Below are positions 1 through 64,000 of a stretch of 64,000 nucleotides of DNA, piece after piece. Source of the DNA: an uncultured virus (IMG/VR IMGVR_UViG_3300027877_000003) (taxonomy: Duplodnaviria > Heunggongvirae > Uroviricota > Caudoviricetes); the IMG/VR virus record IMGVR_UViG_3300027877_000003. One strand, written 5' to 3'. The position numbers were made by a program, and so were the translations under genes. The notes under the pieces were generated by a model. It was not told the DNA's origin. It searched no databases and worked only from the letters and a program-made list of their open reading frames with translations. Positions within the stretch are counted from its first letter, which is position 1, and every line of letters starts with the position of its first letter.

Positions 1-1
1 A

Positions 2-136
2 AGATATAAGTTTGATTTTGTACCAGAAGAAACAAATATTCTTAGGGCAAGTGCATCTCCGTACCCTCAAACTGGATGGTGGTTTTCTAAAACACTTATG
101 GTATTTAGAAAAATGCACTATTGGAGAGAAGAATAA
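2..136 (+). CDS. 3' end of a gene truncated by the window edge; possibly a SAM-dependent methyltransferase
   Basis: Frame 2 is open from the window start and reads RYKFDFVPEETNILRASASPYPQTGWWFSKTLMVFRKMHYWREE* (TAA 134-136), two bases before the next ATG. The W..xxLMVFRK ending resembles class I methyltransferase C-termini, but this is weak. Confidence 0.5.
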   Translation, partial: RYKFDFVPEETNILRASASPYPQTGWWFSKTLMVFRKMHYWREE

Positions 137-138
137 AT

Positions 139-573
139 ATGGGAATAATTGTTTACACTGGCGGTACTTTCGATGTCCCTCATGTTGGTCACGTTAATTT
201 TCTAAGACAATGTAAAGAATATTTTCCAGATAGTTATTTAATCTTAGGACTAAATACAGATGAATTTATAGAGGAGTTTAAAGGAAAGAAGCCAATTTTT
301 TCTTATGAAGAAAGAAAAAAATTGTTAGAAACTATAAATTATGTGGATGAAATTATTCCTAATACTGGAGGGAAAGACTCCAAACCAGCAATCTCTATTG
401 CTAAACCAGATGTAATTATTATTGGTAGTGATTGGTTAAAGAAAGATTATCTAAAGCAAATGGATTTTACAGAGGAATGGTTAAGAGATCAACATATTGC
501 TTTAATTTATATTCCTTATACAGATATTATTTCTACTACGGAAATAAAGAAAAGGATAAGAGATGCTGAGTGA
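139..573 (+). CDS. Cytidylyltransferase-family nucleotidyltransferase (TagD/GCT-like; HldC/RfaE-II-like not excluded)
   Basis: YTGGTFDVPHVGH (HxGH motif), GLNTDEF, KKPIFSYEERK, C-terminal ISTTEIKKRI. ATG at 139 preferred over TTG at 121. Confidence 0.85.
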   Translation: MGIIVYTGGTFDVPHVGHVNFLRQCKEYFPDSYLILGLNTDEFIEEFKGKKPIFSYEERKKLLETINYVDEIIPNTGGKDSKPAISIAKPDVIIIGSDWLKKDYLKQMDFTEEWLRDQHIALIYIPYTDIISTTEIKKRIRDAE

Positions 574-1306
574 TACAGTTGTAGTTACTTTTTCTGGAAC
601 TCCCATACATAAAGAATATCAAAAAGAATTTGATAGTTTGTATAGAAAATATTTTCATAACCATATTAAATGGACTGGAGATTTATTAAAAGAAACGGAG
701 TTTTATAAAAATAATTTAGATATATTTAAATATAAAAAATACTTTGGATATTTTTTATGGAAACCATATATAATTCTATCCACTATGATAAACTACGAAG
801 GAGAGAATAAAAATATTTTATATTGTGACAGTAATCTAAGATTTAGATCTATAGGATCTTTTGAGTATTCTTTCAATCAATGGCTTGAGAAAGAAAAAAT
901 TTTTTTAGTAAAACACGACCATCATTATAATTATGAGTGGACTAAAAGAGATACATTTATTTTAATGGATGCCGATGAAGAGAAGTATTGGAACGCTCAA
1001 CAGCGTTGGTCTATTCTACTTGGTACTACGATCTCTGAATTTCCATATAGATTTTTTTATAGATATTTAAATTTTTGTAAAGATATTAATATTGTTACAG
1101 AAGAACCAAATGTTTGTGGACTTCCTAATCTTGAAGGATTCAGAGAACATAGATGGGAGCAGAGCGTGTTATCTATTTTAGCTGAAAAATATAATATAGA
1201 TGGCCCTACTGATATAGAAATGTTAAAATATTACGATAAAATTTATAGTCCCGAACTATTGGAAATGAAATCTAAAACAAATCCTTTGGATAAAACCGAT
1301 GTTTAA
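563..1306 (+). CDS. Putative GT-A fold glycosyltransferase
   Basis: GYFLWKPYII, ILYCDS and HRWEQSVLSIL match the WKP...D...HRxDQS pattern of GT-A-like glycan enzymes. It lies within a glycan cluster. Confidence 0.65.
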   Translation: MLSDTVVVTFSGTPIHKEYQKEFDSLYRKYFHNHIKWTGDLLKETEFYKNNLDIFKYKKYFGYFLWKPYIILSTMINYEGENKNILYCDSNLRFRSIGSFEYSFNQWLEKEKIFLVKHDHHYNYEWTKRDTFILMDADEEKYWNAQQRWSILLGTTISEFPYRFFYRYLNFCKDINIVTEEPNVCGLPNLEGFREHRWEQSVLSILAEKYNIDGPTDIEMLKYYDKIYSPELLEMKSKTNPLDKTDV

Positions 1307-1814
1307 TTATTACATAAATGATCTACAATTAATTTGTAAAGAAATTGATTCAGATTTAATAGAAAAAGTAGTAGATAAATTAAAGAAAAATGTAACTATA
1401 TTTACCGCCGGAAATGGTGGAAGTTTTTCAAATGCTTCTCATTTTACGCAAGATCTAGTTCTAACCTGTGGATTAAAGTCTTATTGTTTATTAGATAATA
1501 CTTCTATACTAACTGCTTTATCAAACGATTATGATTATGAAGACTCTGTTTCAATATTATTTGAAAAATTATCTAAACCACAGGATGTTTTATTCCTAAT
1601 TAGTTATTCTGGAGAGAGTGAAAATCTTATTTCAACCGCTATTTGGGCTAATCTTCATGATCGTTTTGTTATTTCTATAACTGGAAATCCAGACAATCCT
1701 GTACAAAGATGCTCTAATATAGCCATAAACATTCCTACTAAAGATATTAGAATGTGTGAAAATATACATTCAATTCTTTTACATTACATTATCGAAAGGC
1801 TATTAGAAAAATGA
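1299..1814 (+). CDS. gmhA: SIS-domain sedoheptulose-7-phosphate isomerase (GmhA-like)
   Basis: GNGGSFSNASHF, LTALSNDYDY, DVLFLISYSGESEN, ENIHSILLH. Confidence 0.8.
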   Translation: MFNYYINDLQLICKEIDSDLIEKVVDKLKKNVTIFTAGNGGSFSNASHFTQDLVLTCGLKSYCLLDNTSILTALSNDYDYEDSVSILFEKLSKPQDVLFLISYSGESENLISTAIWANLHDRFVISITGNPDNPVQRCSNIAINIPTKDIRMCENIHSILLHYIIERLLEK

Positions 1815-2446
1815 GTCCCTGGAAATTTTTTGATTTTATTTATTGTATAAATTTAGATTCTAGAAAAGATAGATGGAAAGAATCCATAGAAGAATTTTCT
1901 AAAGTGGGGGTATTAGATAAAGTAGTTAGAATTCCAGGAGTTAACCATACTAAGCGTTTTTACGGATGTCATCTAGCTCACGCTAATTGTATTAAAGACG
2001 CTATTCAAAACAAAGCTAATAATATATTAATCTTTGAAGATGATATTGAATTCTTTCCAAATGCATGTGAGAATTTAATTCAAGCAGTTATAGAACTTCC
2101 TGAAGATTGGGATATGTTTTATCTAGGAGCAAACTTAGATTCTTATCCGGCTTATCAAATTTCTGATCATATAATTAAATTAACTGGGGCATTTTCTACC
2201 CATGCTTATGCTATAAAAGCTACTTTGTTTGATAAGCTATTAGAAATAAATCTAGATCCGACTATAGGAAACAATGATGTATGTTATGCACATCTTGTAC
2301 ATCCAGAATATAATTGTTATTTAGCTTACCCGTTAATTTGTGGGCAAAGGAAAAGTTATTCTGATATTCAAAAAGCAGTTATAGAATCTAATCCCATGTT
2401 TGTAGAGAGGGTTCAAAGAAATACAAAATGGGTGTCGAAGCTGTAG
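1811..2446 (+). CDS. Glycosyltransferase family 25-like
   Basis: YCINLDSRKDRW, GCHLAH, ILIFEDD, LPEDWDMFYLG, STHAYAI. Confidence 0.85.
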   Translation: MSPWKFFDFIYCINLDSRKDRWKESIEEFSKVGVLDKVVRIPGVNHTKRFYGCHLAHANCIKDAIQNKANNILIFEDDIEFFPNACENLIQAVIELPEDWDMFYLGANLDSYPAYQISDHIIKLTGAFSTHAYAIKATLFDKLLEINLDPTIGNNDVCYAHLVHPEYNCYLAYPLICGQRKSYSDIQKAVIESNPMFVERVQRNTKWVSKL

Positions 2447-3033
2447 ACTTTTTAACTTTTATAACTCCGACTCTCGGAAGAAAAACTTTAGAAAGAACTT
2501 TCAAATCACTTGAAGCACAGCATGATTGGAATTGGAAGTGGATAGTTGTGTGGGATGGCTTAGAACCAAATCAAATTTTCAATACAGATAGACAAATAAA
2601 TATTGTAACCCCTAAGTTAGCCCATGCTGGATTAGTTAGAAATGTTGGAATAGAAAATGTAGAAACTAAATGGATGGCTTTTCTAGATGACGATGATTGG
2701 GTAGAACCAGATTATACAAACAGATTAAAATTTCATGTTTCAAAAGATCCGACTTTAGATATTGTCATATTTAGTTATAAAGACATTACCAATAATAATA
2801 TTCAACCACCTCCAGGATTAAAAGACATAAGAGAATGTAATGTAGGAATTTCGTTTGCCTGTAGAACAGAATTTATTTTGAATAATAATATTAGATTTAC
2901 TCCCTATGCTATAGAAGATTTTAGATTTTTGGATGACTGTAAAAGGGCTGGAGCTAAATATATACTCACCCATGAAATTAAATATTTGGTTGGAGGGATA
3001 GGAGGCTGGCTTGTACAAAGGAAAGGAAATTAA
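2428..3033 (+). CDS. Glycosyltransferase family 2
   Basis: FITPTLGR, WIVVWDG, RNVGIE, MAFLDDDD (DxD), EDFRF. Confidence 0.85.
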   Translation: MGVEAVDFLTFITPTLGRKTLERTFKSLEAQHDWNWKWIVVWDGLEPNQIFNTDRQINIVTPKLAHAGLVRNVGIENVETKWMAFLDDDDWVEPDYTNRLKFHVSKDPTLDIVIFSYKDITNNNIQPPPGLKDIRECNVGISFACRTEFILNNNIRFTPYAIEDFRFLDDCKRAGAKYILTHEIKYLVGGIGGWLVQRKGN

Positions 3034-3667
3034 TTTATGTATTCCTACTTTAAATAGATATGATCTATTAACGAAATGTGTGTTAAGTGCTGTTAATGGA
3101 ACAGTAAAACCAACACAGATTTTGATTATAGATAATGGATGTAAGTTAGAAAGACCTAATATAGAAAATTTACACGTTTATAATTTTGGAAAGAACATTG
3201 GCGTTGCCGCTAGTTGGAATTTTTTTATAAAGAATACAGCAGAGTATAGAATTATTTGTAATGACGATGTAGACTTTTTTGAAGATACTATTGAAATTTT
3301 ATTAAATGCTTCAGATGAAAATTGTGTAGCTTACCCTGGAGCAGTTCCATCAGATAACGCTTTCTCTTGTTTTGTTATTCCAGATAAGATAGTAAATATA
3401 GTTGGATATTTTGATGAAAAAATATCTCCAAACTATGCATACTTTGAGGATAATGATTATTTTAGAAGAATGAACTTGGCTGGTTATTCAACTAGAAGAG
3501 TTTTTGAATCTAGATTAAACCACATAAAGAGTTCTACTTTACATGGCTTTACTATTCAAGAACAAAATCAACATCACTTCTTATTTAGGAAAGCTAGAGA
3601 AAATTATATTAGAAAATGGGGAGGTATACCAGGAGAGGAGAGATTAATCATTCCTAAAACTTTATAG
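3011..3667 (+). CDS. Glycosyltransferase family 2
   Basis: IPTLNRYDLL, IIDNG, NIGVAASWN, ICNDD, VGYFDE, YFEDNDY. TTG start follows GGAGG at 3001-3005. Confidence 0.85.
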   Translation: MYKGKEINLCIPTLNRYDLLTKCVLSAVNGTVKPTQILIIDNGCKLERPNIENLHVYNFGKNIGVAASWNFFIKNTAEYRIICNDDVDFFEDTIEILLNASDENCVAYPGAVPSDNAFSCFVIPDKIVNIVGYFDEKISPNYAYFEDNDYFRRMNLAGYSTRRVFESRLNHIKSSTLHGFTIQEQNQHHFLFRKARENYIRKWGGIPGEERLIIPKTL

Positions 3668-3670
3668 AAT

Positions 3671-5212
3671 ATGTTAAAAGAAAAAATTACTCAACAAGAT
3701 TTAGAATTATTTGAACTTATAAAAAATCCAGTTTTATGTAATGAGTTTATTTATAATTTAGATAGGATGAGTTGGGAGGAAGAGTTTGAATTCACAGAGT
3801 ACCAAAAAGAAATGCTGTGCGATTTCAATCAGTTCTCAGAATTCTGCACAGCTAGAGCTACAGGAAAAACAGTATCTCTTACTTCTTTAATCACATGGAT
3901 GTTAGTATTTAAAGTATATCCAAAAGATTATATTGTTTACACAGTTCCTAATAAAGCACATCTTCAACCTGTTTGGCAAAATTTAAATAGACACTTCAGA
4001 TCTAATTCTTTATTACGATCTTTAATTCCCTCCTCTGGAGGATTTAATAGTTCATCTTTTGAATTGGCTTTACTTAATCTTTCCAACTTAATTTGTAGAA
4101 TTGCAGGTCAAACTGGAACAGGAGCAAATGTAATTGGTTTACATTCTCCATGTATATTTCTAGACGAGGGAGGGTATTATCCTTGGGGGACTTGGACAGA
4201 ACTTCAACCAGTTCTAAATACATTTACTAAAGGATATAGAATGGTAGTCGCTGGAGTTCCTACAGGACTTAGAGAAAATAATGTTCTTTATACTGTAGAT
4301 CAAGAGGACAGTTCTTATACAAAGCATAGAGTTTCCGCTTACGATAATCCTAGATTTTCAGAGAAAGATGAGGTTCATGCAATAGAGCAGTACGGAGGAA
4401 AAGATCACGACGACTTTATTCATTTAGTGCTAGGGGAGCATGGCTCTCCAATTTTTTCCATCTTCGATAGAAACTTAATGCATATATCTAATTACCCAGT
4501 TTATAAATTAGTATTAGATGGTATCAAACTAAAAGAAAATTTTCAAGATTACTTCCTACACTTATCAACTTTCCCAGTTACTAAATCAAAGTATATTTTA
4601 TTTGGAATAGACTTAGGCTATACAGAACCGACTGCTATAGTCATTCTGTATGAAGATGGCGGAGTATTAAAGTTTCATGGAAGAATTCAATTGAATAAAG
4701 TATCTTATCCAGTTCAAGAAAAGATAATAGATTATTTAGATTCTAAATTCAAACCATCCATCATAGGAATTGATGAGGGTTCTTCTGGTAAAGCAGTAAT
4801 TCAAAAACTTAAAGAGGGAGAAGAATATTTACATAAGAAGTTTGATAAAAGAATTATGCCAATTAACTTTTCTTCTTCACTTTCTTTAGGAACAGATTCA
4901 GAAGGAAATGAAATTAAATCTAAAACAAAACCGTTTTCAGTTTCAGTTTTACAAGAGTATTCAAACAATCATAAGATTGTTTATACATCTACAGATTTGG
5001 AATTAGTTTCAGAACTAGAAAGGATGACCTACTCTAAAAATCCTAATGGGGAAATTCAGTATAAGACGCTGACAATGAGAGGCGGAAAGAGAGGAGAGGA
5101 TCACTTTACCCAAGCTTTGCTATGTGCATCCTTGGCTTATTATTTAGAAAACGAAACACTTCTCCCCGCTAGGAAAGTGGTTAGATTATTTCAAGCAAAA
5201 TGGGCTTATTAA
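3671..5212 (+). CDS. terL: Terminase large subunit
   Basis: Walker A ARATGKT, Walker B IFLDEG, motif III GVP, nuclease FGIDLG and C-terminal EDHFTQA. Immediately precedes the portal. Confidence 0.9.
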   Translation: MLKEKITQQDLELFELIKNPVLCNEFIYNLDRMSWEEEFEFTEYQKEMLCDFNQFSEFCTARATGKTVSLTSLITWMLVFKVYPKDYIVYTVPNKAHLQPVWQNLNRHFRSNSLLRSLIPSSGGFNSSSFELALLNLSNLICRIAGQTGTGANVIGLHSPCIFLDEGGYYPWGTWTELQPVLNTFTKGYRMVVAGVPTGLRENNVLYTVDQEDSSYTKHRVSAYDNPRFSEKDEVHAIEQYGGKDHDDFIHLVLGEHGSPIFSIFDRNLMHISNYPVYKLVLDGIKLKENFQDYFLHLSTFPVTKSKYILFGIDLGYTEPTAIVILYEDGGVLKFHGRIQLNKVSYPVQEKIIDYLDSKFKPSIIGIDEGSSGKAVIQKLKEGEEYLHKKFDKRIMPINFSSSLSLGTDSEGNEIKSKTKPFSVSVLQEYSNNHKIVYTSTDLELVSELERMTYSKNPNGEIQYKTLTMRGGKRGEDHFTQALLCASLAYYLENETLLPARKVVRLFQAKWAY

Positions 5213-5214
5213 TT

Positions 5215-6729
5215 ATGACAGATGAACCTAATATAAAATTAGTTGGTGCTACAGCGGCTTTCATGTATCCTTATGGACAGAACGTTTCTAATAGCAATCC
5301 TTGGTCGCCTTCAGATGTTGATCGATTAGAGATTACTAACTTCGACGCATATAGCAAACTGATTACCGCTTGTAGATTTTTTTACAGACATGATAGCATA
5401 GTCTCTACTGTTATAAATAAAATGGTAGAGATTGGAGTTACAAAATTAATTCCAGAAGGATCTAAATTAACTGCTAATGAACAAAAATTAGTAGAAAGTT
5501 TAATTCCAGATCTAGAAGAATTTGCAGAAGAAATTGCATTAGAATATTTAATAACAGGGCTGGTAGTTCCAGAAGTAAAGTTTGCAGGATCTACAAGAGA
5601 ACAATTAAAAGAATTAGGAATTAAAAAGTTTGAAACTTTAATTCTTCCTGCCTCTATGTGGGTACGAGATCCAGCAACTATTAGAATAAATTCTCCTTTA
5701 GTTATGTCGGATACGCCTTCTTACTTTGTAAAAATTCCAGATGAACTATTTCATTTTATTAGAAACAATGGAACTTATTCGGATGGAACTAAAGATCCAG
5801 AACTATTAGCTAAATTAAAAGCATACTATCCTGAGTTTGTTAGATTAGTAGAGAGCGGTCAAAGAGAAATTCCTTTAGAAAATGATAGAATTATTAGAAG
5901 AAAGCCGATGACAAACTCTCCATATCCTGTACCATTCCTGTCCCCCGCTTTAGAATCTTTGAAGCATAAAAGAAATCTAAAGAGAATGGACTATTCTATA
6001 GCGTCTAGAGTAATTAGTGCTATTCAATTATTCCGTTTAGGAGACAAAGATTTCCCAGTAACAGAAGATCAGCAAGATCAATTTGATTCTATCAAAGATC
6101 AAATCTATTGGAGAAACACCGGTAACAGAGACATAGAAAGAATCTTTCAGTTGTTCGCTAATCATACCTTACAAATTGATTGGATTTATCCTCCAGTAGA
6201 CGCATTACTTGATGAAGCTAAATACAGGGAAGTAAACGAAGATATTATTCTTAGTTTAGGTTTCCCTAGAATTTTAATTACTGGCGAGACTCAGAGAACT
6301 GGTACGTCCAATCCAGAATTTGCTATGATGAGTCCAGCTAAATCTATGGAAAAGCTTCAGAATAAAATATTGAAAGTATTGAATAGTATAATTAAAGAAC
6401 TATTCGATGCTAATAAATTTAAAGGAAGTACAATTTTAAGATTTGAACCTATTAACTTAGTTGGTTTTATGGACTTGGCTACTGCTCTTGGAAAACTTTA
6501 CGATACTGGAAACTTGTCTAGAACTTCTTATGCTAAAGCTTTTGGTTATGACTTCGATGAAGAACTTGATCAAAGAGAGAAAGAAAGAAAGTTGATGGAA
6601 GAAATGGGAATACCTGAGTTTGAAAATCAACCGTTTAGTCCTACTTCTCAAGTTCCTGGAAGTCCAAATCAACAGCAGAAACCAGAACAAAAAGAAAAAC
6701 CTAAAGAAAAATCAAAAGAAGCTGAATAA
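5215..6729 (+). CDS. Portal protein
   Basis: About 505 aa, between terL and the protease. Helical portal-like segments (PYPVPFLSPALESL, IILSLGFPRILITGE) and a low-complexity C-terminal tail. ATG at 5215. Confidence 0.8.
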   Translation: MTDEPNIKLVGATAAFMYPYGQNVSNSNPWSPSDVDRLEITNFDAYSKLITACRFFYRHDSIVSTVINKMVEIGVTKLIPEGSKLTANEQKLVESLIPDLEEFAEEIALEYLITGLVVPEVKFAGSTREQLKELGIKKFETLILPASMWVRDPATIRINSPLVMSDTPSYFVKIPDELFHFIRNNGTYSDGTKDPELLAKLKAYYPEFVRLVESGQREIPLENDRIIRRKPMTNSPYPVPFLSPALESLKHKRNLKRMDYSIASRVISAIQLFRLGDKDFPVTEDQQDQFDSIKDQIYWRNTGNRDIERIFQLFANHTLQIDWIYPPVDALLDEAKYREVNEDIILSLGFPRILITGETQRTGTSNPEFAMMSPAKSMEKLQNKILKVLNSIIKELFDANKFKGSTILRFEPINLVGFMDLATALGKLYDTGNLSRTSYAKAFGYDFDEELDQREKERKLMEEMGIPEFENQPFSPTSQVPGSPNQQQKPEQKEKPKEKSKEAE

Positions 6730-6763
6730 ATTTAGTATATAATGTAATTAGATTGCAGAAATA

Positions 6764-6772
6764 TGGTATACT
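6764..6772 (+). promoter_or_regulatory. Candidate extended -10 promoter for the head genes
   Basis: TGgTATACT in the 99-bp gap before the protease gene. No good -35. Confidence 0.35.
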
Positions 6773-6828
6773 ATTTATGAGAATAGATCTTATTTTGCAA
6801 CTTTATTTGCATTATAGGAGAATAAATT

Positions 6829-7788
6829 ATGGAAAAAGTTATTACTAAAGAGTTTGAATTGCAGTTGGTAGGTGAAGAAGAGGACGAAGCATTTGCGGCA
6901 GTAGCCAAAAATAAAACGTTCAACTATCTTAAATTCATTCTAACGGATGATTTACCAAATGCAAATAAACAAAAAATCCCACAAGACGAATTTGAGAATC
7001 TTATTCAGAGTGGATTTTTTACTCCCCTAAAGATGGCTTTCAAGCAAGTCAAAGACGGGCATGATGAGTCTTTTCCTTTAGGAGTAATTACACATCTGAA
7101 ACAAGATTCGAATCAGATTAGAGGTATTGCTGCTCTCTGGTCTAGGGAACGTCCAGAGGATGTCCAATTAGTAAAAGAGTCTTATGCAAAGAAAATTCCT
7201 TTGAATGTTAGTTGGGAAATCATGTACTCCGATTCAGAAGTAGATGAAGAAGGAATTGAAATTCTAAAAGGCACATCCCTTAGAGCTGCAACCATCGTAG
7301 GACTACCTGCATACGAAGGAAGAACTCCTATCTATGCAGTAGCTTCCAAAGAAACGGAGGATTTACACAAAATGGAAGTAGAACAATTACAGGCTGAACT
7401 TACTGAAATTAAAACTAAGTATGATGAAGCCCAAACTAAAATTAAAAACTTAGAGGAACAGCAAGCTGAATTGCTGGTTCTTAGAGAATTTAAAGCGGCT
7501 GTTGATGCTAAAGAACAGAAAGAACAGAAATTAGCTGCTATTAAAACTAAGTTCGTTGATGCCGGTATTACTAAAGAAGACGAGTATTTTGCTACTAATC
7601 AGGATTTACTTTTGAATCTTAGTGATGAAGCATTGGACTTTATGATTCAGGAGCTAGTATCTTTTGCTGAGAAACTTCCTGCTAATTCGTCTAAGAAAAC
7701 AGAAATTCCTGAGATAAAAGCTGAACCTCAGCCCGGCGATAACATACCGGAACTTGTCAACGAATTGAAGAAAAGACTTCAAAAATAA
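6829..7788 (+). CDS. Prohead protease-scaffold fusion
   Basis: N-terminal protease-like half (PNANKQ, H..PLGVI, NVSWEI, GLPAY) followed by an acidic coiled-coil scaffold-like half. AGGAG RBS. Confidence 0.7.
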   Translation: MEKVITKEFELQLVGEEEDEAFAAVAKNKTFNYLKFILTDDLPNANKQKIPQDEFENLIQSGFFTPLKMAFKQVKDGHDESFPLGVITHLKQDSNQIRGIAALWSRERPEDVQLVKESYAKKIPLNVSWEIMYSDSEVDEEGIEILKGTSLRAATIVGLPAYEGRTPIYAVASKETEDLHKMEVEQLQAELTEIKTKYDEAQTKIKNLEEQQAELLVLREFKAAVDAKEQKEQKLAAIKTKFVDAGITKEDEYFATNQDLLLNLSDEALDFMIQELVSFAEKLPANSSKKTEIPEIKAEPQPGDNIPELVNELKKRLQK

Positions 7789-7803
7789 CGGGAGAATTTA
7801 GAA

Positions 7804-8367
7804 ATGGAAATTAATAAGTATACTGATATTACTGGAGTATTGACTACAGAAGACATTCCCGAAGGGAGAATGGTGCTTTTAGTTAATCACTCTCAGACTC
7901 ATGATTATGGTAGTAGAGAGGAATTACCTGGGGTGAAATTACCGGACAATGCGACCGAGGCGGCTAAAGCCCGTTATTGTGTTACGTTTGCGGTTGATAA
8001 TACTGCCCCTCCGATCTATGTACCTTACCCAACCATACCGAATACTTCTTTACGATACGGATTTGATGGTGCAGAAAATGTGCCGTTTGCGGCCACTGTT
8101 CATTTGACTCCAATGTCGATGAAAGAAGGTTTGACTATTCCTTCAGGTTCTTTAGCTTTGGCTTTTGGGCCTGGGGTATTTACTGTCCTTTCCGGCCAGT
8201 GGGTATATAACGCTTCTGTTGTAGCTGGAGCTTTCCTCGCTGTAACAGATCCTGCTACCAATCCAACGGAAGATGCAGGGAAATTGAAATACTCTGCTAC
8301 TGCTAGTTTTGCGGAAGTTCTAGAAGTAGATAGTGATCTCAACTTAACCTTCCGTATTTTGTACTAA
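7804..8367 (+). CDS. Capsid decoration/cement-like protein
   Basis: 187-aa beta-rich protein between scaffold and major capsid. Call is positional. Confidence 0.55.
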   Translation: MEINKYTDITGVLTTEDIPEGRMVLLVNHSQTHDYGSREELPGVKLPDNATEAAKARYCVTFAVDNTAPPIYVPYPTIPNTSLRYGFDGAENVPFAATVHLTPMSMKEGLTIPSGSLALAFGPGVFTVLSGQWVYNASVVAGAFLAVTDPATNPTEDAGKLKYSATASFAEVLEVDSDLNLTFRILY

Positions 8368-8390
8368 ACCAATAGGAGGATATTAGCGAA

Positions 8391-9311
8391 ATGGATGAAA
8401 AACAGCTAAAGGAAGCTATTGCGTCACTGGCAAAGAAAGGTGATCGGGACGCTTTAGCACAATTATTTGTGGAGTATATTGATCCACAACACATCACTAC
8501 AGATTTTGTAGGGATGATTTTAAATGCTCGCTCTTTGAAGGAAGGCGATACACTTGTGAAGAAACTTCGCAAGGGTATTGATGTCAGAACTTTAGTTCCT
8601 GGCTCGATTCATTTGAAGAGTGAAATCACCGTGACTGAGAGAGCTAACTATATTCTTGACGGTCTTGATGTTGGTGTGACATTTAACGAATGGGAAATGG
8701 AATCCGGTGAACTGGGTACTGTCGAATCCATTCGTGCTGAAATGTTAGCCAAGCTTCGAGATGTTTTCCAGAATAAAGTCTTTACTGCTCTTTCTACAAT
8801 CTGGACAGCCGTAAATACTCCCAACAACTATGTTTCTGCTGGTGGGGCTATTACTGATACTGTTCTGAAAGCTGCTATTGATTATATCAATCAAACTACT
8901 ACAGGTGTCAAAGCGGTTGTGGGTGCTAGGGTTGCTCTTACCCCCATAACTGAATTTGGTGCATTCTGGAAGAGTGACTTTTCTGCTGTGACTCCTACTA
9001 CAGTTGCTGTAGACTCACAGCTAGAACAGGTTATGAAGACTGGCTGGTTGGGTACTTATTATGGTGCTCCTATCGTGGCCATTAATCAGATTTATGATAA
9101 TCCAGAAGATCATACTGCTTTGATCCCTACCGATAAAATTCTTGTTATTGGTGAGAATGTTGGTGAGTTTATTACCTACGGCCCTCCGAGATACAAAGAA
9201 TATACCGATCCAAAGCCTACTCCTCCTCAGTGGTTCTTAGAATTTTACCAGAGATTCGGACTAATGATTTGGAAAGCTGACGGTATCTATGTAATCGGGA
9301 ACATAAGCTAA
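8391..9311 (+). CDS. Major capsid protein (HK97 fold predicted)
   Basis: 306 aa, strong AGGAGG RBS, after protease and decoration genes. GWLGTYYGAPIV and YQRFGLMIW resemble HK97-fold C-terminal elements. Confidence 0.8.
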   Translation: MDEKQLKEAIASLAKKGDRDALAQLFVEYIDPQHITTDFVGMILNARSLKEGDTLVKKLRKGIDVRTLVPGSIHLKSEITVTERANYILDGLDVGVTFNEWEMESGELGTVESIRAEMLAKLRDVFQNKVFTALSTIWTAVNTPNNYVSAGGAITDTVLKAAIDYINQTTTGVKAVVGARVALTPITEFGAFWKSDFSAVTPTTVAVDSQLEQVMKTGWLGTYYGAPIVAINQIYDNPEDHTALIPTDKILVIGENVGEFITYGPPRYKEYTDPKPTPPQWFLEFYQRFGLMIWKADGIYVIGNIS

Positions 9312-9328
9312 CTTGTTTTCTACCGAGA

Positions 9329-9373
9329 TGGGTGGGTAGGTAAGGTTTCTGATTCCGTATATCAGACCACCCA
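9329..9373 (+). other. Bulged RNA hairpin after the capsid gene (attenuator or processing site)
   Basis: Outer stem TGGGTGG (9329-35)/CCACCCA (9367-73), inner stem TCTGAT (9348-53)/ATCAGA (9361-66). No clear U-tract. Confidence 0.45.
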
Positions 9374-9416
9374 ATATAATTTTATAAGATTGTTAAAAGG
9401 AGGAAAGGAATTTAGT

Positions 9417-9899
9417 ATGGAAACTTCAGTTTTTTCTGCTATGCAGACAGACAAGCCGTATAAAACTTATAAGAAAACTATTTTAGGTAAGGTTTATGTA
9501 ACAGTTTTAAATCCATTCTCTGAAAAACCAGAGGGTTTAATTTTACAGGGAAATCAAAAGAAAAACGAAGAAGGATCTTTAGTTGATGTCTGGAATCAAA
9601 AAGAAGATGTTTTCTTTAAAAGAATGAATAAGAAACATCTTGAATCTGGAGTTGTTGTTGAGTATACCAGACCGGGCAATGTTCCAATCTCAGAAGAAGA
9701 AAAGTATAACACTTTATCTGATGAAGAAATGGATAAACTTCTGGATGGAAAATTCTTAGCAATTTCAGCAGCTTATAATAAAATGACTTCTGAAGCGGCT
9801 GTGTATAGACTTTTAGAATTAGCTAGAGAGAAAGATCTTTCAGAGAAAATAATTTCACACATTGAATCAAGATTAGCTGAAATACAGGGCGTAGAATAA
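9417..9899 (+). CDS. Hypothetical protein (head module)
   Basis: ATG 9417 after AGGAGG/AAGGA. No motif recognised. Confidence 0.6.
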   Translation: METSVFSAMQTDKPYKTYKKTILGKVYVTVLNPFSEKPEGLILQGNQKKNEEGSLVDVWNQKEDVFFKRMNKKHLESGVVVEYTRPGNVPISEEEKYNTLSDEEMDKLLDGKFLAISAAYNKMTSEAAVYRLLELAREKDLSEKIISHIESRLAEIQGVE

Positions 9900-9900
9900 C

Positions 9901-10401
9901 TTGAGTACAACTACAACAGATTATTTAATTCAAGATTTAAGGTTACATCTTGGAGATATTAACCCATCTTCCTATCGGTATACTGATGAATGGTTGAATA
10001 TAGCTTTGCTGGCTTCCATTAAATCTTTGGGTAAATGGTGGAATTTTAAGTATTTGGTAGATACATCTAACGAGGTTTATCGAAATCCAAATACTATTTT
10101 TCTATTTCCAGAACCCCCAGTAATAGAAGTCTATGATGAGAGAATTATAATCTTAATGGCATCCTTAATAATTAAAGAGGGAACTTTAGAAAATAACGCT
10201 TGGAGTACAATTAGTTGGAGAGACAATGAAATTTCATTCTCTAATTTGGAAGGAAGTAGATCCAGACAAGCATCTATCTCTAAGGATTGGGATGAGTTAA
10301 CTTCCTTACTTACTCCTCCCACAAAGCGGTTATCAAGACCGATCAAAGGCAGCTTGCCTGGATACAAAGGCAATATTTATGAGAGTGAAGGAGAATATTA
10401 A
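9901..10401 (+). CDS. Head-tail adaptor (connector) protein
   Basis: LIQDLRLHLGD...YTDEWLNIAL helical start typical of adaptors; position after capsid. Confidence 0.6.
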   Translation: MSTTTTDYLIQDLRLHLGDINPSSYRYTDEWLNIALLASIKSLGKWWNFKYLVDTSNEVYRNPNTIFLFPEPPVIEVYDERIIILMASLIIKEGTLENNAWSTISWRDNEISFSNLEGSRSRQASISKDWDELTSLLTPPTKRLSRPIKGSLPGYKGNIYESEGEY

Positions 10402-10423
10402 ATTTTAATTAAAGGAGAGGCAA

Positions 10424-11668
10424 ATGAAAAGATTATTATGGCTGTCAGATGGAGTGATTCCGACAGGATTTTCTAGAGTCGCACACTCCATTATTGGGCA
10501 TTTACCAGAAGAGGAATATGAAATTCATCACTTAGCTGTGAATTATTATGGAGATCCTCATCAGTATAAACACAAAATTTATCCCGCAGTATCTAAAGGA
10601 AATATTTATGGATTGAATAGAATCCACGAGTTTAAAAATAAAAGTCTTACCGGGATTTTTATTTTAAACGATCTTTGGGTGGTAGATTTATATCTAAAGA
10701 AAATAAAAGAAGAATTCAAAAATAATATTCCCCCGATAATTGTATACTTTCCAGTAGATGCTGAAAACTTTGATGAAGAATGGTTTAGTAATTTTGATAT
10801 AGTTACACAAGCAGTTGTGTATACAAAGTTTGGATACAACGTAGCTAAAGCTGCTTATCCAAACCACGAATTTAAAATCATTCCTCATGGTGTATCTACG
10901 GATATTTTTTACAAGTTAGGGGATGATAAAAGAAAAATAAAAGAATCGCTATATCCAAAACGTGCAGAATTTTTAGACGATTCTTTTATTGTGCTTAATG
11001 CAAATAGAAACCAGCCTAGAAAAAGAATTGATGTAGCCGTAGAAGGATTTGGATTATTCTCTAAAAATAAACCAGAGAATGTAAAATACTATCACCACGC
11101 AGGTCTTCAAGATGCTGGATGGAACATATTAAAATTAGCGAAGACTTTCAACATAGATAAAAGAATTATCCTAACTAATATGGAAGCCAATGTTCAAAGG
11201 GTTTCAGACACAAAATTAAATCTAATTTACAATGCAACCGACGTAGGATTGAATACAAGCTTGGGAGAAGGTTGGGGATTGCCAAATGTTGAACACGCTG
11301 CTACAGGATCGGTTCAAGTCGTTTCTGCTAATAGTGCCAGTCAAGAATTGTTTGAAGATTGTGGATTGTTAATTCCTGTTTCACAACATTTATATTTTGA
11401 AAGAATATTGACTAAAGGACTTTTAGTTAGACCAGAAGATGTTGCAGATAGATTACAGTTTCTTTATGATAACAGAGATGCAATGAAAGCATTGTCAGAT
11501 CTTTGTTATGCAAAGTTTACCAGTGAGAAATATAGTTGGGAAGCTATAACTAAGAAATGGGATGAACTATTTTCTGAAATTTTTATAGAGAAAAAACCAG
11601 TTGAGACAGAGAAAGAAGAGGTAATAAATGACGAAATCGGGCCAGAACGTGACGATATATCAGGGTGA
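10424..11668 (+). CDS. GT-B fold glycosyltransferase, family 4
   Basis: TGFSRVAH, IIPHGV, NANRNQPRKRID, IYNATDVGLNTSLGEGWGLPNVE (E-x7-E motif). Confidence 0.9.
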   Translation: MKRLLWLSDGVIPTGFSRVAHSIIGHLPEEEYEIHHLAVNYYGDPHQYKHKIYPAVSKGNIYGLNRIHEFKNKSLTGIFILNDLWVVDLYLKKIKEEFKNNIPPIIVYFPVDAENFDEEWFSNFDIVTQAVVYTKFGYNVAKAAYPNHEFKIIPHGVSTDIFYKLGDDKRKIKESLYPKRAEFLDDSFIVLNANRNQPRKRIDVAVEGFGLFSKNKPENVKYYHHAGLQDAGWNILKLAKTFNIDKRIILTNMEANVQRVSDTKLNLIYNATDVGLNTSLGEGWGLPNVEHAATGSVQVVSANSASQELFEDCGLLIPVSQHLYFERILTKGLLVRPEDVADRLQFLYDNRDAMKALSDLCYAKFTSEKYSWEAITKKWDELFSEIFIEKKPVETEKEEVINDEIGPERDDISG

Positions 11669-11972
11669 TTATAGAATTCTTGAAGTAACTGTACTAGATG
11701 AAACGGATGCTCCAAGAGATGTTACTGGATATTTAGCAACTTGGGTTGTTTATAAACCGACTACAAAGGAAATTGTATTAACTAAAACAGTTGGTTCTGG
11801 AATTTCTGTACTTGTAGGAGCGGTGTTTGATATTACTTTAGAACCAGAAGACACCATTAATTTATTGGGACAATATAATCATGAGTGTGAACTTTTAGAT
11901 AATAGTTCACATCCATTTACTATTTTAACTGGTTACTTTAAAGTATTCTCCAGTGAAGCGAATCATCCATGA
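11628..11972 (+). CDS. BppU N-terminal-like Ig-fold structural/adaptor protein
   Basis: QNVTIYQGDYRILEVTVLD...DVTG...FDITLEPEDT..L.G.Y.HE pattern, 114 aa. Confidence 0.55.
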   Translation: MTKSGQNVTIYQGDYRILEVTVLDETDAPRDVTGYLATWVVYKPTTKEIVLTKTVGSGISVLVGAVFDITLEPEDTINLLGQYNHECELLDNSSHPFTILTGYFKVFSSEANHP

Positions 11973-12871
11973 GCAAAGTATCTATAATTATTCCTTCTAG
12001 AAATGAAATTTTTCTTGCTGAAACAGTAAAAGATCTTTTAACAAAAGCCAGTGGAGATATAGAAGTAATTGCTTTTTTAGATGGCTATTGGCCAGATGGA
12101 AACACAACTCATAATTTAGATTTATGGAATGAATTATTAGTTTCTGAAAATCCAAACATTGTTATATTACGTATAAACAATGCCAAGGGAATGAGGAACG
12201 CTATCAATTCTGCTGCCTCAATTGCTAGAGGAGAATATCTTCTAAAGTGTGACGCTCACTGTATGTTTGGTGAAGGATACGATGAAATATTAAAAGCAGA
12301 TATGCAAGATAATTGGATAGTAATTCCTCCTAGATATTCTCTAGATGCAGAGAATTGGAAGATAGAGGATAATGGAAAACCTAGAAGAGATTATCATTAT
12401 CTTTGTTATCCAGACCCAAATAAAGATCATGATCATGGTATGCATGGTGTAGAGTGGTGGAGTAGAGGCAGAGAAAGAGCCGATTATATTATAGACGATA
12501 ATATGTCTTTTCAAGGAAGTTGTTGGTTCATGAAGAAAACTTGGTTTACTGATTTCTTAGGGGGAATGAGTGAAGTAGGCTATGGAACATTTAGCCAAGA
12601 GCCTCAAGAAATTGGATTAAAAACATGGTTAGGTGGTGGAGAAATCAAAGTAAATAAAAATACTTGGTACGCTCATTTACATAAAGGATCGAGGTATGGA
12701 AGAATGTATAAAATAAATCAGAAAGAAATAATAAATTCTCATGATTGGGCTGCTAGACATTGGATGAATAATGAATGGGAAAAAAGAATTCATAATATAG
12801 ATTGGCTTATTGAAAAGTTCTGGCCTGTCCCTACATGGCCAGAAGACCGTTCTTTATGGGTAGCCCCATGA
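11969..12871 (+). CDS. GT-A glycosyltransferase (GT2/GT27-like), paralog 1
   Basis: SIIIPSRNE, GMRNAINSAA, KCDAHC (DxH), QEPQEIGLKTWLGGG..WYAHLHK. Confidence 0.85.
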   Translation: MSKVSIIIPSRNEIFLAETVKDLLTKASGDIEVIAFLDGYWPDGNTTHNLDLWNELLVSENPNIVILRINNAKGMRNAINSAASIARGEYLLKCDAHCMFGEGYDEILKADMQDNWIVIPPRYSLDAENWKIEDNGKPRRDYHYLCYPDPNKDHDHGMHGVEWWSRGRERADYIIDDNMSFQGSCWFMKKTWFTDFLGGMSEVGYGTFSQEPQEIGLKTWLGGGEIKVNKNTWYAHLHKGSRYGRMYKINQKEIINSHDWAARHWMNNEWEKRIHNIDWLIEKFWPVPTWPEDRSLWVAP

Positions 12872-13764
12872 ATAAAGTTTCTATTATTATACCATCCAGA
12901 GATGAAGAATATTTAAACAGTACAATTAAAGATTTATTAAATAAAGCGGTATGGGATGTAGAAATAATTGTAATTTTAGATGGATATACTTCTCATCCTC
13001 TTCCAGATTATGATCCTAGAATTAGATATCTACAATTACCAGAACCAATGGGAATGAGACATGCAATTAACTTAGGAGCTAATCTGGCAACTGGAAAATA
13101 TTTAATGAAGTTAGATTCTCATTGTGTAATGAGTGAAGGTTATGATCTTATCTTCCAAGAATACTGTGATGATGATTGGGTAGTGGTAGCTAGAAGAAAA
13201 GAATTAAGTCCTGAATGGATAGTTACTGAACCTACAGCGGATTATTTTTATATGAGTAATCCTTGGACTTCTCCTAATGGTTATATGAGAATGTCCAGAT
13301 GGATCACTAGAGATAAACAAAGAGAAAGCATGTTACATGATGAAACAATGTGTTTCTCTGGAAGTATCTGGTTTATGTCTAAAGATCATTTCTTCAAAAG
13401 AATTAAAACAATGGATGAAGAAAGGTTTGGTCAATGGTCTGGAGAACCAGAAGAAATTTCATGTAAAACTTGGTTAAGTGGTGGGAAGGTTATAATCAAT
13501 AAAGATATCTATCACGCCCACCTTAGGAAAGATAAAATAGGAAGACCTTATCACATTTCTTGGAATTCAGCTTTAAAGGGTTTACAAGAAAGTGCTAGAT
13601 ATTGGTCTAGTGATGAATGGCCTGACAGGATATATAATTTTGAATGGCTGATAGATCACTTCTGGCCTTTGCCTACTAAAGAACATCATTGTAATGGAGA
13701 AAGGTATTTTTGGGAGTACGACTGGAAGGAGAGGTATTTATGGAAGACATTAAATTTTTCTTAG
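12868..13764 (+). CDS. GT-A glycosyltransferase (GT2/GT27-like), paralog 2
   Basis: SIIIPSRDE, KLDSHC, WSGEPEEISCKTWLSGG..HAHLRK. ATG 12868 overlaps the upstream TGA. Confidence 0.85.
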   Translation: MNKVSIIIPSRDEEYLNSTIKDLLNKAVWDVEIIVILDGYTSHPLPDYDPRIRYLQLPEPMGMRHAINLGANLATGKYLMKLDSHCVMSEGYDLIFQEYCDDDWVVVARRKELSPEWIVTEPTADYFYMSNPWTSPNGYMRMSRWITRDKQRESMLHDETMCFSGSIWFMSKDHFFKRIKTMDEERFGQWSGEPEEISCKTWLSGGKVIINKDIYHAHLRKDKIGRPYHISWNSALKGLQESARYWSSDEWPDRIYNFEWLIDHFWPLPTKEHHCNGERYFWEYDWKERYLWKTLNFS

Positions 13765-14399
13765 AAACAAATTATCCGCTTGCAAAAGATTCTTATGATT
13801 ATATCTACCCACAGGGAGCGGCTGTAGATAATAATCGTAGACCAGAATTCAATCAAGAACTAAAAAATTTTCCAGGAAGCGTTTTAGATTTGGGGTGTGC
13901 TGGAGGAGGATTTATTAAAGATTGTGTAGACGAGGGAAGAATAGCTATCGGATTAGAGGGAAGTGATTATTGTAAAAAATTTAATAAATATGAATGGGCT
14001 ACAATTCCAGATAATTTATTTACTTGTGATATTACTAAACCATTTATATTACATATAGGAAATATAAAACCTTATAAATTTAACATCGTAACTATGTGGG
14101 AAGTTTTTGAACATATAGAAAAGAAAGATATAGATCAAGTATTTGAAAACATAAGAAATCATTTATCTGACAGCGGAATTTTTCTTTGTACAATTACTAG
14201 AGGACATAGCCCACATGACTTCTATAGAGAAGTTGATCTACACAGAACCAGAGAAAAAAGGGAGTGGTGGTTAAAACAATTTATACATAATGGATTTATT
14301 GAGGATGAGCAAGTTGAAGAAAAATTTGCTGGAAAATGGATGAGAGAAAGCAGAAGTAATTATAAACTTGCTTTCAGAAAGGATTTGAAAAGTGGCTAA
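13740..14399 (+). CDS. Class I SAM-dependent methyltransferase
   Basis: VLDLGCAGGG, IGLEGS, TCDITKP, WEVFEHI, NHLSDSGIF. ATG 13740 after GGAGAGG. Confidence 0.85.
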   Translation: MEDIKFFLETNYPLAKDSYDYIYPQGAAVDNNRRPEFNQELKNFPGSVLDLGCAGGGFIKDCVDEGRIAIGLEGSDYCKKFNKYEWATIPDNLFTCDITKPFILHIGNIKPYKFNIVTMWEVFEHIEKKDIDQVFENIRNHLSDSGIFLCTITRGHSPHDFYREVDLHRTREKREWWLKQFIHNGFIEDEQVEEKFAGKWMRESRSNYKLAFRKDLKSG

Positions 14400-15297
14400 G
14401 GTATCAATATTAATTCCTTCTCGTAATGAAACTTATAAAACTAATTTTGGAACTACAGTTCTACAACAAACAGTTATAGATGTATTAGAAAAAGCTACTG
14501 GAGATTATGAAGTTCTGGTTATATTTGATGGAGAACCTTATCAGGATTTACCTGAGCATAAAAATCTAACGGTGTTCTATAACAAATCCCCAACAGGATC
14601 TAAGAAATGTATCAGTAAATTAATTAATAGATCTACAGGAAAATTCGTATTCAAATTAGACTCTCATTGTATGGTAGCAGAAGGATTTGATGAAGTATTG
14701 CAAAAAGATGTAGAAGATAATTGGGTAGTTATTCCTAGATTTTATGTACTAAATGCTGAGGAATGGAAGTGGCAAGATGAAAGATTTTACGATTATTTTT
14801 ATCTGCCCTGTCCTTTAACTGATAAGAAGCAATTCAGATTTCAAGCTGGAGGACATTGGAAAGAAAGAACCAAAGAAAGATTAGATATTTCTATAGATGA
14901 GAATATGAAACTTCATGGTTCTGCTTTTTTTATGAGCAAAGATTTCTTTATAAATTGTATAAAGGAATTAGATTCAAAGTACGATGATTGTAGTGGAGAA
15001 GATATAGAGATAAGTTTGAAAACGTGGCTAGGATCTTGGGGTGGAAAATTAATGGTAAACAAAAATACTTGGTATGCACACATGCATAAGGGTGGCCAAA
15101 GACCGAGAGGTTATCATATGGGAGGAGAACAAATTAAAAATACATATGATTTTATAGCTAACTATTGGATGAGGAATTCTTGGGAAGAAAGAGAACACGA
15201 TTTGGAATGGTTAATAGAAAAATTTTATCCTGTTCCTACTTGGCCTGAAAACTGGAAAGAACTTTGGAATGAATGGAAAGGAGTTAATAATGAATAA
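14392..15297 (+). CDS. GT-A glycosyltransferase (GT2/GT27-like), paralog 3
   Basis: SILIPSRNE, KLDSHC, SGEDIEISLKTWLG..GG..WYAHMHK, WLIEKFYPVPTW. Confidence 0.85.
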   Translation: MAKVSILIPSRNETYKTNFGTTVLQQTVIDVLEKATGDYEVLVIFDGEPYQDLPEHKNLTVFYNKSPTGSKKCISKLINRSTGKFVFKLDSHCMVAEGFDEVLQKDVEDNWVVIPRFYVLNAEEWKWQDERFYDYFYLPCPLTDKKQFRFQAGGHWKERTKERLDISIDENMKLHGSAFFMSKDFFINCIKELDSKYDDCSGEDIEISLKTWLGSWGGKLMVNKNTWYAHMHKGGQRPRGYHMGGEQIKNTYDFIANYWMRNSWEEREHDLEWLIEKFYPVPTWPENWKELWNEWKGVNNE

Positions 15298-15931
15298 TAC
15301 TTTGAATTATTTTGTAGAAACTTTTGGACTTGACTTGTCTAATCCTTCTCCTATAACTCTGCGTTATAGTAGATATAATATTATAAATGCATTTAGAGAA
15401 CTTAATTTTTCAATGGGTGTAGAAGTTGGAACTGAACACGGAAGATATGCAGAAAAAGTAGTATCAAGTAATCCACAACTCAAATTATATTGTGTAGATC
15501 CGTACCTAGCCATACCTTATTATGAAGCATATAAAGAACAAGAAGAAGTGGATTCATTTTATGAAGTAGCTAAAAATAGACTTAGTGAATATAATTGTGT
15601 AATATTAAAGACAACTAGCATGGAAGCAGTTAAACAATTTGAAGATAATGGTTTAGATTTCGTTTTTATAGATGCTGATCATAGATTTGAATTTGTAATT
15701 AATGATCTTATTTACTGGTCTAGGAAAGTTAAGCCTGGGGGAATTGTATATGGACATGATTATATTGATGACTTTCAAGTAAAACAAGCAGTTCATGTTT
15801 ATACTGATGTATATAAAATCAATCCTTGGTTTATTTTACATAAGGGAGGAAGACTCATAGATAGCTGGATGTTTGTTAGACAAGAAACCGATCAAATTTT
15901 CCTTCCAAAAGATAGTTATTGGTATCAATAA
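15290..15931 (+). CDS. Class I SAM-dependent methyltransferase (Methyltransf_24-like)
   Basis: GVEVGTEHG, LYCVDPY, DFVFIDADH, KVKPGGIVYGHDY. ATG 15290 after AAGGAG. Confidence 0.85.
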   Translation: MNNTLNYFVETFGLDLSNPSPITLRYSRYNIINAFRELNFSMGVEVGTEHGRYAEKVVSSNPQLKLYCVDPYLAIPYYEAYKEQEEVDSFYEVAKNRLSEYNCVILKTTSMEAVKQFEDNGLDFVFIDADHRFEFVINDLIYWSRKVKPGGIVYGHDYIDDFQVKQAVHVYTDVYKINPWFILHKGGRLIDSWMFVRQETDQIFLPKDSYWYQ

Positions 15932-15932
15932 A

Positions 15933-17609
15933 ATGGATCTAAGTATTTTAATTCCTGCAAGAAACGAAATTTTTTTATCTAGAACTATTGAAGATATTCT
16001 TAAAAATATAAGAGGGGATACAGAGGTCATTGCTGTTTTAGATGGTTATTGGCCAGATCCTCCAATTGATAATGATCCTAGAGTAACCATCATTTACTAT
16101 TCAACAAGCATAGGACAAAGAGCGGCTACAAATGCAGCGGCTAGACTCAGTAAAGCTAAATATGTAATGAAAGTAGATGCTCATTGTGCTTTTGATGAAG
16201 GCTTTGATGTAAAGTTAATGGAAGATATCCAGGACGATTGGACTGTAGCCCCATTAATGAAAAATTTACATGCTTTCGATTGGGTGTGTAAATCTGTTCT
16301 ACATCTTGAAAGAGATGATAAAGAAAGAAAACTACATACTCGATATCAAGGCCCATCAGGAGTTTGTAGAGAATGTGGAAAAGAAACTGTAATGGATGTA
16401 GTATGGATAGCTAAGAACAGTCCTAATAGTACGTCATACTGTTTTGACTCAGAGCCACACTTTCAATATTTTGGAGAGTATAGAAAACGTCCAGAAGGTC
16501 AAGGAGATCTAACTGAAAGCATGTCTTTACAAGGCTCTTGCTTTATGCTGACCAGAGATAAATATTTTGAGTTAGAAATGAATGATGAATCTTGGGGGAG
16601 TTGGGGATCACAAGGATTGGAAACAGCAATACGTACTTGGCTATCTGGAGGAAAAGTAATAATTAATCACAAGACTTGGTATGCCCATATGTTCAGAACT
16701 CAAGGAGGAGATTTTGGATTTCCATATCATCTTTCTGGAAGGCAAGTAGAACACGCTAAAAAAGTAGCCAGAGAATTGTTCTTTGAGAATAAATGGGATA
16801 AACAAATTAAACCTTTGTCTTGGTTAGTAGAAAAATTCTGGCCTGTTCCTGGATGGAAAGATGAAGATTTAGTTAAATTAAAAAAAGCAGACGCTAATCT
16901 TGGCCCAACTAAAGGTATTGTTTATTATACAGATAATCAACTTGATCCAAAAATAATGCAACGCTGTCAAGACCAGTTGATTTCGTCTGTGAATAGTCAT
17001 AAGATCATAAGTGTTTCATTGAATAAAATAAACTTTGGAGATAATATTACTTTAAATTTAGAGCGTGGTTATCTAACTATGTTCAAGCAAATCTTAGCTG
17101 GACTAGAAGCTTTAGATACCGATATTGTTTTCTTTTGTGAGCATGATGTATTATATCCTCCGGAACACTTTGAATTCGTTCCTCCAGAGAAAGATAAATT
17201 TTATTATAATATAAATGTATGGAAAACTGATGGAGAACATTATCTCCATTATGATTGTAAACAAACCAGTGGATTGTGTGCCTATAGAGATTTATTAATA
17301 GAGCACTATAAAAAACGAGTTGCTAACACTCAAAAGGTTTGGGATGAACAAGGGGGTAATACAAGAGGATTTAGAGACTTTATTCGTAAACAAGGTTTTG
17401 AACCTGGGACACATAATAGATCAGAAAGAGTGGACGATTATAAATCAGAAGCTTGGGAATCTACTGTTCCAATTGTTGATATTAGACATGAAAATAATTT
17501 AACTCCTAGCAGATGGAGTCAAGATCAATTTCGAGATAAACGAAATTGTCGTGGATGGTTAGAATCAAATTCGATCCCTGAATGGGGAAAAATTGAGGAA
17601 TTTATGTAA
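15933..17609 (+). CDS. Two-domain glycosyltransferase: GT2/GT27-like paralog 4 fused to a second GT-A-like domain
   Basis: SILIPARNE, KVDAHC, WGSQGLETAIRTWLSGG..WYAHMFR; the second domain has IVYYTDN and DIVFFCEHDVLY. ATG 15933. Confidence 0.85.
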   Translation: MDLSILIPARNEIFLSRTIEDILKNIRGDTEVIAVLDGYWPDPPIDNDPRVTIIYYSTSIGQRAATNAAARLSKAKYVMKVDAHCAFDEGFDVKLMEDIQDDWTVAPLMKNLHAFDWVCKSVLHLERDDKERKLHTRYQGPSGVCRECGKETVMDVVWIAKNSPNSTSYCFDSEPHFQYFGEYRKRPEGQGDLTESMSLQGSCFMLTRDKYFELEMNDESWGSWGSQGLETAIRTWLSGGKVIINHKTWYAHMFRTQGGDFGFPYHLSGRQVEHAKKVARELFFENKWDKQIKPLSWLVEKFWPVPGWKDEDLVKLKKADANLGPTKGIVYYTDNQLDPKIMQRCQDQLISSVNSHKIISVSLNKINFGDNITLNLERGYLTMFKQILAGLEALDTDIVFFCEHDVLYPPEHFEFVPPEKDKFYYNINVWKTDGEHYLHYDCKQTSGLCAYRDLLIEHYKKRVANTQKVWDEQGGNTRGFRDFIRKQGFEPGTHNRSERVDDYKSEAWESTVPIVDIRHENNLTPSRWSQDQFRDKRNCRGWLESNSIPEWGKIEEFM

Positions 17610-20600
17610 TGGCACGTGTATGGCATAGTGGTTGGGAACTGAATAACCCCGCTTCAGTAGAATGGACAAGTACGATAGTTAGCACAGGCGCTATCTCAAG
17701 TTCAATCGTACGAAGTGGTTCATATTCATATCAAATTACTTCCCTTGTATCGACGACATCCAAAGGAGAACGTTTTGCGTACTTAGGAAGTGAAGCCACT
17801 AATGAACATTATTTCAGATTGTGTCTTTATGTAACAACCTTTCCAGGTGCGGAGAATCGGATTGCCATTTGGAATGACGGGTCTGGTACGGCCACACCTG
17901 GAGTTTACTTAACACTAGATAACTCTGGTGTCCTCAGGCTATACGATGAGGATGGTCAGATTACTGGAACAACCACTCTTTCAACTGGTCAGTGGTATAT
18001 CATTGAAGTCCACTACTCAAATACTGGTGGAGCAGGTGCTTGTGTAGTTGAAGCCAGAGTCAATCTGGCATCTCCTTTTGCTAGTTCATCTACACGTAGT
18101 ATTGCCTCCAATAATAGTCCCTTCCATTTCTTTGTCGGTGGCAATCTAAATGGCGAAGCTAATACAGTTGGTGAATGGTATTTTGATGATATTGCGATCA
18201 ATGATACTACTGGATCGTTTCAGAATAACTGGCCTGGGGACGGACATATCGTACATGCTCATCCTAACGAGGCAGGTGAATACAGTGACTGGACGAACAC
18301 CTATGCCAACGTCGATGAGGTTACGCCGGATGATGCAGTAACTCTATGTGCATCGAACACGCTCAACCAGATTGACGATCACGGGATGGTCACGCCTGCT
18401 GAACTAGAATCGGGCGATACAATCAATGTGGTCAGCGTGGGTGTGAGGTATAACGGAGCAGGGGCGGCAGATAATGCCTCGTTTGTGGTACGCATCAAAA
18501 CTGGTGCAGGGGCGACACCAGAAGAATCTAGTGCCATTACTCCTGCAAGTACAACTTGGTATACAAACGCCGGGGCTGCACCTCAGTTATATCCATTAAC
18601 TCTTTATGATTTGCCAGGAGCGTCAACAACGGCTTGGACTAAATCTTCTCTGGATGCCGCTCAAATCGGATACAGATGCTCAACGGCTAATACCAATAAT
18701 GCTCAGGTATCGACTATATGGGCATTGATCGATTATACACCAGTGCCATCTTCATCCGTTTCTCCGTCTATTTCACAAAGTCTCAGTTTAAGTGCATCAC
18801 CAAGTCTAAGTCAATCTGCCAGTATCAGCCCATCTATAAGTCCGTCTTTTTCAGCTAGTCCAAGTCCTGCTGTTGGAATACTCGTTGATATAGATTTTGA
18901 AGAAAATAATCTTAATGAATTTGATAGTGTAGTAAATCCTGATGATGATCTAACCGTAAATGCTGGTTATGCTTTAGGAGGTACTAGTTACGGACTTGGC
19001 TGCCGAATAGATGATACAAATCCGGCGTACGGCATTAAATCTGGATTCCAAAGTTTAACAGGAGATGTTCGTGCTCGTTTTCTTTTTGATCCAAATGGAA
19101 TGCTCAAAGAAGTTTATACAGTATATCTGCTTCAACTTCAAAATATTTCAGATACAAATTTTGCATGGGTGGGAGTTTATTGTGATGCGGATAGTTATAG
19201 CATACGAGCAGCACTTATTGAAGACGATGGAACAGCGGTAGTTACATCAATTGTTTTAGGTGAAATTACCGATGCCGAACATTGTGCTGAGATTTATGTT
19301 CAACGGGCAACAGGTGAAAGTTCTAACGATGGATCATTGCAATTATGGATTGATGGGGTATCCATTCAAACTGTAACTGGGGACAATTTTAATAGATTTG
19401 GATCATTTAATAAAATATTATTTGGTATACCCGCAGTTGGTGGTGGTGCGACTAGTACAATATTTTTAGATGAATTAATTATCAATGATACTGGAAATGA
19501 AATCGGTTGTGCAATACCAAGTGCATCAGTTTCCCCTTCAATTTCCCAAAGCTTTTCTATTTCTCCAAGTGCAAGTATAAGTTTTTCTGCAAGTGTGAGT
19601 CAATCAGTTTCTGTAAGTATAAGTCCTTCTGTTTCAGTTTCAGTTTCTCCATCAGTTTCTCTGAGTATTTCTCCAAGTGTGAGTCAATCAGCTTCACCGA
19701 GTCCAAGCGCACCAATTGGAATACTCGTTGATATAGATCATGAGGAAAACAATTTCTCTGATTATGACAGCGTAGTAGATGTGGACGGAGATCTATCTGT
19801 TACATCTAGTGCGGCATTGGGCGAGACAAATTATGGTCTTGCTTGTTTAATAGACGATGTAAATATAATGTACGGTGAAGTAACCAGCCTTCACAGTATG
19901 ACCGGAGATTTACGTGCTCGTTTCCATATCAATCCGCATGGATTGAACATGGCTGATGGGGATACAATAACTCCTTTAATTCTTTACAATGAAACAATTG
20001 GATTTACTATTGCCGCTGTCCGACTTGGATATACTACTGCTAATGGATATTTTATAGGAGTAGGTTTTGTTAATGATGCTGTCCAATATTTTTGGACAAC
20101 CGATTTACTAGGTGTTATTACTAATCAAGAACACTGTGTTGAGTTTTACCTACAACGAGCAACTACTGTAGATTCAATTGATGGTTCATTACAGTTATGG
20201 ATTGACGGCGTTTCTATAGAAACGATCTCTGGAAAGGATAATTATGACAGATTTGCATCGTTTAATACACTTCGATTTGGTGTAGTATACACAGCAGCTA
20301 CCACAACAGGAACTTTTTATTTAGATGAATTAATAATTAATGATACTGGAACAGAGATAGGTTGTTTAGCTATACCTTCAGGATCTATTTCTCCTTCAAT
20401 TAGCCCTTCAGCTTCTGTAAGTATAAGTGTAAGTCCATCAATTTCTGTTTCAATTTCTCCATCTATTTCTCCGAGCATTTCTCCTTCATTTTCAGTAAGT
20501 GCTTCTATATCCCCAAGTGGAAGTATTTCAGCTAGTGTAAGTCCATCGGCTTCCGAAAGTCCAAGTGCAGTTGAGAGTGCCAGTGAATCTCTTTCGGTCA

Positions 20601-23600
20601 GTCCATCTGTATCTCCTAGCATTTCGCCTAGTATTAGTCATAGTGCCAGCATTTCTCCCAGTCCTAGTGTCTCACCTAGTATTAGCCTATCTGCCTCTGT
20701 CAGTCCTTCAGTCTCTAGATCTATCAGTAAAAGTGCATCAGTAAGCCCGTCTATCAGCCCATCGGGAGCTGCTGATACTCCTTTCTATGAGAAATCACAG
20801 AACAATAGAGTTGTTTGGGGAGCATCAGGCACTAGAACCTACTCATTTACTTGTCCATCGGTTGATGATGGATTAATGTTAATTGGAATAACTCTTAATG
20901 CAACAATACCGGCTAATTGTTATCCGGCTACTGTAAGTTATGGAGGAACTCCATTAACTCAAGTTACTGAGAAAGTTACTTATGGGTTTAATACAACTAG
21001 CTTATGGTATCTCAAAGAACCCACAGCGGGAACGGCAGATATTGTCATAACCATCAGCAACTCCGATGTTTTTGCTATAGTTGTTCAAACAGTAATTTAC
21101 TCCAATGTTAATCAATCCAATACTTTTGGAACTCCAGTTAAAGATACTGTAGTAGTCGCTACAAACAATTTTGATACTGCGGAAATTACAAGTGCAAGCA
21201 ATGAAATTGTAGTTGCCGTTTTTGGAACACACGATGCAAATGATGAAGATGATCTATTCTCTGATAGTGGTCAAACTGTTAGATTAATAGAACAGAGCGG
21301 CGGTTCACCAGGTACTGACAAGTCAGCATTAGAAACTTTTGATGAAGAAGCTGGAGCAACATCTGTTTATTGTGGCTGGACAACTACCAGCAATTGTAAA
21401 GGTGGATGGATAGCTGTTCCAATCAGAGGTAAAATAGGGAGTGCTTCTGTTTCGCCTTCGGTGAGTTTATCTATTAGTCCATCTGCCAGTATATCACTAT
21501 CACCATCAGTTTCACCAAGTATAAGTCCTTCGGCAAGTGTTAGTCCAAGTATTAGTCTGTCTGCTAGTGTTTCTCCTTCAGTAAGTCCATCTGTTTCACT
21601 TTCCATAAGCCCTTCCGCATCAATTTCACCCAGTGTTTCTCCTTCAGAGAGTCGGAGTGTAAGTGCAAGCGCAAGTGCTTCTGTTTCTCCAAGTGTATCT
21701 GTTTCAGTCAGTCTTTCTATTTCCCCTAGTAGAAGTATATCTCCATCTGTATCTCTATCAGTTTCACGTTCAGTTAGCCCATCAGTTTCACCATCTGTAA
21801 GTTTAAGTTTATCACCTTCTGGATCTGTATCTGTTAGTGAAAGTATTAGTGCGAGTCCTTCTCCTTCTGTTGGCTCTGAATCTGTTAGTCCTAGTGTCTC
21901 TCCAAGTGTCTCTCCCAGTTATAGTGTTAGTATTTCTGTTTCACCTTCAGTATCTCCATCAGTTAGCCCTAGCATTAGCCCATCTGCTTCAGTCAGTCTA
22001 TCAGTTAGTCCAAGCGTCAGTCCTTCTGTTAGCCCTTCGGCTAGTGTATCACCATCCATCGGAGCAATCGGAGAGGTATGTTGGGGACATGATACCGATG
22101 TGGATGAAGCTAATGTATTAGATTTTGCTGGTAACTGGAGCGGGACTGGTACTATCTCAGGGACAGGAGATGCAGAAGCTATCGAGTTGAACGTAGGTGA
22201 GTATATGATCTCTGAGATCGTAGAGACAGGTGACATGATATGTGAATTACTCCAGAACGCATATGACCCATCTGGTGATGATGTGATTATGGAGTACCGC
22301 ACCGGATCAACTGTCTTTGAATGCTTTGATGCCGCTTGGACGATCTATACTGATAAATTTATTTCGGAAGGTTATGTCCAGATTAAACTAACCAACGCTG
22401 ATGTATTTTACGTTGATGCAACAGATGGAGATGATGGTAATCCAGGTACAGAAGAAGAACCTTGGCAAACGATAACCAAGGTCAATGCAGCTACTCTCAC
22501 GCCAGGTGATCATGTATTATTCAAGCGTGGAGAAACATGGCGTGGTGAATCAATGGCCGTTCCATCTTCAGGGGCTGCTGGCGCACCTATCACCTTCGGT
22601 GCATATGGGACAGGTGCAAATCCACTCATTGATCCGACAACTGAGTTTAATGACTTCAGTAGTTATAGTGGCAATATTTGGAGGCGTTCACAAGTAGGTG
22701 TAATAAGTCTCACGCAGGTATTTGAGGACGGAACACGGATGATTTTTGCTGCCAACATTGCCGCAATGGTTCAGGGATCATGGGCATACGACTCATCCAC
22801 CCCAGGCTATGTCTATGTTTGGTGTAGTGATGACGGCAACCCCAACACGGGGCATGTAATTGAGTACGATGCTGTGACCCTTGCAAATCTTGGGACAATC
22901 CAGCTGAACGGGAAATCATACCTTGTTTTTGATAGCATTGATTTTTACAGACCAGGAGATTGTGCTTTTATTGCCTCTGATACGGTTACACCATCGACAT
23001 ATGTAACTATCCAGAACTGCAACTTTTCCTTTTGTGGTGGGCGATCTATATTGTTAGGCACAGATGGCTCATATGGTTATACCTACCCGACTGATGTGAC
23101 TGTATCCAACTGTGTAGCACATGACGATTTGGATGTCCCGTTCTGGATCGGGCATGGTACACGCCTGATTATTGAAAATTGCGAAGCATATGATTGTGGC
23201 AAAGATGTTGATCCGTATGGAAAACTATATTCAACATCAAAACACTTTCCAAACGGCATCTTGATTAGTGCAGAAGCTCAGGATTGTATTGTCAGGAATA
23301 ATTATGTCCATGACATATATGATATAGCAATTCTTGATGAGCAATCAATTGGAGAAGTTGGAAATAACACAATTATTGAGGGAAATTTAATCGACATGAC
23401 AAGCAGAAGTAATACATGCTTAGAAGTCGAGGGTGACAATACAACCGTCCGCAATAACATTATATATACTGGTTCTGGTTCTGCCATCATTCTAGCAAAT
23501 AGCCCTGCATCCCCGTTGATATACAATAATACAATCATCAGTCCATCCGGGGCTGGACACTCAATAGATACAAATAGCCAGCCAGGGGCTAAGGTCAAAA

Positions 23601-23947
23601 ATAACATTATCATTCGGGCTGGTGCAACCAATCGTTATGTATCAGTAGCAATCGCAGCACAAACTAACTTCGAGGCTGATAATAACTTGTATTATGGTGC
23701 ATCTACTGGACGGTGGTTTTGGGGGCCAACTGAGTACACTACATTTGCAACCTGGAAATCTAACTCAACCCAGGATGCAAATGGGTTGAATGAAGATCCG
23801 ATAGTTGTCACACAATGGACTGATCTTCACTTGCAAGTAACTTCACCCTGCATTGGTGCGGGGGAGGCTGGACTGGTAACTGATGATTATGACGATGTAG
23901 CACGTGGCGCTACAACTGATATTGGAGCATTGGAGTATGTAGCATAA
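17609..23947 (+). CDS. 2112-aa serine-rich-repeat virion fibre/adhesin (LamG/ConA-like domains, four Ser-X tracts, WGH domain, C-terminal beta-helix)
   Basis: LSTGQWYIIEVH / WYFDDIAIND and two LQLWIDG..LDELIIND domains; (S-X)n tracts; FYVDATDGDDGNPGTEEEPWQTI..GDHVLFKRGETW start of a pectin-lyase-like beta-helix; ends DLHLQVTSPCIGAG..DIGALEY. Confidence 0.75.
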   Translation: MARVWHSGWELNNPASVEWTSTIVSTGAISSSIVRSGSYSYQITSLVSTTSKGERFAYLGSEATNEHYFRLCLYVTTFPGAENRIAIWNDGSGTATPGVYLTLDNSGVLRLYDEDGQITGTTTLSTGQWYIIEVHYSNTGGAGACVVEARVNLASPFASSSTRSIASNNSPFHFFVGGNLNGEANTVGEWYFDDIAINDTTGSFQNNWPGDGHIVHAHPNEAGEYSDWTNTYANVDEVTPDDAVTLCASNTLNQIDDHGMVTPAELESGDTINVVSVGVRYNGAGAADNASFVVRIKTGAGATPEESSAITPASTTWYTNAGAAPQLYPLTLYDLPGASTTAWTKSSLDAAQIGYRCSTANTNNAQVSTIWALIDYTPVPSSSVSPSISQSLSLSASPSLSQSASISPSISPSFSASPSPAVGILVDIDFEENNLNEFDSVVNPDDDLTVNAGYALGGTSYGLGCRIDDTNPAYGIKSGFQSLTGDVRARFLFDPNGMLKEVYTVYLLQLQNISDTNFAWVGVYCDADSYSIRAALIEDDGTAVVTSIVLGEITDAEHCAEIYVQRATGESSNDGSLQLWIDGVSIQTVTGDNFNRFGSFNKILFGIPAVGGGATSTIFLDELIINDTGNEIGCAIPSASVSPSISQSFSISPSASISFSASVSQSVSVSISPSVSVSVSPSVSLSISPSVSQSASPSPSAPIGILVDIDHEENNFSDYDSVVDVDGDLSVTSSAALGETNYGLACLIDDVNIMYGEVTSLHSMTGDLRARFHINPHGLNMADGDTITPLILYNETIGFTIAAVRLGYTTANGYFIGVGFVNDAVQYFWTTDLLGVITNQEHCVEFYLQRATTVDSIDGSLQLWIDGVSIETISGKDNYDRFASFNTLRFGVVYTAATTTGTFYLDELIINDTGTEIGCLAIPSGSISPSISPSASVSISVSPSISVSISPSISPSISPSFSVSASISPSGSISASVSPSASESPSAVESASESLSVSPSVSPSISPSISHSASISPSPSVSPSISLSASVSPSVSRSISKSASVSPSISPSGAADTPFYEKSQNNRVVWGASGTRTYSFTCPSVDDGLMLIGITLNATIPANCYPATVSYGGTPLTQVTEKVTYGFNTTSLWYLKEPTAGTADIVITISNSDVFAIVVQTVIYSNVNQSNTFGTPVKDTVVVATNNFDTAEITSASNEIVVAVFGTHDANDEDDLFSDSGQTVRLIEQSGGSPGTDKSALETFDEEAGATSVYCGWTTTSNCKGGWIAVPIRGKIGSASVSPSVSLSISPSASISLSPSVSPSISPSASVSPSISLSASVSPSVSPSVSLSISPSASISPSVSPSESRSVSASASASVSPSVSVSVSLSISPSRSISPSVSLSVSRSVSPSVSPSVSLSLSPSGSVSVSESISASPSPSVGSESVSPSVSPSVSPSYSVSISVSPSVSPSVSPSISPSASVSLSVSPSVSPSVSPSASVSPSIGAIGEVCWGHDTDVDEANVLDFAGNWSGTGTISGTGDAEAIELNVGEYMISEIVETGDMICELLQNAYDPSGDDVIMEYRTGSTVFECFDAAWTIYTDKFISEGYVQIKLTNADVFYVDATDGDDGNPGTEEEPWQTITKVNAATLTPGDHVLFKRGETWRGESMAVPSSGAAGAPITFGAYGTGANPLIDPTTEFNDFSSYSGNIWRRSQVGVISLTQVFEDGTRMIFAANIAAMVQGSWAYDSSTPGYVYVWCSDDGNPNTGHVIEYDAVTLANLGTIQLNGKSYLVFDSIDFYRPGDCAFIASDTVTPSTYVTIQNCNFSFCGGRSILLGTDGSYGYTYPTDVTVSNCVAHDDLDVPFWIGHGTRLIIENCEAYDCGKDVDPYGKLYSTSKHFPNGILISAEAQDCIVRNNYVHDIYDIAILDEQSIGEVGNNTIIEGNLIDMTSRSNTCLEVEGDNTTVRNNIIYTGSGSAIILANSPASPLIYNNTIISPSGAGHSIDTNSQPGAKVKNNIIIRAGATNRYVSVAIAAQTNFEADNNLYYGASTGRWFWGPTEYTTFATWKSNSTQDANGLNEDPIVVTQWTDLHLQVTSPCIGAGEAGLVTDDYDDVARGATTDIGALEYVA

Positions 23948-26136
23948 TGAGTGCCAGCATTTCACCCAGTTTCAGCCCAAGTCCATCAATGGCAATTGTG
24001 CAGGATGTGGTACTACGCTTCAAGGGTAGCCCAAGTGTCAGTCCTTCAATCAGTCCCTCAGTCAGCCTTTCTGTTTCACCGTCAGTTAGCTTTAGTATCT
24101 CTCCAAGTGCATCAGTCAGTCTGAGTATAAGTGAATCTCCGTCACTCAGTCCATCACCAAGCATGGGTGTATCTGAATCTGAGTCTGTTAGTCCAAGTGT
24201 ATCACTTAGTATTTCCCCAAGCATAAGCCCAAGTGCGTCTGTATCTCCTAGTATTAGTCCTAGCGTAAGTATCAGTGTTTCGCCGTCTGAATCTCCTTCT
24301 GTTTCTTTAAGCATAAGCCTTTCTGCGAGTGTTTCTCTTTCTGTTAGTCCTTCAGAATCACCTTCTGTATCAATTAGTATTTCTCCTTCGATTAGTCCAA
24401 GCGAAAGTGTATCACTATCAATCAGTCCTAGTATATCTCCGAGTGTATCACGTTCGGTTAGTCCAAGTGTAAGTCCTTCTGTTGGTGCTGTTGGTTCAGT
24501 TAGTTGGGGTCATTTGACTGGTGTAACACAAGACAATGTTTTGACATTTGCTGGTAACTGGACAGGTACTGGATCAATCACTGGAACAAATGATGCAGAG
24601 ACAATGTGTATAGATGAAGGCGAATATATGATGTCAGAGATAGTCGAGACAGGAGACATGATAGTTGTTTTGACCCAAAACACATATGACCCTGGAGGAG
24701 AAGATGCCCCAATACTGGAATATAGAACCGGAGCAACTTCCGCAGAGTGTTTTGATGCAGCATGGATAATTTATACTGCACCATTCTTATCTGCTGGTTA
24801 TGTGCAGATAAAAGTTACTAATGCAGACATATTTTATGTAGATGCCACAGGCGGGAGTGATAGCAATCCTGGTACACTGGCCGAACCTTGGAAGACGATT
24901 GATAAGGTGAATGGGGAAACATTTACGGCGGGTGATCACATCCTATTCAAGAGAGGAGAAACATGGAGTACGGTAGATGATGTATTGCGTATTACTTGGA
25001 ACGGATCAGCAGAGAATCACATTGTATTTGGTGCATACGGATCAGGTGCATTGCCGATTATCTCACCAACCAACACAATTCCTATCTATGCACCAGCAGT
25101 ACAAAGCTATATTACCGTTGAGAACATAGATTGCAATGTGAACGGGACTGGTAATTTTGGAATGCAGGTTAGATTATCTAACTCGATTATTAGGAATTGC
25201 GTGGCACGAGAAGCGGCAATGGCGGGAATACTTCTTGGATCAGATAGTGCATATACTCTGATAGAAAATTGTACTTGCTATAACAACGCACAGTTTGGCA
25301 TTCAGGGTTATACCGCTTCAGGCAGTACCATTCACGACATCATTGTTCAAAATAATACTTGTTACGCAAATGGTACTGATAGTGGTGGACATCATGGAAT
25401 ATATTTAGGCGGTAATGGAGGAACTGGTAGATGTGCATATAACCTGACTATGCGTGGAAATACCTGTTATGAAAATGCTTCTTGTGGGGTCAAATACAAC
25501 ACCGTCGAGGATAGCATTATTGAGCAGAATTATTGCTATGACAATGGTTTAGCTGGTGTATTCCTTAGTGCGGAAACAAGTCGAGTGTCCTCCAATAATA
25601 TTGTCAGAAACAATATTTGCTACTCCAATTCGTGCGGTATAGCACTTTTGGGGGACGGTGTTGATGACAATGAGCTTTATCACAACACATTGGTTTTGAA
25701 TTATGCGGCTGGATGGGCGGGCATAAGCTACTATTACGACGGACTATCCGGTAATACAGCTAAGAATAACATTATCTATATGGATAATAGCTACACTGGC
25801 GCTCCCCCTATACGCTTTGCCGGAGTAAACGCCAGAGACAATAATATTACTGACTATAATTTGATTTACTGGAAAGATAGACCACCTGCGAACGGAATAA
25901 TTTATGTGGATGGCGTGGGCTATTACACGTGGACTGCTTGGCAAGCACTTGGTAAAGATACACATAGTATCAATGCGTCCGATCCAGTTTTTGTTACCGA
26001 CTTCACCGATTTACACATCCAAACCACCAGTCCTGCTAAGAACACGGGTGAGACTGGATTAGGTGTAACCGATGATTACGAGGGTACAATCCGTGATGCC
26101 CAACCAGATATGGGTGCATATGAGTACGTGGCTTAG
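23947..26136 (+). CDS. 729-aa serine-rich-repeat fibre with WGH domain and C-terminal beta-helix
   Basis: N-terminal Ser-X tract, VSWGH domain, FYVDATGGSDSNPGTLAEPWKTI, repeated IIENCTCYNN-type rungs, ends DLHIQTTSPAKNTG..DMGAYEY. Confidence 0.75.
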   Translation: MSASISPSFSPSPSMAIVQDVVLRFKGSPSVSPSISPSVSLSVSPSVSFSISPSASVSLSISESPSLSPSPSMGVSESESVSPSVSLSISPSISPSASVSPSISPSVSISVSPSESPSVSLSISLSASVSLSVSPSESPSVSISISPSISPSESVSLSISPSISPSVSRSVSPSVSPSVGAVGSVSWGHLTGVTQDNVLTFAGNWTGTGSITGTNDAETMCIDEGEYMMSEIVETGDMIVVLTQNTYDPGGEDAPILEYRTGATSAECFDAAWIIYTAPFLSAGYVQIKVTNADIFYVDATGGSDSNPGTLAEPWKTIDKVNGETFTAGDHILFKRGETWSTVDDVLRITWNGSAENHIVFGAYGSGALPIISPTNTIPIYAPAVQSYITVENIDCNVNGTGNFGMQVRLSNSIIRNCVAREAAMAGILLGSDSAYTLIENCTCYNNAQFGIQGYTASGSTIHDIIVQNNTCYANGTDSGGHHGIYLGGNGGTGRCAYNLTMRGNTCYENASCGVKYNTVEDSIIEQNYCYDNGLAGVFLSAETSRVSSNNIVRNNICYSNSCGIALLGDGVDDNELYHNTLVLNYAAGWAGISYYYDGLSGNTAKNNIIYMDNSYTGAPPIRFAGVNARDNNITDYNLIYWKDRPPANGIIYVDGVGYYTWTAWQALGKDTHSINASDPVFVTDFTDLHIQTTSPAKNTGETGLGVTDDYEGTIRDAQPDMGAYEYVA

Positions 26137-26144
26137 GATGTTAA

Positions 26145-27602
26145 ATGGCTAGTTTTAGTGTTTCGCCTAGTGTAAGTCCAAGTCCTTCTGCTGGCACAAT
26201 TTGTATTGAGGACATTCAATTAGATTTTCTTGGTAGTCCATCAGTAAGTCTATCAGTTTCTCCTTCAGCGTCTGTAAGTTTGAGCATTTCTTTTTCAGCT
26301 TCTATATCTCCTTCAGAATCTGTTTCTCCATCAATTAGTTTATCGGCTTCTGTTAGTCCCAGTGAATCTCCTTCCATTTCTCTTAGTGCTTCTATATCGG
26401 TAAGTATTAGTCCGTCTGTTTCACCTTCGATAAGTCAATCCGCTTCAGTTTCTCTAAGTGAATCTCCTAGTGTTTCTGCTAGCATTTCACCTAGTATTTC
26501 CGCTTCAGTTAGTCTATCAATTTCACCTTCGGCCAGTGTCTCTTTAAGTATAAGTCCTTCTGTATCTGCCAGCGTTAGTGTTTCTGTATCGCCAAGTATT
26601 AGTAAATCTGCTTCGGTCAGTCCTAGTATAAGCGTTAGCGTTTCTCCGTCTATATCGGTTTCTGTTTCACCAAGTATCAGTTTCTCAGCTAGTATTTCTG
26701 TATCAATTAGTCCGTCAATTAGTCCAAGTGTTTCACCAAGCTTTTCTGTTTCCCCTTCAGTTAGTCCGAGTGTTTCCCCTTCAGTTAGTCCAAGCTTTAG
26801 TGTCTCTCCTTCAATCAGTCCATCTGAAAGTCCTTCAGTTAGTATATCAATCTCTCCATCAATTAGTCCAAGTTATTCTGTTTCAGTAAGTGAAAGTTTA
26901 TCGGTTAGCCCTTCCGTTTCACCGAGTTATTCAGTAAGTTTATCAATCTCTCCCAGTGAATCTCCATCTGTAAGTCCATCATTCTCAGTAAGTCCATCAA
27001 TTTCTGTCAGTGTTTCTCCTTCAATTAGTCAATCCGCTAGTGTTAGTGTTTCAGAATCAATTTCTGTATCAGCTTCTGTAAGCGTTTCAGAATCTCCAAG
27101 TATAAGTTTATCAGCTTCTGTTTCACCTAGCGTCAGTCTATCAGTAAGTCCGTCTATCTCCCCAAGTGCTAGTGTAAGCGTTTCTGAAAGTTTAAGTATT
27201 TCTCCTTCAGAAAGTGTAAGTGCCAGCGTTAGTCCTTCAGCGTCTATAAGTCCTTCTATTGGACTTGAAGGTTCAGTTTGTTGGGGGCATGTAACTGGAG
27301 TAGTAGAAGAAAATACAAGAACTTTTGCAGATAATTGGACAGGTACAGGAACAATTACTAGTTCAGGAGATGCAGAAACAATCTGTCTTAATTCAGATGA
27401 ATATATGGAATCAGAAGTTGTATATACTGATACAATAAGTGTCGGATTAAAGCAAAATTTTTATGAAGTTGGAGATACTATATTACTTAGATATAGGCAT
27501 GGAGCTACTAGTGTAGCTTGTTTAGCCGCTGCTTGGAATGATTATACTGTTCCATTCAAATCTTTGGGCTATGTTCAAGTTAGAATAGAGGGGATAGCAT
27601 AA
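26145..27602 (+). CDS. 485-aa serine-rich-repeat linker protein with C-terminal WGH domain
   Basis: About 370 aa of Ser-X, then GSVCWGH...LGYVQVRIE. Confidence 0.75.
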   Translation: MASFSVSPSVSPSPSAGTICIEDIQLDFLGSPSVSLSVSPSASVSLSISFSASISPSESVSPSISLSASVSPSESPSISLSASISVSISPSVSPSISQSASVSLSESPSVSASISPSISASVSLSISPSASVSLSISPSVSASVSVSVSPSISKSASVSPSISVSVSPSISVSVSPSISFSASISVSISPSISPSVSPSFSVSPSVSPSVSPSVSPSFSVSPSISPSESPSVSISISPSISPSYSVSVSESLSVSPSVSPSYSVSLSISPSESPSVSPSFSVSPSISVSVSPSISQSASVSVSESISVSASVSVSESPSISLSASVSPSVSLSVSPSISPSASVSVSESLSISPSESVSASVSPSASISPSIGLEGSVCWGHVTGVVEENTRTFADNWTGTGTITSSGDAETICLNSDEYMESEVVYTDTISVGLKQNFYEVGDTILLRYRHGATSVACLAAAWNDYTVPFKSLGYVQVRIEGIA

Positions 27603-30463
27603 TGGCTGTAACAATAGGCCCAATTGCCGTAAATGCTAGTGCTGATGATGCCAGTCAGATCAGTGCAACTGTCAGCATCACCGCTAATCCTCTAGCCAAC
27701 TGTGATACTACTGGTAACTGGAATGGTTGGATATTCCGAGGGATTACTATTCCGGCAGGAGCTACAATTACTTCTGCTTATCTAACAGTAAATTTTACAA
27801 GCACTTCTTTAGATGAACCTGATGTAACAATTTATGGATTAGATACAGAAACTCCCGCAGCTTTTGCAGTTGCAGATAATAATATATCAAGCAGAACACG
27901 TACAACTGCAAGTGTAGATTGGGCAGTTGCTAATGCGGGTGGTGCTGATATTAATACTTCTGATATTAGTTCAATTATTACTGAACTCATTGGAAGTTAT
28001 ACATACAATAATGGAGTAATGGGGTTTGTCTGGACTAGTAGAGCGGGGGATACATCTAGGGATACATCAGCTACATCTTATGATGGAAGTTCAACAGAAT
28101 GTGCCAGATTAACAATAACTTATTCCGCTCCTTCCGCAAGCTTAAGTCCTTCTTATAGTGTATCTCCAAGTGTAAGTCCTTCTTATAGCGTTTCTCCAAG
28201 TATAAGCCAAAGTTATAGTCTAAGTCAAAGTCCAAGTATAAGTCCGTCAGTTTCACCGTCAGTTAGCCCTTCAATTTCTCCTAGCTTTAGCGTTTCTCCT
28301 AGTATCAGTGAATCGTTTAGTGTTAGTCCTTCGATCAGTCCTTCAATCAGTCTGTCAGTTTCACCTAGCGAGTCTCCGTCCATCTCTCAGAGTGCTTCTG
28401 AAAGTAGAAGTGAATCTCCGTCTGTTTCTTTGAGTTTGTCGGAATCTCCAAGCGAAAGTCCTTCTTTATCCCCAAGTGTTTCGCCTTCCATTTCTGAAAG
28501 TGCTTCAGTAAGTGTTAGTGAATCTCCGTCTGTCTCTTTAAGTATTTCAGAGAGTGCAAGCGAAAGTCCTTCTATATCTCCCTCCGCATCAGCAAGTCCT
28601 TCGGTTGGTGCTGAAAGATGTGTAGAAGACATTGTTCTTTACTTCCCAGGAAGTGAAAGTGTATCTCCTAGCGTAAGTCCTAGTGTATCAATTTCAGTAT
28701 CACCGAGCGAAAGCCCAAGTATATCTCTTTCTGCATCAGTAAGTCCCAGTATTAGTGCTTCAGTTAGTCCATCGGTTTCTGTTTCAGTTTCTCCTAGTGT
28801 ATCACCAAGCGCATCAGTCAGTGTTTCAGTTTCTCCATCCATAAGTCCTTCAGTTAGTGTAAGTGTTTCTCCTTCTATTTCACTGTCAGCTAGTGTTTCA
28901 CCCTCAGTTTCTGTTTCAGTTTCACCTTCAATCAGCCCTTCAGCAAGCGTTTCTCCTTCGGTTTCGATTTCAGTAAGTCCTTCAATAAGCCCATCTGCTA
29001 GCATTTCTATTAGTGTAAGTCCCAGTGTTTCAGTTTCAGTTAGCCCCAGTGAATCCCCAAGCATTTCACTTTCAGCCAGTGTATCTGTTAGCATTTCTCC
29101 AAGCGTTTCACCTTCAGAAAGTCCATCTATTTCTCCTTCTGCTTCTGTATCACCATCTGTAAGTATCTCAGTCAGTCCTTCTGTTTCTCAAAGTGCTTCG
29201 GTAAGTATTTCAGTATCGCCTTCAGTATCACTTTCAGTTTCACCTTCAGTTAGTCCCAGTATCTCACCGAGTTATAGCGTTTCTGTCTCTGTAAGTCCTA
29301 GCGAATCTCCTAGCATTTCTGTTTCAGTTAGTCCATCTGTTTCTCCTTCACCAAGTGTTTCTCCCAGTGTAAGTTTATCTGTCTCGCCTAGTATAAGCCC
29401 ATCTGCTTCTGTTAGCGTTAGTGTAAGTCCAAGTGTCAGTTTAAGTATTTCTTTATCTGCAAGTGTTTCACCTAGCGTTAGTCCATCAGGGTCTTTAAGT
29501 CCAAGTGCATCAGAAAGTCCTAGCCCATCATTAGGGGTAAGTGGATCATGGAGTTTATCTCCTAGTTATTCAGTTAGTCCTTCAATTAGTAAATCTGTTT
29601 CACCCAGTATTTCGCCTTCCGTTAGTCCATCAATTAGTCCTTCGGCATCGGTTAGTCCATCAGTTTCTCCAAGCGTTTCAAGAAGTTTAAGTCCATCTTA
29701 CAGTGTTTCGGTTAGTGTTTCTCCAAGCGTAAGTCTATCAATTTCTCCTTCTCCGAGTGTAAGTCCTAGTATTTCGGTTTCAGTTTCTCCTAGTATTTCT
29801 CCGTCAGCCAGTGTAAGTCGTTCAGAAAGTCCAAGCGTATCTGTTAGTGTCAGTCCAAGTCCATCAGAAATATCTTCTGGATCGCTCTCACTTTCTCCAA
29901 GCTTTTCAATAAGTCCCAGTGTTAGTAAAAGTATTTCTCCAAGTGTTAGTCCTTCAGTTAGCCCAAGTATATCACCAAGTTTCTCTGTAAGTGTTTCTGT
30001 TTCACGATCAGTATCACGCTCAATTTCTCCAAGCTATTCGATTAGTCCTAGTTTTTCAGTCAGTCTTTCACTTTCTCCATCAGCCTCTCCATCAGCATCT
30101 GTAAGTGTTAGTGTATCGGCAAGTGAATCTGCTTCAGTTAGTATTTCAATTAGTCCGAGTGAATCTCCTAGTGTTTCACCGTCAATAAGTCCGTCTGCTT
30201 CTGTATCTATTAGTGCTTCTGCATCGGAATCTTTATCAGTAAGTTTAAGTCTTTCTCCATCTGCTTCTTTTAGTCCTTCAGCCTCACGGAGTCCTAGTGC
30301 ATCTCCAAGTCCATCATTACCCCCATTACAAGATAAGCTACAATTAATAGGATCTATTATAGAAGTACAGAGTTTAGTAGGAAGTGTATATTCAATTCAA
30401 AGACAAACTTTACTAGGAAGTATAATTATAATAACTAGTTTATTAGGTGAGGTAAATAATTAA
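27602..30463 (+). CDS. 953-aa serine-rich-repeat protein with N-terminal beta-sandwich domain and C-terminal L-x-G-S repeats
   Basis: ASADDA..FRGITIPAGATITSAYLTV..ARLTITY domain, about 730 aa of Ser-X, C-terminal LIGS/LVGS/LLGS/LLGE repeats. Confidence 0.75.
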   Translation: MAVTIGPIAVNASADDASQISATVSITANPLANCDTTGNWNGWIFRGITIPAGATITSAYLTVNFTSTSLDEPDVTIYGLDTETPAAFAVADNNISSRTRTTASVDWAVANAGGADINTSDISSIITELIGSYTYNNGVMGFVWTSRAGDTSRDTSATSYDGSSTECARLTITYSAPSASLSPSYSVSPSVSPSYSVSPSISQSYSLSQSPSISPSVSPSVSPSISPSFSVSPSISESFSVSPSISPSISLSVSPSESPSISQSASESRSESPSVSLSLSESPSESPSLSPSVSPSISESASVSVSESPSVSLSISESASESPSISPSASASPSVGAERCVEDIVLYFPGSESVSPSVSPSVSISVSPSESPSISLSASVSPSISASVSPSVSVSVSPSVSPSASVSVSVSPSISPSVSVSVSPSISLSASVSPSVSVSVSPSISPSASVSPSVSISVSPSISPSASISISVSPSVSVSVSPSESPSISLSASVSVSISPSVSPSESPSISPSASVSPSVSISVSPSVSQSASVSISVSPSVSLSVSPSVSPSISPSYSVSVSVSPSESPSISVSVSPSVSPSPSVSPSVSLSVSPSISPSASVSVSVSPSVSLSISLSASVSPSVSPSGSLSPSASESPSPSLGVSGSWSLSPSYSVSPSISKSVSPSISPSVSPSISPSASVSPSVSPSVSRSLSPSYSVSVSVSPSVSLSISPSPSVSPSISVSVSPSISPSASVSRSESPSVSVSVSPSPSEISSGSLSLSPSFSISPSVSKSISPSVSPSVSPSISPSFSVSVSVSRSVSRSISPSYSISPSFSVSLSLSPSASPSASVSVSVSASESASVSISISPSESPSVSPSISPSASVSISASASESLSVSLSLSPSASFSPSASRSPSASPSPSLPPLQDKLQLIGSIIEVQSLVGSVYSIQRQTLLGSIIIITSLLGEVNN

Positions 30464-30906
30464 TGACAACGATAATCTGGCCTTCAGACACAAAAGAAGT
30501 AATAGATTCTATTAGAGGGGCAATCGGTAGAGATGTAACTTTTTGGAATGTAGTATCTCAAGAAGCTTGTGAAATTTGCTCATTAGACCCAGTAACAAAT
30601 TTATCTACAGATGCATTTTGTCCGGTCTGTTCTGGATTTTATTGGATATCTGTTTATTCAGGATATACTACTTCAGCACATATTACTTGGAATCCTGCGG
30701 AAACTTTAACATGGAATACGGGAGGTCAGCAATTTGATGGAGATTGTAGAATTCAAATAGAATATTCAGAACAAATAGCTACAATTGTAGACCAAGCTGA
30801 ATATGTAATTGTAGATAATAAGACTCTAGAAATAGAGAATAAAATTTACAGAGGGGTACAACCGCTAAATAGAATAATTTTAAATCTAATGTTGAAAGAA
30901 AAATAA
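30463..30906 (+). CDS. Head-closure/stopper-like protein with a Cys4 zinc-finger insertion
   Basis: CEIC..CPVCSG; beta-rich 147 aa; resumes the neck module after the island. Confidence 0.5.
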   Translation: MTTIIWPSDTKEVIDSIRGAIGRDVTFWNVVSQEACEICSLDPVTNLSTDAFCPVCSGFYWISVYSGYTTSAHITWNPAETLTWNTGGQQFDGDCRIQIEYSEQIATIVDQAEYVIVDNKTLEIENKIYRGVQPLNRIILNLMLKEK

Positions 30907-30940
30907 CAATAGTAAATAAAAAGGTAAGGAGGTTATAGAA

Positions 30941-31192
30941 ATGGAACGGAATAATAATATAAAATCAGAAGGAGTAGTTATTCAAGGTCTAGACGTAATT
31001 GATGTAATCAGATTTATTATCAAGAAAAATAAAAAATTTGAGGCAATAATCTTATCGGAACTGGAAGAAATCTTAGATCCAAAATCAGACGAATTTAATT
31101 TAATTAGAAAACTTTTCTTAGACGGATTTAATGATTATACCAGATCTATTTTCAGAGTTATCTTTGGAGATGTTGAACATCTAATAAAATAA
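30941..31192 (+). CDS. Hypothetical protein
   Basis: AAGGAGG RBS, 83 aa. Confidence 0.6.
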   Translation: MERNNNIKSEGVVIQGLDVIDVIRFIIKKNKKFEAIILSELEEILDPKSDEFNLIRKLFLDGFNDYTRSIFRVIFGDVEHLIK

Positions 31193-31193
31193 T

Positions 31194-32225
31194 ATGGCAA
31201 CAAAAGTAGCTATAAGTGAAAGAGATATTCTAAGAAGAGAAAAAGAAATGGCTAATAGATTAGCCGAAAAATCTGAACTCTTTAGAGATTGGTTACTCAA
31301 TACAAAAGAGATTATTGAAAAAGCAGAAATGGAACAGTATTTCTATAAAGAGGCTTTCAATAGAGCAATTAAAGATATTGAGGAACTATCTTATGATTAT
31401 CTTATCACCGCAGTTATGCAAGCTTGTATTGATTCTGTAGAATTTAATTGGCCTTCCTATATAAACCATCTTATAGGAGCTATAGAAAGTTGGAGAGATA
31501 CTAGATTAATTTTAATAGACCCTAGAGAAAATGGAATAGAAGCTTCAATAGAATTAGAAGTATTGGGAGATCTTGATCAATGGGGAGAAGCAGTTCAGGC
31601 CGCAAGAGAAGCTGGAGGATTTGGTCTAATAAAATCTGCCGATGATAGATCAAGAATGTGGAGAGAAAAAATTTATGGAACAGCTAGAGAAGGCGTAACT
31701 TTATCTAGAACAACAAAAACAGGAACAAAAGATATTACTGAGAATTACAGTTGGAAATATGACGCTACTATTAATGAAAGGCTTGGTTTTCTAGAAGCAG
31801 ATGAAGCTCCTTTCTGGTATTTACTAGAATTCGGAAATGCTGGAACAAAATTTACAAAAGACTCTGGAGGAGATCCATATCCTATTTTTGGGCCTACAAA
31901 TTTTAGATCAAACGCAGAAGCAAAAATAGCTACTGCATTTAAAGATCTTTATGAAATGCATCATCAGGTTGTAGCTCAAGAAATGTTTGAATCTTTAGGA
32001 TTGGTAGGAGGAGGGAGAACATATAAAGAATTATACGATGAAGCACAAAGAGAATTTAATGAATGGTTTCCAGATTACAATCCTCCAGAAATAAAATACG
32101 GAGCTACTATATCAAAAATAACTACAGCAACTGTTGATTTGGAAGCATATATTACTACAACAGGTGCTTTAAAAACAAGAGCTAGAGGAAGAGGAGGACA
32201 TTTTGTACCTCTTCCAAAGGATTAA
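31194..32225 (+). CDS. Neck/tail-completion-like protein (putative)
   Basis: PFWYLLEFGN resembles the HK97-gp10-like 'LEFG' motif; position before the tail terminator. Confidence 0.4.
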   Translation: MATKVAISERDILRREKEMANRLAEKSELFRDWLLNTKEIIEKAEMEQYFYKEAFNRAIKDIEELSYDYLITAVMQACIDSVEFNWPSYINHLIGAIESWRDTRLILIDPRENGIEASIELEVLGDLDQWGEAVQAAREAGGFGLIKSADDRSRMWREKIYGTAREGVTLSRTTKTGTKDITENYSWKYDATINERLGFLEADEAPFWYLLEFGNAGTKFTKDSGGDPYPIFGPTNFRSNAEAKIATAFKDLYEMHHQVVAQEMFESLGLVGGGRTYKELYDEAQREFNEWFPDYNPPEIKYGATISKITTATVDLEAYITTTGALKTRARGRGGHFVPLPKD

Positions 32226-32230
32226 ATAAT

Positions 32231-32683
32231 ATGGAATTTCAAAGAAAATGTGATCTAAGTGTTTATTATTATATCCAGAATCTATTTATAGATACTCCAT
32301 ACATTGCAATTGTAGATGATTTTCCTGTACAGAATTTAGTAGTTCCCACTATTTCTGTAGTAGCGAGGGTCATTAACTTAGAACCATTGGAACTAGGAAA
32401 TAGAAAAGGATATAGTATTCGTCTGTGGGATATAGATGTATTCGCTGCGAATAAAGCACAGCGAGATGAAATTGGGTATAAGATTCTCGACAACATCGAG
32501 AGTAAAATTCCTGTGTATGATTATGATGAAGGATTTCCTCCAGACATTTCTCCTACACAATTGGGATGCTTATTCCCTTCACAAATAAGGATGGAAGTTA
32601 TTGACGTGAATCCTTATTTGGTTAGTAAATTATATTGGCGATCTAGAGTTAGCTTTTTGGCTACTTACTCTACTTCTCTTTAG
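32231..32683 (+). CDS. Tail terminator protein
   Basis: DDFP...VPTISV...ELGN...WDIDVFAANKAQRDEI; directly before the tail tube gene. Confidence 0.6.
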   Translation: MEFQRKCDLSVYYYIQNLFIDTPYIAIVDDFPVQNLVVPTISVVARVINLEPLELGNRKGYSIRLWDIDVFAANKAQRDEIGYKILDNIESKIPVYDYDEGFPPDISPTQLGCLFPSQIRMEVIDVNPYLVSKLYWRSRVSFLATYSTSL

Positions 32684-32697
32684 GAGGTTTTTAAAAA

Positions 32698-33888
32698 ATG
32701 GCAAAACGTTTAGCAATCCCATCAAAGGAACTAGCGTTGAGAGTAGTTGGGCCTACCAACTCCTTCTTCGCCTCCAGAGTTCAAAGATTAAGCCTCAATA
32801 CTGATGTACCAGTTACTCAGATTGATGAGTTGGGAAATCCTCTCCACGCTGGAACAGCGTTGGATGTACCGACGATTACCTTAACTTTCTCTGCATTTGA
32901 TGTAAGTGTGAAAGTATTCTCTGTTCTTACCGGAACAGATCCAACCGCTTATCCTGCGGCTGGTGTAGATATTGGTGAGTTATCAGAAATTGATGCGATC
33001 ATGTATGTGAAAGATCCATTGGTAGCTGATTATGTCAAATCTGCCCACGCTAAAAGATTGCAGGTTAGAGACTTTACATTCACTTATAATGTGACTGGAG
33101 AATCAACTGAGGACTATACTGCGATTGGTTCTGAAAAGAGATGGTTCAAGAATGATGTTATCGTAGACAGGTTTGTTACGGGAACTACTTCTTTCACTCT
33201 TACTCAGACTCCAATACAGCTCAACAACGGAAATAAAGTATTAACCGTTATTTTAGACGGTGCTTACTTAACTGAAGTTGCCGCTGGCCCTGCCACCGGA
33301 GAGTTTAGTGTTTCTGGAACTACATTAACTACTTACGATTCAAGAACTTCTCAGCTATTAGCTATCTACCATGCTGATCCTGCTGGAAATAATTGGACTG
33401 ATATTGGTGATGCTACCATTCCAGCCGCTATTCGTGGTCAAGATGTTGATATTCAAATTAAAGCAATTGGTATTCCTAGAGTTCAATCTGTAACTATCAA
33501 TGGTAATCTTAATCCTCAGGCAGTTAGAGAGCTTGGGAACAGAGCTATTGTTGGTTATCAGAAACAAGTTCCTACAGTAGACGGCAATATTACTGTGTTA
33601 GATACTGACACAGAATTAATTGATCTTCTATTGAACGGAAGTATTAACTCAGGAGAAACCGAATTTGAACTATCAGCTTCTTGTGCAGTTAGTGGGATCG
33701 ATCTGGAAGTAATTCTATACGATCCTTGTGAAACTGAAGGTACAGCAGTTCTAAAAACAGTTTATATTCCGTCTTTGAGATTAACTGGAGATGCTTACAC
33801 TATCAATGTAAACGATAATGCTCAACAGGTATTTAACTGGCAAAGTGATACCGCTGAGTGCATCGTTTATAGTGGTGCAAGACCCTAA
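32698..33888 (+). CDS. Major tail tube protein (with internal beta-domain insertion)
   Basis: Strong RBS, beta-rich, internally repeated RVQ..S.N..(D/R)ELGN motif, followed by a terminator and chaperone pair. No sheath gene seen. Confidence 0.7.
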   Translation: MAKRLAIPSKELALRVVGPTNSFFASRVQRLSLNTDVPVTQIDELGNPLHAGTALDVPTITLTFSAFDVSVKVFSVLTGTDPTAYPAAGVDIGELSEIDAIMYVKDPLVADYVKSAHAKRLQVRDFTFTYNVTGESTEDYTAIGSEKRWFKNDVIVDRFVTGTTSFTLTQTPIQLNNGNKVLTVILDGAYLTEVAAGPATGEFSVSGTTLTTYDSRTSQLLAIYHADPAGNNWTDIGDATIPAAIRGQDVDIQIKAIGIPRVQSVTINGNLNPQAVRELGNRAIVGYQKQVPTVDGNITVLDTDTELIDLLLNGSINSGETEFELSASCAVSGIDLEVILYDPCETEGTAVLKTVYIPSLRLTGDAYTINVNDNAQQVFNWQSDTAECIVYSGARP

Positions 33889-33930
33889 TAATTAAATATT
33901 TATAATTAGACTATAAGCAAAAGGAATAAG

Positions 33931-33988
33931 AAAAGGAGTCGCAATAGTAAATTAGATATACTTCTGATTCGTATTGTGACTCCTTTTT
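33931..33988 (+). terminator. Long hairpin with U-tract after the tail tube gene
   Basis: AAAAGGAGTCGCAATA (33931-46) pairs with TATTGTGACTCCTTTT (33972-87), one G-U pair. Confidence 0.7.
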
Positions 33989-34010
33989 CAATCCATAGGA
34001 GAGGAAAATA

Positions 34011-34742
34011 ATGGAATCAATTGATCGGAATGATGTAAATATTTCTATGCTTTTTAATTGGGGAAAAGAATTTATTCTTTATGATGAGAATAAAAAAGAA
34101 CTTTTCAAAGTTTATTTAAGAATCATTGGCGACTCTGATTTGAATAAAGCAAAAGTTTATGCCCTTAGAAAAAGTGCAGAGATGAGAAAGAAACTAAAGG
34201 AAGAAGGAAGTGATGAGAGAATTGCTTATCTTCCAGATCCAGAATTAGTAGATAAGGAAGCATTGATCGAAGTTTCTTTATCAGCTTCTACTAGAAGATT
34301 TTCTCAAGAAGTAATTAAAGAACTTAGATTAAATCTTCCTACAGAGCCTAAATCAGACGCTTCTTTAGAGGAACATGAGGAATATCAACAAGTTATTGAT
34401 AACTGGCCTAGAGTAAGGATGGAGAAATTAGAGGAAGGATTAAGAAAGAAAGTTGAAACAGAAAGAAAAAGATTAGGCACTTTTTCAAAGAAAGAACTGT
34501 TCAATTACTATGAAGATTCTTTAATCAATGAATTTTGTGAAATGGAAATGCTAACTGCTTACGCTGAAATGAGCACTTATCTAGCAACTTACTCAGATTC
34601 AGAATATAAAACTAGAATGTTTTCTTCTCTAGAAGAGTTTAAAGATCTTCCTAAGTTTATTAAAGATCAATTACAAAAATACTATTCAGAGTTGGACATT
34701 AGAATTGAAGACCTAAAAAAATTGCCAGGAGCAACGCAATAG
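34011..34742 (+). CDS. Tail assembly chaperone (gpG-like)
   Basis: Between tube and tape measure genes; ends in slippery CTA AAA AAA TTG. Confidence 0.7.
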   Translation: MESIDRNDVNISMLFNWGKEFILYDENKKELFKVYLRIIGDSDLNKAKVYALRKSAEMRKKLKEEGSDERIAYLPDPELVDKEALIEVSLSASTRRFSQEVIKELRLNLPTEPKSDASLEEHEEYQQVIDNWPRVRMEKLEEGLRKKVETERKRLGTFSKKELFNYYEDSLINEFCEMEMLTAYAEMSTYLATYSDSEYKTRMFSSLEEFKDLPKFIKDQLQKYYSELDIRIEDLKKLPGATQ

Positions 34743-35014
34743 CTTCTTTGTGGTCAGTAACTAAAGCGTTGCAAATTCCTTTAGATAACACTATAAAATT
34801 TATTTCTGAAATCCCTTATACCATTTCTTATGTGATAAGGAAAAGACTTCAGATAGACAGTCTAAATGAACTGCCTAAAGAAAAAAGACCACCAGAATTA
34901 ATGTTGTGGGACGGTATGCCAGAGGAAATAGAAGAATGGTTGGAGAAAGTTTATGATACCAAAAAACCACAGCAAAGTAATATAACAATTAAGTTAGATG
35001 ATATAGAGGGCTAA
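34721..35014 (+). CDS. Tail assembly chaperone extension (gpT-like), reached by -1 frameshift
   Basis: The -1 frame from 34721 reads IARSNAIASLWSVTK... without a stop into ORF 34748-35014, which has no RBS of its own. Confidence 0.75.
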   Translation: MARSNAIASLWSVTKALQIPLDNTIKFISEIPYTISYVIRKRLQIDSLNELPKEKRPPELMLWDGMPEEIEEWLEKVYDTKKPQQSNITIKLDDIEG

Positions 35015-38000
35015 GTGGCAGATAATATACAACAAAGTCTTACAGATATAGAAAAGTTAATCCAAGTCCTAACTGATCTTCAAGGAAAATTGGACAGCAC
35101 TTCCAAATCCTTTGAGAAATTGGATAATTTAATTAAGCAGCTTGGAACAGTTACCCAAGCTACTTCTGGACTTGCTAGATTAGCTGAACAAGCCCAAAAA
35201 CTCACATCGGCTATAGAAACTGGTGCTGGTGGAAGAGTACGCATGGGAGGATTTGGGCGTATTAATTTAGAGAGAATATTGGGAGAAGCTGGAGTACCTC
35301 ATCCATCTCAATTAGCTCCTCCAGCATTAGTTCCAGTACAAGATAAACAAGTAGGTACTCAAGCTAATGCAATGGATCAGCTTAAAGCTAAACTTGAAAG
35401 CTATGGATTAACTGCTGAAACCGTAACTAAAATTATGGAAAAGGCTGGACAATCTATGGAGAAATTTGGTAGTGTTAGTCTAAGAGAAGGTAAATCTGGA
35501 CTTGATACTATTACAGTTTCTTTTAGAAATTCAGCAGATGCAGCCGTAAGTTTTTCTAAATCAGTAGATCATGCTACGGGTTCTTTAGTGGAATTGGGTC
35601 AGGCGACTAGTGCTAAAGCTATAAATCCAATAACTCAGTTATCCAGAGGCTTAGAACAGGCTGGAATGTCTTTAGAGCAGAGAAGAGGATTCCTTAAAGA
35701 ATTAAGTGGATTGACCGATCTCTCTAAAGTTCAAGGTGTGTCTAGTGTTAGAGTAGAGCCAGGATTAAAAGTTGAGGGCATAGAGGGAGAATTTACAAAA
35801 CTTTCAGGAACAATAAAAGCTGCTGAAGGTATTCTAATTCCTTTTAATAAAGTAGTCTCAGAAACTGGACAGGTATTTAATCAACTTCCTAAAGCTATAC
35901 AAGCATCCAGTGTATCTATGGAGAATCTTACTAAAGCTTTGGGGGGAAGTATAGATGTTTCTAATAAAGCTTTACAAATGGCTCAAAAATATGGATTTGC
36001 TCTAGAGCATTTAAAGACAGCATCTACAGAAGGTTCTACTGGAATTACTAGATTAAACTTTTCTATGGAAGCTGGTGAGGGAGTATATAAAAAATTAAGC
36101 TTAGTTGTAGATAAATTTGGAAATGTATTAACTGATACTCAAAAAAGATTTAGAGGCTTTGCAGAAGGGATAGTTAGAAATATTGGTGAGGCCTTTAAAT
36201 GGACTGTGGCTATTAGTGCTATTTATGCTCCACTTAGAAAACTTCAAGATTTAGTAGAAACTTCTATTAAGAATGAAGCAGAATTAGCCAACATTGGAGT
36301 TATCTTAGGAAAAGGTCAAGAGGAGTTAGGAGCAGTATTTAATTCTGCGGCAGAAGCGGCAGCGGCTACTGGTGAAAATATCAGCGGTGTTTTGGAAGGA
36401 TATGTTCAGGCTTATAGAGCTACTGGTAATATTAGAGGAGAAGCAGCTAGAGCGGCTGTAGCTCAACAATTACTTGTAGACTCTTTGGTGCTTTCTAAAT
36501 TATCTGCTTTAGATCAAGCCGGAGCTATGGATACTTTAGTAGGCGCTTTGAACCAAGTGGGTTTAGGTTTAGATGAAGGTGTTGTATTATTAGATAAATG
36601 GGTAGCAGTTTCTAAAAGAGCTAATGTTGATATTGCCACATTGGCTGAATCCTTTGCCATTACTTCTACCAGTGCTGAAAATGCAGGGCTTACTTTTGAT
36701 GAATTAAATGGCATTATTGCTACTGTAGCTGAAAATACTACATTGTCTGCTACTGAAGCTGGTAATGCTGTTAGAGCATTTATTTCCGGTATCCAAACTG
36801 GAAAAGCTAAAGATACTTTAGGAGAGTTTGGTATATCGGCTGTAGATGCGTTTGGAAAGGCCAGAGATTTTATGGATGTTATGGAAGACATAGCAACCCT
36901 AAGAGTCGAGGGAATGATAGATTCTGCTCAATTAAATAAAATTGGCGAGGCTTTGGGTGGTGGTGCTAGACGTGGAGCACAGTATGTTGCCTTTCTTGAG
37001 AACTTAGGCAGAGTTCAAGAGATAGCCGCCATTTCTGCTAATGCTCAAGGAGATGCTTACGATGCTGTTGCAATTCAATTAACAACTGCTCAAACTGCAC
37101 TTACTGAATTAAATAATTCATTTCAAATTTTAGCACAAACTGTTGGTGGAGAAGGAGGGGTTCTTTCTATTTTCAAGTTTCTATTGGACGTGTCTAAAGG
37201 AATTGTTGGTGCTTTAACTGAGATGACCAAGGCTTTAGGAAGCCTAACTCCTCTCTTAACTATGGGAGGAGGAATATTAGCTTATGCCGGAGTTAAGGGA
37301 AGACTTACAAAACCAGTAGGAGCTATTGGAAGTTTTGCTGGCGGTATGGCTGAAAGAATGTTTGGTTCTACTATAGGAGTTCCTGGGGGAATAGGAGGAA
37401 TTGGAGGAATTCCTGTCGGAGAAACAGTGTCTAGAGGAATAGTTCAAAATGCCCCTGCTATTGGTGTTGGAATTGCTACAGCAATTCAAGCGGCTATGAA
37501 CATTGCTGAAAAAGATTATGAAGGACTCTTTGGCCAGGTTATTGGTGCTGCGTTTGGAGCAGTTGTTGGTGGGCCTTATGGTGCGCTTATTGGATCTGTT
37601 ATTGGAGATACGTTTGCTAATACAGTTTTTGGATATGAAACTGAATTTGCTGATTTCTTTAAGAAAGCTATAGTAGAGGAAAAACCTCCAACAGAAGAAA
37701 CTCCAGAGGAAAAAAGAGCTAGAGAACTTAGAGAAAAACAAACTGAATTAACCACTAAAGCTTTTAGTATATTAGGAGGGGGAATTCCCCAATTGGGACA
37801 AGGTACGGCATTTATTGAATCAAAATTAAGACCTGCTTTAGTTCCTTTCTTTGAAAACCTAGCTAAAAAGTATAATATTCCTTTCAGCCCAAAGAGTCCT
37901 ATTGCTCAGGGAACTTACGCCCAAGGGGTTTCTCCAGCAGCAATGGCAACTCAATTATTAAAAGAAGAGATTCCAATATTAATTGCTCAAGGAGAAGTGG

Positions 38001-39892
38001 AAAAGGCTGAGGAAATTAGAAATATACTTAAAGATATGGAAGGAACTTATGAAGAAATTACTTCAGGTGCTCAAACAATGGAAGGTGGAGCATTTGCTGG
38101 AACTTTCTTTGGTAAAGAATCTTCACAGAATTTTAAACAATACGGAAGTGATGTAAATAAAACCATTGCTCAATTAACAGAAGATATGTATGATTTGTTA
38201 AATGCTCAAGAAATTACTTCTAAAGCATTTAATGATTTCCAAAGCAATGTTTCTAATAAAGGATTAACAATCATAGAGGTATATACAGCTATGGGAGATG
38301 CTGCTAGAGCATTACCAGATTCTTTACAGCAAACTACTTATGCTTTAGCTTATGCTTCTGAAGAGCAAAAAGAAAGAATTTTGGGACTAAAAAGTTCTAT
38401 TGGTGAATTAATAAATGAAATAGAAAAATTAAGACAAGCCGGACAAACTGCTACACTTCCAAACTTAGAGAAAGAATTAGCTGGGTATCAGCAAGAACTG
38501 ACAGACTTTATCAGTGGTATGTACGAAGCTAGGAGAGCGTTAGAGATTCAAAATGCTTTACAAGTTCCTTTAGAAATAGATGTATCTTCTATGGAAGACT
38601 TTAATCTAGTTGTTGCCGAGGCAATGGCATTAGCAAAGGTACAAATTCAGGAACAAATAAAATTAGGACTCTTACCAGATGATACTACCGTAGAAGAAGT
38701 ATTGGCTACCTTTGAAGAAATCTTTATAAAAATAGGAGATATAGCCTATACTACTCTAAAGATTGATCCAGCATTTCTAAAAGAAGCTTATAAATTAGCA
38801 GAAGCGGCTGGAAGGATTACAGTTCCTGAAGAACCAGGAAGAATACAGATTAAACAGTTTGATACTACTCGTGCAGCTTTTGAGGCTGCCTATGACAAAA
38901 TGTTTAATTTTATTAAAAATAGTTTTCCGGATTGGCAACCAGATATACAAACTATCGGTGCAATCTTTACAGATGGAACTGCTACACTTCACTTAGATAA
39001 TCTTATTATGCAGTTAGCTATGCAGGAACTAATTGATGTTAATAAGAAACAATTAGAGGGCGTTTATAATCTTCCCGCTGATTCTAGTTTCTTTGTTCCT
39101 TTCCAGGGGTATAAACTTGGATTTGGTGAAGGGGGTACTGGAGGAGCAGCTTCAGATTTGAGTGCTGCGGCAGACGAACTTAGTGATGCCGCTAAAGCAA
39201 TTAGAGATAGTATTCAGCCTACAGAAACATTAACAGAAGTTATGAGAAGCTGGTTTGGTACTGGATTGAATACTGTTCTTCCTCAACCTACCGAGGAGAA
39301 AACTTTTGCGGAGATCGCTAAAGAGTGGTTTGGTGCTCAATTAAATACAGTTCTACCAGAACCCGGATTTCCACAAAAAGATGAATTAGCCACTTCTGAA
39401 TATGAACAAGGATTTTTTGCAACCCTCGCTGAAGATTTTAAGAATTTCTTTACTACTACTTTACCAGGATTAATTGGAAAAACAGGTACAGAGTTGAGTG
39501 AAGGATTTGAAAATGATCCTTGGAATCGTAACTATGATCCAGAGGCAGAAACTTCTTTAGAATCTTTTATAAATAGATTAACTTCTGCATTAAAATCCCT
39601 TCTTCCAGAAGAAACTCCAGATTTTATGAAGCCCCCGGATTTTCTTAATCCTTTTGGAGATAATCAAGGAACTTCTATATTTCAAAATTTAGGAGCGGCT
39701 ATTGATATTCTAAATCAAAAAGCTCAAACTATAGCTGGATTTACTACAAACTTAAAAATAGACAGTAATACAACTGTTCAATTAGTTGTTGATGGTAGAA
39801 CACTTGCCACCATTATTAAACCTTATCTATATGCAGATATGATCAGGTTTGAAGCTACTGCTGGAAGTGTTACAAGAAACGTTGTTGTATAA
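35015..39892 (+). CDS. Tape measure protein
   Basis: 1625 aa, Ala/Gly/Leu-rich helical; TP901-like core (LDKWVAVSK, GLTFDELNGIIATV, AGNAVRAFI); ends VQLVVDGRTLA. Confidence 0.9.
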   Translation: MADNIQQSLTDIEKLIQVLTDLQGKLDSTSKSFEKLDNLIKQLGTVTQATSGLARLAEQAQKLTSAIETGAGGRVRMGGFGRINLERILGEAGVPHPSQLAPPALVPVQDKQVGTQANAMDQLKAKLESYGLTAETVTKIMEKAGQSMEKFGSVSLREGKSGLDTITVSFRNSADAAVSFSKSVDHATGSLVELGQATSAKAINPITQLSRGLEQAGMSLEQRRGFLKELSGLTDLSKVQGVSSVRVEPGLKVEGIEGEFTKLSGTIKAAEGILIPFNKVVSETGQVFNQLPKAIQASSVSMENLTKALGGSIDVSNKALQMAQKYGFALEHLKTASTEGSTGITRLNFSMEAGEGVYKKLSLVVDKFGNVLTDTQKRFRGFAEGIVRNIGEAFKWTVAISAIYAPLRKLQDLVETSIKNEAELANIGVILGKGQEELGAVFNSAAEAAAATGENISGVLEGYVQAYRATGNIRGEAARAAVAQQLLVDSLVLSKLSALDQAGAMDTLVGALNQVGLGLDEGVVLLDKWVAVSKRANVDIATLAESFAITSTSAENAGLTFDELNGIIATVAENTTLSATEAGNAVRAFISGIQTGKAKDTLGEFGISAVDAFGKARDFMDVMEDIATLRVEGMIDSAQLNKIGEALGGGARRGAQYVAFLENLGRVQEIAAISANAQGDAYDAVAIQLTTAQTALTELNNSFQILAQTVGGEGGVLSIFKFLLDVSKGIVGALTEMTKALGSLTPLLTMGGGILAYAGVKGRLTKPVGAIGSFAGGMAERMFGSTIGVPGGIGGIGGIPVGETVSRGIVQNAPAIGVGIATAIQAAMNIAEKDYEGLFGQVIGAAFGAVVGGPYGALIGSVIGDTFANTVFGYETEFADFFKKAIVEEKPPTEETPEEKRARELREKQTELTTKAFSILGGGIPQLGQGTAFIESKLRPALVPFFENLAKKYNIPFSPKSPIAQGTYAQGVSPAAMATQLLKEEIPILIAQGEVEKAEEIRNILKDMEGTYEEITSGAQTMEGGAFAGTFFGKESSQNFKQYGSDVNKTIAQLTEDMYDLLNAQEITSKAFNDFQSNVSNKGLTIIEVYTAMGDAARALPDSLQQTTYALAYASEEQKERILGLKSSIGELINEIEKLRQAGQTATLPNLEKELAGYQQELTDFISGMYEARRALEIQNALQVPLEIDVSSMEDFNLVVAEAMALAKVQIQEQIKLGLLPDDTTVEEVLATFEEIFIKIGDIAYTTLKIDPAFLKEAYKLAEAAGRITVPEEPGRIQIKQFDTTRAAFEAAYDKMFNFIKNSFPDWQPDIQTIGAIFTDGTATLHLDNLIMQLAMQELIDVNKKQLEGVYNLPADSSFFVPFQGYKLGFGEGGTGGAASDLSAAADELSDAAKAIRDSIQPTETLTEVMRSWFGTGLNTVLPQPTEEKTFAEIAKEWFGAQLNTVLPEPGFPQKDELATSEYEQGFFATLAEDFKNFFTTTLPGLIGKTGTELSEGFENDPWNRNYDPEAETSLESFINRLTSALKSLLPEETPDFMKPPDFLNPFGDNQGTSIFQNLGAAIDILNQKAQTIAGFTTNLKIDSNTTVQLVVDGRTLATIIKPYLYADMIRFEATAGSVTRNVVV

Positions 39893-39907
39893 TATAAAGA
39901 GGTATTT

Positions 39908-40273
39908 ATGGCTGATTGGTCTTATGGTGGCGTAAGAATTTACGTACAAGATTTTACTACAGATACAGCTCAATTAATTGCAAGATTAAATCCTGTAGGT
40001 GGAGGAACTATTTTGCATATATTTGGTGATGATGATCCGATATTAAAGGTAAATGGCTATGTAGTAGGAATGTCCGGATTATTAGCATTAGTAGGATTTG
40101 CTGGAGATGCAGTAACACATACATTTACAAATCCCTATGGGGGCGATCATGAGTATTTATTAAGCAAAATAACCACTAAACTACAGAGGATATTTTGCCA
40201 AACTCTAGATCAAACCCAAGCTGAGGACGCTCCTGTATATCTAGTAGACTTGGAGTTATTTATAGATGAGTAA
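39908..40273 (+). CDS. Distal tail (Dit)-like protein (putative)
   Basis: 121-aa beta-rich gene directly after the tape measure. Call is positional. Confidence 0.45.
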   Translation: MADWSYGGVRIYVQDFTTDTAQLIARLNPVGGGTILHIFGDDDPILKVNGYVVGMSGLLALVGFAGDAVTHTFTNPYGGDHEYLLSKITTKLQRIFCQTLDQTQAEDAPVYLVDLELFIDE

Positions 40274-41258
40274 AACTTTATATGGAACGGCTACAGGAAT
40301 CTCAAATATTATAGCTATGCAGGTTTCTACTGGACATTCTTTTAGCACATCTACAGCATTTGTAAAATGTATTAATCCTTCTATTGGTATTGGGGATTCA
40401 ATAGAAATAGATTTAGGTTATTCTACTAACCATAAAAAAATATTCCAAGGATATGTTAAAACAATAGTTAGAGAAGTTCCAGAAAATGTCTATACTATAA
40501 CAGCTAAAGACGAATTGATTAGAGCGGTTGATTTTTATATAGTTCCCACAAATCCAGAAGATTCTTTTAAGAGGCACAATATCTCTGCTGAAGATTTAGT
40601 ACACGATATATTGGATTTAGCTGGTATTACAAATTATACATATGAAGCTACTAGTTTTACATTCGCAACTAAAAGTGGGAATGATGTAGAGGTAAAGTTA
40701 ACTTCTTCTTATGATTTTGCTAAAATGATTGCAGATCTTTTAGCATGGCATCTATGGTCGGATGAAAATGGATTGATTCATTTTGAGAATAGAAAGCCTC
40801 ATGTAATGACAGGAACTTCTGGACAACCCGGAGATGATGAAGCAGATGTTCCAATTACCACTATAGATGATTCTACAATTGTACAATTTAATTATGGAGA
40901 ATCTGATAGAGATTTAAGAAATAGAGTTGTAGTGCATGGAGCAGAAGGAATTTATGCAGAGGCAAGTGCAACTAGTATTTATCTGCCAGAAGGATTTTAT
41001 AAATCTATGGCTTTAGTTTCTCCTATAATAGATAATGAAGGCATGGCTCAAAGTGCCTGTGATTATAACTTAGAACTTTATAATAAGTTAACTGTTTCAT
41101 CTACAGTAACTTTGGAAGGGAATCCAGATTTAATTGCTAGAAATGTAATTACAGTGGATGAGGATTTTACTGGAACAAGTGGAGATTGGTATATTTATTT
41201 AGGTGAACATAGATGGGATCAAAATGGATATATTTGTAATTTGGAGTTACGACAATAA
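40266..41258 (+). CDS. Baseplate hub/Tal-like protein
   Basis: IGDSIEIDLGY..IFQGYV..ITAKD, LWSDENGLIHF, LRNRVVVHG, LEGNPDL..GDWYI. Confidence 0.7.
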   Translation: MSKTLYGTATGISNIIAMQVSTGHSFSTSTAFVKCINPSIGIGDSIEIDLGYSTNHKKIFQGYVKTIVREVPENVYTITAKDELIRAVDFYIVPTNPEDSFKRHNISAEDLVHDILDLAGITNYTYEATSFTFATKSGNDVEVKLTSSYDFAKMIADLLAWHLWSDENGLIHFENRKPHVMTGTSGQPGDDEADVPITTIDDSTIVQFNYGESDRDLRNRVVVHGAEGIYAEASATSIYLPEGFYKSMALVSPIIDNEGMAQSACDYNLELYNKLTVSSTVTLEGNPDLIARNVITVDEDFTGTSGDWYIYLGEHRWDQNGYICNLELRQ

Positions 41259-44200
41259 TGTTAACACTATCTGAAAATGTTGCTGTAATTCATAATAGTG
41301 TGGATATAACAAATAAAGTTATAAAGTATAGTAGAGATCATACTATCTGTAATGGAATAGCAACTTTAGAATTGGAAATTGAATGGAAAAGTAGTTTGGT
41401 TTTTCATCCTTGGGATGAAATAGTTATTTATGAGAATGGTGATAAGAAAGGAACTTTCTATGTAGACACAGTTGGAAAAGATGCTACAAGTGGTTTATTT
41501 TCTGTTACTTGTCAAGACAACTCTAAAAGAGCCAGCGATTATTTTATAACCGATTCCTATAATGTAGATGCAGTTACATATGCTGATTATTGGATAAGAT
41601 TATTTTTAGACGAAGCTGGAATAGATTATACATTTACTGAAGTAGATAGCGGAGCAATTATAGCTCCCAATTGTGGATTGGGATTTGATTCCGTACATAA
41701 TATTGTAATAGGATTATTACAACAAAGTGGTTGGTATATTTATTATAATCCAAACGGAAGAGCAATTATTGGACATCTAAACAAAAGCATTTCTTCAGCA
41801 GATCATTCAATTAATGATGCTAATATTCTAAATATAGTTAGAGAGAGGGACGATTCTAGATTAAGAAATAGAGCAGTTGTTTGGGGTAGTGCAGTTCCAG
41901 AATTAGGAACTTCTGTATTTGTAGATATTTCTATAAATTCTCCTTACGATATAGATTCAAATGATAAAAGAACAGTAGTTTTTGCTAGTGGTTCTTTGTA
42001 TGATTATGCCGAAGCTTTAGAAATAGCTCATCAAATGTTAAACGAATTTTCTGATATTAAGGATGAGAAATTAATTGTTTGTACCACTGATGCTGATATT
42101 AGAATCGGAGATGTTTTAAAAGTAGAATCTGCATATTGGAGTGGAAATGGATTAGTAACTGGAATAGAAGCATCGGTATCTAATGAAGGATTAGTTTATA
42201 CAGTTACATTAGATGAAAAGTGTCCTAGACTTTTTGCTTATTTTGGATACTATCCTCCTATTCCTTCTGGTGGTTGGGTTTATACTGGACATTGGGGAGA
42301 TGGAATTTGGAAGAAACATACAGAGAGTCCCACTTGGTACGATAGTTCAACGGGATTGGAAAATTTATTTGTTAAGGATCTTTTCATTCAGAATGAAGTC
42401 TTTGCTGCAATAACCGATGACGGATATTTATACACTAGATCTTCTGAAAACGGATCTTGGAGTAAATATAGTCACGGATCATTAAGAGATTCTTTAGGAA
42501 TTTCATATACTGAAGATCAAATAAAAGCAGAGGCTTGCTCTATTAATGACATGGATAACATTATAGCTGGATATAATACAGTTTCTGGAGTTATTATTTC
42601 TGGTTATAAATCTTGGGTATTAGAATTAAATTCAAATCAAGATTTAATTAAAGCAGAAGAAGTTACTATAAGTGGAGGAGCTTTTATAATTGATTTAGAA
42701 TCAACTGGAGAGTATAATATTATCTCTGTAGAATCTCCCGGAGCTATCAGTGGGTATGTTTATGAAGGGATTCAAACTTGGTTTAATTATGGAATTGGAA
42801 ATAGATCTATTCAGTATTTTGAAACAGCGGGAAACTCGACTCCTTTTTACAACGCTATGGGGCCAGACAGTCAAGCTTTTACATATGGAACTGATTATGG
42901 TCATTCTGATATTTCTAGAACTTTTGGCCATACAGGAGATATTGTTCCATCCCCCTTAATATATGATAATTTTAAAAATTATTGGTATGCTACAAATATA
43001 GGTATAAGTAAATTTGAAGTGGATAATGATGGAACTACTCCGATAGTAACAAACTGGGCATTTACTGAACCTTCAGAAGTAGCTGCGGCTAGAGCAGCCG
43101 ATTATACTGTAAGAGTAGCTATAAATCAAAGATCATCTAGTATATTTGATTTAGTTTATTTTTGGTATTATGAAGCTGGTTATGAAGACGGTAGATTTAA
43201 ATTTTGTCATTATACTTATACTTTAGGAAATTCTTCTACTACTAAACATACAGAATATGAATTAGATCTAGAATCTGGATATCCTTATTTAGCTTGTGCA
43301 GCAATTGTTGGAAATAATTTTGTAGTTCCATATTGGGAAACACATCCTACGAATGCTAAGAAAATGAGTGTTATTGTGTATAATTTAACTTCATCTTCTC
43401 TTACTGATTCAGCATGGATAGATTTATCTTTAGAGCCAGATCTAGGTTGGATTGATACAGCTTTTATGTTTGCAAATGATGGAGATGGAATTATTTTAGT
43501 TGCTGTTTATACTATTCCACACAATGTACACTGGACTTGTTTTATTGTTCCTTATTATTATTATCACGCAGAAAGTATGGATGTTTATGCAGAAACTTGG
43601 AGAATAGATAGATATGGATCTACATCAGCTGGTATACATCTTTTAGAACATTTTGATACAATTTACCCTGATCATGGACTTTCAGGTGGAACTGTACTTT
43701 TTGAGACTTGGGGTACATATGGAGCAGGGGCAGTAGATGTATTAACGAATAAAGTTTATGCAAGACTTTCGATTGCTATTGGAGATGATGATGGTTGTAC
43801 AGGTTCAGATTGGCATCATGGCAGAAGTATAGTTCTTGAATTGCCTAGTTGTTCATTTGTTTATAGAAGTGTTTTTGAACATCCCAATGAACCTGGATAT
43901 GTAGTTTATCCAGATGAGTATGGAATAGATTGGTATTACTTTGATGGGTCAGAATCAGGATCTTCAATAGTTATAAATCATCCGATACATTCAAGATTTA
44001 GAGGGCCATATTGGATGACGCAGATTTGGTTTCCTGAATATTTTGGAGGAAATCATTTTTGGTCAATAATAGAACTTCCTGGTTATAATGTTATAAAACA
44101 TGGTACAGGAGATCCACCTGACGAAGTATTTACAGATCTAATTGGAAGTCAGATGGAAGATATTTTTAATGCTTGGTGGTTTAGTAATTATCCTGGAATT

Positions 44201-44980
44201 CCATTTGATATTGATTATGTATCTAAGCATGTAGGAGCTGATAATTATTTTAGAAGTTTGAGTTGGAGTGGAACAGGAGCTTTTATGGGGCCTGTAGGAA
44301 ACGCTCTTGCTTTTAGAGGATCTAGTAGATGGGGACTTTCTACATATTCTATGGATTATATATATAATATTCCTCAAACCGGAATTTTTAAACATACATC
44401 AAGATCTCCTATTACGGGAGAAATTACGGCTTCCGATGCTTCTGAAGAACAAACTATGGGAGTTTTTGAAACTATTTTAAATACAGAAAAAAGATGTAAA
44501 GTAGAAATATCCAGTGGAGCGCCTACAGTTGTTTATAGTATTCCTGTTTCTGAATTAGACTTATCTAGTGAATTAGCTATAACGGTATCAAATGAAGTTG
44601 GATCGTTTTATACTCATAGTGATCCAAGATTGATTTATAATTCAAGAGTATTTGATTTAGAAGACCCAAGTTCTTTTCCTACTTTAAGTGGAACATTTGA
44701 ACCGGGAGATTTTCAAAGATTTATAGGAATTACAAATAATAATTTAGATGCTGTTCCTTTTGATTGTTCCACTCCTTGGGTAACAATAACCAGTGGAACA
44801 GGAATTATCAATCAAATGGAAACTTCTAACTATACTTATCCTGGGCCTTATATGTTTTATACAGTAAGTGGATTAGGACAATTTTTTCAAAAGAATCCTT
44901 ATGAATCTATTTGGAGAGATTATTCAGCAGGATTTCCTGAAAGCGATTGCACAATAATTAGAATGGATGATATAATATAA
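41258..44980 (+). CDS. Tail tip protein: N-terminal hub-like domain plus large beta-rich receptor-binding region
   Basis: First ~320 aa paralogous to the previous gene (LRNRAVVWG, IRIGDVLKV); the rest is Trp/Tyr/Gly-rich and propeller-like. Confidence 0.65.
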   Translation: MLTLSENVAVIHNSVDITNKVIKYSRDHTICNGIATLELEIEWKSSLVFHPWDEIVIYENGDKKGTFYVDTVGKDATSGLFSVTCQDNSKRASDYFITDSYNVDAVTYADYWIRLFLDEAGIDYTFTEVDSGAIIAPNCGLGFDSVHNIVIGLLQQSGWYIYYNPNGRAIIGHLNKSISSADHSINDANILNIVRERDDSRLRNRAVVWGSAVPELGTSVFVDISINSPYDIDSNDKRTVVFASGSLYDYAEALEIAHQMLNEFSDIKDEKLIVCTTDADIRIGDVLKVESAYWSGNGLVTGIEASVSNEGLVYTVTLDEKCPRLFAYFGYYPPIPSGGWVYTGHWGDGIWKKHTESPTWYDSSTGLENLFVKDLFIQNEVFAAITDDGYLYTRSSENGSWSKYSHGSLRDSLGISYTEDQIKAEACSINDMDNIIAGYNTVSGVIISGYKSWVLELNSNQDLIKAEEVTISGGAFIIDLESTGEYNIISVESPGAISGYVYEGIQTWFNYGIGNRSIQYFETAGNSTPFYNAMGPDSQAFTYGTDYGHSDISRTFGHTGDIVPSPLIYDNFKNYWYATNIGISKFEVDNDGTTPIVTNWAFTEPSEVAAARAADYTVRVAINQRSSSIFDLVYFWYYEAGYEDGRFKFCHYTYTLGNSSTTKHTEYELDLESGYPYLACAAIVGNNFVVPYWETHPTNAKKMSVIVYNLTSSSLTDSAWIDLSLEPDLGWIDTAFMFANDGDGIILVAVYTIPHNVHWTCFIVPYYYYHAESMDVYAETWRIDRYGSTSAGIHLLEHFDTIYPDHGLSGGTVLFETWGTYGAGAVDVLTNKVYARLSIAIGDDDGCTGSDWHHGRSIVLELPSCSFVYRSVFEHPNEPGYVVYPDEYGIDWYYFDGSESGSSIVINHPIHSRFRGPYWMTQIWFPEYFGGNHFWSIIELPGYNVIKHGTGDPPDEVFTDLIGSQMEDIFNAWWFSNYPGIPFDIDYVSKHVGADNYFRSLSWSGTGAFMGPVGNALAFRGSSRWGLSTYSMDYIYNIPQTGIFKHTSRSPITGEITASDASEEQTMGVFETILNTEKRCKVEISSGAPTVVYSIPVSELDLSSELAITVSNEVGSFYTHSDPRLIYNSRVFDLEDPSSFPTLSGTFEPGDFQRFIGITNNNLDAVPFDCSTPWVTITSGTGIINQMETSNYTYPGPYMFYTVSGLGQFFQKNPYESIWRDYSAGFPESDCTIIRMDDII

Positions 44981-46011
44981 TGTCACAATATGATTACAAT
45001 TTCTTTGAATATTTTGCCAACTTAGAAAGGAAATTAAAAGTTGCTCCTTTAAATTTAGGAGGGATTATTGGATCTGGTGGTGGAGGAGGCGCGCCCCCAG
45101 GAGGATTTATAGGAATGCTTCCTCAAACCAGAGTAACTTACGATTTAAGTGAAAATGCTCTAAGTGGATTCATCTCAGCTAATCCTTATGATGCCAGTGG
45201 AGTTTTAATTAGTGCCTCCTTACTAGATAATTTAAATCATATCAGATATAGATTAGAAGTATTAGAGGGCGGAGGAGGATCTACTGGAGTAGATATATAT
45301 AATGAAGATGTTCTAGTTTTGTCTAATATAACTGTATTAGATTTTCATGGAGCAGAAAGCGTAACTTATATCGGGGGAGGAGAAGTAGAAGTAGATGTCT
45401 CTAAAAGTTATTTAACTTTAACTGACACTCCAAATACATATACAGGGGAAGGAAACAAAATCGCTTCAGTAAAAGGTGATGAATCAGGGATGGAGTTTAT
45501 TACTATTTCTGGTGGAGTAGATACTTTTAAAGCTAAGATTAGTTCTGATGATACTACAGAAGATTTTCTAGAAAGTAAGATCATTGCTGGATCTAATATT
45601 ACAGTGACGGTATTAAATGATGGGGCATATGAAACTTTAGAAGTAGCTGCTTCTGGAGTCCAATTAATTAATAAATTTGTAATTACTATTGGACTCAGTG
45701 GAGACATTACTGAAGGAGTTGGAAGAGTTAGAATGTTAGCTCCTTATGATGGAGTTATTTCCGGAATATATTCTACAATTTATACTGTTTCAGTTAGTGG
45801 TAATTTAATTGCAGACATCAATAAAAACGGAGCTACTATTTTCACTAACCAAGCTAATAGAGTGACTATCTTGGAGGGAGAGAATAATGATCTAGCTAGA
45901 ATTCCAGATGTAACTTCTTTTAATATAAATGATGTATTTACGATGGATAGAGATTCTGTTCCTAGTGGAGTTACAGACTTAGTAGTTCAAATAAGATGTT
46001 ACGAGGTTTAA
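44980..46011 (+). CDS. Tail fibre/structural protein
   Basis: Gly-rich linkers, LTLTDTPNTYTGEG..VKGDESGMEF fibre-like motif, C-terminal DINKNGATIF domain. Confidence 0.55.
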   Translation: MSQYDYNFFEYFANLERKLKVAPLNLGGIIGSGGGGGAPPGGFIGMLPQTRVTYDLSENALSGFISANPYDASGVLISASLLDNLNHIRYRLEVLEGGGGSTGVDIYNEDVLVLSNITVLDFHGAESVTYIGGGEVEVDVSKSYLTLTDTPNTYTGEGNKIASVKGDESGMEFITISGGVDTFKAKISSDDTTEDFLESKIIAGSNITVTVLNDGAYETLEVAASGVQLINKFVITIGLSGDITEGVGRVRMLAPYDGVISGIYSTIYTVSVSGNLIADINKNGATIFTNQANRVTILEGENNDLARIPDVTSFNINDVFTMDRDSVPSGVTDLVVQIRCYEV

Positions 46012-46012
46012 C

Positions 46013-47053
46013 ATGGTAGATGTATTAGACATAATCTTTGGCCCAGCGATAGCGGAGGCGGCTTTCTATGATGGAACTCTGGTTTATCTTACTTTAAATG
46101 ATCTCGATAACTCAGCAGCAGCCATACTTTCAGCTCCGGAAGATGGAATTATAACTCATGTTGGGTTCGGTGTATATGCGGTTGTTGGAAATCCTCCAGC
46201 ATATAATGTAGGAGTTGTTACAATCAGCGGGGGGTTTCCAAGTTCAACTCCTTATGGAGGCAGTTCTATAGAATCTGTAGATTATACAACTAGCGGATGG
46301 ACTTGGACTTCTCTAGGAACTCCCGCTACAGCAAATATGGGAGATATATTTGCGGTTAGAATTTGGCCTGGTGCAACTATACCGGACACATCTAATTATA
46401 TAAGAGTATTTGGGGATAATTTAATAAACCTCAACTTTCCAGTATACGCTAGATATGCTACTTCTTGGGCCACACTTCAAGGGCCACCCGCTATAGCATT
46501 TAAATATAATACTGGAAGGATAGTAGGATATCCAATTATATATGGAGGAGGGGAATATATAAATAGTGAATCAACTCCAGATGAGGTTGGATGTAGATTC
46601 TCTGTTCCTATAGATATGAAATGTAGTGGAATAAGAGTTATGATACAAGTAGATTATGGAGCGGATTCTTTTTATCAAGTAGTTCTTTATGATTCCGCAG
46701 ACAACATTTTAGCTTCTTCTACAATCAATTCTATATCTACTTATTCTTTTGGACTGACAGATATTATGCTGGACGCAGAAGTTCAGTTAACTACTGGAAC
46801 TTATTATAGGGCAACAATAAAACCTCTTTCTACAAATCAGATTTTGCCCATGATTGCTGATTTTCCATCATCGACTGAAAGATCTTGTAGCATTCCGGAA
46901 AGTTCCAGATGGTATGAAACGACCAGAACCAATGGCGGATCTTGGACAGATAATACAGCATCTATAGTATGGATGGCTTTAATAATATCAGATATAACTT
47001 CTGGAACAGGCGATACAGGAGCAGGATCTTCGGAATGGGGATACGTAGGATAG
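46013..47053 (+). CDS. Putative tail/receptor-binding protein (tandem beta-sandwich domains)
   Basis: Two similar beta-rich halves (GCRFSVP..VVLYDS..VQLTTGTYY); last gene of the tail module. Confidence 0.45.
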   Translation: MVDVLDIIFGPAIAEAAFYDGTLVYLTLNDLDNSAAAILSAPEDGIITHVGFGVYAVVGNPPAYNVGVVTISGGFPSSTPYGGSSIESVDYTTSGWTWTSLGTPATANMGDIFAVRIWPGATIPDTSNYIRVFGDNLINLNFPVYARYATSWATLQGPPAIAFKYNTGRIVGYPIIYGGGEYINSESTPDEVGCRFSVPIDMKCSGIRVMIQVDYGADSFYQVVLYDSADNILASSTINSISTYSFGLTDIMLDAEVQLTTGTYYRATIKPLSTNQILPMIADFPSSTERSCSIPESSRWYETTRTNGGSWTDNTASIVWMALIISDITSGTGDTGAGSSEWGYVG

Positions 47054-47077
47054 ATTAATTTATTTTGGAGGAACAAT

Positions 47078-47476
47078 ATGATGCCAACTGAAGGACAGAA
47101 AGATATAACAATAGGCCGCTTGGAGGGGAAAATAGATGCTATGAGTTCTCAAGTCAATGAAATTCATAAGGCACTTTATGGTAATGGACAGGCTGGCATC
47201 GAAAATAGACTGACTAGAGCAGAAGAAAAATTTGTACATATTACAGAAGAAAGAGAAAAAACAAGACAAGATCTTGAAAAAATTCTAAAGAGCGTTTCTT
47301 GTTTAAAGGACTTAATAGAAAATCATGTTGAAAATGCAGATATGCATACAGTTAAAGGACTCTTTTTCAGAAAGGAAGTTATTCCTTATGTAATTTTATT
47401 TGTAGTTGCAATTCATTCTTTACTTCCCGAAGGGTTAAATCTTTGGGAACTAATTAAAAGTATTTTTGGATTTTAA
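47078..47476 (+). CDS. Holin-like membrane protein
   Basis: Coiled coil (LYGNGQAGIENRL) plus hydrophobic C-terminus VIPYVILFVVAIHSLL; upstream of the endolysin. Confidence 0.45.
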   Translation: MMPTEGQKDITIGRLEGKIDAMSSQVNEIHKALYGNGQAGIENRLTRAEEKFVHITEEREKTRQDLEKILKSVSCLKDLIENHVENADMHTVKGLFFRKEVIPYVILFVVAIHSLLPEGLNLWELIKSIFGF

Positions 47477-47488
47477 TGGAGGTATATT

Positions 47489-47830
47489 ATGCCAAAGGCT
47501 GTCGAGGATTGTGTTAAAAAGATAAGTGGAGTAAATAAAAGAACAGGTAAGCCTTATACTCAAAGTGAGAAATGGGCAATCTGTCAGGCTGCCCATAAGA
47601 AAAGTAAATCTGCTGTAGATGAAATAGATGATGAATCTATTGCTTTAGCTGAGGAAGAGTTTGATAAGAAAATGTCTGCCTGTCAGGAAAGAATGATGAA
47701 AACAGGTAAAGCTAAAAATTCTAGTGATGCCCGTCAATTGTGTATGAGAGAATTAGCCAAAGCTAATTATAATTTAAATAGATTTGAATATTTTGTAGAC
47801 TTAGATCTGCTTAGAGATTATGATATATAA
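47489..47830 (+). CDS. Hypothetical protein with two Cys-bracketed helical hairpins
   Basis: DCVKK...WAIC and ACQER...RQLC; GGAGG RBS. Confidence 0.6.
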   Translation: MPKAVEDCVKKISGVNKRTGKPYTQSEKWAICQAAHKKSKSAVDEIDDESIALAEEEFDKKMSACQERMMKTGKAKNSSDARQLCMRELAKANYNLNRFEYFVDLDLLRDYDI

Positions 47831-47842
47831 TGAAGGAAAATT

Positions 47843-48898
47843 ATGCACAAAATAAATATTTGGACTGAAGAAAATGGCTATCAAGAACTACTTAGAACCC
47901 AAGAGAATTTAGATTATATAGACAGTCAGGATATTAAACCTGCTGAAGAATCTATAGAAAGAGTTGAGTGCGTTTCTTTAGAAGCTTTACCTCAATATTT
48001 ACCTCAATATTTACTGGGAATAGATATCAGTAAATGGCAGGGAGAAATGAATTGGGAAACAGCTAAACTTCAGGGAGCTAAATTTGCTTTTATCAGAGCG
48101 GGGTTTGCTGGTAGTTCTCCAGGTTGTTATGAAGATTCTCAATTCGCTAGAAATTCAACACAGGCTTTTCTTTATATCCCTGTTGGATTTTACTGGTTCT
48201 TCAGAGGCACTACTGATCCTATAGTTCAAGCTGATTTCTTTTGTAATCTAATTGAAGACAAATTATGGGAGATATATCCAGTAGTAGATATAGAATTACA
48301 AGAGAATCAAACCCCCCACCAGATAAGAATCCAAGCTGAAAAATTCATACAAAGAGTCTTTGAAAGATTAGGAGTAAAGCCTCAAATAGTTTATACCCGA
48401 TCAAGTTTTTGGAATCTTTATGTAGAAGATTCTCCTGTTTGGGAAACCTTAGATCTATGGATAGCCAGATATGATTCAACTATTTCCCATCCTTGGGGAG
48501 ATAATCAATTTGTACCTAGAGATTGGGATGATTGGAAATTTTGGCAGTTTACAAGTAAAGGAGATGGTTTAGCTTTTGGAGCAGAAAGTTTATCTATTGA
48601 TCTAAATTACTTTAATGGATTGGAGGGAGAATTTTATGATTATATAGAACCCACCCCTCCCTCACCTCAACCAGATATAGTAGAAACTAAACAATTAGTA
48701 GTATTAGCTGATGCTTTAAATATTAGAAATAAACCCAATACAACTGGAACTATAAAAGGAATATTATATGCAGGAGATGATCCCTGTGAATTTGAAGAAA
48801 TAATAAATGCCAATGGAGCAACCTGGTCTAGAATAGGCTGGAAACAATATGCCTGTAAAAAAACAAATTCAGGTATAGTCTATATGGATTATACCTAA
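47843..48898 (+). CDS. Endolysin, GH25 muramidase with C-terminal SH3b-like domain
   Basis: GIDISKWQG, FAFIRAG, GFYWF, VVDIE (DxE), LWIARY, WKFWQFT, IDLNYF; Pro linker; ALNIRNKPNT. Confidence 0.9.
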   Translation: MHKINIWTEENGYQELLRTQENLDYIDSQDIKPAEESIERVECVSLEALPQYLPQYLLGIDISKWQGEMNWETAKLQGAKFAFIRAGFAGSSPGCYEDSQFARNSTQAFLYIPVGFYWFFRGTTDPIVQADFFCNLIEDKLWEIYPVVDIELQENQTPHQIRIQAEKFIQRVFERLGVKPQIVYTRSSFWNLYVEDSPVWETLDLWIARYDSTISHPWGDNQFVPRDWDDWKFWQFTSKGDGLAFGAESLSIDLNYFNGLEGEFYDYIEPTPPSPQPDIVETKQLVVLADALNIRNKPNTTGTIKGILYAGDDPCEFEEIINANGATWSRIGWKQYACKKTNSGIVYMDYT

Positions 48899-48942
48899 AA
48901 TATCTGTTCCTCCTCGTAAAAGTAAAACAGATACCAAGAAGG

Positions 48943-48976
48943 AAAAGAGAATAGAGAAAATCTATTCTCTTTTTTT
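48943..48976 (+). terminator. Rho-independent terminator ending the late transcript
   Basis: AAAAGAGAATAGA-gaaaa-TCTATTCTCTTTT followed by more T. Confidence 0.85.
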
Positions 48977-49392
48977 AATTCCCGATCTTGATTCTGAAAA
49001 AAAATTTTTAGAAAAAATTTAAAGTCCTAATTTAATGGAGTAGCTAAGGAGAGAAAAAAGTTTTTATAAATATCTAATATACCGATCTTACTTTTTATTT
49101 TTTTAAATTTTAATTTTTCGATCTTCATTTTTATTTTTAGAGAGTGGGTCTTTAGGGTACACACGCAATCCTGGCTAATAAAAAAATAATCTTTTTTATT
49201 CTAAATATGGGGGGATATTAAAGTAAATTTATTTTTAGTGATATCTAAAATATTATCATTATTATTTAGTCTAATTTAAATCGTTATTTATACATTCGAT
49301 TTTATTTATTTATATTTTATGTTTATTTATTATTGATCTATACTAAAAAATAAATAATATATTTATAATAAATATCATAAGTATTTTTAGAC

Positions 49393-49430
49393 AAAAAAAT
49401 AGCACAGACATTTTTTTGTCTGTGCTATTT
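49393..49430 (-). terminator. Rho-independent terminator of the minus-strand operon
   Basis: AAATAGCACAGACA-N6-TGTCTGTGCTATTT; the A7 run at 49393-99 gives the U-tract on the minus strand; 10 bp after the stop at 49441. Confidence 0.85.
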
Positions 49431-49440
49431 ATTATCTTGT

Positions 49441-49644
49441 TTAATCCTGCATGATTATCCTGATATTATCCTCTTGGGGTAAACTGAACGGATTATGGTG
49501 AAGTATTCGACTGGCTTTTCTTAGTGCAGTATCGAAATTTAACGCCGCATCTAAAATGAATTGATCATTTTCTGATGTAACCAACTCAATAATGAACAAG
49601 TTTTTTGAACAACGTGGATATACGACTATCTTTATGTAAGGCAT
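49441..49644 (-). CDS. Hypothetical protein (67 aa, MPYIKIVVYPR...)
   Basis: GGAGGT RBS 5 nt before ATG at 49644; preferred over the 49731 start. Confidence 0.65.
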   Translation of the reverse strand: MPYIKIVVYPRCSKNLFIIELVTSENDQFILDAALNFDTALRKASRILHHNPFSLPQEDNIRIIMQD

Positions 49645-49646
49645 AA

Positions 49647-49757
49647 TTAACCTCCACTCACCAAATAGAGTAAACCGATTGCAATGAATAAACTTGCAAT
49701 CGTGAAAAACCAGAACAAGACACAACCGCATTGATTGACTTGTTTTTCAACCGCCAT
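49647..49757 (-). CDS. Small membrane protein (36 aa), not in the ORF track
   Basis: AAGGAG RBS then MAVEKQVNQCGCVLFWFFTIASLFIAIGLLYLVSGG*; one hydrophobic helix. Confidence 0.6.
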   Translation of the reverse strand: MAVEKQVNQCGCVLFWFFTIASLFIAIGLLYLVSGG

Positions 49758-49774
49758 TTTTAAACTCCTTATGA

Positions 49775-49812
49775 AGACCATCTCCAACTCAAATTTGAGT
49801 TGGAGATGGTCT
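49775..49812. repeat. Perfect 38-bp palindrome
   Basis: AGACCATCTCCAACTCAAA|TTTGAGTTGGAGATGGTCT, no spacer, no mismatch. Confidence 0.95.
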
Positions 49813-49828
49813 AGCCGGATAACAGGTG

Positions 49829-50206
49829 TTATCCTGTTTTAACCTTACGTTGCCTCTTGATCGGCTGGGTAGGTGCGGAGAAAAAATCACCCTCCACGTT
49901 TAACTTTGGTCGACCCTTACGGCTAACCCCGGTCAAATTGCTTTGGATGACTGTTAACTCCACGTCCGCCTTAAGTAGCGAGACCAGACATTCGAGAGAC
50001 AAATTCACCCTCTTGTTGTTGGTCTCGATTACAACCACTGCATGAGGATATTCGAGTAAGCTTGCCTCAAATTTGGGTAGGTATTGCTTACCGAATTTTT
50101 CACCGCTGGCAGAGACTGGATTTAATGCGGTAAAAATCCGCATAACAAACTTTTCTGTGGTATTTTTGGAGACTTCTTTCGCTCCATTTAAAATTTGAAT
50201 AAACAT
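49829..50206 (-). CDS. Hypothetical protein with basic C-terminus
   Basis: GGAGG RBS before ATG; RKGRPK (AT-hook-like) and KRQRKVK. Confidence 0.7.
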   Translation of the reverse strand: MFIQILNGAKEVSKNTTEKFVMRIFTALNPVSASGEKFGKQYLPKFEASLLEYPHAVVVIETNNKRVNLSLECLVSLLKADVELTVIQSNLTGVSRKGRPKLNVEGDFFSAPTQPIKRQRKVKTG

Positions 50207-50626
50207 TTTTATCCTCCGAATTTATGTGACGGATAAATCTCATAAAAAGTAATCGGTTACCTCAGTCCAATTACACTAGAAGAATTTCGAACGGGGTTAT
50301 TCTATCAGACGATTTAAAAAGGTTTTTCTATCTAATCGCCGTATACTAGTTGTCTAGACGATCTAAAACGGTATACAACACATATTAATGAAGGAAGTTT
50401 ACTCTCAAAGGGTTAAAAATGTTAATAAATTTCTTACAATTATGTGAAAAATAGTACTATTAAGAAGCCGTTTTTTGGTATTTTTACCACCCATCTATAC
50501 GCATAAACTATACGCATAGGGAAAATTCAATTCTGCAAAGTATATTGTAATATTATAGGTATTCTCCCGATACAAAAGTTTAAAAGTGTAGTACTTTTAT
50601 TATAATGATCAACGATTCTTGCATTA

Positions 50627-50704
50627 GTGATAAAATTCACCCAATTCTTAAAATGATCTGATCATTGGTTTGTGATAAAATTCACGGCAATGTTAAAATG
50701 ATCT
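50627..50704. repeat. Two 33-bp direct repeats each containing GTGA-N6-TCAC
   Basis: GTGATAAAATTCAC-N7-TTAAAATGATCT at 50627-50659 and 50672-50704 (45-bp period). Confidence 0.85.
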
Positions 50705-50869
50705 TATTAATCAGATTATTCCAGTACTGGTTATAAAATAGTAATTTTTTAATGGTTTTTTTATAAAATTTTACTTATTTTCTTACCAGAATAATACTTA
50801 AAGAATTGGCATTTTTAATGTCCATTACTGGATTCTCCGTCTATTTTTTAACATTCTACCATAGCCATT

Positions 50870-51165
50870 AAATCAGCCCATTTTTTAGTTTTTTAAAAAA
50901 ATCCAGGTAATTTGAAAAATATCTTAAAGCCAGTAGTAAAAAGGACTTTTTGCATCTCCATAATTTTCAAGAAGAAAGTTAAAAAATAAAAAATTCTGAA
51001 TAATTAATAAGGAATTTATTTAATAAACCTGGCTTCATTAGGGGGATATATCCCGTATATTCTCCCAGTAAAAATCAGCCCATTTTATAAAAAATTGAAA
51101 AAATTGGGGTTTTTATAAGATTATCTTACTTATTAAAGTAAAAGGACTTGTTTCAATCTCCATAA
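50870..51165. repeat. Two degenerate ~94-bp direct repeats
   Basis: AAATCAGCCCATTTT ... ATCTTA ... GTAAAA(A)GGACTT ... ATCTCCATAA at 50870-50963 and 51072-51165 (202-bp period). Confidence 0.75.
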
Positions 51166-51298
51166 ATACCATAAATTAATTTAATTCTAAGTTTTTATAA
51201 TTATTTATTAAATGACCCTCCCTTCTGAGAGTGGACTTCCTTCATTAACATAGGTTATATAGGGACTGGTATCCTTACAATTCGGTAAGATTCTCCTC

Positions 51299-51328
51299 TT
51301 GACAGGTTGACCAGTCTAGAGGTAAAAT
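51299..51328 (+). promoter_or_regulatory. Sigma70/SigA-type early promoter
   Basis: TTGACA (51299-304), N18, TAAAAT (51323-28), 63 bp upstream of ORF 51392. Confidence 0.7.
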
Positions 51329-51391
51329 TGGAGGGTACTAGCCAGGTTTTAAATAAAAAAATAAAATTAAATAATAAATCGGAGATAAAAA

Positions 51392-51976
51392 ATGGACACA
51401 ATTCTTTTTTGGAAAAATAAATTAAATCCTGGAGAAAAATTAGAAATTGATTTTTCTTCAGGGAAAGTTTTTGCAATTTCTTGCAAAAATAAAAAAGAAT
51501 TAATTGGTAATATTTATGCTGGTTTAGAATTATTACCGATTACTTCTCCGGCAGGTTTTCAATCTGAAAATTATTCTGAAGATGATTTAGATCATTTTCA
51601 GAAAAGTCAAAAGAAAAGAAAACAAAAAAGAACTTCTTCTCAAGTTAAATTGGCAGAAAATTCTTTTTTTGGCAATGTTAAAATAAGTAAACTTCGAGAT
51701 CAAGTTAAAAAAGAAGATAAAAATAAAAAGAAAATTATTTCTACTTCTTTTGGGGATAATGATACTCCGCATTTATATAATGCGGATAATATCTACAAAA
51801 ATATATCTTTGACAATTCCTCAGAAATTGGAAAAATTGGGTTGGAAAAGATATAATAATAAATTTGAAAAAGATGGTGTGGTTTTAGAATATAATTTAAA
51901 ATTTGACACAATTACTTTTATTGGTAAAATTCATTACCGTACCCGGCAGAAAATATTAAAACAATTAGATCGATAA
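51392..51976 (+). CDS. Hypothetical Lys-rich early protein
   Basis: GGAG RBS; first gene after the promoter. Confidence 0.65.
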   Translation: MDTILFWKNKLNPGEKLEIDFSSGKVFAISCKNKKELIGNIYAGLELLPITSPAGFQSENYSEDDLDHFQKSQKKRKQKRTSSQVKLAENSFFGNVKISKLRDQVKKEDKNKKKIISTSFGDNDTPHLYNADNIYKNISLTIPQKLEKLGWKRYNNKFEKDGVVLEYNLKFDTITFIGKIHYRTRQKILKQLDR

Positions 51977-52106
51977 TAAAATAAATAAAAAAATAATAAA
52001 AATCATTAGTCTACCTCATTTTTATTGGGGCAGATCAATGATTTTTATGATTTAAATCATAAAAATAATAAAAATCGGAATTCGATATTTCAGGAGAAAA
52101 AATAAA

Positions 52107-52298
52107 ATGTATTTTTTTATTTATTATGCAGATTATATTTCTATAAATAAAAAAATGAAAGAACCATTTTCTCGTCTTTCAGAAGAAGTAATAAAAGCCT
52201 ATAAATTATCTGATATACCAGAAGAAATATTTGATTCTATTAGTGAAGAAGAAATAGAAAAGATTTACTATTTTTTCTTTGATTTAGAGACTCTCTAG
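52107..52298 (+). CDS. Hypothetical protein
   Basis: AGGAGAAAAAATAAAATG start context. Confidence 0.6.
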   Translation: MYFFIYYADYISINKKMKEPFSRLSEEVIKAYKLSDIPEEIFDSISEEEIEKIYYFFFDLETL

Positions 52299-52311
52299 GA
52301 GAAAAAATAAA

Positions 52312-52473
52312 ATGAACTGGAATGAAACAAGTGGAAGAACTTCTTTAATTCCACAACAAAAAGAGGTTGTTGTGGAATATAAGATAAATTGGTTAGCAGT
52401 TTTATTTTATCTGCTTTCCAATATAATCTTTTTGGGTTTAATAGGATGGTTTGTTTTTACGTACATCCTATAA
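52312..52473 (+). CDS. Small membrane protein (53 aa), not in the ORF track
   Basis: Same RBS cassette; MNWNETSG...WLAVLFYLLSNIIFLGLIGWFVFTYIL*. Confidence 0.6.
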   Translation: MNWNETSGRTSLIPQQKEVVVEYKINWLAVLFYLLSNIIFLGLIGWFVFTYIL

Positions 52474-52590
52474 AGAAAAAATTGGAAGGAAACTATTATG
52501 TGATCATAAATTACTGCCAATTAAATCTTAGAAAAGTTAATTGGCAGACATTTGTGATTAAATAAACTTTCAATGAAAGAGGAAAATAAA

Positions 52591-52767
52591 ATGAGAGCAT
52601 TAGCATCTTTTATAATTTCTGGAATAGTAACAACATTAATAATTGTAATTCTATTCATTATTTATCCCACAAAAAATATTCCGTTTTTATGCGGAATGTA
52701 TTGGATAGTGGGAATAATAGTATGGATCTTATCTTTAAGAATTATTAATTCAAGAGATAATGAATAA
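52591..52767 (+). CDS. Small two-helix membrane protein
   Basis: ATG 52591 after GAGGAAAATAAA; two hydrophobic segments. Confidence 0.6.
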   Translation: MRALASFIISGIVTTLIIVILFIIYPTKNIPFLCGMYWIVGIIVWILSLRIINSRDNE

Positions 52768-52867
52768 GGAGGAAAATGAAACTTTATATTATAAGACGGT
52801 CGAGTATCTCCCGTTGAAAAAAGAAATAAATATTTGCCTTAGATAAAAAATGAAAGAGGAAAATAAA

Positions 52868-53194
52868 ATGTGTGAAATGATTGAAAAATTCAATGAAGAT
52901 ACTGTAACAATTTTTGAAGGGTTTAAGAAAGAAGATTATTCAGTAATTTATAAATTGTGGGATTCTGAAGAATCTGAAAAAGCTGGTTCTAAATTTAAAG
53001 TTGGTGATAAAGTATTTTTTCCTGATATGATGGATGTATTTGAAATTAAAGGTATTAACTATATGGGGGATGATGAAATAGTATTAGAAAATGGTGATTT
53101 ACAAAAAGTAAAAATATTTGAATATGCTTTAAGTGGATATAAGTTTTTAGTTTATGAAGATGAATTAGAAATTCCAGTTTCAGGGAGTAACTAA
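52868..53194 (+). CDS. Hypothetical protein (SH3/KOW-like KFKVGDKV)
   Basis: ATG 52868 after GAGGAAAATAAA. Confidence 0.65.
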   Translation: MCEMIEKFNEDTVTIFEGFKKEDYSVIYKLWDSEESEKAGSKFKVGDKVFFPDMMDVFEIKGINYMGDDEIVLENGDLQKVKIFEYALSGYKFLVYEDELEIPVSGSN

Positions 53195-53291
53195 ATATGT
53201 TATCTACAATTTGTTTTTCAGCAGTAATATTGTTTATTGCTGTAATTTGTCTATTAATTATGCAACCAAAAAATGAAAGAGGATAAATAAA

Positions 53292-53453
53292 ATGCACACA
53301 ATAACTATTACTACAAATCAAGGAACAAATATTATAATTAAATTTGCTGAAGTATCATTTATCAACAAAGAAAAAGTAATTTTTTACGTTGATGAAACTC
53401 GGTTTGAAGTTTCATTAACAAATGGTACATCAATTCAAATTGAAAGGGGATAA
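53292..53453 (+). CDS. Hypothetical protein (53 aa), not in the ORF track
   Basis: GAGGATAAATAAAATG; MHTITITTNQG...IQIERG*. Confidence 0.55.
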   Translation: MHTITITTNQGTNIIIKFAEVSFINKEKVIFYVDETRFEVSLTNGTSIQIERG

Positions 53454-53460
53454 ATAAAAA

Positions 53461-53589
53461 ATGCACATTCCAGAATATTATTATTTCTTTATAGGACTAG
53501 CTATAATGCTATGTTTAACATGGATTCTAATTATTTGTTTTGATAAAAGGAAAAAACAAAAGGCAGATAAGAAGAGGAAAATAAAATGA
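53461..53589 (+). CDS. Small membrane protein (42 aa), not in the ORF track
   Basis: MHIPEYYYFFIGLAIMLCLTWILIICF then a basic tail. Confidence 0.5.
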   Translation: MHIPEYYYFFIGLAIMLCLTWILIICFDKRKKQKADKKRKIK

Positions 53590-53762
53590 AAGTAAAAATT
53601 GTAAAAAACCAAAATGGAGATTTATATTTAAAAGTTTGTAAATTGGGTAAGTTTCCTAAATATATTAGAGTTGATTTGTTAGTCCAACCACAAGAATTAA
53701 TTTATCAAACTGATTATAAAAAATTAGCGGAAGAGTATTTGGATGAGGAAAAAACAAAATGA
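53586..53762 (+). CDS. Hypothetical protein (58 aa), not in the ORF track
   Basis: GAGGAAAATAAAATG; ATGA overlaps at both ends. Confidence 0.55.
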   Translation: MKVKIVKNQNGDLYLKVCKLGKFPKYIRVDLLVQPQELIYQTDYKKLAEEYLDEEKTK

Positions 53763-53959
53763 ATACTAAATATAATAATTTCGGAAAGTTATTTAATAAA
53801 ATATTAAATTTTTCAGCTAATTTCTTTTTGGCGTATATTTTTATTACTTGGATAAATACCTTGTTTGATTTTAAAAATATTTTAACTATCCTAGCGATAC
53901 TTATTGGGGGTTCATTAGTATTATCTATTTTCTTTTTTGTTTTGGGAAGGAAAAAATAA
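53759..53959 (+). CDS. Small two-helix membrane protein
   Basis: Two hydrophobic segments, basic C-terminus. Confidence 0.55.
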   Translation: MNTKYNNFGKLFNKILNFSANFFLAYIFITWINTLFDFKNILTILAILIGGSLVLSIFFFVLGRKK

Positions 53960-53960
53960 A

Positions 53961-54152
53961 ATGAACCACTTCTTTGTTATTTATTTTTACTTAGTATCAG
54001 GAACTTTTCTTATTAAGAAATTTGAAACTGAAACGGAAAGGAATAACTTTTATAAGGAACAAAAAGCCAGATTAATTATGGGAGCAAAATATATTGAGTT
54101 AGAAAATCATATAATTAATGTGGCTAATTTAGAGTATATGGAAAAGGGATAA
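53961..54152 (+). CDS. Hypothetical protein
   Basis: ATG 53961 after AAGGAAAAAATAAA. Confidence 0.6.
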   Translation: MNHFFVIYFYLVSGTFLIKKFETETERNNFYKEQKARLIMGAKYIELENHIINVANLEYMEKG

Positions 54153-54156
54153 ATAA

Positions 54157-55422
54157 ATGAATCAATATCCAATAATAACTAGCGTAGGAATAGAAATTGA
54201 AATTGAAAATGTTAGTGTTCATAAATTAGGAAATAGAAATTTAATTTCTGATAATATTCAATTTCATTTAACTCATGATGCTAGTTGTGAAACTAATAAA
54301 AGAGTTTTAAATGGATTAGAAGTAGAATATGATGATGATTTATCCTATTTAATGAATATGATGTTAAGAAAAGAAACTTTTGGAGGTGAATTAGTTTCTT
54401 CAGTAATAGATACCGAAAATAATTATTTAGGAGATTTAAAGAAAATAACAAAAACTCTTTTAGATTTAGGCGAAGAACCAAAATCTTTTAGAGCGGGTTT
54501 TCATATTCATATTTGTTTACCAATTAGTTTAGCAATCCTAAAAAATACAATGAGATTAGCAAGGCATTTAGAACAAGTTTTTTATTTATTAGGTACTGCT
54601 GGTTATGAATTTAGAGGAATTAAAAATGATTCAATTTATTGTCGTCCAATAACTAAAAAAGGCCCGGTTGTAGTTCCATTAAGTAAAGGATTTGCACAGG
54701 TATTTAATATCACAGATTTATTAAAATCTAATTCTGTAATTGAATTTAAAGATAGATACGGAGATTTAGATCAATTAATGACTAGATATATTCCAGTAAG
54801 ATATCATTTTATTAATCTTGTTCCTTTATGGACACAAGGAAGTGTAGAATTTAGAGTATTTAATAAAACAACTAATCCATTTATTATGAAAGCATGGATA
54901 GATTTTTGTAAAGGAGTTGTTGAATATATTGTTTCTACATCATTTAATGATTTAAAAGATGAAGGATTTTTAAAAGAAAATTCAGTTTTTGATGTTGATT
55001 TTGATTCTAGGGAATATATTATTGAAACATATAAAGCTTTTACTACTAAAATTAAATTGGATGAAAGATCGGATGAAATTTTATTAGATATTTTAGAAAG
55101 AGGAGATTTAAGTTCTATTGCATTACCAAATGAATTTGTTTATTCTCATTTAGGTGAAAGATCTATGATTCATTGGAGAAATAGTACGTATAAACCAGAA
55201 TTAATAAAAGAATTTATTAAGAATCCAACATTTGTTGATGTTCATATTTTAGATAGAACAAATCAAACTTTACAAAGAAGAATAGGAAGGGAAGGAAATG
55301 AAAATATAGATATAACAAGATTAAATCCTGATTGGTTTACTTTATCAACAAATACTGATGAAATTAATGATCAAGAAGATGATGATGAAGAAATTTTTAA
55401 TTCAGAAGAAGAAGAAGAATAA
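54157..55422 (+). CDS. Putative amidoligase (glutamine-synthetase-like COOH-NH2 ligase, Amidoligase_2-like)
   Basis: SVGIEIE, THDASC, GGELVS, AGFHIHI, RYHFINL, SVEFRVFNKT. Confidence 0.8.
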   Translation: MNQYPIITSVGIEIEIENVSVHKLGNRNLISDNIQFHLTHDASCETNKRVLNGLEVEYDDDLSYLMNMMLRKETFGGELVSSVIDTENNYLGDLKKITKTLLDLGEEPKSFRAGFHIHICLPISLAILKNTMRLARHLEQVFYLLGTAGYEFRGIKNDSIYCRPITKKGPVVVPLSKGFAQVFNITDLLKSNSVIEFKDRYGDLDQLMTRYIPVRYHFINLVPLWTQGSVEFRVFNKTTNPFIMKAWIDFCKGVVEYIVSTSFNDLKDEGFLKENSVFDVDFDSREYIIETYKAFTTKIKLDERSDEILLDILERGDLSSIALPNEFVYSHLGERSMIHWRNSTYKPELIKEFIKNPTFVDVHILDRTNQTLQRRIGREGNENIDITRLNPDWFTLSTNTDEINDQEDDDEEIFNSEEEEE

Positions 55423-55434
55423 AGGAAAAATAAA

Positions 55435-56322
55435 ATGTATAATTTAACTTTTGGAGCAGATCCCGAAGTATTTGCCACTATTAATTTAAATGGAGAATAT
55501 GAAGTTATTTCTCCAGCTCTATTAAATAAATTTAGTGGCATGGAATTTATTACAAAAGATTACAAACATCCTACATTTATAGAAGAAAAAGATTTTATTT
55601 GGATGATGGATGGAGTAGCAACAGAATTAACATTAAATAAACCATATCAAGATCCATTTTTAATGAAAAACGATTTACTTAACAGTTTAGATTCATTGCA
55701 AGAATTCTTATCTAAATTATCTTTTGAAGGAAATGATCTTCACTTATATAAAAAACCAGTAGTAAAAATTAATCCAGAAAGATATTTACCTTATTTAGAA
55801 GATGAGTTAATTTATCAAGGATTTATTTTTGGTTGTGATCCTGATAAAGATGCTATTTTACCTGATTATAGATGTCAAACATTTAAAGTAAAAGATCATA
55901 AATTAAGATATGGAGGAGGACATATTCATTTAGGATCAAATGATTTAGAAATTAGAAAAGCAATTAAAGAAAATGTACATAGATTAGTACATTTAATGGC
56001 AATTGGAGTAGGAAATTTATGTATTTCTACTTCTGTATTTCCTGAAGAAGATAAATTAAGAGTATTTCATTATGGAAAACCAGGAAGATTTAGAGATGAT
56101 AAAGAATATGGAATAGAATATAGGACACCAAGTAATAGTTGGTTAAGTAATTTAGATATCTTACCTCAAATATTTGAAACATGTAATAAATGTATTTATT
56201 ATTTACTACGTGAAAAAGAAGGATTGGAGAAAACAATTCAATTATTGCCTAAAACTATAGAATCTATTACTACTGCCAATCAAGATTTAGCTGAAAATTT
56301 ATATAAGGAATTTATGGAGTAA
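55435..56322 (+). CDS. phiEco32-like COOH-NH2 ligase type 2
   Basis: TFGADPEVF, DGVATEL, FGCDPD, RYGGGHIHLG, YGKPGRFR, YGIEYRTPSNSWL. Confidence 0.85.
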   Translation: MYNLTFGADPEVFATINLNGEYEVISPALLNKFSGMEFITKDYKHPTFIEEKDFIWMMDGVATELTLNKPYQDPFLMKNDLLNSLDSLQEFLSKLSFEGNDLHLYKKPVVKINPERYLPYLEDELIYQGFIFGCDPDKDAILPDYRCQTFKVKDHKLRYGGGHIHLGSNDLEIRKAIKENVHRLVHLMAIGVGNLCISTSVFPEEDKLRVFHYGKPGRFRDDKEYGIEYRTPSNSWLSNLDILPQIFETCNKCIYYLLREKEGLEKTIQLLPKTIESITTANQDLAENLYKEFME

Positions 56323-56329
56323 ATTTAAG

Positions 56330-57373
56330 ATGGATATAACTTTTGACTATCAAACAATTTCAGATAATAATTCTCTTTTTACCGCATTGCTTTTTGAGGG
56401 AGATTTATTTTTACACCTGCCATATACATTTTATTTATATAATGCAGATAATATAGCAATCGTAGAAAAAATAGGAAAAGAATATAAGTTTAAATTAACA
56501 ACTTTAATACAAACAAGTAGAGATAATATTCTAAAAGAAAAAGATACTTTTATAAATAATTTAGAATCTTATTCTGATGCAACTAAATTTTTACTTGATT
56601 TGAACAGGAAACTTGTAATTTCTTATTATAAAAAAGATGGGAGTTATTTATATCATCCTAATTTATTTAGTAAAATTCCTCCAACAGAAAAAACTGGTTC
56701 TTTTATTCTTAGAAGTGAACAAGATAATAAACTATATAAAATATATAAAAGGACTTCTTGGAATTTAGTAGTTTATATGGCAAAGTGTATAAAAGAATAT
56801 CAATTAGATTGTTCTAATATTATCAAAAGGGTAAATGAAAATTCGATAAGTCTTATTTTACAAATGCTTGCTAAGAAACATTCATTCTTTATTTGTAAAT
56901 CAGACGTTGATAATTTTTATTATACAACCCTTGTAAAAATGTTACAATCTCCTTATATGAAAGAAAAATCTATAGCACCTTTTCCTTATTTAGAGGAGAA
57001 AAGTTTAGAAAAATTAAATAAAACAATACAAAAAAGTCTATTTAAACTGGAATCAACAAACGAGAAAGAAGATATAATAGAAGGAAAAGAAAAGATTTAT
57101 CTTTCAAAAGTATTGAAAAATGGATTAGATCCTCATTGGAGATTTGAAAAAGTACAAATTGATATTAATGTAGGAAAAGATATAGAAGAAATGTGGGTAA
57201 GTAATTCATCATTATATGTTTATATTTCTACAGGAATTCTAGATGTAAAAAATTATGAGGAAAATTATGATTTGTATTTGGCAGATTTAAAGAAAAGATT
57301 GAATTTTGAAAAAGTAACGTTAATTGAATCAAATGATGATCCTGATGTAGATACTTTAGCATTATTAATGTAG
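56330..57373 (+). CDS. Hypothetical protein
   Basis: 347-aa ORF with GGAG RBS, no motif recognised. Confidence 0.6.
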   Translation: MDITFDYQTISDNNSLFTALLFEGDLFLHLPYTFYLYNADNIAIVEKIGKEYKFKLTTLIQTSRDNILKEKDTFINNLESYSDATKFLLDLNRKLVISYYKKDGSYLYHPNLFSKIPPTEKTGSFILRSEQDNKLYKIYKRTSWNLVVYMAKCIKEYQLDCSNIIKRVNENSISLILQMLAKKHSFFICKSDVDNFYYTTLVKMLQSPYMKEKSIAPFPYLEEKSLEKLNKTIQKSLFKLESTNEKEDIIEGKEKIYLSKVLKNGLDPHWRFEKVQIDINVGKDIEEMWVSNSSLYVYISTGILDVKNYEENYDLYLADLKKRLNFEKVTLIESNDDPDVDTLALLM

Positions 57374-57385
57374 GAGAAAATTAAA

Positions 57386-58120
57386 ATGGAAGTGAATTTT
57401 TATTACACTCGATCAAAAGAATTTCCATATAGAAGTTCTTTTATACAAGCAATTAATTCTAATGAGAATATAGTAGAAACTGTAAGTGTAGAACAAACTA
57501 TAATATCAATTTTAAATGGAGATATAGATGCCAATCATATTTTTTGTAATGCATTTTCAAATTTTTGTAGGGAATTACTTTTAGAAGATGCTAAAAAATG
57601 CTTTTCCTTATTAGTTAATTACAATTTTTTTAGAATGGCTTATGCGAAATTTCCTTTTTCACTTAATCATCAAGTTTATGGTATATTTCGTCCAGAAGAA
57701 AATTTAATTAATCTTAGAAATTTAAAAAATATTGCCGATATCTCAATGATATTTTTCCTTCATAAACATTTAAGAACGTTTACTGATGAAAAAGACATTG
57801 TACGAGTAATTTTAGAAAATAGTTATGAATGTTTTTCTCATCCATTGCAAAAAGCTTTAACTGCTTACTATTATTTTACTAGATATAAATATCCAGAACT
57901 TATTAAAATATGTCGTTTAGATAATATAGATGGGCCGACTACTTATATGGAAGATGATTTGTTTTTAGATAGAAAAACAGGTAAAATAGGAAATATAACC
58001 TTTTTAGAATTTTGTGTTCGTTATAAAAAAGAATTAACTCCAATCCTTAAGCAAGAGTTTAAATTATATTATAAAATAGATACTTATAATGCAATGTTAG
58101 AAACTATAAGAGGTGTCTAA
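57386..58120 (+). CDS. Hypothetical protein
   Basis: 244-aa ORF with AGGAG RBS. Confidence 0.6.
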   Translation: MEVNFYYTRSKEFPYRSSFIQAINSNENIVETVSVEQTIISILNGDIDANHIFCNAFSNFCRELLLEDAKKCFSLLVNYNFFRMAYAKFPFSLNHQVYGIFRPEENLINLRNLKNIADISMIFFLHKHLRTFTDEKDIVRVILENSYECFSHPLQKALTAYYYFTRYKYPELIKICRLDNIDGPTTYMEDDLFLDRKTGKIGNITFLEFCVRYKKELTPILKQEFKLYYKIDTYNAMLETIRGV

Positions 58121-58480
58121 ATGTTAAGGCACACTAAATGCGGAGAAATGGTCGTTATAAATTTAAATGAATTAATTTCTTTAGATGGAATTGGAATTAT
58201 AGGATCTGATTTAAACATTGTAATTGGCAAAATATATTTCAAAACTAATAAAAAGAAATCAACTAAGGTTAATTTTGTATGTCAACATTGTAAAACAGAA
58301 AATCTTTCTCTAGAAGAAATTTATGATAGTTGTAATAATTGCAGTAGAAATAATATCTTAAGTTCTTTATTTATTCCACTTGAAAGTGGAGGACTTTTTT
58401 GTGACAAATGTATAGTTAAATTCTTTAAAGAAGAAAAAACAATAAATGTTACTGAAATAAACGGAGTAACAATTCCTTAA
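58121..58480 (+). CDS. Zinc-finger protein
   Basis: HTKC, CQHC, CNNC, CDKC (two potential Zn sites). Confidence 0.6.
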   Translation: MLRHTKCGEMVVINLNELISLDGIGIIGSDLNIVIGKIYFKTNKKKSTKVNFVCQHCKTENLSLEEIYDSCNNCSRNNILSSLFIPLESGGLFCDKCIVKFFKEEKTINVTEINGVTIP

Positions 58481-58489
58481 GGAGATTAT

Positions 58490-59650
58490 ATGTGCGAATT
58501 AACTTTTATCAATTTACATAATAAAAATATGAATTCGATAGAGCTAATCACTCAATTAATTACAAATTCTTTTCTAGATAATAAAGACGGGTTTGGATTT
58601 TTCTCTCAAAATACTGGAATTTTTAAATTAGAAAAAAATCTAAGAGAAATAGAAATTGGGCCAATTGTTAGAAATTTTATAAAAGATGATTTACCTATTT
58701 TAGCACATATTAGATCTGCATCTTTAACTGATGGGAAAAAAGAAGTTAAACAAGAATTTAATCATCCTTTTGAATCAAAGCATTTTATTTTTGCTCACAA
58801 TGGTACTTTAGAATTTAAAGATAAATTTCTTCAAGAAAAAAATAAAGAGAATTTAGATTCATTAAATTTCCTAAATAGAATGGAAGAAATCTTATCAACA
58901 AAGAAAAGAAACTTTCCAATAGAAGAATTGTTAGTAGAAACAATGAAAGAATTTACTGGAAAATTTGCTTTTCTTATTTTCGATAAAAGAGATAAAAAAT
59001 ATTATGCGGCAAGAGGAAAATTAGCTAAATTAGCTTTAGCTTTATTTTCTTGGGAAGAACTTCCTATTGGCTATATTATAAATACATCTCAATTAGATTT
59101 AGATAAAAATTTAGATTATTTTGAGGTTGTTACATCTTTATATGGAGAAGGTAAATATGATTTTATTAAATTCTCAGAATTAAAAGAAGAATCCATTTTT
59201 AGACTTGACGATTTAGAGGTTGTAAATATCGGTGAAATTAAAGAAAATACAAAAGAATATGTTGGAGTAAGAGTTCCTTATAATCGTGTTAATAGAAGTT
59301 ATTATGATATTTATGATGAAGAAGATGATGGTGATTTAAACTCTTTTTTTACTGACAAGTATAATTCACCTTTAGACATATCAGAATTAAATTATCTAGC
59401 TAATGTAATCTTTAAAACACCATTGATTTATTTATCTGATATTGAATTGGATGATGTATTAACTGTGGTAAAAGAATTAGAGCGTAGTAATTCTAATCTA
59501 AAAGCAAAACTTTGGAGATTAATCTTAAAATATAGTAACATTAGTTCCTTAGAAGTTTATAAGACATATCCATTTATAAATTTTCCTTACATGTTAAATG
59601 AAACTTCGGATTTAAGAGAGTTAGCTAATTTACTAAGGAAAAAAGTATAA
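58490..59650 (+). CDS. Class II (Ntn) glutamine amidotransferase
   Basis: N-terminal MC, NKDGFG, LAHIRSAS, NHPF, FAHNGTL, LDS. Confidence 0.88.
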   Translation: MCELTFINLHNKNMNSIELITQLITNSFLDNKDGFGFFSQNTGIFKLEKNLREIEIGPIVRNFIKDDLPILAHIRSASLTDGKKEVKQEFNHPFESKHFIFAHNGTLEFKDKFLQEKNKENLDSLNFLNRMEEILSTKKRNFPIEELLVETMKEFTGKFAFLIFDKRDKKYYAARGKLAKLALALFSWEELPIGYIINTSQLDLDKNLDYFEVVTSLYGEGKYDFIKFSELKEESIFRLDDLEVVNIGEIKENTKEYVGVRVPYNRVNRSYYDIYDEEDDGDLNSFFTDKYNSPLDISELNYLANVIFKTPLIYLSDIELDDVLTVVKELERSNSNLKAKLWRLILKYSNISSLEVYKTYPFINFPYMLNETSDLRELANLLRKKV

Positions 59651-60381
59651 TGTATATATTAACTAAAAGATTTTTATTTCCGTCTGCCAGGATTTTAAGG
59701 GATTCATTACAAGAAATTACAAAGGAAAAAATACTAATAACAATTGATCCAACTAAAGTAAAACAACCTTTTATTAGATTTGGTAATTCAGATCTATTAC
59801 CATTTGAAACTCAATATAATTCTGCTAATTTTGTTAAATTTTGTACAAATAAATTAAATTTTTCTAAAGTAATGAAAGAAAATAATATTCCTTCTCCAGT
59901 TTATAATAAAAATAAACCAGAAGAATATCCAATCTTAATCAGACAAACTTTATTTGGATCTAGAGGAAAAGGAATTGTTTTAGTAAAAGATGAAAATACT
60001 TTTCAAGATATTTGGAACATGAGTTATTTTTGGACACCATTCTATAAAATTGATTTTGAATTAAGAGTACACATTCTTGGAGGTAAAATAGCAAAGATAT
60101 TCAAAAAAGAATTGGAAGAAGATTCTGAATATCCCATAAGAAATAATGAATTCTGTCACTTTGCAGTTAAAGATTCTATTAAATTTCCAAAGCTATTTCC
60201 TTTTGTAGACACTCTTATTCAAGTTCCAGAAATAAATTGTGGTAAATTTTATTCTTTAGATGTAGGATGGGATAGTTATAATAAAAATTATTTTGTATTT
60301 GAAATGAATTCTGCATCAGGATTAAATGAAAACACTTCTAAATTATATGCTGAATATCTAGCTAAAGAAATGGAGTTATAA
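59650..60381 (+). CDS. ATP-grasp ligase (RimK/YheCD-like)
   Basis: NKLNFSK, YPILIR..GSRGKGIV, ELRVHI, IRNN, LDVGW, FEMNSASGL. Confidence 0.82.
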   Translation: MYILTKRFLFPSARILRDSLQEITKEKILITIDPTKVKQPFIRFGNSDLLPFETQYNSANFVKFCTNKLNFSKVMKENNIPSPVYNKNKPEEYPILIRQTLFGSRGKGIVLVKDENTFQDIWNMSYFWTPFYKIDFELRVHILGGKIAKIFKKELEEDSEYPIRNNEFCHFAVKDSIKFPKLFPFVDTLIQVPEINCGKFYSLDVGWDSYNKNYFVFEMNSASGLNENTSKLYAEYLAKEMEL

Positions 60382-60382
60382 A

Positions 60383-60586
60383 ATGTATGAAGTAATTGAA
60401 ATAAAATCTAGAGATTTTATAAGTAAACTATTTTCTAAATTAATTAGAATTGAGTTTCAAGTAATAAATGATAAACTTCATGGAAAAGTTACTACAATTG
60501 GTATTGATATTTGGAAATTTTGGTTATATATTTGGATTAAAGATGGTAGTAGTCCAGAAATAGAGCTTTTCTTTAATGCAGAGTAA
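60383..60586 (+). CDS. Hypothetical protein
   Basis: GGAG RBS, 67 aa. Confidence 0.5.
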   Translation: MYEVIEIKSRDFISKLFSKLIRIEFQVINDKLHGKVTTIGIDIWKFWLYIWIKDGSSPEIELFFNAE

Positions 60587-60625
60587 TATAAACTATAGTT
60601 TATTAGTATAAAAAAGGATTAGAAT

Positions 60626-61447
60626 ATGACAGCACAATTAGTAAAGAGATATTTAGATAAATATTTTATAGGACAGGAGTTAATTAAACAAGAACTAAGT
60701 ATTTTATTACAAGCAATGGTTAATGGATATAATTTTTCTATTTTATTTAGAGGAGGATCTGGTTCTGGAAAAACTTATTTATCAGAAGTTTGTGTAAATT
60801 ATCTATTAATTAAAGCGCATGAAGATTTTTCTTATTATTTAATGGATACAGATAATTTTAGATTAACAGATAAAAGGATACATATCTTAGATGAAGTACA
60901 TAAATTTAAAGACCAAGAATTAATTTATCCTTATTTAGATAGTGGAAAGTATACAGTTTTTATATGTACCAATGAATATGATGAATTAAAAGATCCATTA
61001 ATTAGAAGGTGTATAAATTTCACATTCGAATCTTATTCGATTGAAGAATTAATGCAAATGGCACAAAAATATTTTATGAAAAGAAGGGTAGAATTAAAAA
61101 CTTCTTATTTAGAAATAATAGTTTCATCTTCCAGATTTAGTCCGGCAAGTGTTTTAATGTTAAGTAAAAGATTATTTTACATCTTTAAACAAGAAGGAAT
61201 TCCAACTAATGAATTAAAATTATTAGAATTAATTTCAAAGTATTTTAAAATTGAGGAAGGATTATCCGAAGTTGATAGAGAATATTTATCTTTTCTAAAA
61301 AGAAATGGAATGGCTGGATTAAATACTTTAAGTGTAATCTTAGGAATTCCAAAGAAAATAATTACAGACGAAATTGAACCATTTTTAATCAAAAGGAATT
61401 TAATTAGAATTACCCCAAGAGGAAGGATTTTATATGAGTCTACTTAA
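60626..61447 (+). CDS. ruvB: RuvB-like AAA+ ATPase
   Basis: FIGQELIK, GGSGSGKT, ILDEVH, LKDPLIRRC, GLSEVDREYL, IEPFLIKRNLIRITPRGR (RuvB C-terminal winged-helix signature). Confidence 0.8.
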   Translation: MTAQLVKRYLDKYFIGQELIKQELSILLQAMVNGYNFSILFRGGSGSGKTYLSEVCVNYLLIKAHEDFSYYLMDTDNFRLTDKRIHILDEVHKFKDQELIYPYLDSGKYTVFICTNEYDELKDPLIRRCINFTFESYSIEELMQMAQKYFMKRRVELKTSYLEIIVSSSRFSPASVLMLSKRLFYIFKQEGIPTNELKLLELISKYFKIEEGLSEVDREYLSFLKRNGMAGLNTLSVILGIPKKIITDEIEPFLIKRNLIRITPRGRILYEST

Positions 61448-62084
61448 TTTGTTTCATAAAGATAATAATCTTTTAGAGGATATAGCAATTGCTACTTATC
61501 CATTTATGAATTCTTTTAGAGATGTTTTTGATCAACAAATTAATATAATTGGACATCCAAATTTCTTTAATGAAAATGCATTTAAGCTTGCTAAACTAAT
61601 TATATTTAGTGGAGGAGAAGATATTAATCCTGCTATTTATGGAAAGAAAAATACACATTCTCATTTCAGTCTATTAAGAGATCAAGTTGAATTAGAAGTA
61701 TTAGAAAGAAGTCTAAAAGAAAATAAAAAGATATTCGGAGTTTGTAGAGGACACCAATTAATAAATGCATTTTTAGGTGGAGATTTAATTCAAGATTTAT
61801 TCCTTGATTTAAAAATCGACCACGAATCATATCATCCATTAGAAATAGAAAATGAAAATTATTTGACTCCAAAATTCTTTGATTCAGTTAATTCTATGCA
61901 TCATCAAGGAGTAATAAAAGAAGGAAAAAATCTAATTCCAACAAGTTTTTATAAAGGAATAATTGAATCTTGTGAATCTGAAAATATAATTACTGTTCAA
62001 TTTCATCCTGAATTTATGGGAAGACAAAGTAAAGAATTTTTTTCCTATTTAAAGAATTGGAAGGATAAAGGAAAGGAAAACTAA
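61434..62084 (+). CDS. Class I glutamine amidotransferase / peptidase C26 (PuuD-like gamma-glutamyl hydrolase)
   Basis: SGGEDINP, RDQVE, GVCRGHQLIN, VNSMHHQ, VQFHPE (Cys-His-Glu triad). Confidence 0.88.
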   Translation: MSLLNLFHKDNNLLEDIAIATYPFMNSFRDVFDQQINIIGHPNFFNENAFKLAKLIIFSGGEDINPAIYGKKNTHSHFSLLRDQVELEVLERSLKENKKIFGVCRGHQLINAFLGGDLIQDLFLDLKIDHESYHPLEIENENYLTPKFFDSVNSMHHQGVIKEGKNLIPTSFYKGIIESCESENIITVQFHPEFMGRQSKEFFSYLKNWKDKGKEN

Positions 62085-62085
62085 A

Positions 62086-62391
62086 ATGTTTACAGTAGAT
62101 GGTTATAGAGTAAAATTTGAATATGCTAATATGATTTTACCTTTTGTACATCATAAAGATTTTATTAGAAAACCAGCCGATATTACTTTTTGTATAATTA
62201 TTTCTCCAGATAATACAGTACAAGCTTGCTGTCCGGTTGTTAGATATTATAAGGATCAAAATAATAGAAATAATGCAAGGAAATATTCTTTAACTCATGC
62301 ATTAGATATGTTATTTCCAGGAAAAGAAAATAAACAAATTCGAGCTAAATTTTGGAACGCTTATTTTGAAAAACTTGGAAAGGTAAAATAA
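62086..62391 (+). CDS. Hypothetical phage protein
   Basis: DQNNRNNARKYSLTHAL..RAKFWNAY pattern; AAGGA RBS. Confidence 0.6.
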   Translation: MFTVDGYRVKFEYANMILPFVHHKDFIRKPADITFCIIISPDNTVQACCPVVRYYKDQNNRNNARKYSLTHALDMLFPGKENKQIRAKFWNAYFEKLGKVK

Positions 62392-62395
62392 TAAA

Positions 62396-62854
62396 ATGAC
62401 TACAGGAATACAACAATTAGTTTTAGATTATATTCAAGAGGAAGATTGTTCACCATTAATATTTAGAAATAAATATACAAATCCAGACTATGAAGTAGAC
62501 AAAATTAAAGAAATGCCTTTAGATGATTTAGTATATGAAGTGGTAAAATTATCCAATACTTATAATTCTTATAACGCTATTTCTACTTATTTAGAAACTT
62601 ATAGAAACAGATGGCGATCTAGTTTAGATATTTGGAGACATTGTTTATACTTTAATAATGCAATTACTATTTTTCAAGTTATGGATTCTTTAGCTAGAAA
62701 TAGATCTTTATATAATGGACATTTTTGTGGAGATATAGAAAGAAGAGTTTTTCGAGCAAAAATTTATACAAGAGAAAGTACATTATATGATCATGATACC
62801 GATGAATATGGTTTACATTTATATGAATGGGAAGGAATACAAAATGGAAATTAA
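62396..62854 (+). CDS. Hypothetical protein
   Basis: 152-aa ORF, AAGG RBS. Confidence 0.6.
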   Translation: MTTGIQQLVLDYIQEEDCSPLIFRNKYTNPDYEVDKIKEMPLDDLVYEVVKLSNTYNSYNAISTYLETYRNRWRSSLDIWRHCLYFNNAITIFQVMDSLARNRSLYNGHFCGDIERRVFRAKIYTRESTLYDHDTDEYGLHLYEWEGIQNGN

Positions 62855-63188
62855 AACTATTTCTACAATTGATTATGATGAATTAGATAAAATGGTTAAT
62901 GAATTATTCCCGAAAAGTAATTTTGAATTTGTTGCAGATAATGAGGCTAATAATTATTCGGCATATCCTTTTAATGATGTAAAAAAAGAAGATTTCTTAA
63001 GGAACATGTTTCCTAAAGCAGAATTTGATGATCTTGATTATAGAGTAACTAAAAATAACTTTACTGAATTTCTGCAAAGAATTTCTGGAGAAAAGAATTT
63101 TCTATATCATGTATACGATATGATTCAATATTTAGTTTTCATTGGTAAACTTCCAGAAGGAAATATTTTAGTTGAGGTTTCTTGGTAA
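62844..63188 (+). CDS. Hypothetical protein
   Basis: ATG 62844 after AAGGA preferred over 62787. Confidence 0.6.
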   Translation: MEIKTISTIDYDELDKMVNELFPKSNFEFVADNEANNYSAYPFNDVKKEDFLRNMFPKAEFDDLDYRVTKNNFTEFLQRISGEKNFLYHVYDMIQYLVFIGKLPEGNILVEVSW

Positions 63189-63269
63189 TATAGAATACTA
63201 AAACTATATAAGTAGTCCAATTATTAAACAGGATTCTATTTTTAAAACTAAATTGAGTTGAGGAATAAA

Positions 63270-63683
63270 ATGGCAAGCATAGATAAAATTTATGGTACAA
63301 AAGAACAACACGATTTATTTTATAAATGGTGTGAAGAAAATTATCCTAAAGCTTTAAAATATTTCTATGATTGGGATTTAGAATGGAATAATAATTTAGA
63401 ACATCCAATAACAAATTTTCCTACAAAAATAGATATTTGGATGTATAAAAATTGTCCTTTGGAATTTGTTGTAGAAACTATTAAAGAACAATATGGAGGC
63501 AGTCCAAAAGAAAATTTAAATTATAACTTTATTTTTCCTTGGTATTCATCAGCAAGAGAACCAAATCTGTATTTTTGGTTTGAAATAAATATCTTAGGGT
63601 ATACTTTATTAGGATTAAATTTTGGATATAGATATTTTTGTTTCTCATTACTTGGATTTTATATTTCATTATGGAAGGATTGA
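63270..63683 (+). CDS. Hypothetical protein
   Basis: ATG 63270 after GAGGA. Confidence 0.6.
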   Translation: MASIDKIYGTKEQHDLFYKWCEENYPKALKYFYDWDLEWNNNLEHPITNFPTKIDIWMYKNCPLEFVVETIKEQYGGSPKENLNYNFIFPWYSSAREPNLYFWFEINILGYTLLGLNFGYRYFCFSLLGFYISLWKD

Positions 63684-63686
63684 AAA

Positions 63687-63845
63687 ATGATTCTAAAATG
63701 TACTTGCAAAAGTAATTATCAAGATAATTTATATGGAAAAGGATATAGAGTATTTACTTCTACAAAAGATGGTTATCGTTGTAGTATTTGTAAAAGAGAA
63801 ATTAAAGCTGGTTCAATAAAAGAAGAAAAGAAAGAAGGAAAATAA
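63687..63845 (+). CDS. Small zinc-ribbon protein (52 aa), not in the ORF track
   Basis: MILKCTCKSNYQDNLYGKGYRV..YRCSICK. Confidence 0.6.
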   Translation: MILKCTCKSNYQDNLYGKGYRVFTSTKDGYRCSICKREIKAGSIKEEKKEGK

Positions 63846-64000
63846 AATGATTACCGATCCAGATCCAAAAGATTCAGATTTAACTGATGAAGAAATAAAA
63901 ATATTATTAATTGAAGGCGGAGATGATATGTGATGTATAAATTACTGACAATTAAAGATATTACAGAAATAGAGTTTGATAAAGAACCTGATGAAGTATT

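What the first reader, a model, noticed from the sequence alone, without database searches (positions are those of the whole stretch)
10424..30463. Candidate phage-encoded mucin-like glyco-fibre system: O-glycosylation enzymes plus their Ser-rich substrates in one island
Seen: one tightly packed, mostly translationally coupled 20-kb block holds a GT4, four DxH-type glycosyltransferase paralogs, two methyltransferases, a small adaptor and four proteins with roughly 1,600-1,700 residues of alternating Ser-X (about 800 Ser, estimated from tract coordinates) carrying lectin-like and beta-helix domains. Known: streptococcal/staphylococcal serine-rich repeat adhesins (GspB, Fap1, PsrP, SraP) have the same S-X periodicity, are primed by the GT4 enzyme GtfA/B, are extended by clustered GTs and need SecA2/SecY2 and LPxTG. 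Mucins are O-glycosylated on Ser/Thr near Pro. Some mycobacteriophages and chloroviruses glycosylate their own virions. Here there is no signal peptide, LPxTG or accessory Sec, and the locus sits among virion genes. Inference: the phage builds glycosylated bottle-brush stalks in the cytoplasm that project binding domains from the virion, for reach through a matrix or sheath, protease resistance or shielding. I do not know of a described phage system like this.
Basis: partly seen in the sequence, partly recalled or inferred. Interest (0 to 1): 0.93.

Follow-up and report, generated by a model that had tools for sequence, protein, structure and literature searches.

The report
Phage mucin-like serine-fibre glycosylation island
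An uncultured freshwater phage carries, among its particle genes, four enzymes resembling those that start mucin sugar-coating in animals, right beside four proteins with very long serine-every-second-residue stretches, so it probably makes sugar-coated hairs for its own particle, although no sugar has been measured.

Summary
Window 10424-30463 holds a GT4, four DxH GT2 paralogs, two methyltransferases, a 114-aa ORF and four proteins with 1,675 residues of alternating Ser-X (834 Ser).

New here:
- The four paralogs are polypeptide GalNAc-transferase (GT27)-like by sequence and by fold (top 50 PDB matches all GT27).
- GT27-like plus Methyltransf_24 genes travel with S-X tract proteins. S-X tracts occur in 63 of 80 related viral loci, always on the same strand and within 2 kb. 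After dereplication, 50 of 67 lineages have tracts of at least 100 residues, against 0 of 75 GT27-free loci.
- Backbone relatives lack both enzymes and tracts together, or carry the island in another slot.

Corrections: GT4 belongs to the phage backbone, not the island, and is not GtfA-like. "Adaptor" is unsupported.

Caveats: glycosylation, the sugar and virion attachment are all inferred. The enzyme module also occurs in bacterial chromosomes, mostly labelled CPR, without nearby tracts (17 of 71 loci have them).

Seven literature searches found no description. Earlier notes of this scan report the same pairing on other DNA.

Verdict: a real, widespread, probably undescribed phage system. It is a new variant of virus-encoded virion glycosylation and of serine-rich-repeat glycoproteins.

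The parts
11628..30463 (+). Island as delimited by comparison with relatives: everything between GT4 and the o147 homologue
   Evidence: In L005 and L006 the GT4 homologue is followed directly by the o147 homologue. In L008 a smaller island lies upstream of o166-GT4-o147.
10424..11668 (+). GT4-like glycosyltransferase; phage backbone gene, not island
   Evidence: phrog_2170 E 7e-44. PDB best match chlorovirus PBCV-1 B736L (3oy2), E 6.2e-13, residues 8-386. Retained in island-free relatives.
11628..11972 (+).
   Evidence: phrog_1084, unknown function, E 2.8e-11. No Pfam match. Absent from the 151 other GT27-selected loci.
11969..12871 (+). GT27-like glycosyltransferase 1 (300 aa)
   Evidence: PF00535 E 1.4e-12. 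PDB sequence hits GalNAc-T12, T3, T10. AF2 model pLDDT 90.8. Foldseek top 50 all ppGalNAc-T, E 1.4e-16 to 4e-13. 3,550 homologues at E<=1e-5.
12835..13764 (+). GT27-like glycosyltransferase 2 (309 aa; true start probably at the Met 11 codons in)
   Evidence: PDB best PGANT9 E 6.1e-10; the alignment covers the DSHC motif, the GE..E.S.KTW..GG motif and the third His.
13710..14399 (+). SAM methyltransferase 1 (Methyltransf_23)
   Evidence: Pfam E 5.5e-12. Homologue present in only a few other loci.
14392..15297 (+). GT27-like glycosyltransferase 3 (301 aa)
   Evidence: PF00535 E 4e-9. All 9 PDB hits at E<=0.01 are ppGalNAc-Ts.
15269..15931 (+). SAM methyltransferase 2 (Methyltransf_24); core partner of the GT27-like genes
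   Evidence: Pfam E 3.4e-15. A homologue lies beside GT27-like genes in most viral and MAG loci.
15873..17609 (+). GT27-like glycosyltransferase 4 with Cys-rich insert and an extra 234-aa C-terminal domain of unknown function
   Evidence: PF00535 E 5.6e-11. All 15 PDB hits are ppGalNAc-Ts, over residues 203-285. The C-domain matches only virus-dominated Atlas clusters without a Pfam family. Homologues at 50-62% identity in L002 and L008.
17609..23947 (+). Ser-X protein A (2112 aa). Layout: N-terminal two-sandwich anchor module 1-382; S-X tracts at residues 383-420, 638-701, 924-1053, 1278-1484; two 50%-identical ~220-aa modules; a ~225-aa module; a shared ~110-aa domain; a C-terminal beta-helix
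   Evidence: phrog_14065 E 4.9e-53. N-module AF2 pLDDT 94: ConA/LamG-like, whole-module match to phage proteins at TMq up to 0.76, one annotated virion structural protein. Beta_helix E 1.3e-18.
23947..26136 (+). Ser-X protein B (729 aa): tracts 2-15 and 28-179, shared ~110-aa domain, beta-helix
   Evidence: Beta_helix E 1.1e-14 and NosD E 1.5e-8. 63% identical to A over the shared domain.
26145..27602 (+). Ser-X protein C (485 aa): tracts 3-16 and 31-372, shared ~110-aa C-terminal domain
   Evidence: No Pfam or PHROG match.
27602..30463 (+). Ser-X protein D (953 aa): N-terminal 177-aa domain, tracts 178-335 and 351-906, 47-aa hydrophobic C-terminal tail
   Evidence: No Pfam or PHROG match. One contig with 0 differences covers 27276-31000 in two runs.
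30463..30906 (+). o147, first backbone gene after the island
   Evidence: Homologues follow GT4 directly in L005, L006 and L008.
121..3667 (+). Possible accessory sugar-supply and GT genes upstream of the terminase: nucleotidyltransferase, unknown 247-aa ORF, GmhA-like SIS protein, GT25, two GT2
   Evidence: Pfam CTP_transf_like 1e-20, SIS_2 9e-10, Glyco_transf_25 1.5e-7, Glycos_transf_2 twice. NCBIfam gmhA 5.4e-23 and glycerol-3-P cytidylyltransferase 1.4e-28, both below curated cut-offs. A link to the island is inferred only.

Best explanation
An 18.8-kb island in a siphovirus-like phage encodes a self-contained protein O-glycosylation system together with its substrates.

How it probably works:
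- Four soluble GT27-like (polypeptide GalNAc-transferase-like, GT-A, DxH) enzymes act in the host cytoplasm on the serines of four co-encoded proteins.
- Those proteins' long alternating Ser-X tracts (X mostly Val, Pro, Ile, Ala, Leu) serve as dense acceptor arrays.
- At least one paralog would add the first sugar to Ser. The others would take different sequence contexts or extend the glycan. The Methyltransf_24 enzyme, and here a second methyltransferase, probably methylates the sugars.
- The products would be mucin-like 'beads on a sugar-coated string'. Each would have an N-terminal anchor module, stiffened S-X stalks (about 180-250 nm for protein D if extended at 0.25-0.35 nm per residue, my arithmetic) and distal lectin-like and depolymerase-like beta-helix domains.
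- They are most likely mounted on the head or neck of the virion.

Shown: the genes, the tracts, the GT27-like sequence and fold, the genomic coupling, and the position in the structural module.

Inferred: that Ser is glycosylated, which sugar is used, the roles of the paralogs and methyltransferases, virion attachment and biological purpose.
For: (1) Enzyme identity. All four paralogs have ppGalNAc-Ts among their top PDB sequence hits: best E 6.1e-10; the best match for three of them and the second-best for GT27_1, whose top hit is an uncharacterised putative glycosyltransferase (3bcv). The alignment covers DxH, the Gal/GalNAc-T-like motif and the third His. The AF2 model (pLDDT 90.8) has only ppGalNAc-T structures among its top 50 Foldseek PDB matches (E 1.4e-16 to 4e-13, TMq 0.60-0.74).

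(2) Coupling in viral contigs. 424 IMG/VR stretches encode a relative, and the best 80 were kept. The count set was L002 plus 79 of those loci. The window's own copies L001, L003, L004 and L007 were excluded, as were the GT4-selected L005 and L006. Of these 80 loci, 63 have an S/T-X tract ORF of >=40 residues and 57 one of >=100. Among loci of >=15 kb it is 38 of 42. The nearest tract ORF is on the same strand in 63 of 63, within 2 kb in 63 of 63, and the median gap is 49 nt. Dereplicated at 90% identity, 50 of 67 lineages have tracts >=100.

(3) Reverse test and background. I examined 80 viral loci selected only by a Ser-Pro-Ser-x codon pattern. The 67 without a real tract have 0 GT27-like genes. 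All 5 loci with GT27-like genes have tracts. The 3 loci with tracts >=100 residues all have GT27-like plus MT2. Comparing 50/67 with 0/75 gives Fisher p about 5e-24.

(4) Gain and loss together. Backbone relatives L005 and L006 have neither enzymes nor tracts. L008 has both, in a different slot.

(5) Protein-level selection for Ser. Both Ser codon boxes are used and the DNA is barely repetitive.

(6) Virion context. The island lies between head and tail genes. In another lineage (L060, L063) the cassette follows the major head protein gene. Protein A's N-module is a common phage anchor-type module: 2,460 representative clusters, one fold match annotated virion structural protein, and a Streptomyces phage homologue between capsid genes and the head-to-tail adaptor. 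Beta-helix domains match carbohydrate-active enzymes.

(7) No secretion signals, so modification would be cytoplasmic.
Against: - No chemistry: nothing shows a sugar on these serines, and the donor sugar is unknown.
- Identity to GT27 enzymes is low (15-20% in the fold alignments). Pfam names only the generic Glycos_transf_2. The GT27 lectin domain is absent.
- The GT27-like plus MT2 module also occurs in what look like bacterial chromosomes (L135 with an elongation-factor gene, L096 with a NusG-like gene). There, only 17 of 71 MAG loci have an alternating tract within the fetched flank, or 21 of 71 by a looser S/T-rich measure. So these enzymes are not tied to S-X tracts everywhere.
- 17 of 80 viral loci showed no tract, though many of these are short or truncated.
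- The background loci were chosen by a DNA pattern, include giant-virus contigs and two duplicate pairs, and are not a random sample.
- Virion attachment rests on gene position and on annotations by others. Proteins B and C have no recognisable anchor domain.
- Only 10 of 98 longer carriers of the A-type N-module have S-X tracts.
Confidence: 0.6

Rival explanations
1. The GT and methyltransferase cassette is an auxiliary or host-takeover module that remodels host surface glycans or glycoproteins, for example for adhesion, superinfection exclusion or receptor masking. The S-X tracts are simply unmodified flexible linkers in fibre proteins.
For: The same GT27-like plus MT2 module sits in apparently chromosomal loci of MAGs (38 of 71 labelled Patescibacteria/CPR), beside sugar epimerase, aminotransferase and acetyltransferase genes and mostly without nearby tracts. 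Published work on Patescibacteriota phages reads ConA-like lectin and nucleotide-sugar genes as host-surface auxiliary genes (PMC12911398, passages read). Extra GT and sugar-nucleotide-like genes lie upstream of the terminase.
Against: This does not explain why long S-X tracts are found next to these genes, on the same strand, in 63 of 80 viral loci and in 0 of 75 GT27-free loci at >=100 residues. It also does not explain why both are gained and lost together in one backbone. The enzymes resemble peptide-acting GTs. No flippase, polymerase or polyprenyl-phosphate transferase family was reported among the window ORFs scanned. The enzymes lack membrane segments.
Confidence: 0.12
2. The cassette glycosylates other virion proteins, such as capsid or tail tube subunits as reported for mycobacteriophages. 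The S-X proteins accompany it for another reason, for example as scaffolds or as binders of the glycan through their lectin-like domains.
For: Mycobacteriophage glycans sit on the C-termini of capsid and tail tube subunits (known here only through the citing passage in PMC12619734). The cassette follows the major head protein gene in L060 and L063. GT4, conserved in island-free relatives, must have some other target. Protein A carries lectin-like modules.
Against: Island-free relatives have the same head and tail genes but no GT27-like enzymes, so those enzymes are not needed for the shared virion proteins. The strict Ser periodicity, kept with scrambled codons, calls for a function of the serines themselves. 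In many loci the protein next to the head gene itself bears the S-X tail.
Confidence: 0.1
3. The S-X proteins are glycosylated by the cassette but are not part of the particle. They would be released at lysis as free glycoprotein enzymes or decoys (beta-helix depolymerases, lectins), or act inside the cell.
For: No direct evidence of virion incorporation. Proteins B and C lack a recognisable anchor. The beta-helix domains resemble soluble glycan-degrading enzymes.
Against: They are encoded inside the structural module in at least two lineages. Protein A starts with a module shared by phage proteins annotated as structural. A conserved N-terminus with a variable distal part is typical of attached fibres.
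Confidence: 0.1
4. The glycosyltransferases modify phage DNA (hypermodified bases) and lie near the S-X genes by coincidence.
For: Phage GTs often glycosylate DNA (stated in PMC12619734, passage read). The PHROG family hit by MT2 is labelled 'DNA methyltransferase'.
Against: The best sequence and fold relatives are peptide GTs. The cassette is in the late structural module. The coupling to S-X tracts has no place in this reading. Pfam calls MT2 Methyltransf_24, a generic class I fold.
Confidence: 0.02

Closest known systems
Eukaryotic mucin-type O-glycosylation: polypeptide GalNAc-transferases (CAZy GT27) acting on Ser/Thr/Pro-rich mucin domains
   Same: GT-A catalytic domain with DxH, third His and Gal/GalNAc-T-like motif. 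These are the best sequence and fold relatives (defining features as in PMC4202792, passage read). Several paralogs act beside a dense Ser- and Pro-containing acceptor array.
   Different: No ricin-type lectin domain and no membrane anchor; presumably cytoplasmic. Only 15-20% identity. Acceptors are strictly period-2 Ser-X, with no Thr-rich PTS repeats. The donor sugar is unknown. The system is encoded by a bacteriophage and by bacteria labelled mostly CPR.
Serine-rich repeat adhesins of Gram-positive bacteria (GspB, Fap1, PsrP, SraP) with GtfA/GtfB and the accessory Sec system
   Same: Very long alternating Ser-X repeats that separate binding domains. Dedicated clustered GTs modify the protein in the cytoplasm. 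The result is a stalk-plus-binding-domain design.
   Different: The enzymes differ: GT27-like GT-A here, not GtfA/B. The window's GT4 has no GtfA match at E<=1 and belongs to the backbone. No SecA2/SecY2, signal peptide or LPxTG. Phage-encoded and probably virion-borne.
Staphylococcal Ser-Asp repeat proteins glycosylated by SdgA/SdgB
   Same: A strictly alternating Ser-X dipeptide tract serves as substrate for two dedicated GTs acting stepwise, and glycosylation protects the stalk from proteolysis (PMC3794999, abstract read).
   Different: X is Asp there; here it is Val, Pro, Ile, Ala or Leu. Those are secreted, wall-anchored bacterial adhesins. The enzymes are a different family (family not checked here).
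Mycobacteriophage virion glycosylation (Freeman et al. 2023, Cell Host Microbe)
   Same: Phage-encoded GTs glycosylate the phage's own structural proteins.
   Different: There the glycans are on the C-termini of capsid and tail tube subunits (as cited in PMC12619734). That paper is not held, so its enzyme families were not compared. Here there are dedicated giant S-X substrate proteins and GT27-like enzymes. No INPHARED phage has a GT27-like homologue at E<=1e-5.
Autonomous glycosylation in giant viruses (chlorovirus capsid glycans, mimivirus fibrils)
   Same: Virus-encoded cytoplasmic glycosylation of virion surface proteins. The window's GT4 is homologous to chlorovirus B736L.
   Different: Those viruses have eukaryotic hosts, different acceptor proteins and linkages, and no S-X tracts (my own knowledge; review PMC4691112 seen only in a search listing).

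Membership tests
CAZy GT27 (polypeptide GalNAc-transferases) | GT-A catalytic domain closest in fold to solved GT27 enzymes | tested here: met
   AF2 model of GT27_1 (pLDDT 90.8). Foldseek PDB top 50 all ppGalNAc-T, E 1.4e-16 to 4e-13, TMq 0.60-0.74. Only one of the four paralogs was folded.
CAZy GT27 (polypeptide GalNAc-transferases) | DxH metal-binding motif plus a third His (Asp209, His211, His344 in mouse GALNT1, per PMC4202792) | tested here: met
   D95, H97 and H236 (GT27_1 numbering) are invariant in all four paralogs and in 21 family members. They align with the LDSHC and G-H-x-x-R-K stretches of PGANT9.
CAZy GT27 (polypeptide GalNAc-transferases) | Gal/GalNAc-T motif in the C-terminal half of the catalytic domain (motif name recalled) | tested here: met
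   The GE..E.S.KTW..GG stretch aligns between GT27_2 and PGANT9. E214, T219, W220, L221, G223 and G224 are invariant among the four paralogs. Pfam did not report Glyco_transf_7C.
CAZy GT27 (polypeptide GalNAc-transferases) | C-terminal ricin-type lectin domain | tested here: not met
   Three paralogs end after about 300 aa. The fourth has an unrelated 234-aa domain with no Pfam match.
CAZy GT27 (polypeptide GalNAc-transferases) | Transfers GalNAc from UDP-GalNAc to Ser/Thr of a polypeptide | not testable with these tools
The peptide acceptor is inferred from coupling to S-X tracts, and the sugar is unknown.
Serine-rich repeat protein / accessory Sec system | Long Ser-rich repeat regions with alternating Ser | tested here: met
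   1,675 tract residues, 834 Ser.
Serine-rich repeat protein / accessory Sec system | GtfA/GtfB priming glycosyltransferase pair | tested here: not met
   The only GT-B enzyme, GT4, matches chlorovirus B736L and no GtfA at E<=1. It is a backbone gene present without S-X proteins.
Serine-rich repeat protein / accessory Sec system | SecA2/SecY2/Asp export genes, long signal peptide, LPxTG anchor | tested here: not met
   None among the window ORFs scanned with Pfam and PHROGs. No LPxTG and no N-terminal hydrophobic segment (a crude scan).
Phage virion glycosylation (mycobacteriophage type) | Phage-encoded GTs in or near the structural module | tested here: met
   The island lies between head and tail genes, and likewise in L060 and L063.
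Phage virion glycosylation (mycobacteriophage type) | Glycan demonstrated on virion proteins | not testable with these tools
   Needs glycoproteomics or glycan staining of particles.

The most novel reading that the evidence does not exclude
Tailed phages of freshwater and groundwater bacteria, perhaps ultra-small CPR/Patescibacteria, make a true mucin-like coat. Head- or neck-borne fibres hundreds of nanometres long would be glycosylated on every second residue by prokaryotic relatives of the animal GT27 enzymes. This would be the first mucin-type protein O-glycosylation system in a bacterial virus. It would also give a prokaryotic or viral reservoir from which the origin of the eukaryotic GT27 family could be traced. 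Genes now listed as host-surface 'auxiliary' genes in such phages would instead build the virion's own glycocalyx.
Probability: 0.3. Interest if true: 0.9.

Novelty: new variant of a known kind. Interest (0 to 1): 0.8.

Why it matters
If true, phages can make dedicated mucin-like glycoproteins for their own particles. The enzymes involved are related to those that start mucin glycosylation in animals.

What that would mean:
- It widens phage virion glycosylation from a few decorated capsid tails in mycobacteriophages to a widespread system: 424 confirmed viral stretches and 3,550 enzyme homologues.
- It offers soluble, probably cytoplasmic peptide O-glycosyltransferases with simple (S-X)n acceptors, which could be useful for glyco-engineering.
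- It bears on how phages reach, stick to or hide from cells in matrices.
- It gives a testable handle on the prokaryotic relatives of GT27.
- It questions the routine reading of lectin and sugar genes in uncultured phages as host-directed auxiliary genes.

Tried and rejected
- GtfA-like priming by GT4: rejected.
- DNA-repeat artefact: rejected by mixed Ser codons and weak tandem arrays.
- Misassembly of the S-X genes: unlikely, since long contigs from runs of three studies match with 0-3 differences, though some may be the source sample. Run X1 had no cover over 22567-27123; I draw no conclusion from that. The many short-sided 'joints' look like cross-matches between repeats.
- The short non-Ser motif embedded in the tracts of B, C and D, tested as a general docking signal: not found in 0 of 93 S-X ORFs of other loci.
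- Identification of the globular modules between tracts, of D's N-domain, of the ~110-aa shared domain and of the recurrent ~110-aa N-domain in other loci. There were no Pfam, PHROG or PDB sequence matches. The Atlas gave no usable hit for the shared domain.
- MT2 has no solved relative by sequence.
- Deposited phages: no GT27-like homologue.
- Own genome assembly is not held, so host and whole-genome context were not examined. The MAG labels are only a hint of a CPR link.
- No RNA holder listed among the sequencing runs.
- Freeman et al. 2023 could not be read.
- Literature searches that found no description of a phage GT27-like or S-X system. The library lacks most subscription journals, so this is not proof of absence.
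- No complex prediction was run.

Full report
**What is in the window**

The window is the late region of a siphovirus-like phage. In order it has a terminase large subunit (3671-5212), portal (5200-6729), protease-like gene (6829-7788) and a capsid-like gene (8391-9311). Then comes the block in question, followed by a tape measure (35015-39892), tail proteins (40266-44980) and an endolysin (47843-48898). G+C is 30-44% over this part and falls to about 25% beyond 50 kb. There are no tRNA genes. Public runs holding at least 90% of the sampled words of 17000-26900 are wetland and freshwater metagenomes from three studies.

**Checking the observation**

- Pfam finds Glycos_transf_2 in the four paralogs, Methyltransf_23 and Methyltransf_24 in the two methyltransferases, and Beta_helix at the C-termini of the 2112- and 729-aa proteins.
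- The four large proteins contain 1,675 residues of alternating Ser-X with 834 Ser. By protein the tract residues are A 439, B 166, C 356 and D 714. The longest tract is 556 residues. X is mainly Val, Pro, Ile, Ala and Leu.
- The periodicity is held at the protein level. Ser is encoded by both codon boxes (378 AGY, 455 TCN). Tandem Repeats Finder sees only 10 short arrays with 70-91% matches across the 12.9 kb.
- Reverse-strand ORFs inside the tracts (for example 23910-24314) are by-products of this codon periodicity.
- The genes are not an assembly artefact. Contigs from runs of three studies match long stretches with 0-3 differences, including 12170-22506, 25257-28332 and 27276-31000. No insertions or deletions are listed. 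Some of these runs may be the source sample.

**What the enzymes are**

They are more specific than that.
- Against all PDB sequences, polypeptide GalNAc-transferases (GT27) give the best match for three paralogs and the second-best for the fourth: GT27_2 E 6.1e-10, GT27_1 4.6e-5 (second to the uncharacterised putative glycosyltransferase 3bcv, 2.5e-5), GT27_3 2.1e-5, GT27_4L 1.2e-4.
- The alignment to Drosophila PGANT9 covers the DSHC motif, the GE..E.S.KTW..GG stretch and a His-x-x-Arg-Lys stretch.
- These residues are invariant in the four paralogs and in a 21-member family alignment.
- An AlphaFold2 model of GT27_1 (mean pLDDT 90.8) finds only GalNAc-T structures among its top 50 Foldseek PDB matches (E 1.4e-16 to 4e-13, TMq 0.60-0.74).
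- The defining features of GT27 I used (GT-A fold, DxH plus a third His, C-terminal ricin-like lectin domain) are from a passage of PMC4202792.
- The lectin domain is absent here and the proteins have no membrane segment.
- I therefore call them GT27-like, not members of GT27.
- GT27_4L carries a Cys-rich insert and an extra 234-aa C-terminal domain. That domain matches only virus-dominated clusters without any Pfam family.
- The GT4 gene is homologous over its whole length to chlorovirus PBCV-1 B736L (E 6.2e-13).

**The island and its boundaries**

Two IMG/VR relatives with the same backbone (terminase 50-52% and capsid-like protein 60-62% identical) have the GT4 homologue followed directly by the homologue of o147 (window 30463-30906). 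They have no GT27-like gene and no S-X protein (L005, L006).

A third relative, L008, has a smaller island placed upstream of o166-GT4-o147. It holds a GT27_1 homologue at 67% identity, an MT2 homologue, a GT27_4L homologue at 62% and an 844-aa protein with 612 tract residues.

So 11628-30463 is a modular island whose enzymes and tract proteins come and go together. GT4 belongs to the backbone. Only 2 of the 151 other GT27-selected loci have a GT4 homologue, none has the 114-aa ORF, and few have MT1. The conserved core is therefore GT27-like genes, a GT27_4L-type gene, MT2 and S-X proteins.

GT27_1 has 3,550 homologues at E<=1e-5 in the 5.8-billion-protein collection, nearly all metagenomic. 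A family alignment found 424 confirmed stretches in IMG/VR, of which 80 loci were kept, and 109 in species-representative genomes, giving 71 loci.

I scanned every locus for ORFs with at least 40 residues of strictly alternating [S/T]-X.

| Set | Loci with tract >=40 | Loci with tract >=100 | Among loci >=15 kb (>=40) |
|---|---|---|---|
| Viral loci (n=80) | 63 | 57 | 38 of 42 |
| MAG loci (n=71) | 17 | 14 | 13 of 43 |

- The viral set is L002 plus L008-L086. I excluded the window's own copies L001, L003, L004 and L007, and the GT4-selected L005 and L006.
- By a looser measure (at least 45% S+T in 60 residues), 71 of 80 viral loci and 21 of 71 MAG loci are positive.
- In all 63 positive viral loci the nearest tract ORF is on the GT strand and within 2 kb. 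The median gap is 49 nt, and 33 are within 100 nt.
- After clustering the best GT of each locus at 90% identity, 50 of 67 lineages have a tract of at least 100 residues.

For the reverse direction and a background, I scanned IMG/VR for a Ser-Pro-Ser-x codon pattern.
- Most matches were out of frame, so these loci act as a rough background.
- 67 have no real tract and none of them has a GT27-like gene.
- All 5 loci with GT27-like genes have tracts.
- The 3 loci with tracts of at least 100 residues (L164, L195, L212) all have GT27-like plus MT2.
- 50 of 67 against 0 of 75 gives Fisher p about 5e-24.
- This background is not a random sample. It includes giant-virus contigs and two duplicate pairs.

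**Where the proteins probably sit**

Protein A begins with a 380-aa module that is very common: 2,460 representative clusters at E<=1e-3. Of the top 150 hits, 52 are stand-alone proteins of 440 aa or less. The other 98 are longer and have very diverse distal parts, and only 10 of them have S-X tracts. That pattern is typical of a conserved attachment module with a variable outer part.

Its model (pLDDT 94) is two beta-sandwiches.
- The first is ConA/LamG-like, with PDB matches to polysaccharide lyases and lectin-type domains.
- The whole module matches uncharacterised phage proteins at TMq up to 0.76, one of them annotated 'virion structural protein'.
- In Streptomyces phage Hiyaa the homologue (gp13, 30.7% identity, labelled minor tail protein) lies between the capsid genes and the head-to-tail adaptor, with a methyltransferase nearby. 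That is the same slot as the island here.

In another phage lineage (L060, L063; different terminase, major head protein phrog_267) the order is as follows:
1. small and large terminase, further head genes, then the major head protein;
2. a protein of about 300 aa with a 110-aa N-domain and a 100-220-residue S-X tail;
3. GT27-like genes, MT2, then a GT27_4L-type gene;
4. two or three large S-X proteins.

Thirty-seven such small S-X-tailed ORFs were seen among the viral loci.

The distal domains of A and B are right-handed beta-helices. Their start matches the caps of a fibronectin type III domain-containing protein (E 1.4e-7) and a lacto-N-biosidase (E 1.5e-6) and, more weakly, alginate lyases (E 0.005-0.012). 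A, B and C share a 110-aa domain at 51-63% identity, and A has two internal modules that are 50% identical.

I infer head- or neck-attached fibres. This is not shown.

**Mechanism proposed**

This section is inference. The soluble GT27-like enzymes would modify tract serines in the cytoplasm before or during assembly. The paralogs would divide the work by sequence context or by glycan step. MT2, and here MT1 as well, would methylate sugars.

Genes upstream of the terminase could supply an activated sugar and further extension steps. They are a nucleotidyltransferase, a GmhA-like isomerase (E 5.4e-23, below NCBIfam's cut-off), a GT25 and two GT2. Their link to the island is unproven.

**The main complication**

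The enzyme module is not confined to phages. Of the 71 MAG loci, 38 are labelled Patescibacteria/CPR lineages and 20 'uncultured Gammaproteobacteria' (my count). Loci on large contigs look chromosomal: L135 has an elongation-factor gene at E 4.5e-118 and L096 a NusG-like gene, both with sugar-modifying enzymes. Most lack alternating tracts nearby, although other Ser-rich patterns occur, such as SSSV repeats in L119.

This keeps alive the rival that the cassette modifies host surface structures, which is how similar genes are read in the Patescibacteriota-phage literature (PMC12911398, passages read). The strict coupling in viral contigs argues against that reading for the phage copies.

**Comparison with the known, and novelty**

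The system resembles three known kinds but is a member of none.
- Mucin-type O-glycosylation: it has the enzyme fold and motifs but lacks the lectin domain and membrane anchor.
- SRRP and staphylococcal SD-repeat glycoproteins (PMC3794999, abstract read): the acceptors are alike but the enzymes differ, and there is no export or anchoring machinery.
- Mycobacteriophage virion glycosylation: known to me here only through a citing passage, because the paper itself is not held.

Seven literature searches found no description of phage GT27-like enzymes or phage S-X tract proteins. No deposited phage has a homologue.

Earlier notes of this scan describe the same enzyme-plus-stalk pairing on other DNA. 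I saw them after my own tests, and they are not independent evidence.

I rate it a new variant of known kinds (virus-encoded virion glycosylation; serine-rich-repeat glycoproteins). It is widespread and apparently undescribed, with every chemical step still to be shown.

Noticed in passing
window 54157-62084: A cluster of amidoligase (PF12224), phiEco32-like COOH-NH2 ligase, class-II and class-I glutamine amidotransferase, peptidase C26 and RuvB-like genes in the 25%-GC part of the window. This looks like a peptide- or metabolite-modifying set.
   Followed up: no
window 50001-64000: G+C drops from 33-44% to about 25% beyond 50 kb, with two short minus-strand ORFs at 49441-50206 marking the change of module.
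   Followed up: no
window 23986-24024, 26196-26231, 28616-28651: Proteins B, C and D each have one short non-Ser island of about 12 residues inside their tracts (pattern hydrophobic-x-hydrophobic-x-D/E-hydrophobic-x-L-x-F-x-G). It resembles the first strand of protein A's internal modules. It was not found in 0 of 93 S-X ORFs of other loci. Unexplained.
   Followed up: partly
window 17609-17816 and 23948-24127: The identical IMG/VR contig ends exactly at 17609. Public contigs break at 17613/17816 and 23948/24127, where two alleles coexist in two runs. This is strain-level variation at the starts of proteins A and B.
   Followed up: partly
L010, L018, L027, L032, L048, L060:8922-9866, L063:8590-9663 and others: A recurrent protein of about 300 aa lies directly after the major head protein gene and before the GT27-like genes. 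It has a conserved ~110-aa N-domain without Pfam, PHROG or PDB match, plus a 100-220-residue S-X tail. It is a candidate glycosylated head decoration.
   Followed up: partly
L096, L128, L135 (MAG loci): Chromosomal-looking clusters with 3-5 GT27-like and 1-5 Methyltransf_24 genes, next to sugar epimerase, aminotransferase and acetyltransferase genes. In L128 there is also a DGR Avd-like gene. The targets are unknown.
   Followed up: partly
L006:785-4582: The terminase large subunit ORF of this relative is 1,266 aa, with the two halves of the window's TerL matching far apart. This suggests an inserted element such as an intein.
   Followed up: no
window 16260-16400 (within 15873-17609): GT27_4L has a roughly 30-residue insert with four Cys, absent from the three shorter paralogs. 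It is possibly a small zinc-binding element.
   Followed up: no
window 30463-30906: o147, the first gene after the island, has a C-x2-C ... C-x2-C pattern and is conserved next to GT4 in all three relatives. Function unknown.
   Followed up: no
L060:13157-13966: In this other lineage the cassette includes a UDP-glucose dehydrogenase-like gene, so the sugar-supply genes differ between islands.
   Followed up: no

Follow-up and report, generated by a model that had tools for sequence, protein, structure and literature searches.

The window analyzed here, a stretch of 64,000 nucleotides from an uncultured virus (IMG/VR record IMGVR_UViG_3300027877_000003), is the module of virion genes in an uncultivated tailed phage. 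The habitat of the phage is freshwater or wetland, and its hosts are probably CPR/Patescibacteria. A cassette of glycosyltransferase (GT) and methyltransferase genes is embedded in the head-to-tail structural block, where it abuts a group of repeat genes encoded on the same strand. The following features were distinguished:

10424..11668, + strand: GT-B (GT4-type) glycosyltransferase, accessory gene (phrog_2170, E 7e-44; PDB 3oy2, E 6.2e-13)
11969..12871, + strand: GT-1, soluble GT27-like GT-A enzyme of subfamily A (300 aa; PF00535, E 1.4e-12; DAHC at 12251)
12868..13764, + strand: GT-2, divergent GT27-like paralogue (298 aa from ATG; PF00535, E 4e-15; DSHC at 13114)
13710..14399, + strand: class I SAM methyltransferase (Methyltransf_23), accessory gene (Pfam E 5.5e-12)
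14392..15297, + strand: GT-3, GT27-like paralogue of subfamily C (301 aa; PF00535, E 4e-9; DSHC at 14659)
15269..15931, + strand: Methyltransf_24 methyltransferase, conserved cassette member (Pfam E 3.4e-15)
15933..17609, + strand: GT-4, whole ORF (558 aa from ATG)
15933..16907, + strand: GT-4 N-terminal domain, GT27-like, subfamily B (DAHC at 16176)
16281-16376: Cys-bearing insert in the GT-4 N-terminal domain
16908..17609, + strand: GT-4 C-terminal domain, second GT-A fold (invariant ExD motif at 17130)
17609..23947, + strand: SRR1, proposed acceptor (2112 aa; globular domains with six (Ser-X)n tracts between them; C-terminal right-handed beta-helix)
23947..26136, + strand: SRR2, proposed acceptor (N-terminal (Ser-X)n tracts, shared domain of ~110 aa, beta-helix)
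26145..27602, + strand: SRR3, proposed acceptor (485 aa, 38% Ser; one 342-residue (Ser-X)n tract, then the shared ~110-aa domain)
27602..30463, + strand: SRR4, proposed acceptor (953 aa, 40% Ser; N-terminal globular domain, then four long (Ser-X)n tracts)

The span 11969-17609 includes two methyltransferase genes (13710-14399 and 15269-15931) absent from the sequence-only reading, a model's earlier description of this DNA. Besides the four GT27-like enzymes and the two methyltransferases, the window contains five further GTs, counted as genes or domains.

The four D-x-H motifs are encoded exactly where that reading had placed them. Its downstream block was recovered in the translations and in the alignment, as WGSQGLETAIRTWLSGG..AHMFR in the fourth gene and WSGEPEEISCKTWLSGG..AHLRK in the second (GT-2 block WSGEPEE...AHLRK), and the C-terminal WL(I/V)xxF(W/Y)P(V/L)P motif proved common to all four aligned enzymes, whose identity to the first gene is 35-46%. 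In an alignment of 61 family members the sole invariant columns are D95, H97 and H236, which align with DAHC and GHVFR of GalNAc-T1 and TgGalNAc-T3; the D-x-H, of the Mn2+ type, and the distal His are the metal ligands in GT27. PF00535 matches 61 of 61 family members (E 4e-9 to 4e-15 for the window proteins), a match that is not discriminating, since PF00535 also matches GalNAc-T clusters. The region of the WGGENxE motif (PF02709) aligns but is degenerate, and PF02709 reaches E <=0.01 in 2/61 members. PF11397 gave no match in the four window proteins at E up to 10 and none among the 61 family members at E up to 0.01.

The reported lack of a ricin lectin domain was confirmed, as Pfam yields PF00535 alone, even at E up to 10; three of the four enzymes end at ~300 aa, and the extra domain of GT-4 has a GT-A fold and is not a lectin. 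The maximum 19-residue hydropathy of the enzymes is 0.75-1.07, with no N-terminal hydrophobic segment; having no signal anchor, all four are therefore cytoplasmic. By hydropathy, no TM-like segment was found in any GT, methyltransferase or repeat protein of the window, and none of its 54 ORFs encodes a polytopic membrane protein, a flippase or a polymerase, which fits action in the cytoplasm and speaks against lipid-linked glycan synthesis.

In both sequence and fold, the catalytic domain is nearer to GT27 than to other GT-A families. The resemblance exceeds chance: in single-sequence phmmer searches of the PDB, polypeptide GalNAc-transferases (ppGalNAc-Ts) were already among the best hits, making up 7 of the 11 for gene 1 and the top 15 of 18 for gene 4. 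The family profile (A2, 61 sequences) matched 14 distinct ppGalNAc-T sequences with E 1.6e-20 to 2.3e-14, covering positions 3/4-254 of 289 in 13 of them and 3-223 in 2d7i, while SpsA, chondroitin polymerase and other GT2 or non-GT27 GT-A chains matched profile positions 3 to ~122 only. With the AlphaFold (AF2) model of GT-1 (pLDDT 93.9) as the Foldseek query, the best 50 rows were all ppGalNAc-Ts (E 1.3e-15 to 1.6e-12). VIA-align superposed this model on mouse GalNAc-T1 with Z 26.4 (rmsd 3.0, 275 residues) and on Toxoplasma gondii GalNAc-T3 with Z 25.2; the next best structures after GT27 were chondroitin polymerase (Z 18.6) and SpsA (Z 17.6), which places GT2 structures 7-9 Z units below GT27. 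Identity to the GT27 structures is 15-22%. None of these three comparisons (profile, Foldseek, VIA-align), the kind of test that the sequence-only reading had called for, nests the enzymes among polysaccharide GT2s, and the GT27-like assignment of that reading stands. Identity as an SpsA-type, inverting GT2 was rejected on account of the DxH in place of DxD, the similarity ending at the nucleotide-binding half, and the lower Z.

That reading had also described an expanded isoform family. There are indeed several paralogues, but the tree does not show a recent expansion: genes 1, 3 and 4 represent three old subfamilies, each occurring once per phage locus, and GT-2 is a divergent copy that forms a solitary long branch as the sister of subfamilies A and C. 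Clade A comprises 72 rows from 70 loci; clades B and C, both with support 100, number 47 and 20 rows, respectively, from as many loci. Each subfamily has a distinct active-site signature, namely F-x-Q-E-x-Q-E ... AHLHK in A and W-G-x-x-G-x-E ... AH(M/L)FR in B, the most GalNAc-T-like of them; the WGGENxE counterpart is the first part of these, in the case of B more exactly W-G-x-[QM]-G-x-E. An insert with at least one CxxC was found in 43/44 B rows, 0/68 A rows and 0/20 C rows.

The C-terminal domain of GT-4 (AF2 model, pLDDT 96.2) has E79 and D81 invariant in the A4 alignment of 44 sequences. It gave no sequence match in the PDB; its structural matches were generic GT-A folds tied at Z 12.9-12.2, and its TM score in the Atlas against PF00535 clusters was 0.65-0.69.

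The four SRR structural proteins carry Ser at every second residue of their repeat tracts, which reach 342 residues. The X of 834 (Ser-X)n positions is mostly Pro (236), Val (224), Ile (124) or Ala (80), and the repeats are nearly without Thr. SRR1 matches PF13229 (E 1.2e-15) and, on residues 1-380, phrog_14065; the capsid-like protein of the window contains 3.9% Ser. Across the virus loci, the repeats are joined to 33 different non-repeat protein clusters. In loci with subfamily C the repeats are poorer in Pro and richer in Ala and Lys/Arg, by a comparison that ignores relatedness; this is a possible hint of the split by sequence context (SP, SV, SE) that the sequence-only reading had suggested.

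Linkage between enzymes and repeats was assessed in 80 virus loci fetched by the enzyme itself, 67 of which have a (Ser-X)n ORF nearby; 10 of the remaining 13 end within ~1 kb after the last GT gene. All 102 repeat ORFs lie on the GT strand, with a median gap of 417 bp, and 85 of them are within 2 kb. The backbone varies between loci, head genes of the window recurring in at most 4 of the 80; the GT itself is found in 80, Methyltransf_24 in 64 and the second GT-A domain in 53. Homologues of the 13710-14399 methyltransferase and of the 10424-11668 GT-B were each found in only 2/80 loci, and in view of the latter count the conserved initiator must be a GT27-like gene or the fused domain. The 15269-15931 product is probably a sugar O-methyltransferase, and the Atlas contains a viral cluster in which this GT type is fused to RMNT_CmcI/Methyltransf_24. 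As a control, 80 loci were fetched by an unrelated capsid family, of which 35 had both GT and repeat, none GT alone, 6 repeat alone and 39 neither, a distribution that comes down to no more than about two gains or losses on the tree of the capsid family; with only 1-2 independent pairs, a sign test has no power here. In MAG contigs a strict (Ser-X)n ORF occurs within 10 kb in only 13/73 loci, and an ORF with at least 40% Ser+Thr in a 60-residue window in 26/73, so the enzyme family is not obligately tied to Ser repeats. The suggestion that these may be peptide-acting, Ser-directed transferases is supported by genomic context, namely adjacency to and co-occurrence with (Ser-X)n proteins in virus contigs; in MAG loci this pairing is rare.

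Given four GT27-like enzymes directly upstream of four Ser-X structural proteins, the fibres of the phage are probably coated with sugar by its own enzymes. The demonstrated homology and fold, the conservation of the metal-site residues, the solubility of the enzymes and the linkage of the genes make it reasonably likely that genes 11969-17609 form a cytoplasmic protein O-glycosylation cassette, whose acceptors would be the four downstream (Ser-X)n proteins. As to donor, order of steps and biological role, we propose that in the infected cell at least one GT27-like enzyme would move a sugar from a nucleotide sugar to the alternating Ser hydroxyls of these proteins. Subfamilies A, B and C may differ in donor, or some may start the glycan and others follow up; elongation would fall to the second GT-A domain and the accessory GTs, and capping to the methyltransferases, so that beta-helix fibres and other appendages of the virion would bear mucin-like, bottle-brush stalks. 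The same reading, with the same qualified confidence, makes the phage/CPR enzyme family the nearest relative so far known of the eukaryotic polypeptide GalNAc-transferases. A literature search found no paper on this phage system.

Animal GalNAc-Ts prefer Thr. Points that count against the cassette reading are this preference, set against the Thr-poor repeats, the 15-22% identity to GT27, the degenerate WGGEN, the weak pairing in MAG contigs and the small number of independent events behind the capsid-family control. A broader proposal is more tentative: uncultivated phages and their probable CPR hosts may run a cytoplasmic, lectin-less mucin-type O-glycosylation. In it, 2-4 anciently diverged GT27-like enzymes would share the task, either one starting and others following or each with its own donor, and would glycosylate almost all of the alternating positions in (Ser-X)n tracts hundreds of residues long; with the glycan completed by the fused GT-A domain and the methyltransferases, capsid decorations and beta-helix fibres would carry bottle-brush "phage mucins". 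Under this proposal no prokaryotic or viral family would be closer kin to the initiating enzymes of animal mucin glycosylation, and the family would bear on their origin.

A different division of labour, in which one enzyme at most acts on peptide, the rest extend attached sugars and the four represent steps of one glycan pathway, appears rather unlikely to us. It would suit old, distinct subfamilies that occur once per locus and differ in active-site signature, as well as the fusion of subfamily B to a further GT-A domain, and the five additional GTs of the window, together with its two methyltransferases, suggest a multi-sugar glycan. In all four enzymes, however, the GT27-like catalytic domain is complete and the D-x-H...H triad intact, and beside repeat proteins only A and B are seen in 34 of 72 loci and A alone in 16, though many of these loci are truncated.

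We consider it improbable that the cassette acts on the host by altering a surface polymer or proteins (cell-wall glycopolymer, S-layer, pili) in the course of infection or lysogeny, for instance in superinfection exclusion, with the Ser tracts as unglycosylated flexible linkers. Its position within the structural block, on the same strand and abutting the repeat genes, argues otherwise, as do the absence of a membrane protein, flippase or polymerase among the 54 ORFs and the joint gain and loss of cassette and repeats in virus contigs. Prophage-encoded GT-A enzymes such as TarP do have the same fold (Z 16.4), but GT27 is clearly nearer. The host-directed function is favoured by close family members in chromosomal-size MAG contigs without nearby Ser-repeat genes (60/73 loci), one of which adjoins a leucyl-tRNA synthetase gene (locus L208), and by the classification of the nearest IMG/VR record as a provirus. 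Glycosylation of phage DNA (hypermodified bases) as an evasion of restriction is very improbable: phage GTs are known for this activity, as PMC12619734 states, citing Pyle et al. (2024), yet no base-hydroxymethylation genes were found in the window, beyond which the genome extends by ~30 kb, the cassette sits in a structural module tied to repeat proteins and sugar-type methyltransferases, and the nearest structures are peptide-acting enzymes.

Among known systems, the cassette enzymes of our preferred reading can be compared with GT27 GalNAc-Ts (mouse T1, 8v9q/1xhb; human T2, T4, T7, T10 and T12; Drosophila PGANT9; T. gondii T3). The GT-A domain is alike over 269-275 of 300 residues (Z 25-26), D-x-H-C and the distal His fall in the same alignment columns, the Gal/GalNAc-T block persists in the phage enzymes in degenerate form ([WF]-x-x-[EQ]-x-x-E ... 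G-G ... A-H-x-[FH]-[RK]), and several paralogues stand beside what we propose are densely hydroxylated repeat acceptors. Unlike GT27, the phage enzymes have neither a ricin-type lectin domain nor a type II membrane anchor, are cytoplasmic instead of acting in the secretory pathway, and possess their own C-terminal helix with WLxxFxPxP; their proposed acceptors have strictly alternating Ser and almost no Thr. GT27 enzymes place GalNAc from UDP-GalNAc, in alpha linkage, on Ser/Thr of polypeptides; for the phage enzymes, the linkage of their genes to those of (Ser-X)n proteins points to a possible peptide acceptor. The GT60 (PF11397) cytoplasmic polypeptide GlcNAc-transferases are soluble, peptide-directed and related to GT27. 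Viral clusters and BFVD entries annotated "Glycosyltransferase, GlcNAc" are among the nearest feature or fold neighbours of the window proteins. Neighbouring viral clusters carry PF11397, which offers a lead, but the window proteins themselves have no PF11397 match; the structural matches listed include no solved GT60 structure.

In mycobacteriophages, the virion glycosylation of which was reportedly described by Freeman and colleagues in 2023, GTs encoded near structural genes are said to add sugars, within the cytoplasm of the host, to virion proteins of the same phage. The GTs of our phage are likewise placed in a structural module and would likewise modify virion proteins. The mycobacteriophage glycans are on the C-termini of capsid and tail-tube subunits, as stated in PMC12619734. 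The acceptors proposed here are instead separate proteins with hundreds of alternating Ser residues. No relatives of the phage enzymes were found in 50,697 deposited phage genomes.

In the Gram-positive serine-rich repeat glycoproteins (Fap1, GspB, PsrP), Ser-X tracts are O-glycosylated in the cytoplasm by a multi-GT cluster. Long alternating Ser-X tracts and a dedicated multi-GT cluster are common to both systems, and GalT1 (5hea) of the Gram-positive pathway has the same N-terminal GT-A half (E 5.2e-11). This pathway is treated in PMC2952246. The phage system lacks the accessory Sec export components SecA2/SecY2 and any membrane protein among the 54 window ORFs, and its conserved enzyme is a GT27-like GT-A instead of the GT-B pair GtfA/GtfB, the lone GT-B of the window resembling B736L of chlorella virus PBCV-1. 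The phage carriers, moreover, are structural proteins with beta-helix domains.

On its gene content, the 64-kb window looks like a single strand of a tailed phage's genome, with the glycosyltransferase cassette placed between the head genes and the tail genes. Its DNA matches an IMG/VR record at 100% identity. PHROGs matches included tail proteins and the following genes:

3671-5212, large terminase
5200-6729, portal
6829-7788, protease
8391-9311, capsid-like protein (phrog_16565)
35015-39892, tape measure
47843-48898, endolysin

A separate region of 25% GC (54157-62084) encodes an Amidoligase_2 protein, a phiEco32-like COOH-NH2 ligase, two glutamine amidotransferase-type proteins and a peptidase C26/GATase. 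This cluster may be a peptide- or metabolite-modifying module.

The cassette contains four glycosyltransferase genes (GT-1 to GT-4), with two Pfam-assigned methyltransferase genes between them:

11969-12871, + strand, GT-1 (300 aa)
12868-13764, + strand, GT-2 (298 aa)
13710-14399, Methyltransf_23 gene
14392-15297, + strand, GT-3 (301 aa)
15269-15931, Methyltransf_24 gene
15933-17609, + strand, GT-4 (558 aa)

The motifs DAHC (12251), DSHC (13114), DSHC (14659) and DAHC (16176) are encoded exactly where the sequence-only reading had placed them. An alignment of the four proteins, in which GT-2, GT-3 and GT-4 share 35-46% identity with GT-1, also makes visible the downstream block and the C-terminal WL(I/V)xxF(W/Y)P(V/L)P motif that it had described. 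Its statement that a ricin lectin domain is absent holds as well, since Pfam returns PF00535 only for each protein, even at E-values up to 10. PHROGs has no family for any of the four enzymes. The curated bacterial families of NCBIfam gave only weak, sub-threshold matches to the N-terminal parts (e.g., PgaC, 28.5 bits against a cut-off of 422) and were rejected.

The enzymes might have nested among the polysaccharide-elongating GT2s rather than with the polypeptide GalNAc-transferases (ppGalNAc-Ts; GT27) that initiate mucin-type O-glycosylation. In single-sequence searches of the PDB, ppGalNAc-Ts accounted for 7 of the 11 matches of GT-1 (GalNAc-T12, E = 4.6e-5, residues 3-267) and for the top 15 of the 18 matches of GT-4. 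Among 3913 candidate relatives, 3550 proteins were collected at E <=0.001; among representatives of clusters at 50% identity, 948 reached this threshold, 257 of them at E <=1e-30. A profile (A2) built from 61 single-domain family members (289 positions) matched 14 distinct ppGalNAc-T sequences at E-values of 1.6e-20 to 2.3e-14, from position 3 or 4 to 254 in 13 of them and over positions 3-223 in GalNAc-T10 (2d7i). GalNAc-T7 and GalNAc-T3 of T. gondii were likewise matched over the full length, and the match to chondroitin polymerase, SpsA, DPM synthase, ArnC and other GT-A proteins ends at about position 122.

Structure comparison points the same way. The AlphaFold2 model of GT-1 is confident (pLDDT 93.9, pTM 0.93), and its best 50 Foldseek matches are all ppGalNAc-Ts (E-values of 1.3e-15 to 1.6e-12, query TM 0.61-0.71). 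An exhaustive VIA-align search with this model retrieved mouse GalNAc-T1 (Z 26.4, rmsd 3.0, 275 residues) and TgGalNAc-T3 (Z 25.2), followed after a gap by chondroitin polymerase (Z 18.6), WrtF (18.4) and SpsA (17.6). The ESM Atlas's own model agrees: it aligns over 275-278 residues with clusters of eukaryotic ppGalNAc-Ts, at TM values of 0.80-0.81. In BFVD the nearest viral models belong to uncultured Caudovirales, and several carry the annotation 'Glycosyltransferase, GlcNAc'. By structure, the enzymes therefore do not nest among polysaccharide GT2s, and among solved GT-A proteins the family has its closest relatives in GT27. The GT27-like assignment, in the sense that the enzymes resemble GT27 in how they work and are its nearest kin, is well supported; strict GT27 membership fails, the lectin domain and the membrane anchor being absent.

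Only three columns are invariant across the 61 sequences of A2, namely D95, H97 and H236. In HMMER alignments they coincide with DAHC and the His of GHVFR in GalNAc-T1 and TgGalNAc-T3, three residues that we take to be the Mn2+ ligands of GT27. The family has a degenerate WGGEN segment, and PF02709 is found at E <=0.01 in only 2 of the 61 members. Neither a membrane-like segment nor a signal-like N-terminus was detected in the enzymes, the methyltransferases or the repeat proteins, and there is no polytopic membrane protein among the 54 window ORFs of at least 100 aa, which argues for a soluble, cytoplasmic cassette. Lipid-linked glycan synthesis would be expected to involve a flippase or a polymerase, and these 54 ORFs include neither.

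Directly downstream of the cassette lie four genes (SRR1 to SRR4) whose products consist largely of strictly alternating Ser-X, the proposed acceptors:

17609-23947, SRR1 (2112 aa, 16.5% Ser)
23947-26136, SRR2 (729 aa, 15.9% Ser)
26145-27602, SRR3 (485 aa, 38% Ser)
27602-30463, SRR4 (953 aa, 40% Ser)

The longest single Ser-X tract has 342 residues. The X residue, over 834 tract positions, is most often Pro (236), Val (224), Ile (124) or Ala (80), and the serine codons of the repeats are a mixture of AGY and TCN. Two of the four proteins end in a right-handed beta-helix domain (PF13229), a type frequent in phage fibres and tailspikes. Three share a domain of about 110 aa directly after the last Ser-X tract (22079-22450, 24502-24870 and 27279-27600), with the pattern [CS]WGH...GYVQ[IV]; it corresponds to no Pfam or PHROG family and recurs in 29 repeat ORFs from 22 loci. 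Wetland and freshwater metagenomes from at least three studies contain the window's DNA (79% or more of the sampled words), and short contigs identical to parts of GT-2 and the adjoining methyltransferase gene, GT-4, SRR1 and SRR3 occur in one library labelled metatranscriptomic, which is probably DNA. Public assemblies break or are mis-joined within the Ser-X genes (17600-27900), with many joints at 18.8-27.1 kb in contigs of three runs, so repeat lengths in any single assembly, the window included, may be unreliable.

The sequence-only reading took the enzymes to be peptide-acting, Ser-directed transferases. When IMG/VR was scanned with the alignment of the four proteins, 531 of 598 candidate stretches were confirmed and 80 loci kept; an ORF was counted as a repeat ORF if at least 40 of its residues lay in (Ser-X) runs of at least 6 units. 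Such an ORF is present in 67 of the 80 virus loci. Ten of the 13 others end no more than about 1 kb past the last GT gene, on what is the repeat-gene side in the window, and one of these is a truncated record of the same phage. All 102 repeat ORFs scored for position lie on the GT strand; the median gap is 417 bp, and it is no larger than 2 kb for 85 of them and 100 bp for 39. More than one phage lineage is represented, since homologues of the terminase, portal, protease and capsid-like genes of the window are found in only 4 of the 80 loci, as against 80 for the GT27-like gene, 64 for the Methyltransf_24 gene and 53 for the C-terminal domain of GT-4. The non-repeat parts of 106 repeat ORFs form 33 clusters. 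In one cluster (30 ORFs; e.g., L044:8932-9951), about 100 globular residues precede a stretch of pure Ser-X, about 230 residues long, that runs to the stop codon. Within one capsid-family clade this type of gene directly follows the major capsid gene; in clade members without the GT cassette (e.g., locus L113) its place is taken by a different gene, of 98 aa. Its product looks like a capsid decoration protein with a glycan-bearing tail.

As a control, 80 loci were fetched with an unrelated capsid-family alignment; single-protein controls were unusable (endolysin, 0 loci; small GT2, 3 near-identical loci). Both GT and repeat genes were found in 35 control loci, GT alone in none, repeats alone in 6 and neither in 39, and in 5 of the 6 repeat-only loci the repeat ORF lies at or nearly at the contig end. 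Restriction to the 46 loci with at least 4 kb downstream (34 dropped) gave 27, 0, 0 and 19, respectively. On the capsid tree both traits change only twice, corresponding to 1-2 independent events, so the control table carries little statistical weight and the corrected co-variation test has no power.

The linkage seen in virus loci is not matched in metagenome-assembled genomes (MAGs). From these, 207 of 271 candidate contigs were confirmed and 73 loci kept, some with masked stretches; 44 bear the names of CPR/Patescibacteria lineages, and 21 the label uncultured Gammaproteobacteria. A strict Ser-X ORF lies within 10 kb in only 13 of the 73, and an ORF with at least 40% Ser+Thr in a 60-residue window in only 26. 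Two chromosomal-looking loci (L170 and L208, the latter with its cassette beside a leucyl-tRNA synthetase gene) have the same enzyme types, several Methyltransf_24 genes and an RmlD-like gene, and no Ser-X protein. Given this rarity, the family probably has a broader range of acceptors than Ser-X repeats, or else cells encode its acceptors at other sites. In four contigs labelled uncultured Gammaproteobacteria (L170:17683-20858; also L176, L188 and L231) the cassette is followed by 2-3 paralogous Ser/Thr/Asn-rich proteins of about 370 aa, free of Ser-X repeats, which are possible alternative acceptors. Judged by gene linkage, a peptide-directed, Ser-directed activity is the best explanation and a fairly probable one.

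The four genes had also been described as an expanded isoform family. A FastTree phylogeny of 140 distinct GT27-like domains from virus loci, with the window represented by identical rows of locus L001, argues against a recent expansion. GT-1 belongs to subfamily A (72 rows, 70 loci), GT-4 to subfamily B (47 rows, 47 loci, 39 long fused proteins; support 100) and GT-3 to subfamily C (20 rows, 20 loci; support 100); GT-2 (one row) falls in no subfamily and forms a lone long branch, sister to A+C, in a tree whose deep order is not secure, long branches meeting at the deep split. The virus loci, many of them truncated, contain subfamilies A and B (34), A (16), A, B and C (11), A and C (9) or B (2). 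At the position of the GalNAc-T motif, subfamily A has F-x-Q-E-x-Q-E ... AHLHK, and B has the most animal-like signature, W-G-[QS]-[QM]-G-x-E ... AH[ML]FR. B alone carries a Cys-bearing insert of about 30 residues. CxxC occurs at least once in 43 of the 44 B rows and in none of the 68 A or 20 C rows. In GT-4 the insert lies between DxH and the next core strand (16281-16376, residues 117-148) and may be a zinc-ribbon-like element. The pattern fits a division of labour by step or by donor. For a split by repeat sequence context there is one weak hint: repeats in subfamily C loci have less Pro (median 0.21 vs. 0.31) and more Lys/Arg (0.06 vs. 0.02), a difference confounded by shared ancestry.

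The second domain of GT-4 (residues 326-558) is modelled confidently (pLDDT 96.2) as a GT-A fold with an invariant E-x-D. Its fold matches are tied and generic (Z 12.9-12.2; CHSY3, hyaluronan synthase, TarS, SpsA and others), being GT-A and nucleotidyltransferase folds only; no sequence relative was found in the PDB by single sequence or profile, and in the Atlas the domain is among virus-only clusters. By its model it is probably a second transferase, putatively glycan-extending. Other sugar genes of the window are:

121-573, cytidylyl/adenylyltransferase, TagD- or RfaE-domain-II-like (sub-threshold)
563-1306, unassigned ORF in the possible sugar-activation set of the left end
1299-1814, GmhA-like sedoheptulose-7-P isomerase (SIS)
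1811-2446, GT25
2428-3033, small GT2
3011-3667, small GT2
10424-11668, GT-B gene, PBCV-1 B736L-like (E = 6.2e-13)

The left-end genes (121-3667) suggest a phage-made activated heptose or CDP-glycerol. The GT-B gene recurs in only 2 of the 80 virus loci. Among the transferases, only the GT27-like genes and the fused domain recur together with the repeat proteins, and mainly for this reason we infer that the peptide-initiating step lies among them.

Mucin-type O-glycosylation is regarded as a eukaryotic, Golgi-based process. A literature search, mostly at abstract level, found no characterised prokaryotic or phage counterpart of GT27 and no description of GT27-like phage enzymes or Ser-X repeat virion proteins. 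No relative was detected at E <=0.001 in 50,697 deposited phage genomes, and the family has thus escaped laboratory study. It is large (948 clusters at 50% identity and E <=0.001; 531 confirmed virus loci). If the proposed activity is correct, dense Ser glycosylation would gain a set of compact, soluble tools, subfamilies A, B and C would make a simple model of the sharing of work between initiating and follow-up isoenzymes, and the family would provide an outgroup for the origin of GT27.

Virion glycosylation is said to have been established for mycobacteriophages by Freeman and co-workers in 2023. According to PMC12619734, the mycobacteriophage glycans are located on the C-termini of capsid and tail-tube subunits. 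If the present enzymes glycosylate Ser-X tracts, mucin-like phage stalks would arise by a route unlike the mycobacteriophage case. The phage enzymes differ from the Golgi enzymes of GT27 in being soluble and cytoplasmic; the family described here has neither a lectin domain nor a membrane anchor, and its phage members are linked to proteins in which alternating serines number in the hundreds.

Follow-up and report, generated by a model that had tools for sequence, protein, structure and literature searches.

Four neighboring serine-rich genes of an uncultured phage probably encode parts of a single multisubunit fiber whose proteins are joined peptide-in-socket, with a small domain (the WGH domain) acting as the socket for a short peptide of another subunit. 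This docking idea is supported by a predicted complex, by the co-occurrence of domain and peptide in related phages, by their equal copy numbers, and by covariation between one residue of the domain and one residue of the peptide.

Four serine-rich fiber genes and their layout

The window (the whole 64,000-nucleotide stretch of DNA that was analyzed) is a phage structural module and contains four neighboring plus-strand ORFs, p1 to p4, with serine contents of 16 to 40% (Table 1). In p1, the N-terminal domain (phrog_14065) is followed by two LamG-like domains, a domain of 219 aa, the WGH domain, and a right-handed β-helix, with Ser-X tracts separating all of these domains. In p2, a Ser-X tract, the peptide, and a second Ser-X tract precede a WGH domain and a β-helix; p3 starts with a Ser-X tract and the peptide and continues through a 347-aa Ser-X tract to a C-terminal WGH domain; and p4, which contains no WGH domain, has a 172-aa N-terminal domain followed by a Ser-X tract, the peptide, a 561-aa Ser-X tract, and a 45-aa C-terminal stretch. 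The Pfam Beta_helix gathering score of 25.9 was passed by both p1 (57.9 bits) and p2 (54.8 bits), and the p1 β-helix is probably a polysaccharide depolymerase. The tandem units at the C terminus of p4 resemble the docking peptide in pattern (hhxxhxLhGS), and tandem peptide-like units are likewise seen in the C-terminal region of the scaffold protein of a related locus, L004.

The seven genes directly upstream of p1 are candidates for modifying the Ser-X tracts, which may be glycosylated; the GT1-like match among these genes was weak and under the Pfam cut-off. Glycosyltransferase and methyltransferase genes flank Ser-X fiber genes in the window and in the related loci L004, L013, L017, L037, and L054. 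Membership in the serine-rich adhesins was not found among NCBIfam families, where the best score was 139.4 bits (p4, NF033849) against a cut-off of 650, and ClfA reached 111 bits against 1150; the matches to serine-rich or SD-repeat adhesins (ClfA, Sdr, ser_rich_anae_1) spanned repeat tracts only. The record nearest to the window (G001, 22 kb) contained no WGH domain.

Table 1. Features of the fiber locus, in window coordinates
Feature	Position	Strand	Length or residues	Remarks
Seven genes directly upstream of p1	10424-17609	+		Four GT2 glycosyltransferases, two methyltransferases, one weak GT1-like
p1	17609-23947	+	2112 aa	
p1 WGH domain	22067-22408	+	aa 1487-1600	Residue 43 = Glu; WGH motif starts at nt 22082 (aa 1492), GYVQ ends at 22381
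p1 β-helix domain	22409-23944	+		Pfam Beta_helix, E 1.2e-15
p2	23947-26136	+	729 aa	
p2 peptide	23995-24030	+	aa 17-28	IVQDVVLRFKGS; P0 = Ile
p2 WGH domain	24490-24834	+	aa 182-296	Residue 43 = Cys; WGH motif starts at nt 24505 (aa 187), GYVQ ends at 24807
p3	26145-27602	+	485 aa	
p3 peptide	26202-26237	+	aa 20-31	CIEDIQLDFLGS; P0 = Cys
p3 WGH domain	27258-27599	+	aa 372-485	Residue 43 = Cys; WGH motif starts at nt 27282 (aa 380), GYVQ ends at 27578; folded and used in complex model
p4	27602-30463	+	953 aa	
p4 peptide	28619-28654	+	aa 340-351	CVEDIVLYFPGS; P0 = Cys; partner in complex model
p4 C terminus	30326-30460	+	aa 909-953	Roughly four units of 10-12 aa in tandem, read by eye

Domains and peptides offset by one gene

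A first-pass annotation of this DNA had described an ∼110-aa WGH domain after the Ser-X tracts of p1, p2, and p3, a 12-aa peptide interrupting the Ser-X tracts of p2, p3, and p4, and an offset of exactly one gene between the two series. All three observations held, at the coordinates given there. The Ser-X tract immediately before the WGH domain measures 212 aa in p1, 157 aa in p2, and 347 aa in p3, and the three domains are 50 to 68% identical in pairwise comparison, with 49 of 122 columns invariant. Each peptide is the sole short non-Ser island of its protein, and p1 has no such island.

The peptides follow the consensus x-[Y/C/V/I]-[V/I]-[E/Q]-D-[V/I]-x-L-x-F, in which we designate as P0 the residue right before [V/I][E/Q]D, the one that contacts WGH residue 43 in the model described below. 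WGH-family proteins totaling 57,289 aa contained 3 matches to a loose form of the motif, compared with 0.64 in shuffles; two of the three matches were embedded in Ser-X, and the same motif was seen again within Ser-X tracts of related phages. Judged by these counts, its occurrence is not chance. By eye, the peptide resembles the 'NVLDFAGNW' strand of the WGH domain itself.

The WGH domain is a widespread unannotated module predicted to fold alone

At least 439 protein clusters contain the WGH domain, a module without annotation whose usual position is C-terminal. Among the 150 best family members, 131 have it at the protein end, most lack a Ser-X tract, and only 2 carry the peptide themselves, the last two points weighing against docking. 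No match was found in Pfam, PHROG, or NCBIfam; as for the families of carbohydrate-binding modules (CBMs), p3 and the WGH parts of p1 and p2 matched none in Pfam at E ≤ 0.01, and the isolated domain matched none in NCBIfam. A PDB sequence search returned no similar chain at E ≤ 1, a tblastn search against GenBank phages returned no match, and a profile scan of genome contigs gave 48 pattern matches, 0 of which were confirmed. The relatives found in the ESM Atlas were unnamed clusters only (scores 0.89–0.90), and in our literature search a WGH domain, docking peptide, and Ser-X fiber of this kind were not described. Small WGH proteins of the family have short tandem peptides at their N termini, and the related locus L002 has acidic 'hEDVV' repeats.

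Predicted by itself, the domain formed a CBM-like β-sandwich (pLDDT 94.9, pTM 0.86). Its nearest folds were carbohydrate-binding modules and Eph ligand-binding domains (Z ≤ 6.8), and the matches included CBM35 4qb1_A (Z 5.9, rmsd 2.9, 84 aligned), CBM6 2cdo_A (Z 5.8), 7ay3_A (Z 5.6), and the phage tail proteins 9euf_0 (Z 6.3) and 7z47_G (Z 5.9), all of them below Z 8, the range where likeness may be just a common arrangement. Foldseek paired the domain with 2cdp_C at a probability of 0.96 but an E value of 0.037 and returned nothing at E ≤ 0.001, and nothing at E ≤ 0.001 came from a BFVD fold search.

For a domain that folds alone and has these nearest folds, a lectin role is equally natural. 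The WGH domain could be a lectin- or CBM-type tip for host glycans only. The peptide would then have nothing to do with it and would serve the Ser-X stalk, for example as a registration or oligomerization knot aligning the chains of one fiber, and the two would travel together as members of one gene cassette. The CBM and phage tail proteins among the best folds, the independent folding, and the location at the protein end, which is the usual position of a receptor-binding tip, all favor such a role, whereas the low Z scores of every fold match and the lack of a Pfam CBM match do not; together with the evidence presented below, we consider it unlikely. The first-pass annotation had itself named complete folding alone as a lectin as a finding that would speak against docking. 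The domain is indeed predicted to fold alone, and its nearest folds, at Z ≤ 6.8, include carbohydrate-binding modules.

The peptide is predicted to dock on the WGH domain as a β-strand

The first-pass annotation had proposed complex predictions of each WGH domain with each peptide; of these pairs, we modeled the p3 WGH domain with a 41-mer of p4. The complex scored 0.80, 0.80, and 0.82, compared with 0.12 for the best of three controls; of 157 solved complexes, 116 pass the mark for such scores, as do 2 of 215 mismatched pairs, counts that are rough here, where our own alignments were used. The partner had a pLDDT of at least 57, and the runs shared at least 95% of contacts. Residues 12–26 of the 41-mer, AERCVEDIVLYFPGS, were in contact with the domain, the modeled peptide strand running antiparallel to the N-terminal strand of WGH (residues 6–9) and segment 62–66, and the pair of WGH residue 43 and P0 (1:43 with 2:15) was among the 25 lowest-error contacts listed for the model. 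Since the domain has no PDB sequence relative at E ≤ 1, it is unlikely that the pair passed by memory of a homologous complex. The controls were unrelated proteins rather than different hydrophobic strands flanked by Ser-X, and they are silent on peptide specificity. The model thus lends support to strand docking of the p4 peptide on the WGH domain of p3 rather than demonstrating it, and real binding is what we infer.

When whole p3 was predicted with AF2, its own peptide remained undocked (aa 20–31, pLDDT 44–48, no strand), which speaks against docking; the alignment over the peptide region was thin, and the hypothesis predicts binding in trans. The lack of cis docking fits a WGH domain that serves solely as a glycan-binding tip, and the tandem peptide-like units of the p4 C terminus and the L004 scaffold, which suggest a self-associating strand motif, fit it as well. 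A tip role alone, however, leaves unexplained how p2 and p3, which have no N-terminal domain, are held in the virion; at their N termini, the peptide is the sole non-repeat element that might attach them to anything.

The first-pass annotation had taken the peptide for a donor β-strand. Its docking as a strand found support along three computational lines, whereas the completion of an incomplete fold did not (pLDDT 94.9 for WGH alone). Because the domain is predicted to fold fully by itself, the docked strand seems to augment a domain that is already whole and not to complete its fold, although a prediction does not decide stability. We also considered that a strand might be supplied in cis by the residues before the domain, an idea we dropped because the 30 upstream residues are heterogeneous in 129 rows, where they are the ends of β-helix, LamG, and other domains. 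An entropy comparison did not show the interface to be the conserved core of the family: interface residues were not more conserved (1.95 versus 1.67 elsewhere, p 0.16; conserved WGH positions within the interface, 9/29), which counts against docking.

Domain and peptide travel together and covary

About 16 nonredundant locus groups with visible neighbor genes carry the peptide (the window, L004, L005/50, L006, L011/13, L017, L018, L020/21/23, L034, L037, L038, L042/43, L045, L046, L048, and L063), and in these it is found either one gene after WGH or within the WGH protein; L018 and P0077 have both elements in one chain. The gene behind a WGH gene in related phages usually bears the peptide within Ser-X tracts, and the copy numbers of WGH and peptide, whose comparison the first-pass annotation had proposed, match: 1:1 in related phages, 2:2 in L017, where the two peptides are arranged along the scaffold in the same order as the two WGH genes, and 3:3 in the window. 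In L005/L050, the peptide is outside a Ser-X context, yet next to the WGH gene. Six locus groups with visible neighbors had no clear peptide (L001/41, L002 with three WGH domains, L019/22, L028, L030, and L031), which counts against the joint. L008 encodes a relative of the p4 N-domain (68% identity) and, in keeping with the joint, has no Ser-X tract, no Ser-X-embedded peptide island, and no WGH domain within its 20 kb.

Peptide-first scans of the DNA of viral contigs gave 19 matches in all. Two were embedded in Ser-X, both next to a WGH gene (L063 and L066, the latter being L004); three belonged to a single small protein family that is unrelated and lacks a neighboring WGH (L065, L071, and L073); and the others were chance matches lying out of frame or in short ORFs. 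Peptides in loci lacking WGH would have counted against docking; in these scans, both Ser-X-embedded matches had a WGH gene beside them. In L013, the WGH domain is 83% identical to that of p1, and the peptide, VVQDVVLRFKGS, is close to that of p2, although its carrier, a protein headed by LamG, has no relation to p2 apart from the peptide; the cognate pair persists while the carrier proteins differ. The p1 type of domain (E43) travels here with a p2-type peptide, in specific support of the p1–p2 link.

The combinations of WGH residue 43 and P0 were A–Y (L004, L017b, L020, L034, L045, L048, and L063), C–C (twice in the window, L017a, L018, L038, and L042), I–V (L006 and L046), E–I/V (p1/p2 of the window and L013), and D–H (L037); P0077 was an exception to the pairing (A43 with Ile), and T43 was paired with Tyr in L005/L050. 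In 12 single-pair loci, the mutual information of the two positions was matched by 0 of 5000 permutations, and the pair ranked first of 1020 column pairs (z 5.8). Another listed model contact, WGH 64 with P+6, ranked seventh. In a tree-aware test, 2 of 2 independent pairs agreed (p 0.5); this test was underpowered, with 1 of 17 inner branches well supported, so co-inheritance of linked genes could yield part of the covariation. The Cys–Cys pairs fit the disulfides that had been suggested from the conserved Cys residues and may form them.

These data bear on both alternatives to docking. A glycan-binding tip with an unrelated stalk peptide does not explain why residue 43 and P0 covary (A–Y, C–C, I–V, and D–H) at an independently modeled contact, nor does it account for the equal copy numbers in L017 and the window. 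The peptide could also be a signal for another purpose, such as glycosyltransferase recognition or priming or a processing site, with the modeled complex reflecting generic docking of a hydrophobic strand at the open edge of a β-sheet. Such a signal would be in keeping with the glycosyltransferase and methyltransferase genes that flank the Ser-X fiber genes and with complex controls that were not strand-like peptides. We saw no sign of peptide–enzyme contact, however; the covariation partner is a WGH residue, and the L005/L050 peptide adjoins a WGH gene even outside Ser-X. We consider this explanation very improbable.

Proposed assembly of the fiber

In the peptide-in-socket fiber that we favor, the WGH domain (∼110 aa), a self-folding β-sandwich, would be the socket, and the 12-aa peptide between flexible Ser-X spacers would be the plug, laid down as a β-strand. 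P0 would pack on WGH residue 43, the pair setting the type of the joint, and pairs of two Cys residues could be locked by a disulfide. The p2 peptide would be taken by the p1 WGH domain, and the peptides of p3 and p4 would be taken by the WGH domains of p2 and p3; two β-helix depolymerases and several lectin-like domains would thereby be tied into a chain or branch on p4. We infer the order beyond p1–p2 and the end that holds the virion.

Because C43 is in the WGH domains of both p2 and p3 and Cys is in the peptides of both p3 and p4, type matching cannot separate these pairings. The joint may be real and the topology other than a 1-2-3-4 chain: the p2 WGH domain could take the p4 peptide, with that of p3 taking its own peptide (self-capping or a homopolymer), or p1, via its N-terminal domain, could be the virion-anchored base instead of p4. 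Both p1 (with its phrog_14065 N-domain) and p4 are candidates for the virion anchor. The chains of L018 and P0077 that hold both elements point to other topologies, as does the KP32-type arrangement, in which the anchored primary protein bears the domain and the secondary protein bears the peptide (PMC13352976). Against them, the conservation of the p4 N-domain in L008, which has no WGH gene, suggests that p4 attaches on its own, the L017 peptides follow WGH gene order, and AF2 left the p3 peptide off p3's own WGH domain. We regard a different topology as somewhat unlikely.

A wider proposal, which we advance tentatively and at less than even chances, is that WGH is a general peptide socket of uncultured phages with a plug-and-socket code, a cellulosome-like assembly carried on the virion, and parts exchanged among phages in matched pairs. 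If this is true, residue 43 and its neighbors would read P0, with some pairs disulfide-locked; many enzyme- and lectin-bearing modules would be strung or branched on long, probably glycosylated Ser-X scaffolds; and the tandem peptides of small WGH proteins and the L002 'hEDVV' repeats would be further plug types.

Significance and comparison with known systems

Branched fibers let some phages carry several depolymerases and widen host range. A T4gp10-like domain with a docking peptide is the only well-studied joint and is already used in phage engineering (PMC13352976). The WGH–peptide joint, if real, would be a second, unrelated fiber joint, small in size (110-aa socket, 10–12-aa plug), with a type that one or two contact residues apparently set and, in some cases, a disulfide lock. 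Such a joint would explain multiprotein fiber assembly in many uncultured phages, give a widespread nameless domain family an annotation, and provide a compact orthogonal pair for joining proteins. The recurrent glycosyltransferase clusters point to heavily glycosylated phage fibers as a theme.

The predicted β-jelly-roll of the WGH domain resembles CBM6, CBM35, and CBM36 (Z 5.6–5.9), and the domain adjoins glycan-degrading domains; it has no membership by sequence in these families, its fold scores are in the common-arrangement range, and the evidence favors a peptide ligand. In the cellulosome, cohesin–dockerin scaffolds whose docking sites are spaced by Ser/Thr/Pro-rich, often glycosylated linkers recruit polysaccharide-degrading enzymes. 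The L017 scaffold, which offers one peptide type to each of two WGH proteins, follows a similar logic, but the roles are inverted, with peptides on the scaffold and the sandwich domain on the enzymes. Dockerin is a Ca-binding helical module, whereas the plug here would be a strand; the WGH system has no sequence relation to cohesin–dockerin, and a literature search for a phage counterpart matched only a biofilm review.

Chaperone-usher pili form head-to-tail chains by adding a neighbor's strand to a β-sandwich, and the pilin fold is incomplete without this donor strand. A strand from a neighboring subunit is likewise predicted to join the WGH sandwich, but the predicted WGH fold is complete without it, genes for a chaperone or usher are absent, and long spacers surround the strand, which in the pili extends the N terminus of the domain itself.

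The closest known system to p1–p4 is that of KP32-type branched receptor-binding proteins (RBPs). Branched RBPs combine a primary RBP that bears a T4gp10-like (XD2/XD3) branching domain with a secondary RBP that bears a conserved N-terminal docking peptide, with examples in Klebsiella phages KP32, K11, and KP34 and E. coli phages K1-5 and G7C, and CBA120 has a branched system with three layers (PMC13352976). Measured against that description, the socket here is a different, unannotated β-sandwich; T4 gp10 was not among the fold matches listed for WGH, all of them below Z 7, and absence from that list is no exclusion. The peptide can be internal (p4, L017, and L013), Ser-X spacers of several hundred residues surround both elements, the polarity is probably reversed relative to KP32 in most relatives (socket C-terminal on the accessory protein, peptide on the scaffold), and paired Cys residues suggest a covalent lock. 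As in branched RBPs, a short conserved peptide, N-terminal in p2 and p3, is predicted to dock on a small domain of another fiber or spike protein, several depolymerase-bearing proteins would thereby hang on one anchor, and a protein with both elements, such as p2 or p3, would add a layer.

Organization of the p1–p4 locus

The genes of the window are all on the + strand and phage-like, and no tRNA genes were found in it. Across 50000–64000 the GC content drops from about 0.33–0.44 to about 0.25; this stretch, which encodes amidoligase, COOH-NH2 ligase-like, glutamine amidotransferase, and RuvB-like proteins, is a different module, possibly one of different origin. The four adjacent Ser-rich genes p1–p4, putative parts of one fiber, have start codons that overlap or nearly abut the stop of the preceding gene.

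Positions of the fiber genes, other tail and lysis genes, and sugar-gene sets
Feature	Position	Strand	Remarks
Sugar-gene set, window	121–3667
Sugar-gene set, window, directly 5' of p1	10424–17609	+	four GT2, two methyltransferases, one weak GT1-like match under the Pfam cut-off
p1	17609–23947	+	2112 aa
p2	23947–26136	+	729 aa
p3	26145–27602	+	485 aa
p4	27602–30463	+	953 aa
Tape-measure protein (PhageMin_Tail)	35015–39892	+
YQBQ-like tail protein	window	+
GH25 lysin	47843–48898	+
Sugar-gene sets, related loci	L004 13436–20320; L013 1597–8777; L017 241–3082; L037 3261–7616; L054 3–8297

Rereading the ORFs, we found the ∼110-aa WGH domains (p1, p2, and p3) and the 12-aa peptides (p2, p3, and p4) exactly where the first-pass annotation had placed them. 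The WGH copies share 50 to 68% pairwise identity and follow Ser-X tracts of 212 aa (p1), 157 aa (p2), and 347 aa (p3); the peptide is the sole short non-Ser island in each of its three carriers. By sequence, p2 and p3 are built solely of spacer, peptide, spacer, and WGH, plus an enzyme domain in p2; p4 has its own N-terminal domain, the peptide, and a repeat-like C terminus; and p1 combines many lectin-like domains with WGH and an enzyme domain. In p1 and p2, WGH is followed by a right-handed beta-helix (Pfam Beta_helix, 57.9 and 54.8 bits; cut-off 25.9), and in p3 it is the C-terminal end.

Short tandem units resembling the peptide make up the p4 C terminus (aa 909–953; window 30326–30460). 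Similar C termini occur in the scaffold proteins of L004 (10318–13389; IVEDVEL inside an 11-aa repeat) and L001 (1571–5425; QQDVEIVRI-like units), and such units may serve as additional plugs or in self-association. Within p3, AF2 gave beta-strands to part of the Ser-X residues 33–88 (window 26241–26408) at low confidence (pLDDT 48–65), and the tracts may have beta propensity instead of full disorder.

WGH is a widespread domain predicted to fold alone

WGH had no match in Pfam, PHROG, or NCBIfam, none among GenBank phages, and no PDB sequence relative at E ≤ 1. When 1.84 billion representatives were searched with a profile, 439 proteins matched at E ≤ 0.001 (330 at E ≤ 1e-10). Among the 150 best of the 439, 131 have WGH at the extreme C terminus, 13 at the start, and six in the middle, and most of these 150 have no Ser-X tract. 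The residues directly upstream vary across the family, being ends of beta-helix, LamG-like, or other domains.

AF2 folded the p3 WGH alone with a pLDDT of 94.9 and a pTM of 0.86. Fold matches were all middling (EphA2 ligand-binding domain, Z 6.8; phi812 baseplate protein, Z 6.3; SU10 tail protein, Z 5.9; CBM35, Z 5.9; CBM6, Z 5.8), and Foldseek with the model had no match at E ≤ 0.001 in PDB or BFVD. From its AF2 fold in isolation and these fold matches, WGH is predicted to be a self-sufficient CBM-like beta-sandwich, for which a separate lectin role is possible.

Several small WGH proteins (125–181 aa; P0004, P0081, P0089, P0091, P0115, P0128, P0134, and L004 9005–10333) have N termini of 25 to 65 aa with two to four tandem copies of one short peptide, which varies between proteins (for example, RITQASVEVLR ×4, YWKYGVPI ×2, ADVQW ×3) and may represent other anchor or plug types. 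In L007 (5546–9298), the WGH match is divided over two neighboring ORFs (profile positions 3–70 and 76–113), which may reflect an insertion or a broken gene.

A predicted complex between WGH and the peptide

We modeled one pair, the p3 WGH and a 41-aa segment of p4 (alignments of 60 and 5, respectively), which scored 0.80; the best of three controls scored 0.12. Of 157 solved complexes, 116 reach the mark for this score, as do two of 215 mismatched pairs; these counts are only approximate here because user-made alignments entered the model. Partner pLDDT was at least 57, and contacts agreed between runs to at least 95%. Segment residues 12–26, which make the contacts, coincide exactly with the peptide. 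Judged by the index pattern of the contacts with lowest error, the peptide lies antiparallel to WGH residues 6–9 and 62–66, with WGH C43 on the peptide's Cys (1:43 with 2:15). This model supports binding but does not show it. When we ran whole p3 in AF2, its own peptide stayed undocked without forming a strand (pLDDT 44–48), at near-zero alignment depth over the peptide; this is a cis arrangement, which docking between subunits does not need, and we counted it as negative, so that the complex went unconfirmed by this second method. The peptide had been proposed as a donor strand, and as an added strand on WGH it has support from the complex model; the strict form of that idea, an incomplete fold awaiting its strand, is a poor fit to an acceptor predicted to fold alone.

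Peptide and WGH occur together in related loci

Scans with the WGH alignment found seven viral loci (L001–L007) and 54 metagenome loci (L009–L062), among which L009 and L010 represent the window's own phage and L011–L013 are one relative whose WGH is 84% identical. The gene right after a WGH-terminated gene very often encodes a long Ser-X protein with the peptide motif as its only short island (L004, L006, L011/13, L020/21/23, L034, L037, L038, L042/43, L045, L046, and L048). Peptide and WGH share one chain in L018 and P0077, and L005/L050 carry the motif YVSDVTLKY in a non-Ser-X repeat context. The expectation that copy numbers go together was borne out in L017, where two WGH proteins precede one scaffold with two peptides, and in the window, whose numbers also match. 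L038 (4243–11345) has a second type of island, AFLLDDLILEW, with one copy in the WGH protein and another in the scaffold, next to the usual Cys-type peptide, and an upstream 1067-aa protein with a partial WGH-like match.

Searching from the peptide instead, with three back-translated patterns in viral_contigs, gave 19 matches. Two were Ser-X-embedded, both adjoining a WGH gene (one of them in the newly found locus L063); one unrelated family of small proteins has the same 8-mer with no WGH nearby, and the remainder were chance.

There were counter-examples to the pairing. The L001/41 island, PEVVQGVGIAT, departs from the motif; L002 lacks Ser-X tracts although it encodes three WGH proteins; the L019/22 scaffold is 86% identical to that of L020, with an ∼85-aa gap that takes out the peptide and stems either from a true deletion or from repeats collapsed during assembly; and L028, L030, and L031 have no peptide in the visible downstream DNA. 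The L002 shafts (5229–19188) consist of acidic ∼15-aa repeats with many hEDVV-like units, some just 5' of WGH.

L008 encodes a 950-aa protein whose N-domain is 68% identical to that of p4, with 16-aa shaft repeats in place of Ser-X tracts, no Ser-X-embedded island, and no WGH gene within 20 kb. Because WGH is missing there and the genes 3' of the p4 relative are collinear with the window, p4 looks like a core gene to which p1–p3 and the transferase genes were added. In L008 (7074–12844), the shaft repeats read GITDSLSKIGTF and accompany a LamG-like domain resembling that of p1. The preceding gene has a Pfam Gp77 fiber-tail adaptor domain (E 1.1e-26), which had no match among the window ORFs scanned.

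Residue 43 of WGH covaries with its modeled contact

Independently of the complex model, we asked whether the modeled contact residues, WGH residue 43 and P0 (the peptide residue just before [V/I][E/Q]D), change together across phages.

Residue pairs at the modeled contact
WGH 43	P0	Loci
Ala	Tyr	L004, L017b, L020, L034, L045, L048, L063
Cys	Cys	window (WGH of p2 and p3; peptides of p3 and p4), L017a, L018, L038, L042
Ile	Val	L006, L046
Glu	Ile or Val	window (WGH of p1; peptide of p2), L013
Asp	His	L037
Ala	Ile	P0077 (exception)
Thr	Tyr	L005/50

Cys43 is rare in the family (12 of 164 aligned rows, window and twin included). Permutations used 12 hand-picked single-pair loci; outside this set were the window and L017 (multi-copy), L005/50, P0077, L063 (a later find), and loci with no or an ambiguous peptide. 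In these 12 loci, the mutual information between residue 43 and P0 was reached by none of 5000 permutations, and the eight Ala-Tyr or Cys-Cys matches by none of 20,000. Among 1020 pairings of a WGH column with a peptide column, this pair came first (z 5.8); of the other listed contacts, 64 with P+6 came seventh and the 20 remaining testable ones 63rd or lower.

Linked inheritance of neighboring genes could yield part of this signal, because relatedness is poorly resolved (one of 17 inner branches well supported in a tree of 20 WGH domains) and a test of independent pairs on that tree, with two of two in the same direction, gave p 0.5. Linkage accounts less readily for two observations. More than one socket type is present both in L017 and in the window, with peptide types matching in number, and in the one supported clade (L013, p1, and p2) the assigned partner changes from Val or Ile to Cys where E43 changes to C43. 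The L013 WGH is 83% identical to that of p1 and its peptide, VVQDVVLRFKGS, is nearly that of p2, on a carrier with a LamG-like head related to that of p1 (32–41% identity); as read from these sequences, a cognate socket–peptide pair survives a change of carrier protein.

Sugar genes flank the Ser-X loci

The Ser-X loci of L004, L013, L017, L037, and L054 are flanked by glycosyltransferase and methyltransferase genes, and that of L006 by an epimerase gene. Such genes are absent from L002, a locus lacking Ser-X, and L008 has one weak match. This distribution suggests that the Ser-X tracts are heavily O-glycosylated, possibly with methylated sugars. The sets in the window and five related loci include GT2, GT1, GT25, methyltransferases, cytidylyltransferase, SIS, DegT aminotransferase, radical SAM, and epimerases.

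Proposed assembly and comparison with known systems

We consider it fairly probable that the peptide really docks on WGH, and hold the exact chain order with less confidence. Our computations support a fiber in which each WGH would grip one peptide as an added beta-strand, residue 43 and P0 together setting the joint type. The p1 socket (E43) would accept the p2 plug (Ile) and the two C43 sockets the two Cys plugs, giving a 4-3-2-1 chain on p4 or a branch. The Cys pairs could oxidize after lysis, locking the joints, and the Ser-X tracts would serve as long flexible spacers, probably O-glycosylated.

A literature search found no description of the WGH domain, the peptide, or this fiber type. 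The known arrangement that comes nearest is that of KP32, K11, KP34, K1-5, G7C, and CBA120 (PMC13352976), whose receptor-binding proteins form branched complexes by the same logic of docking domain plus peptide, a logic that computation supports for the present fiber. In contrast to the KP32-type complex, the putative docking domain here is another, unannotated one, the peptide in some cases lies inside its protein, the polarity is probably the opposite, very long Ser-X spacers surround both elements, and some pairs may be disulfide-linked.
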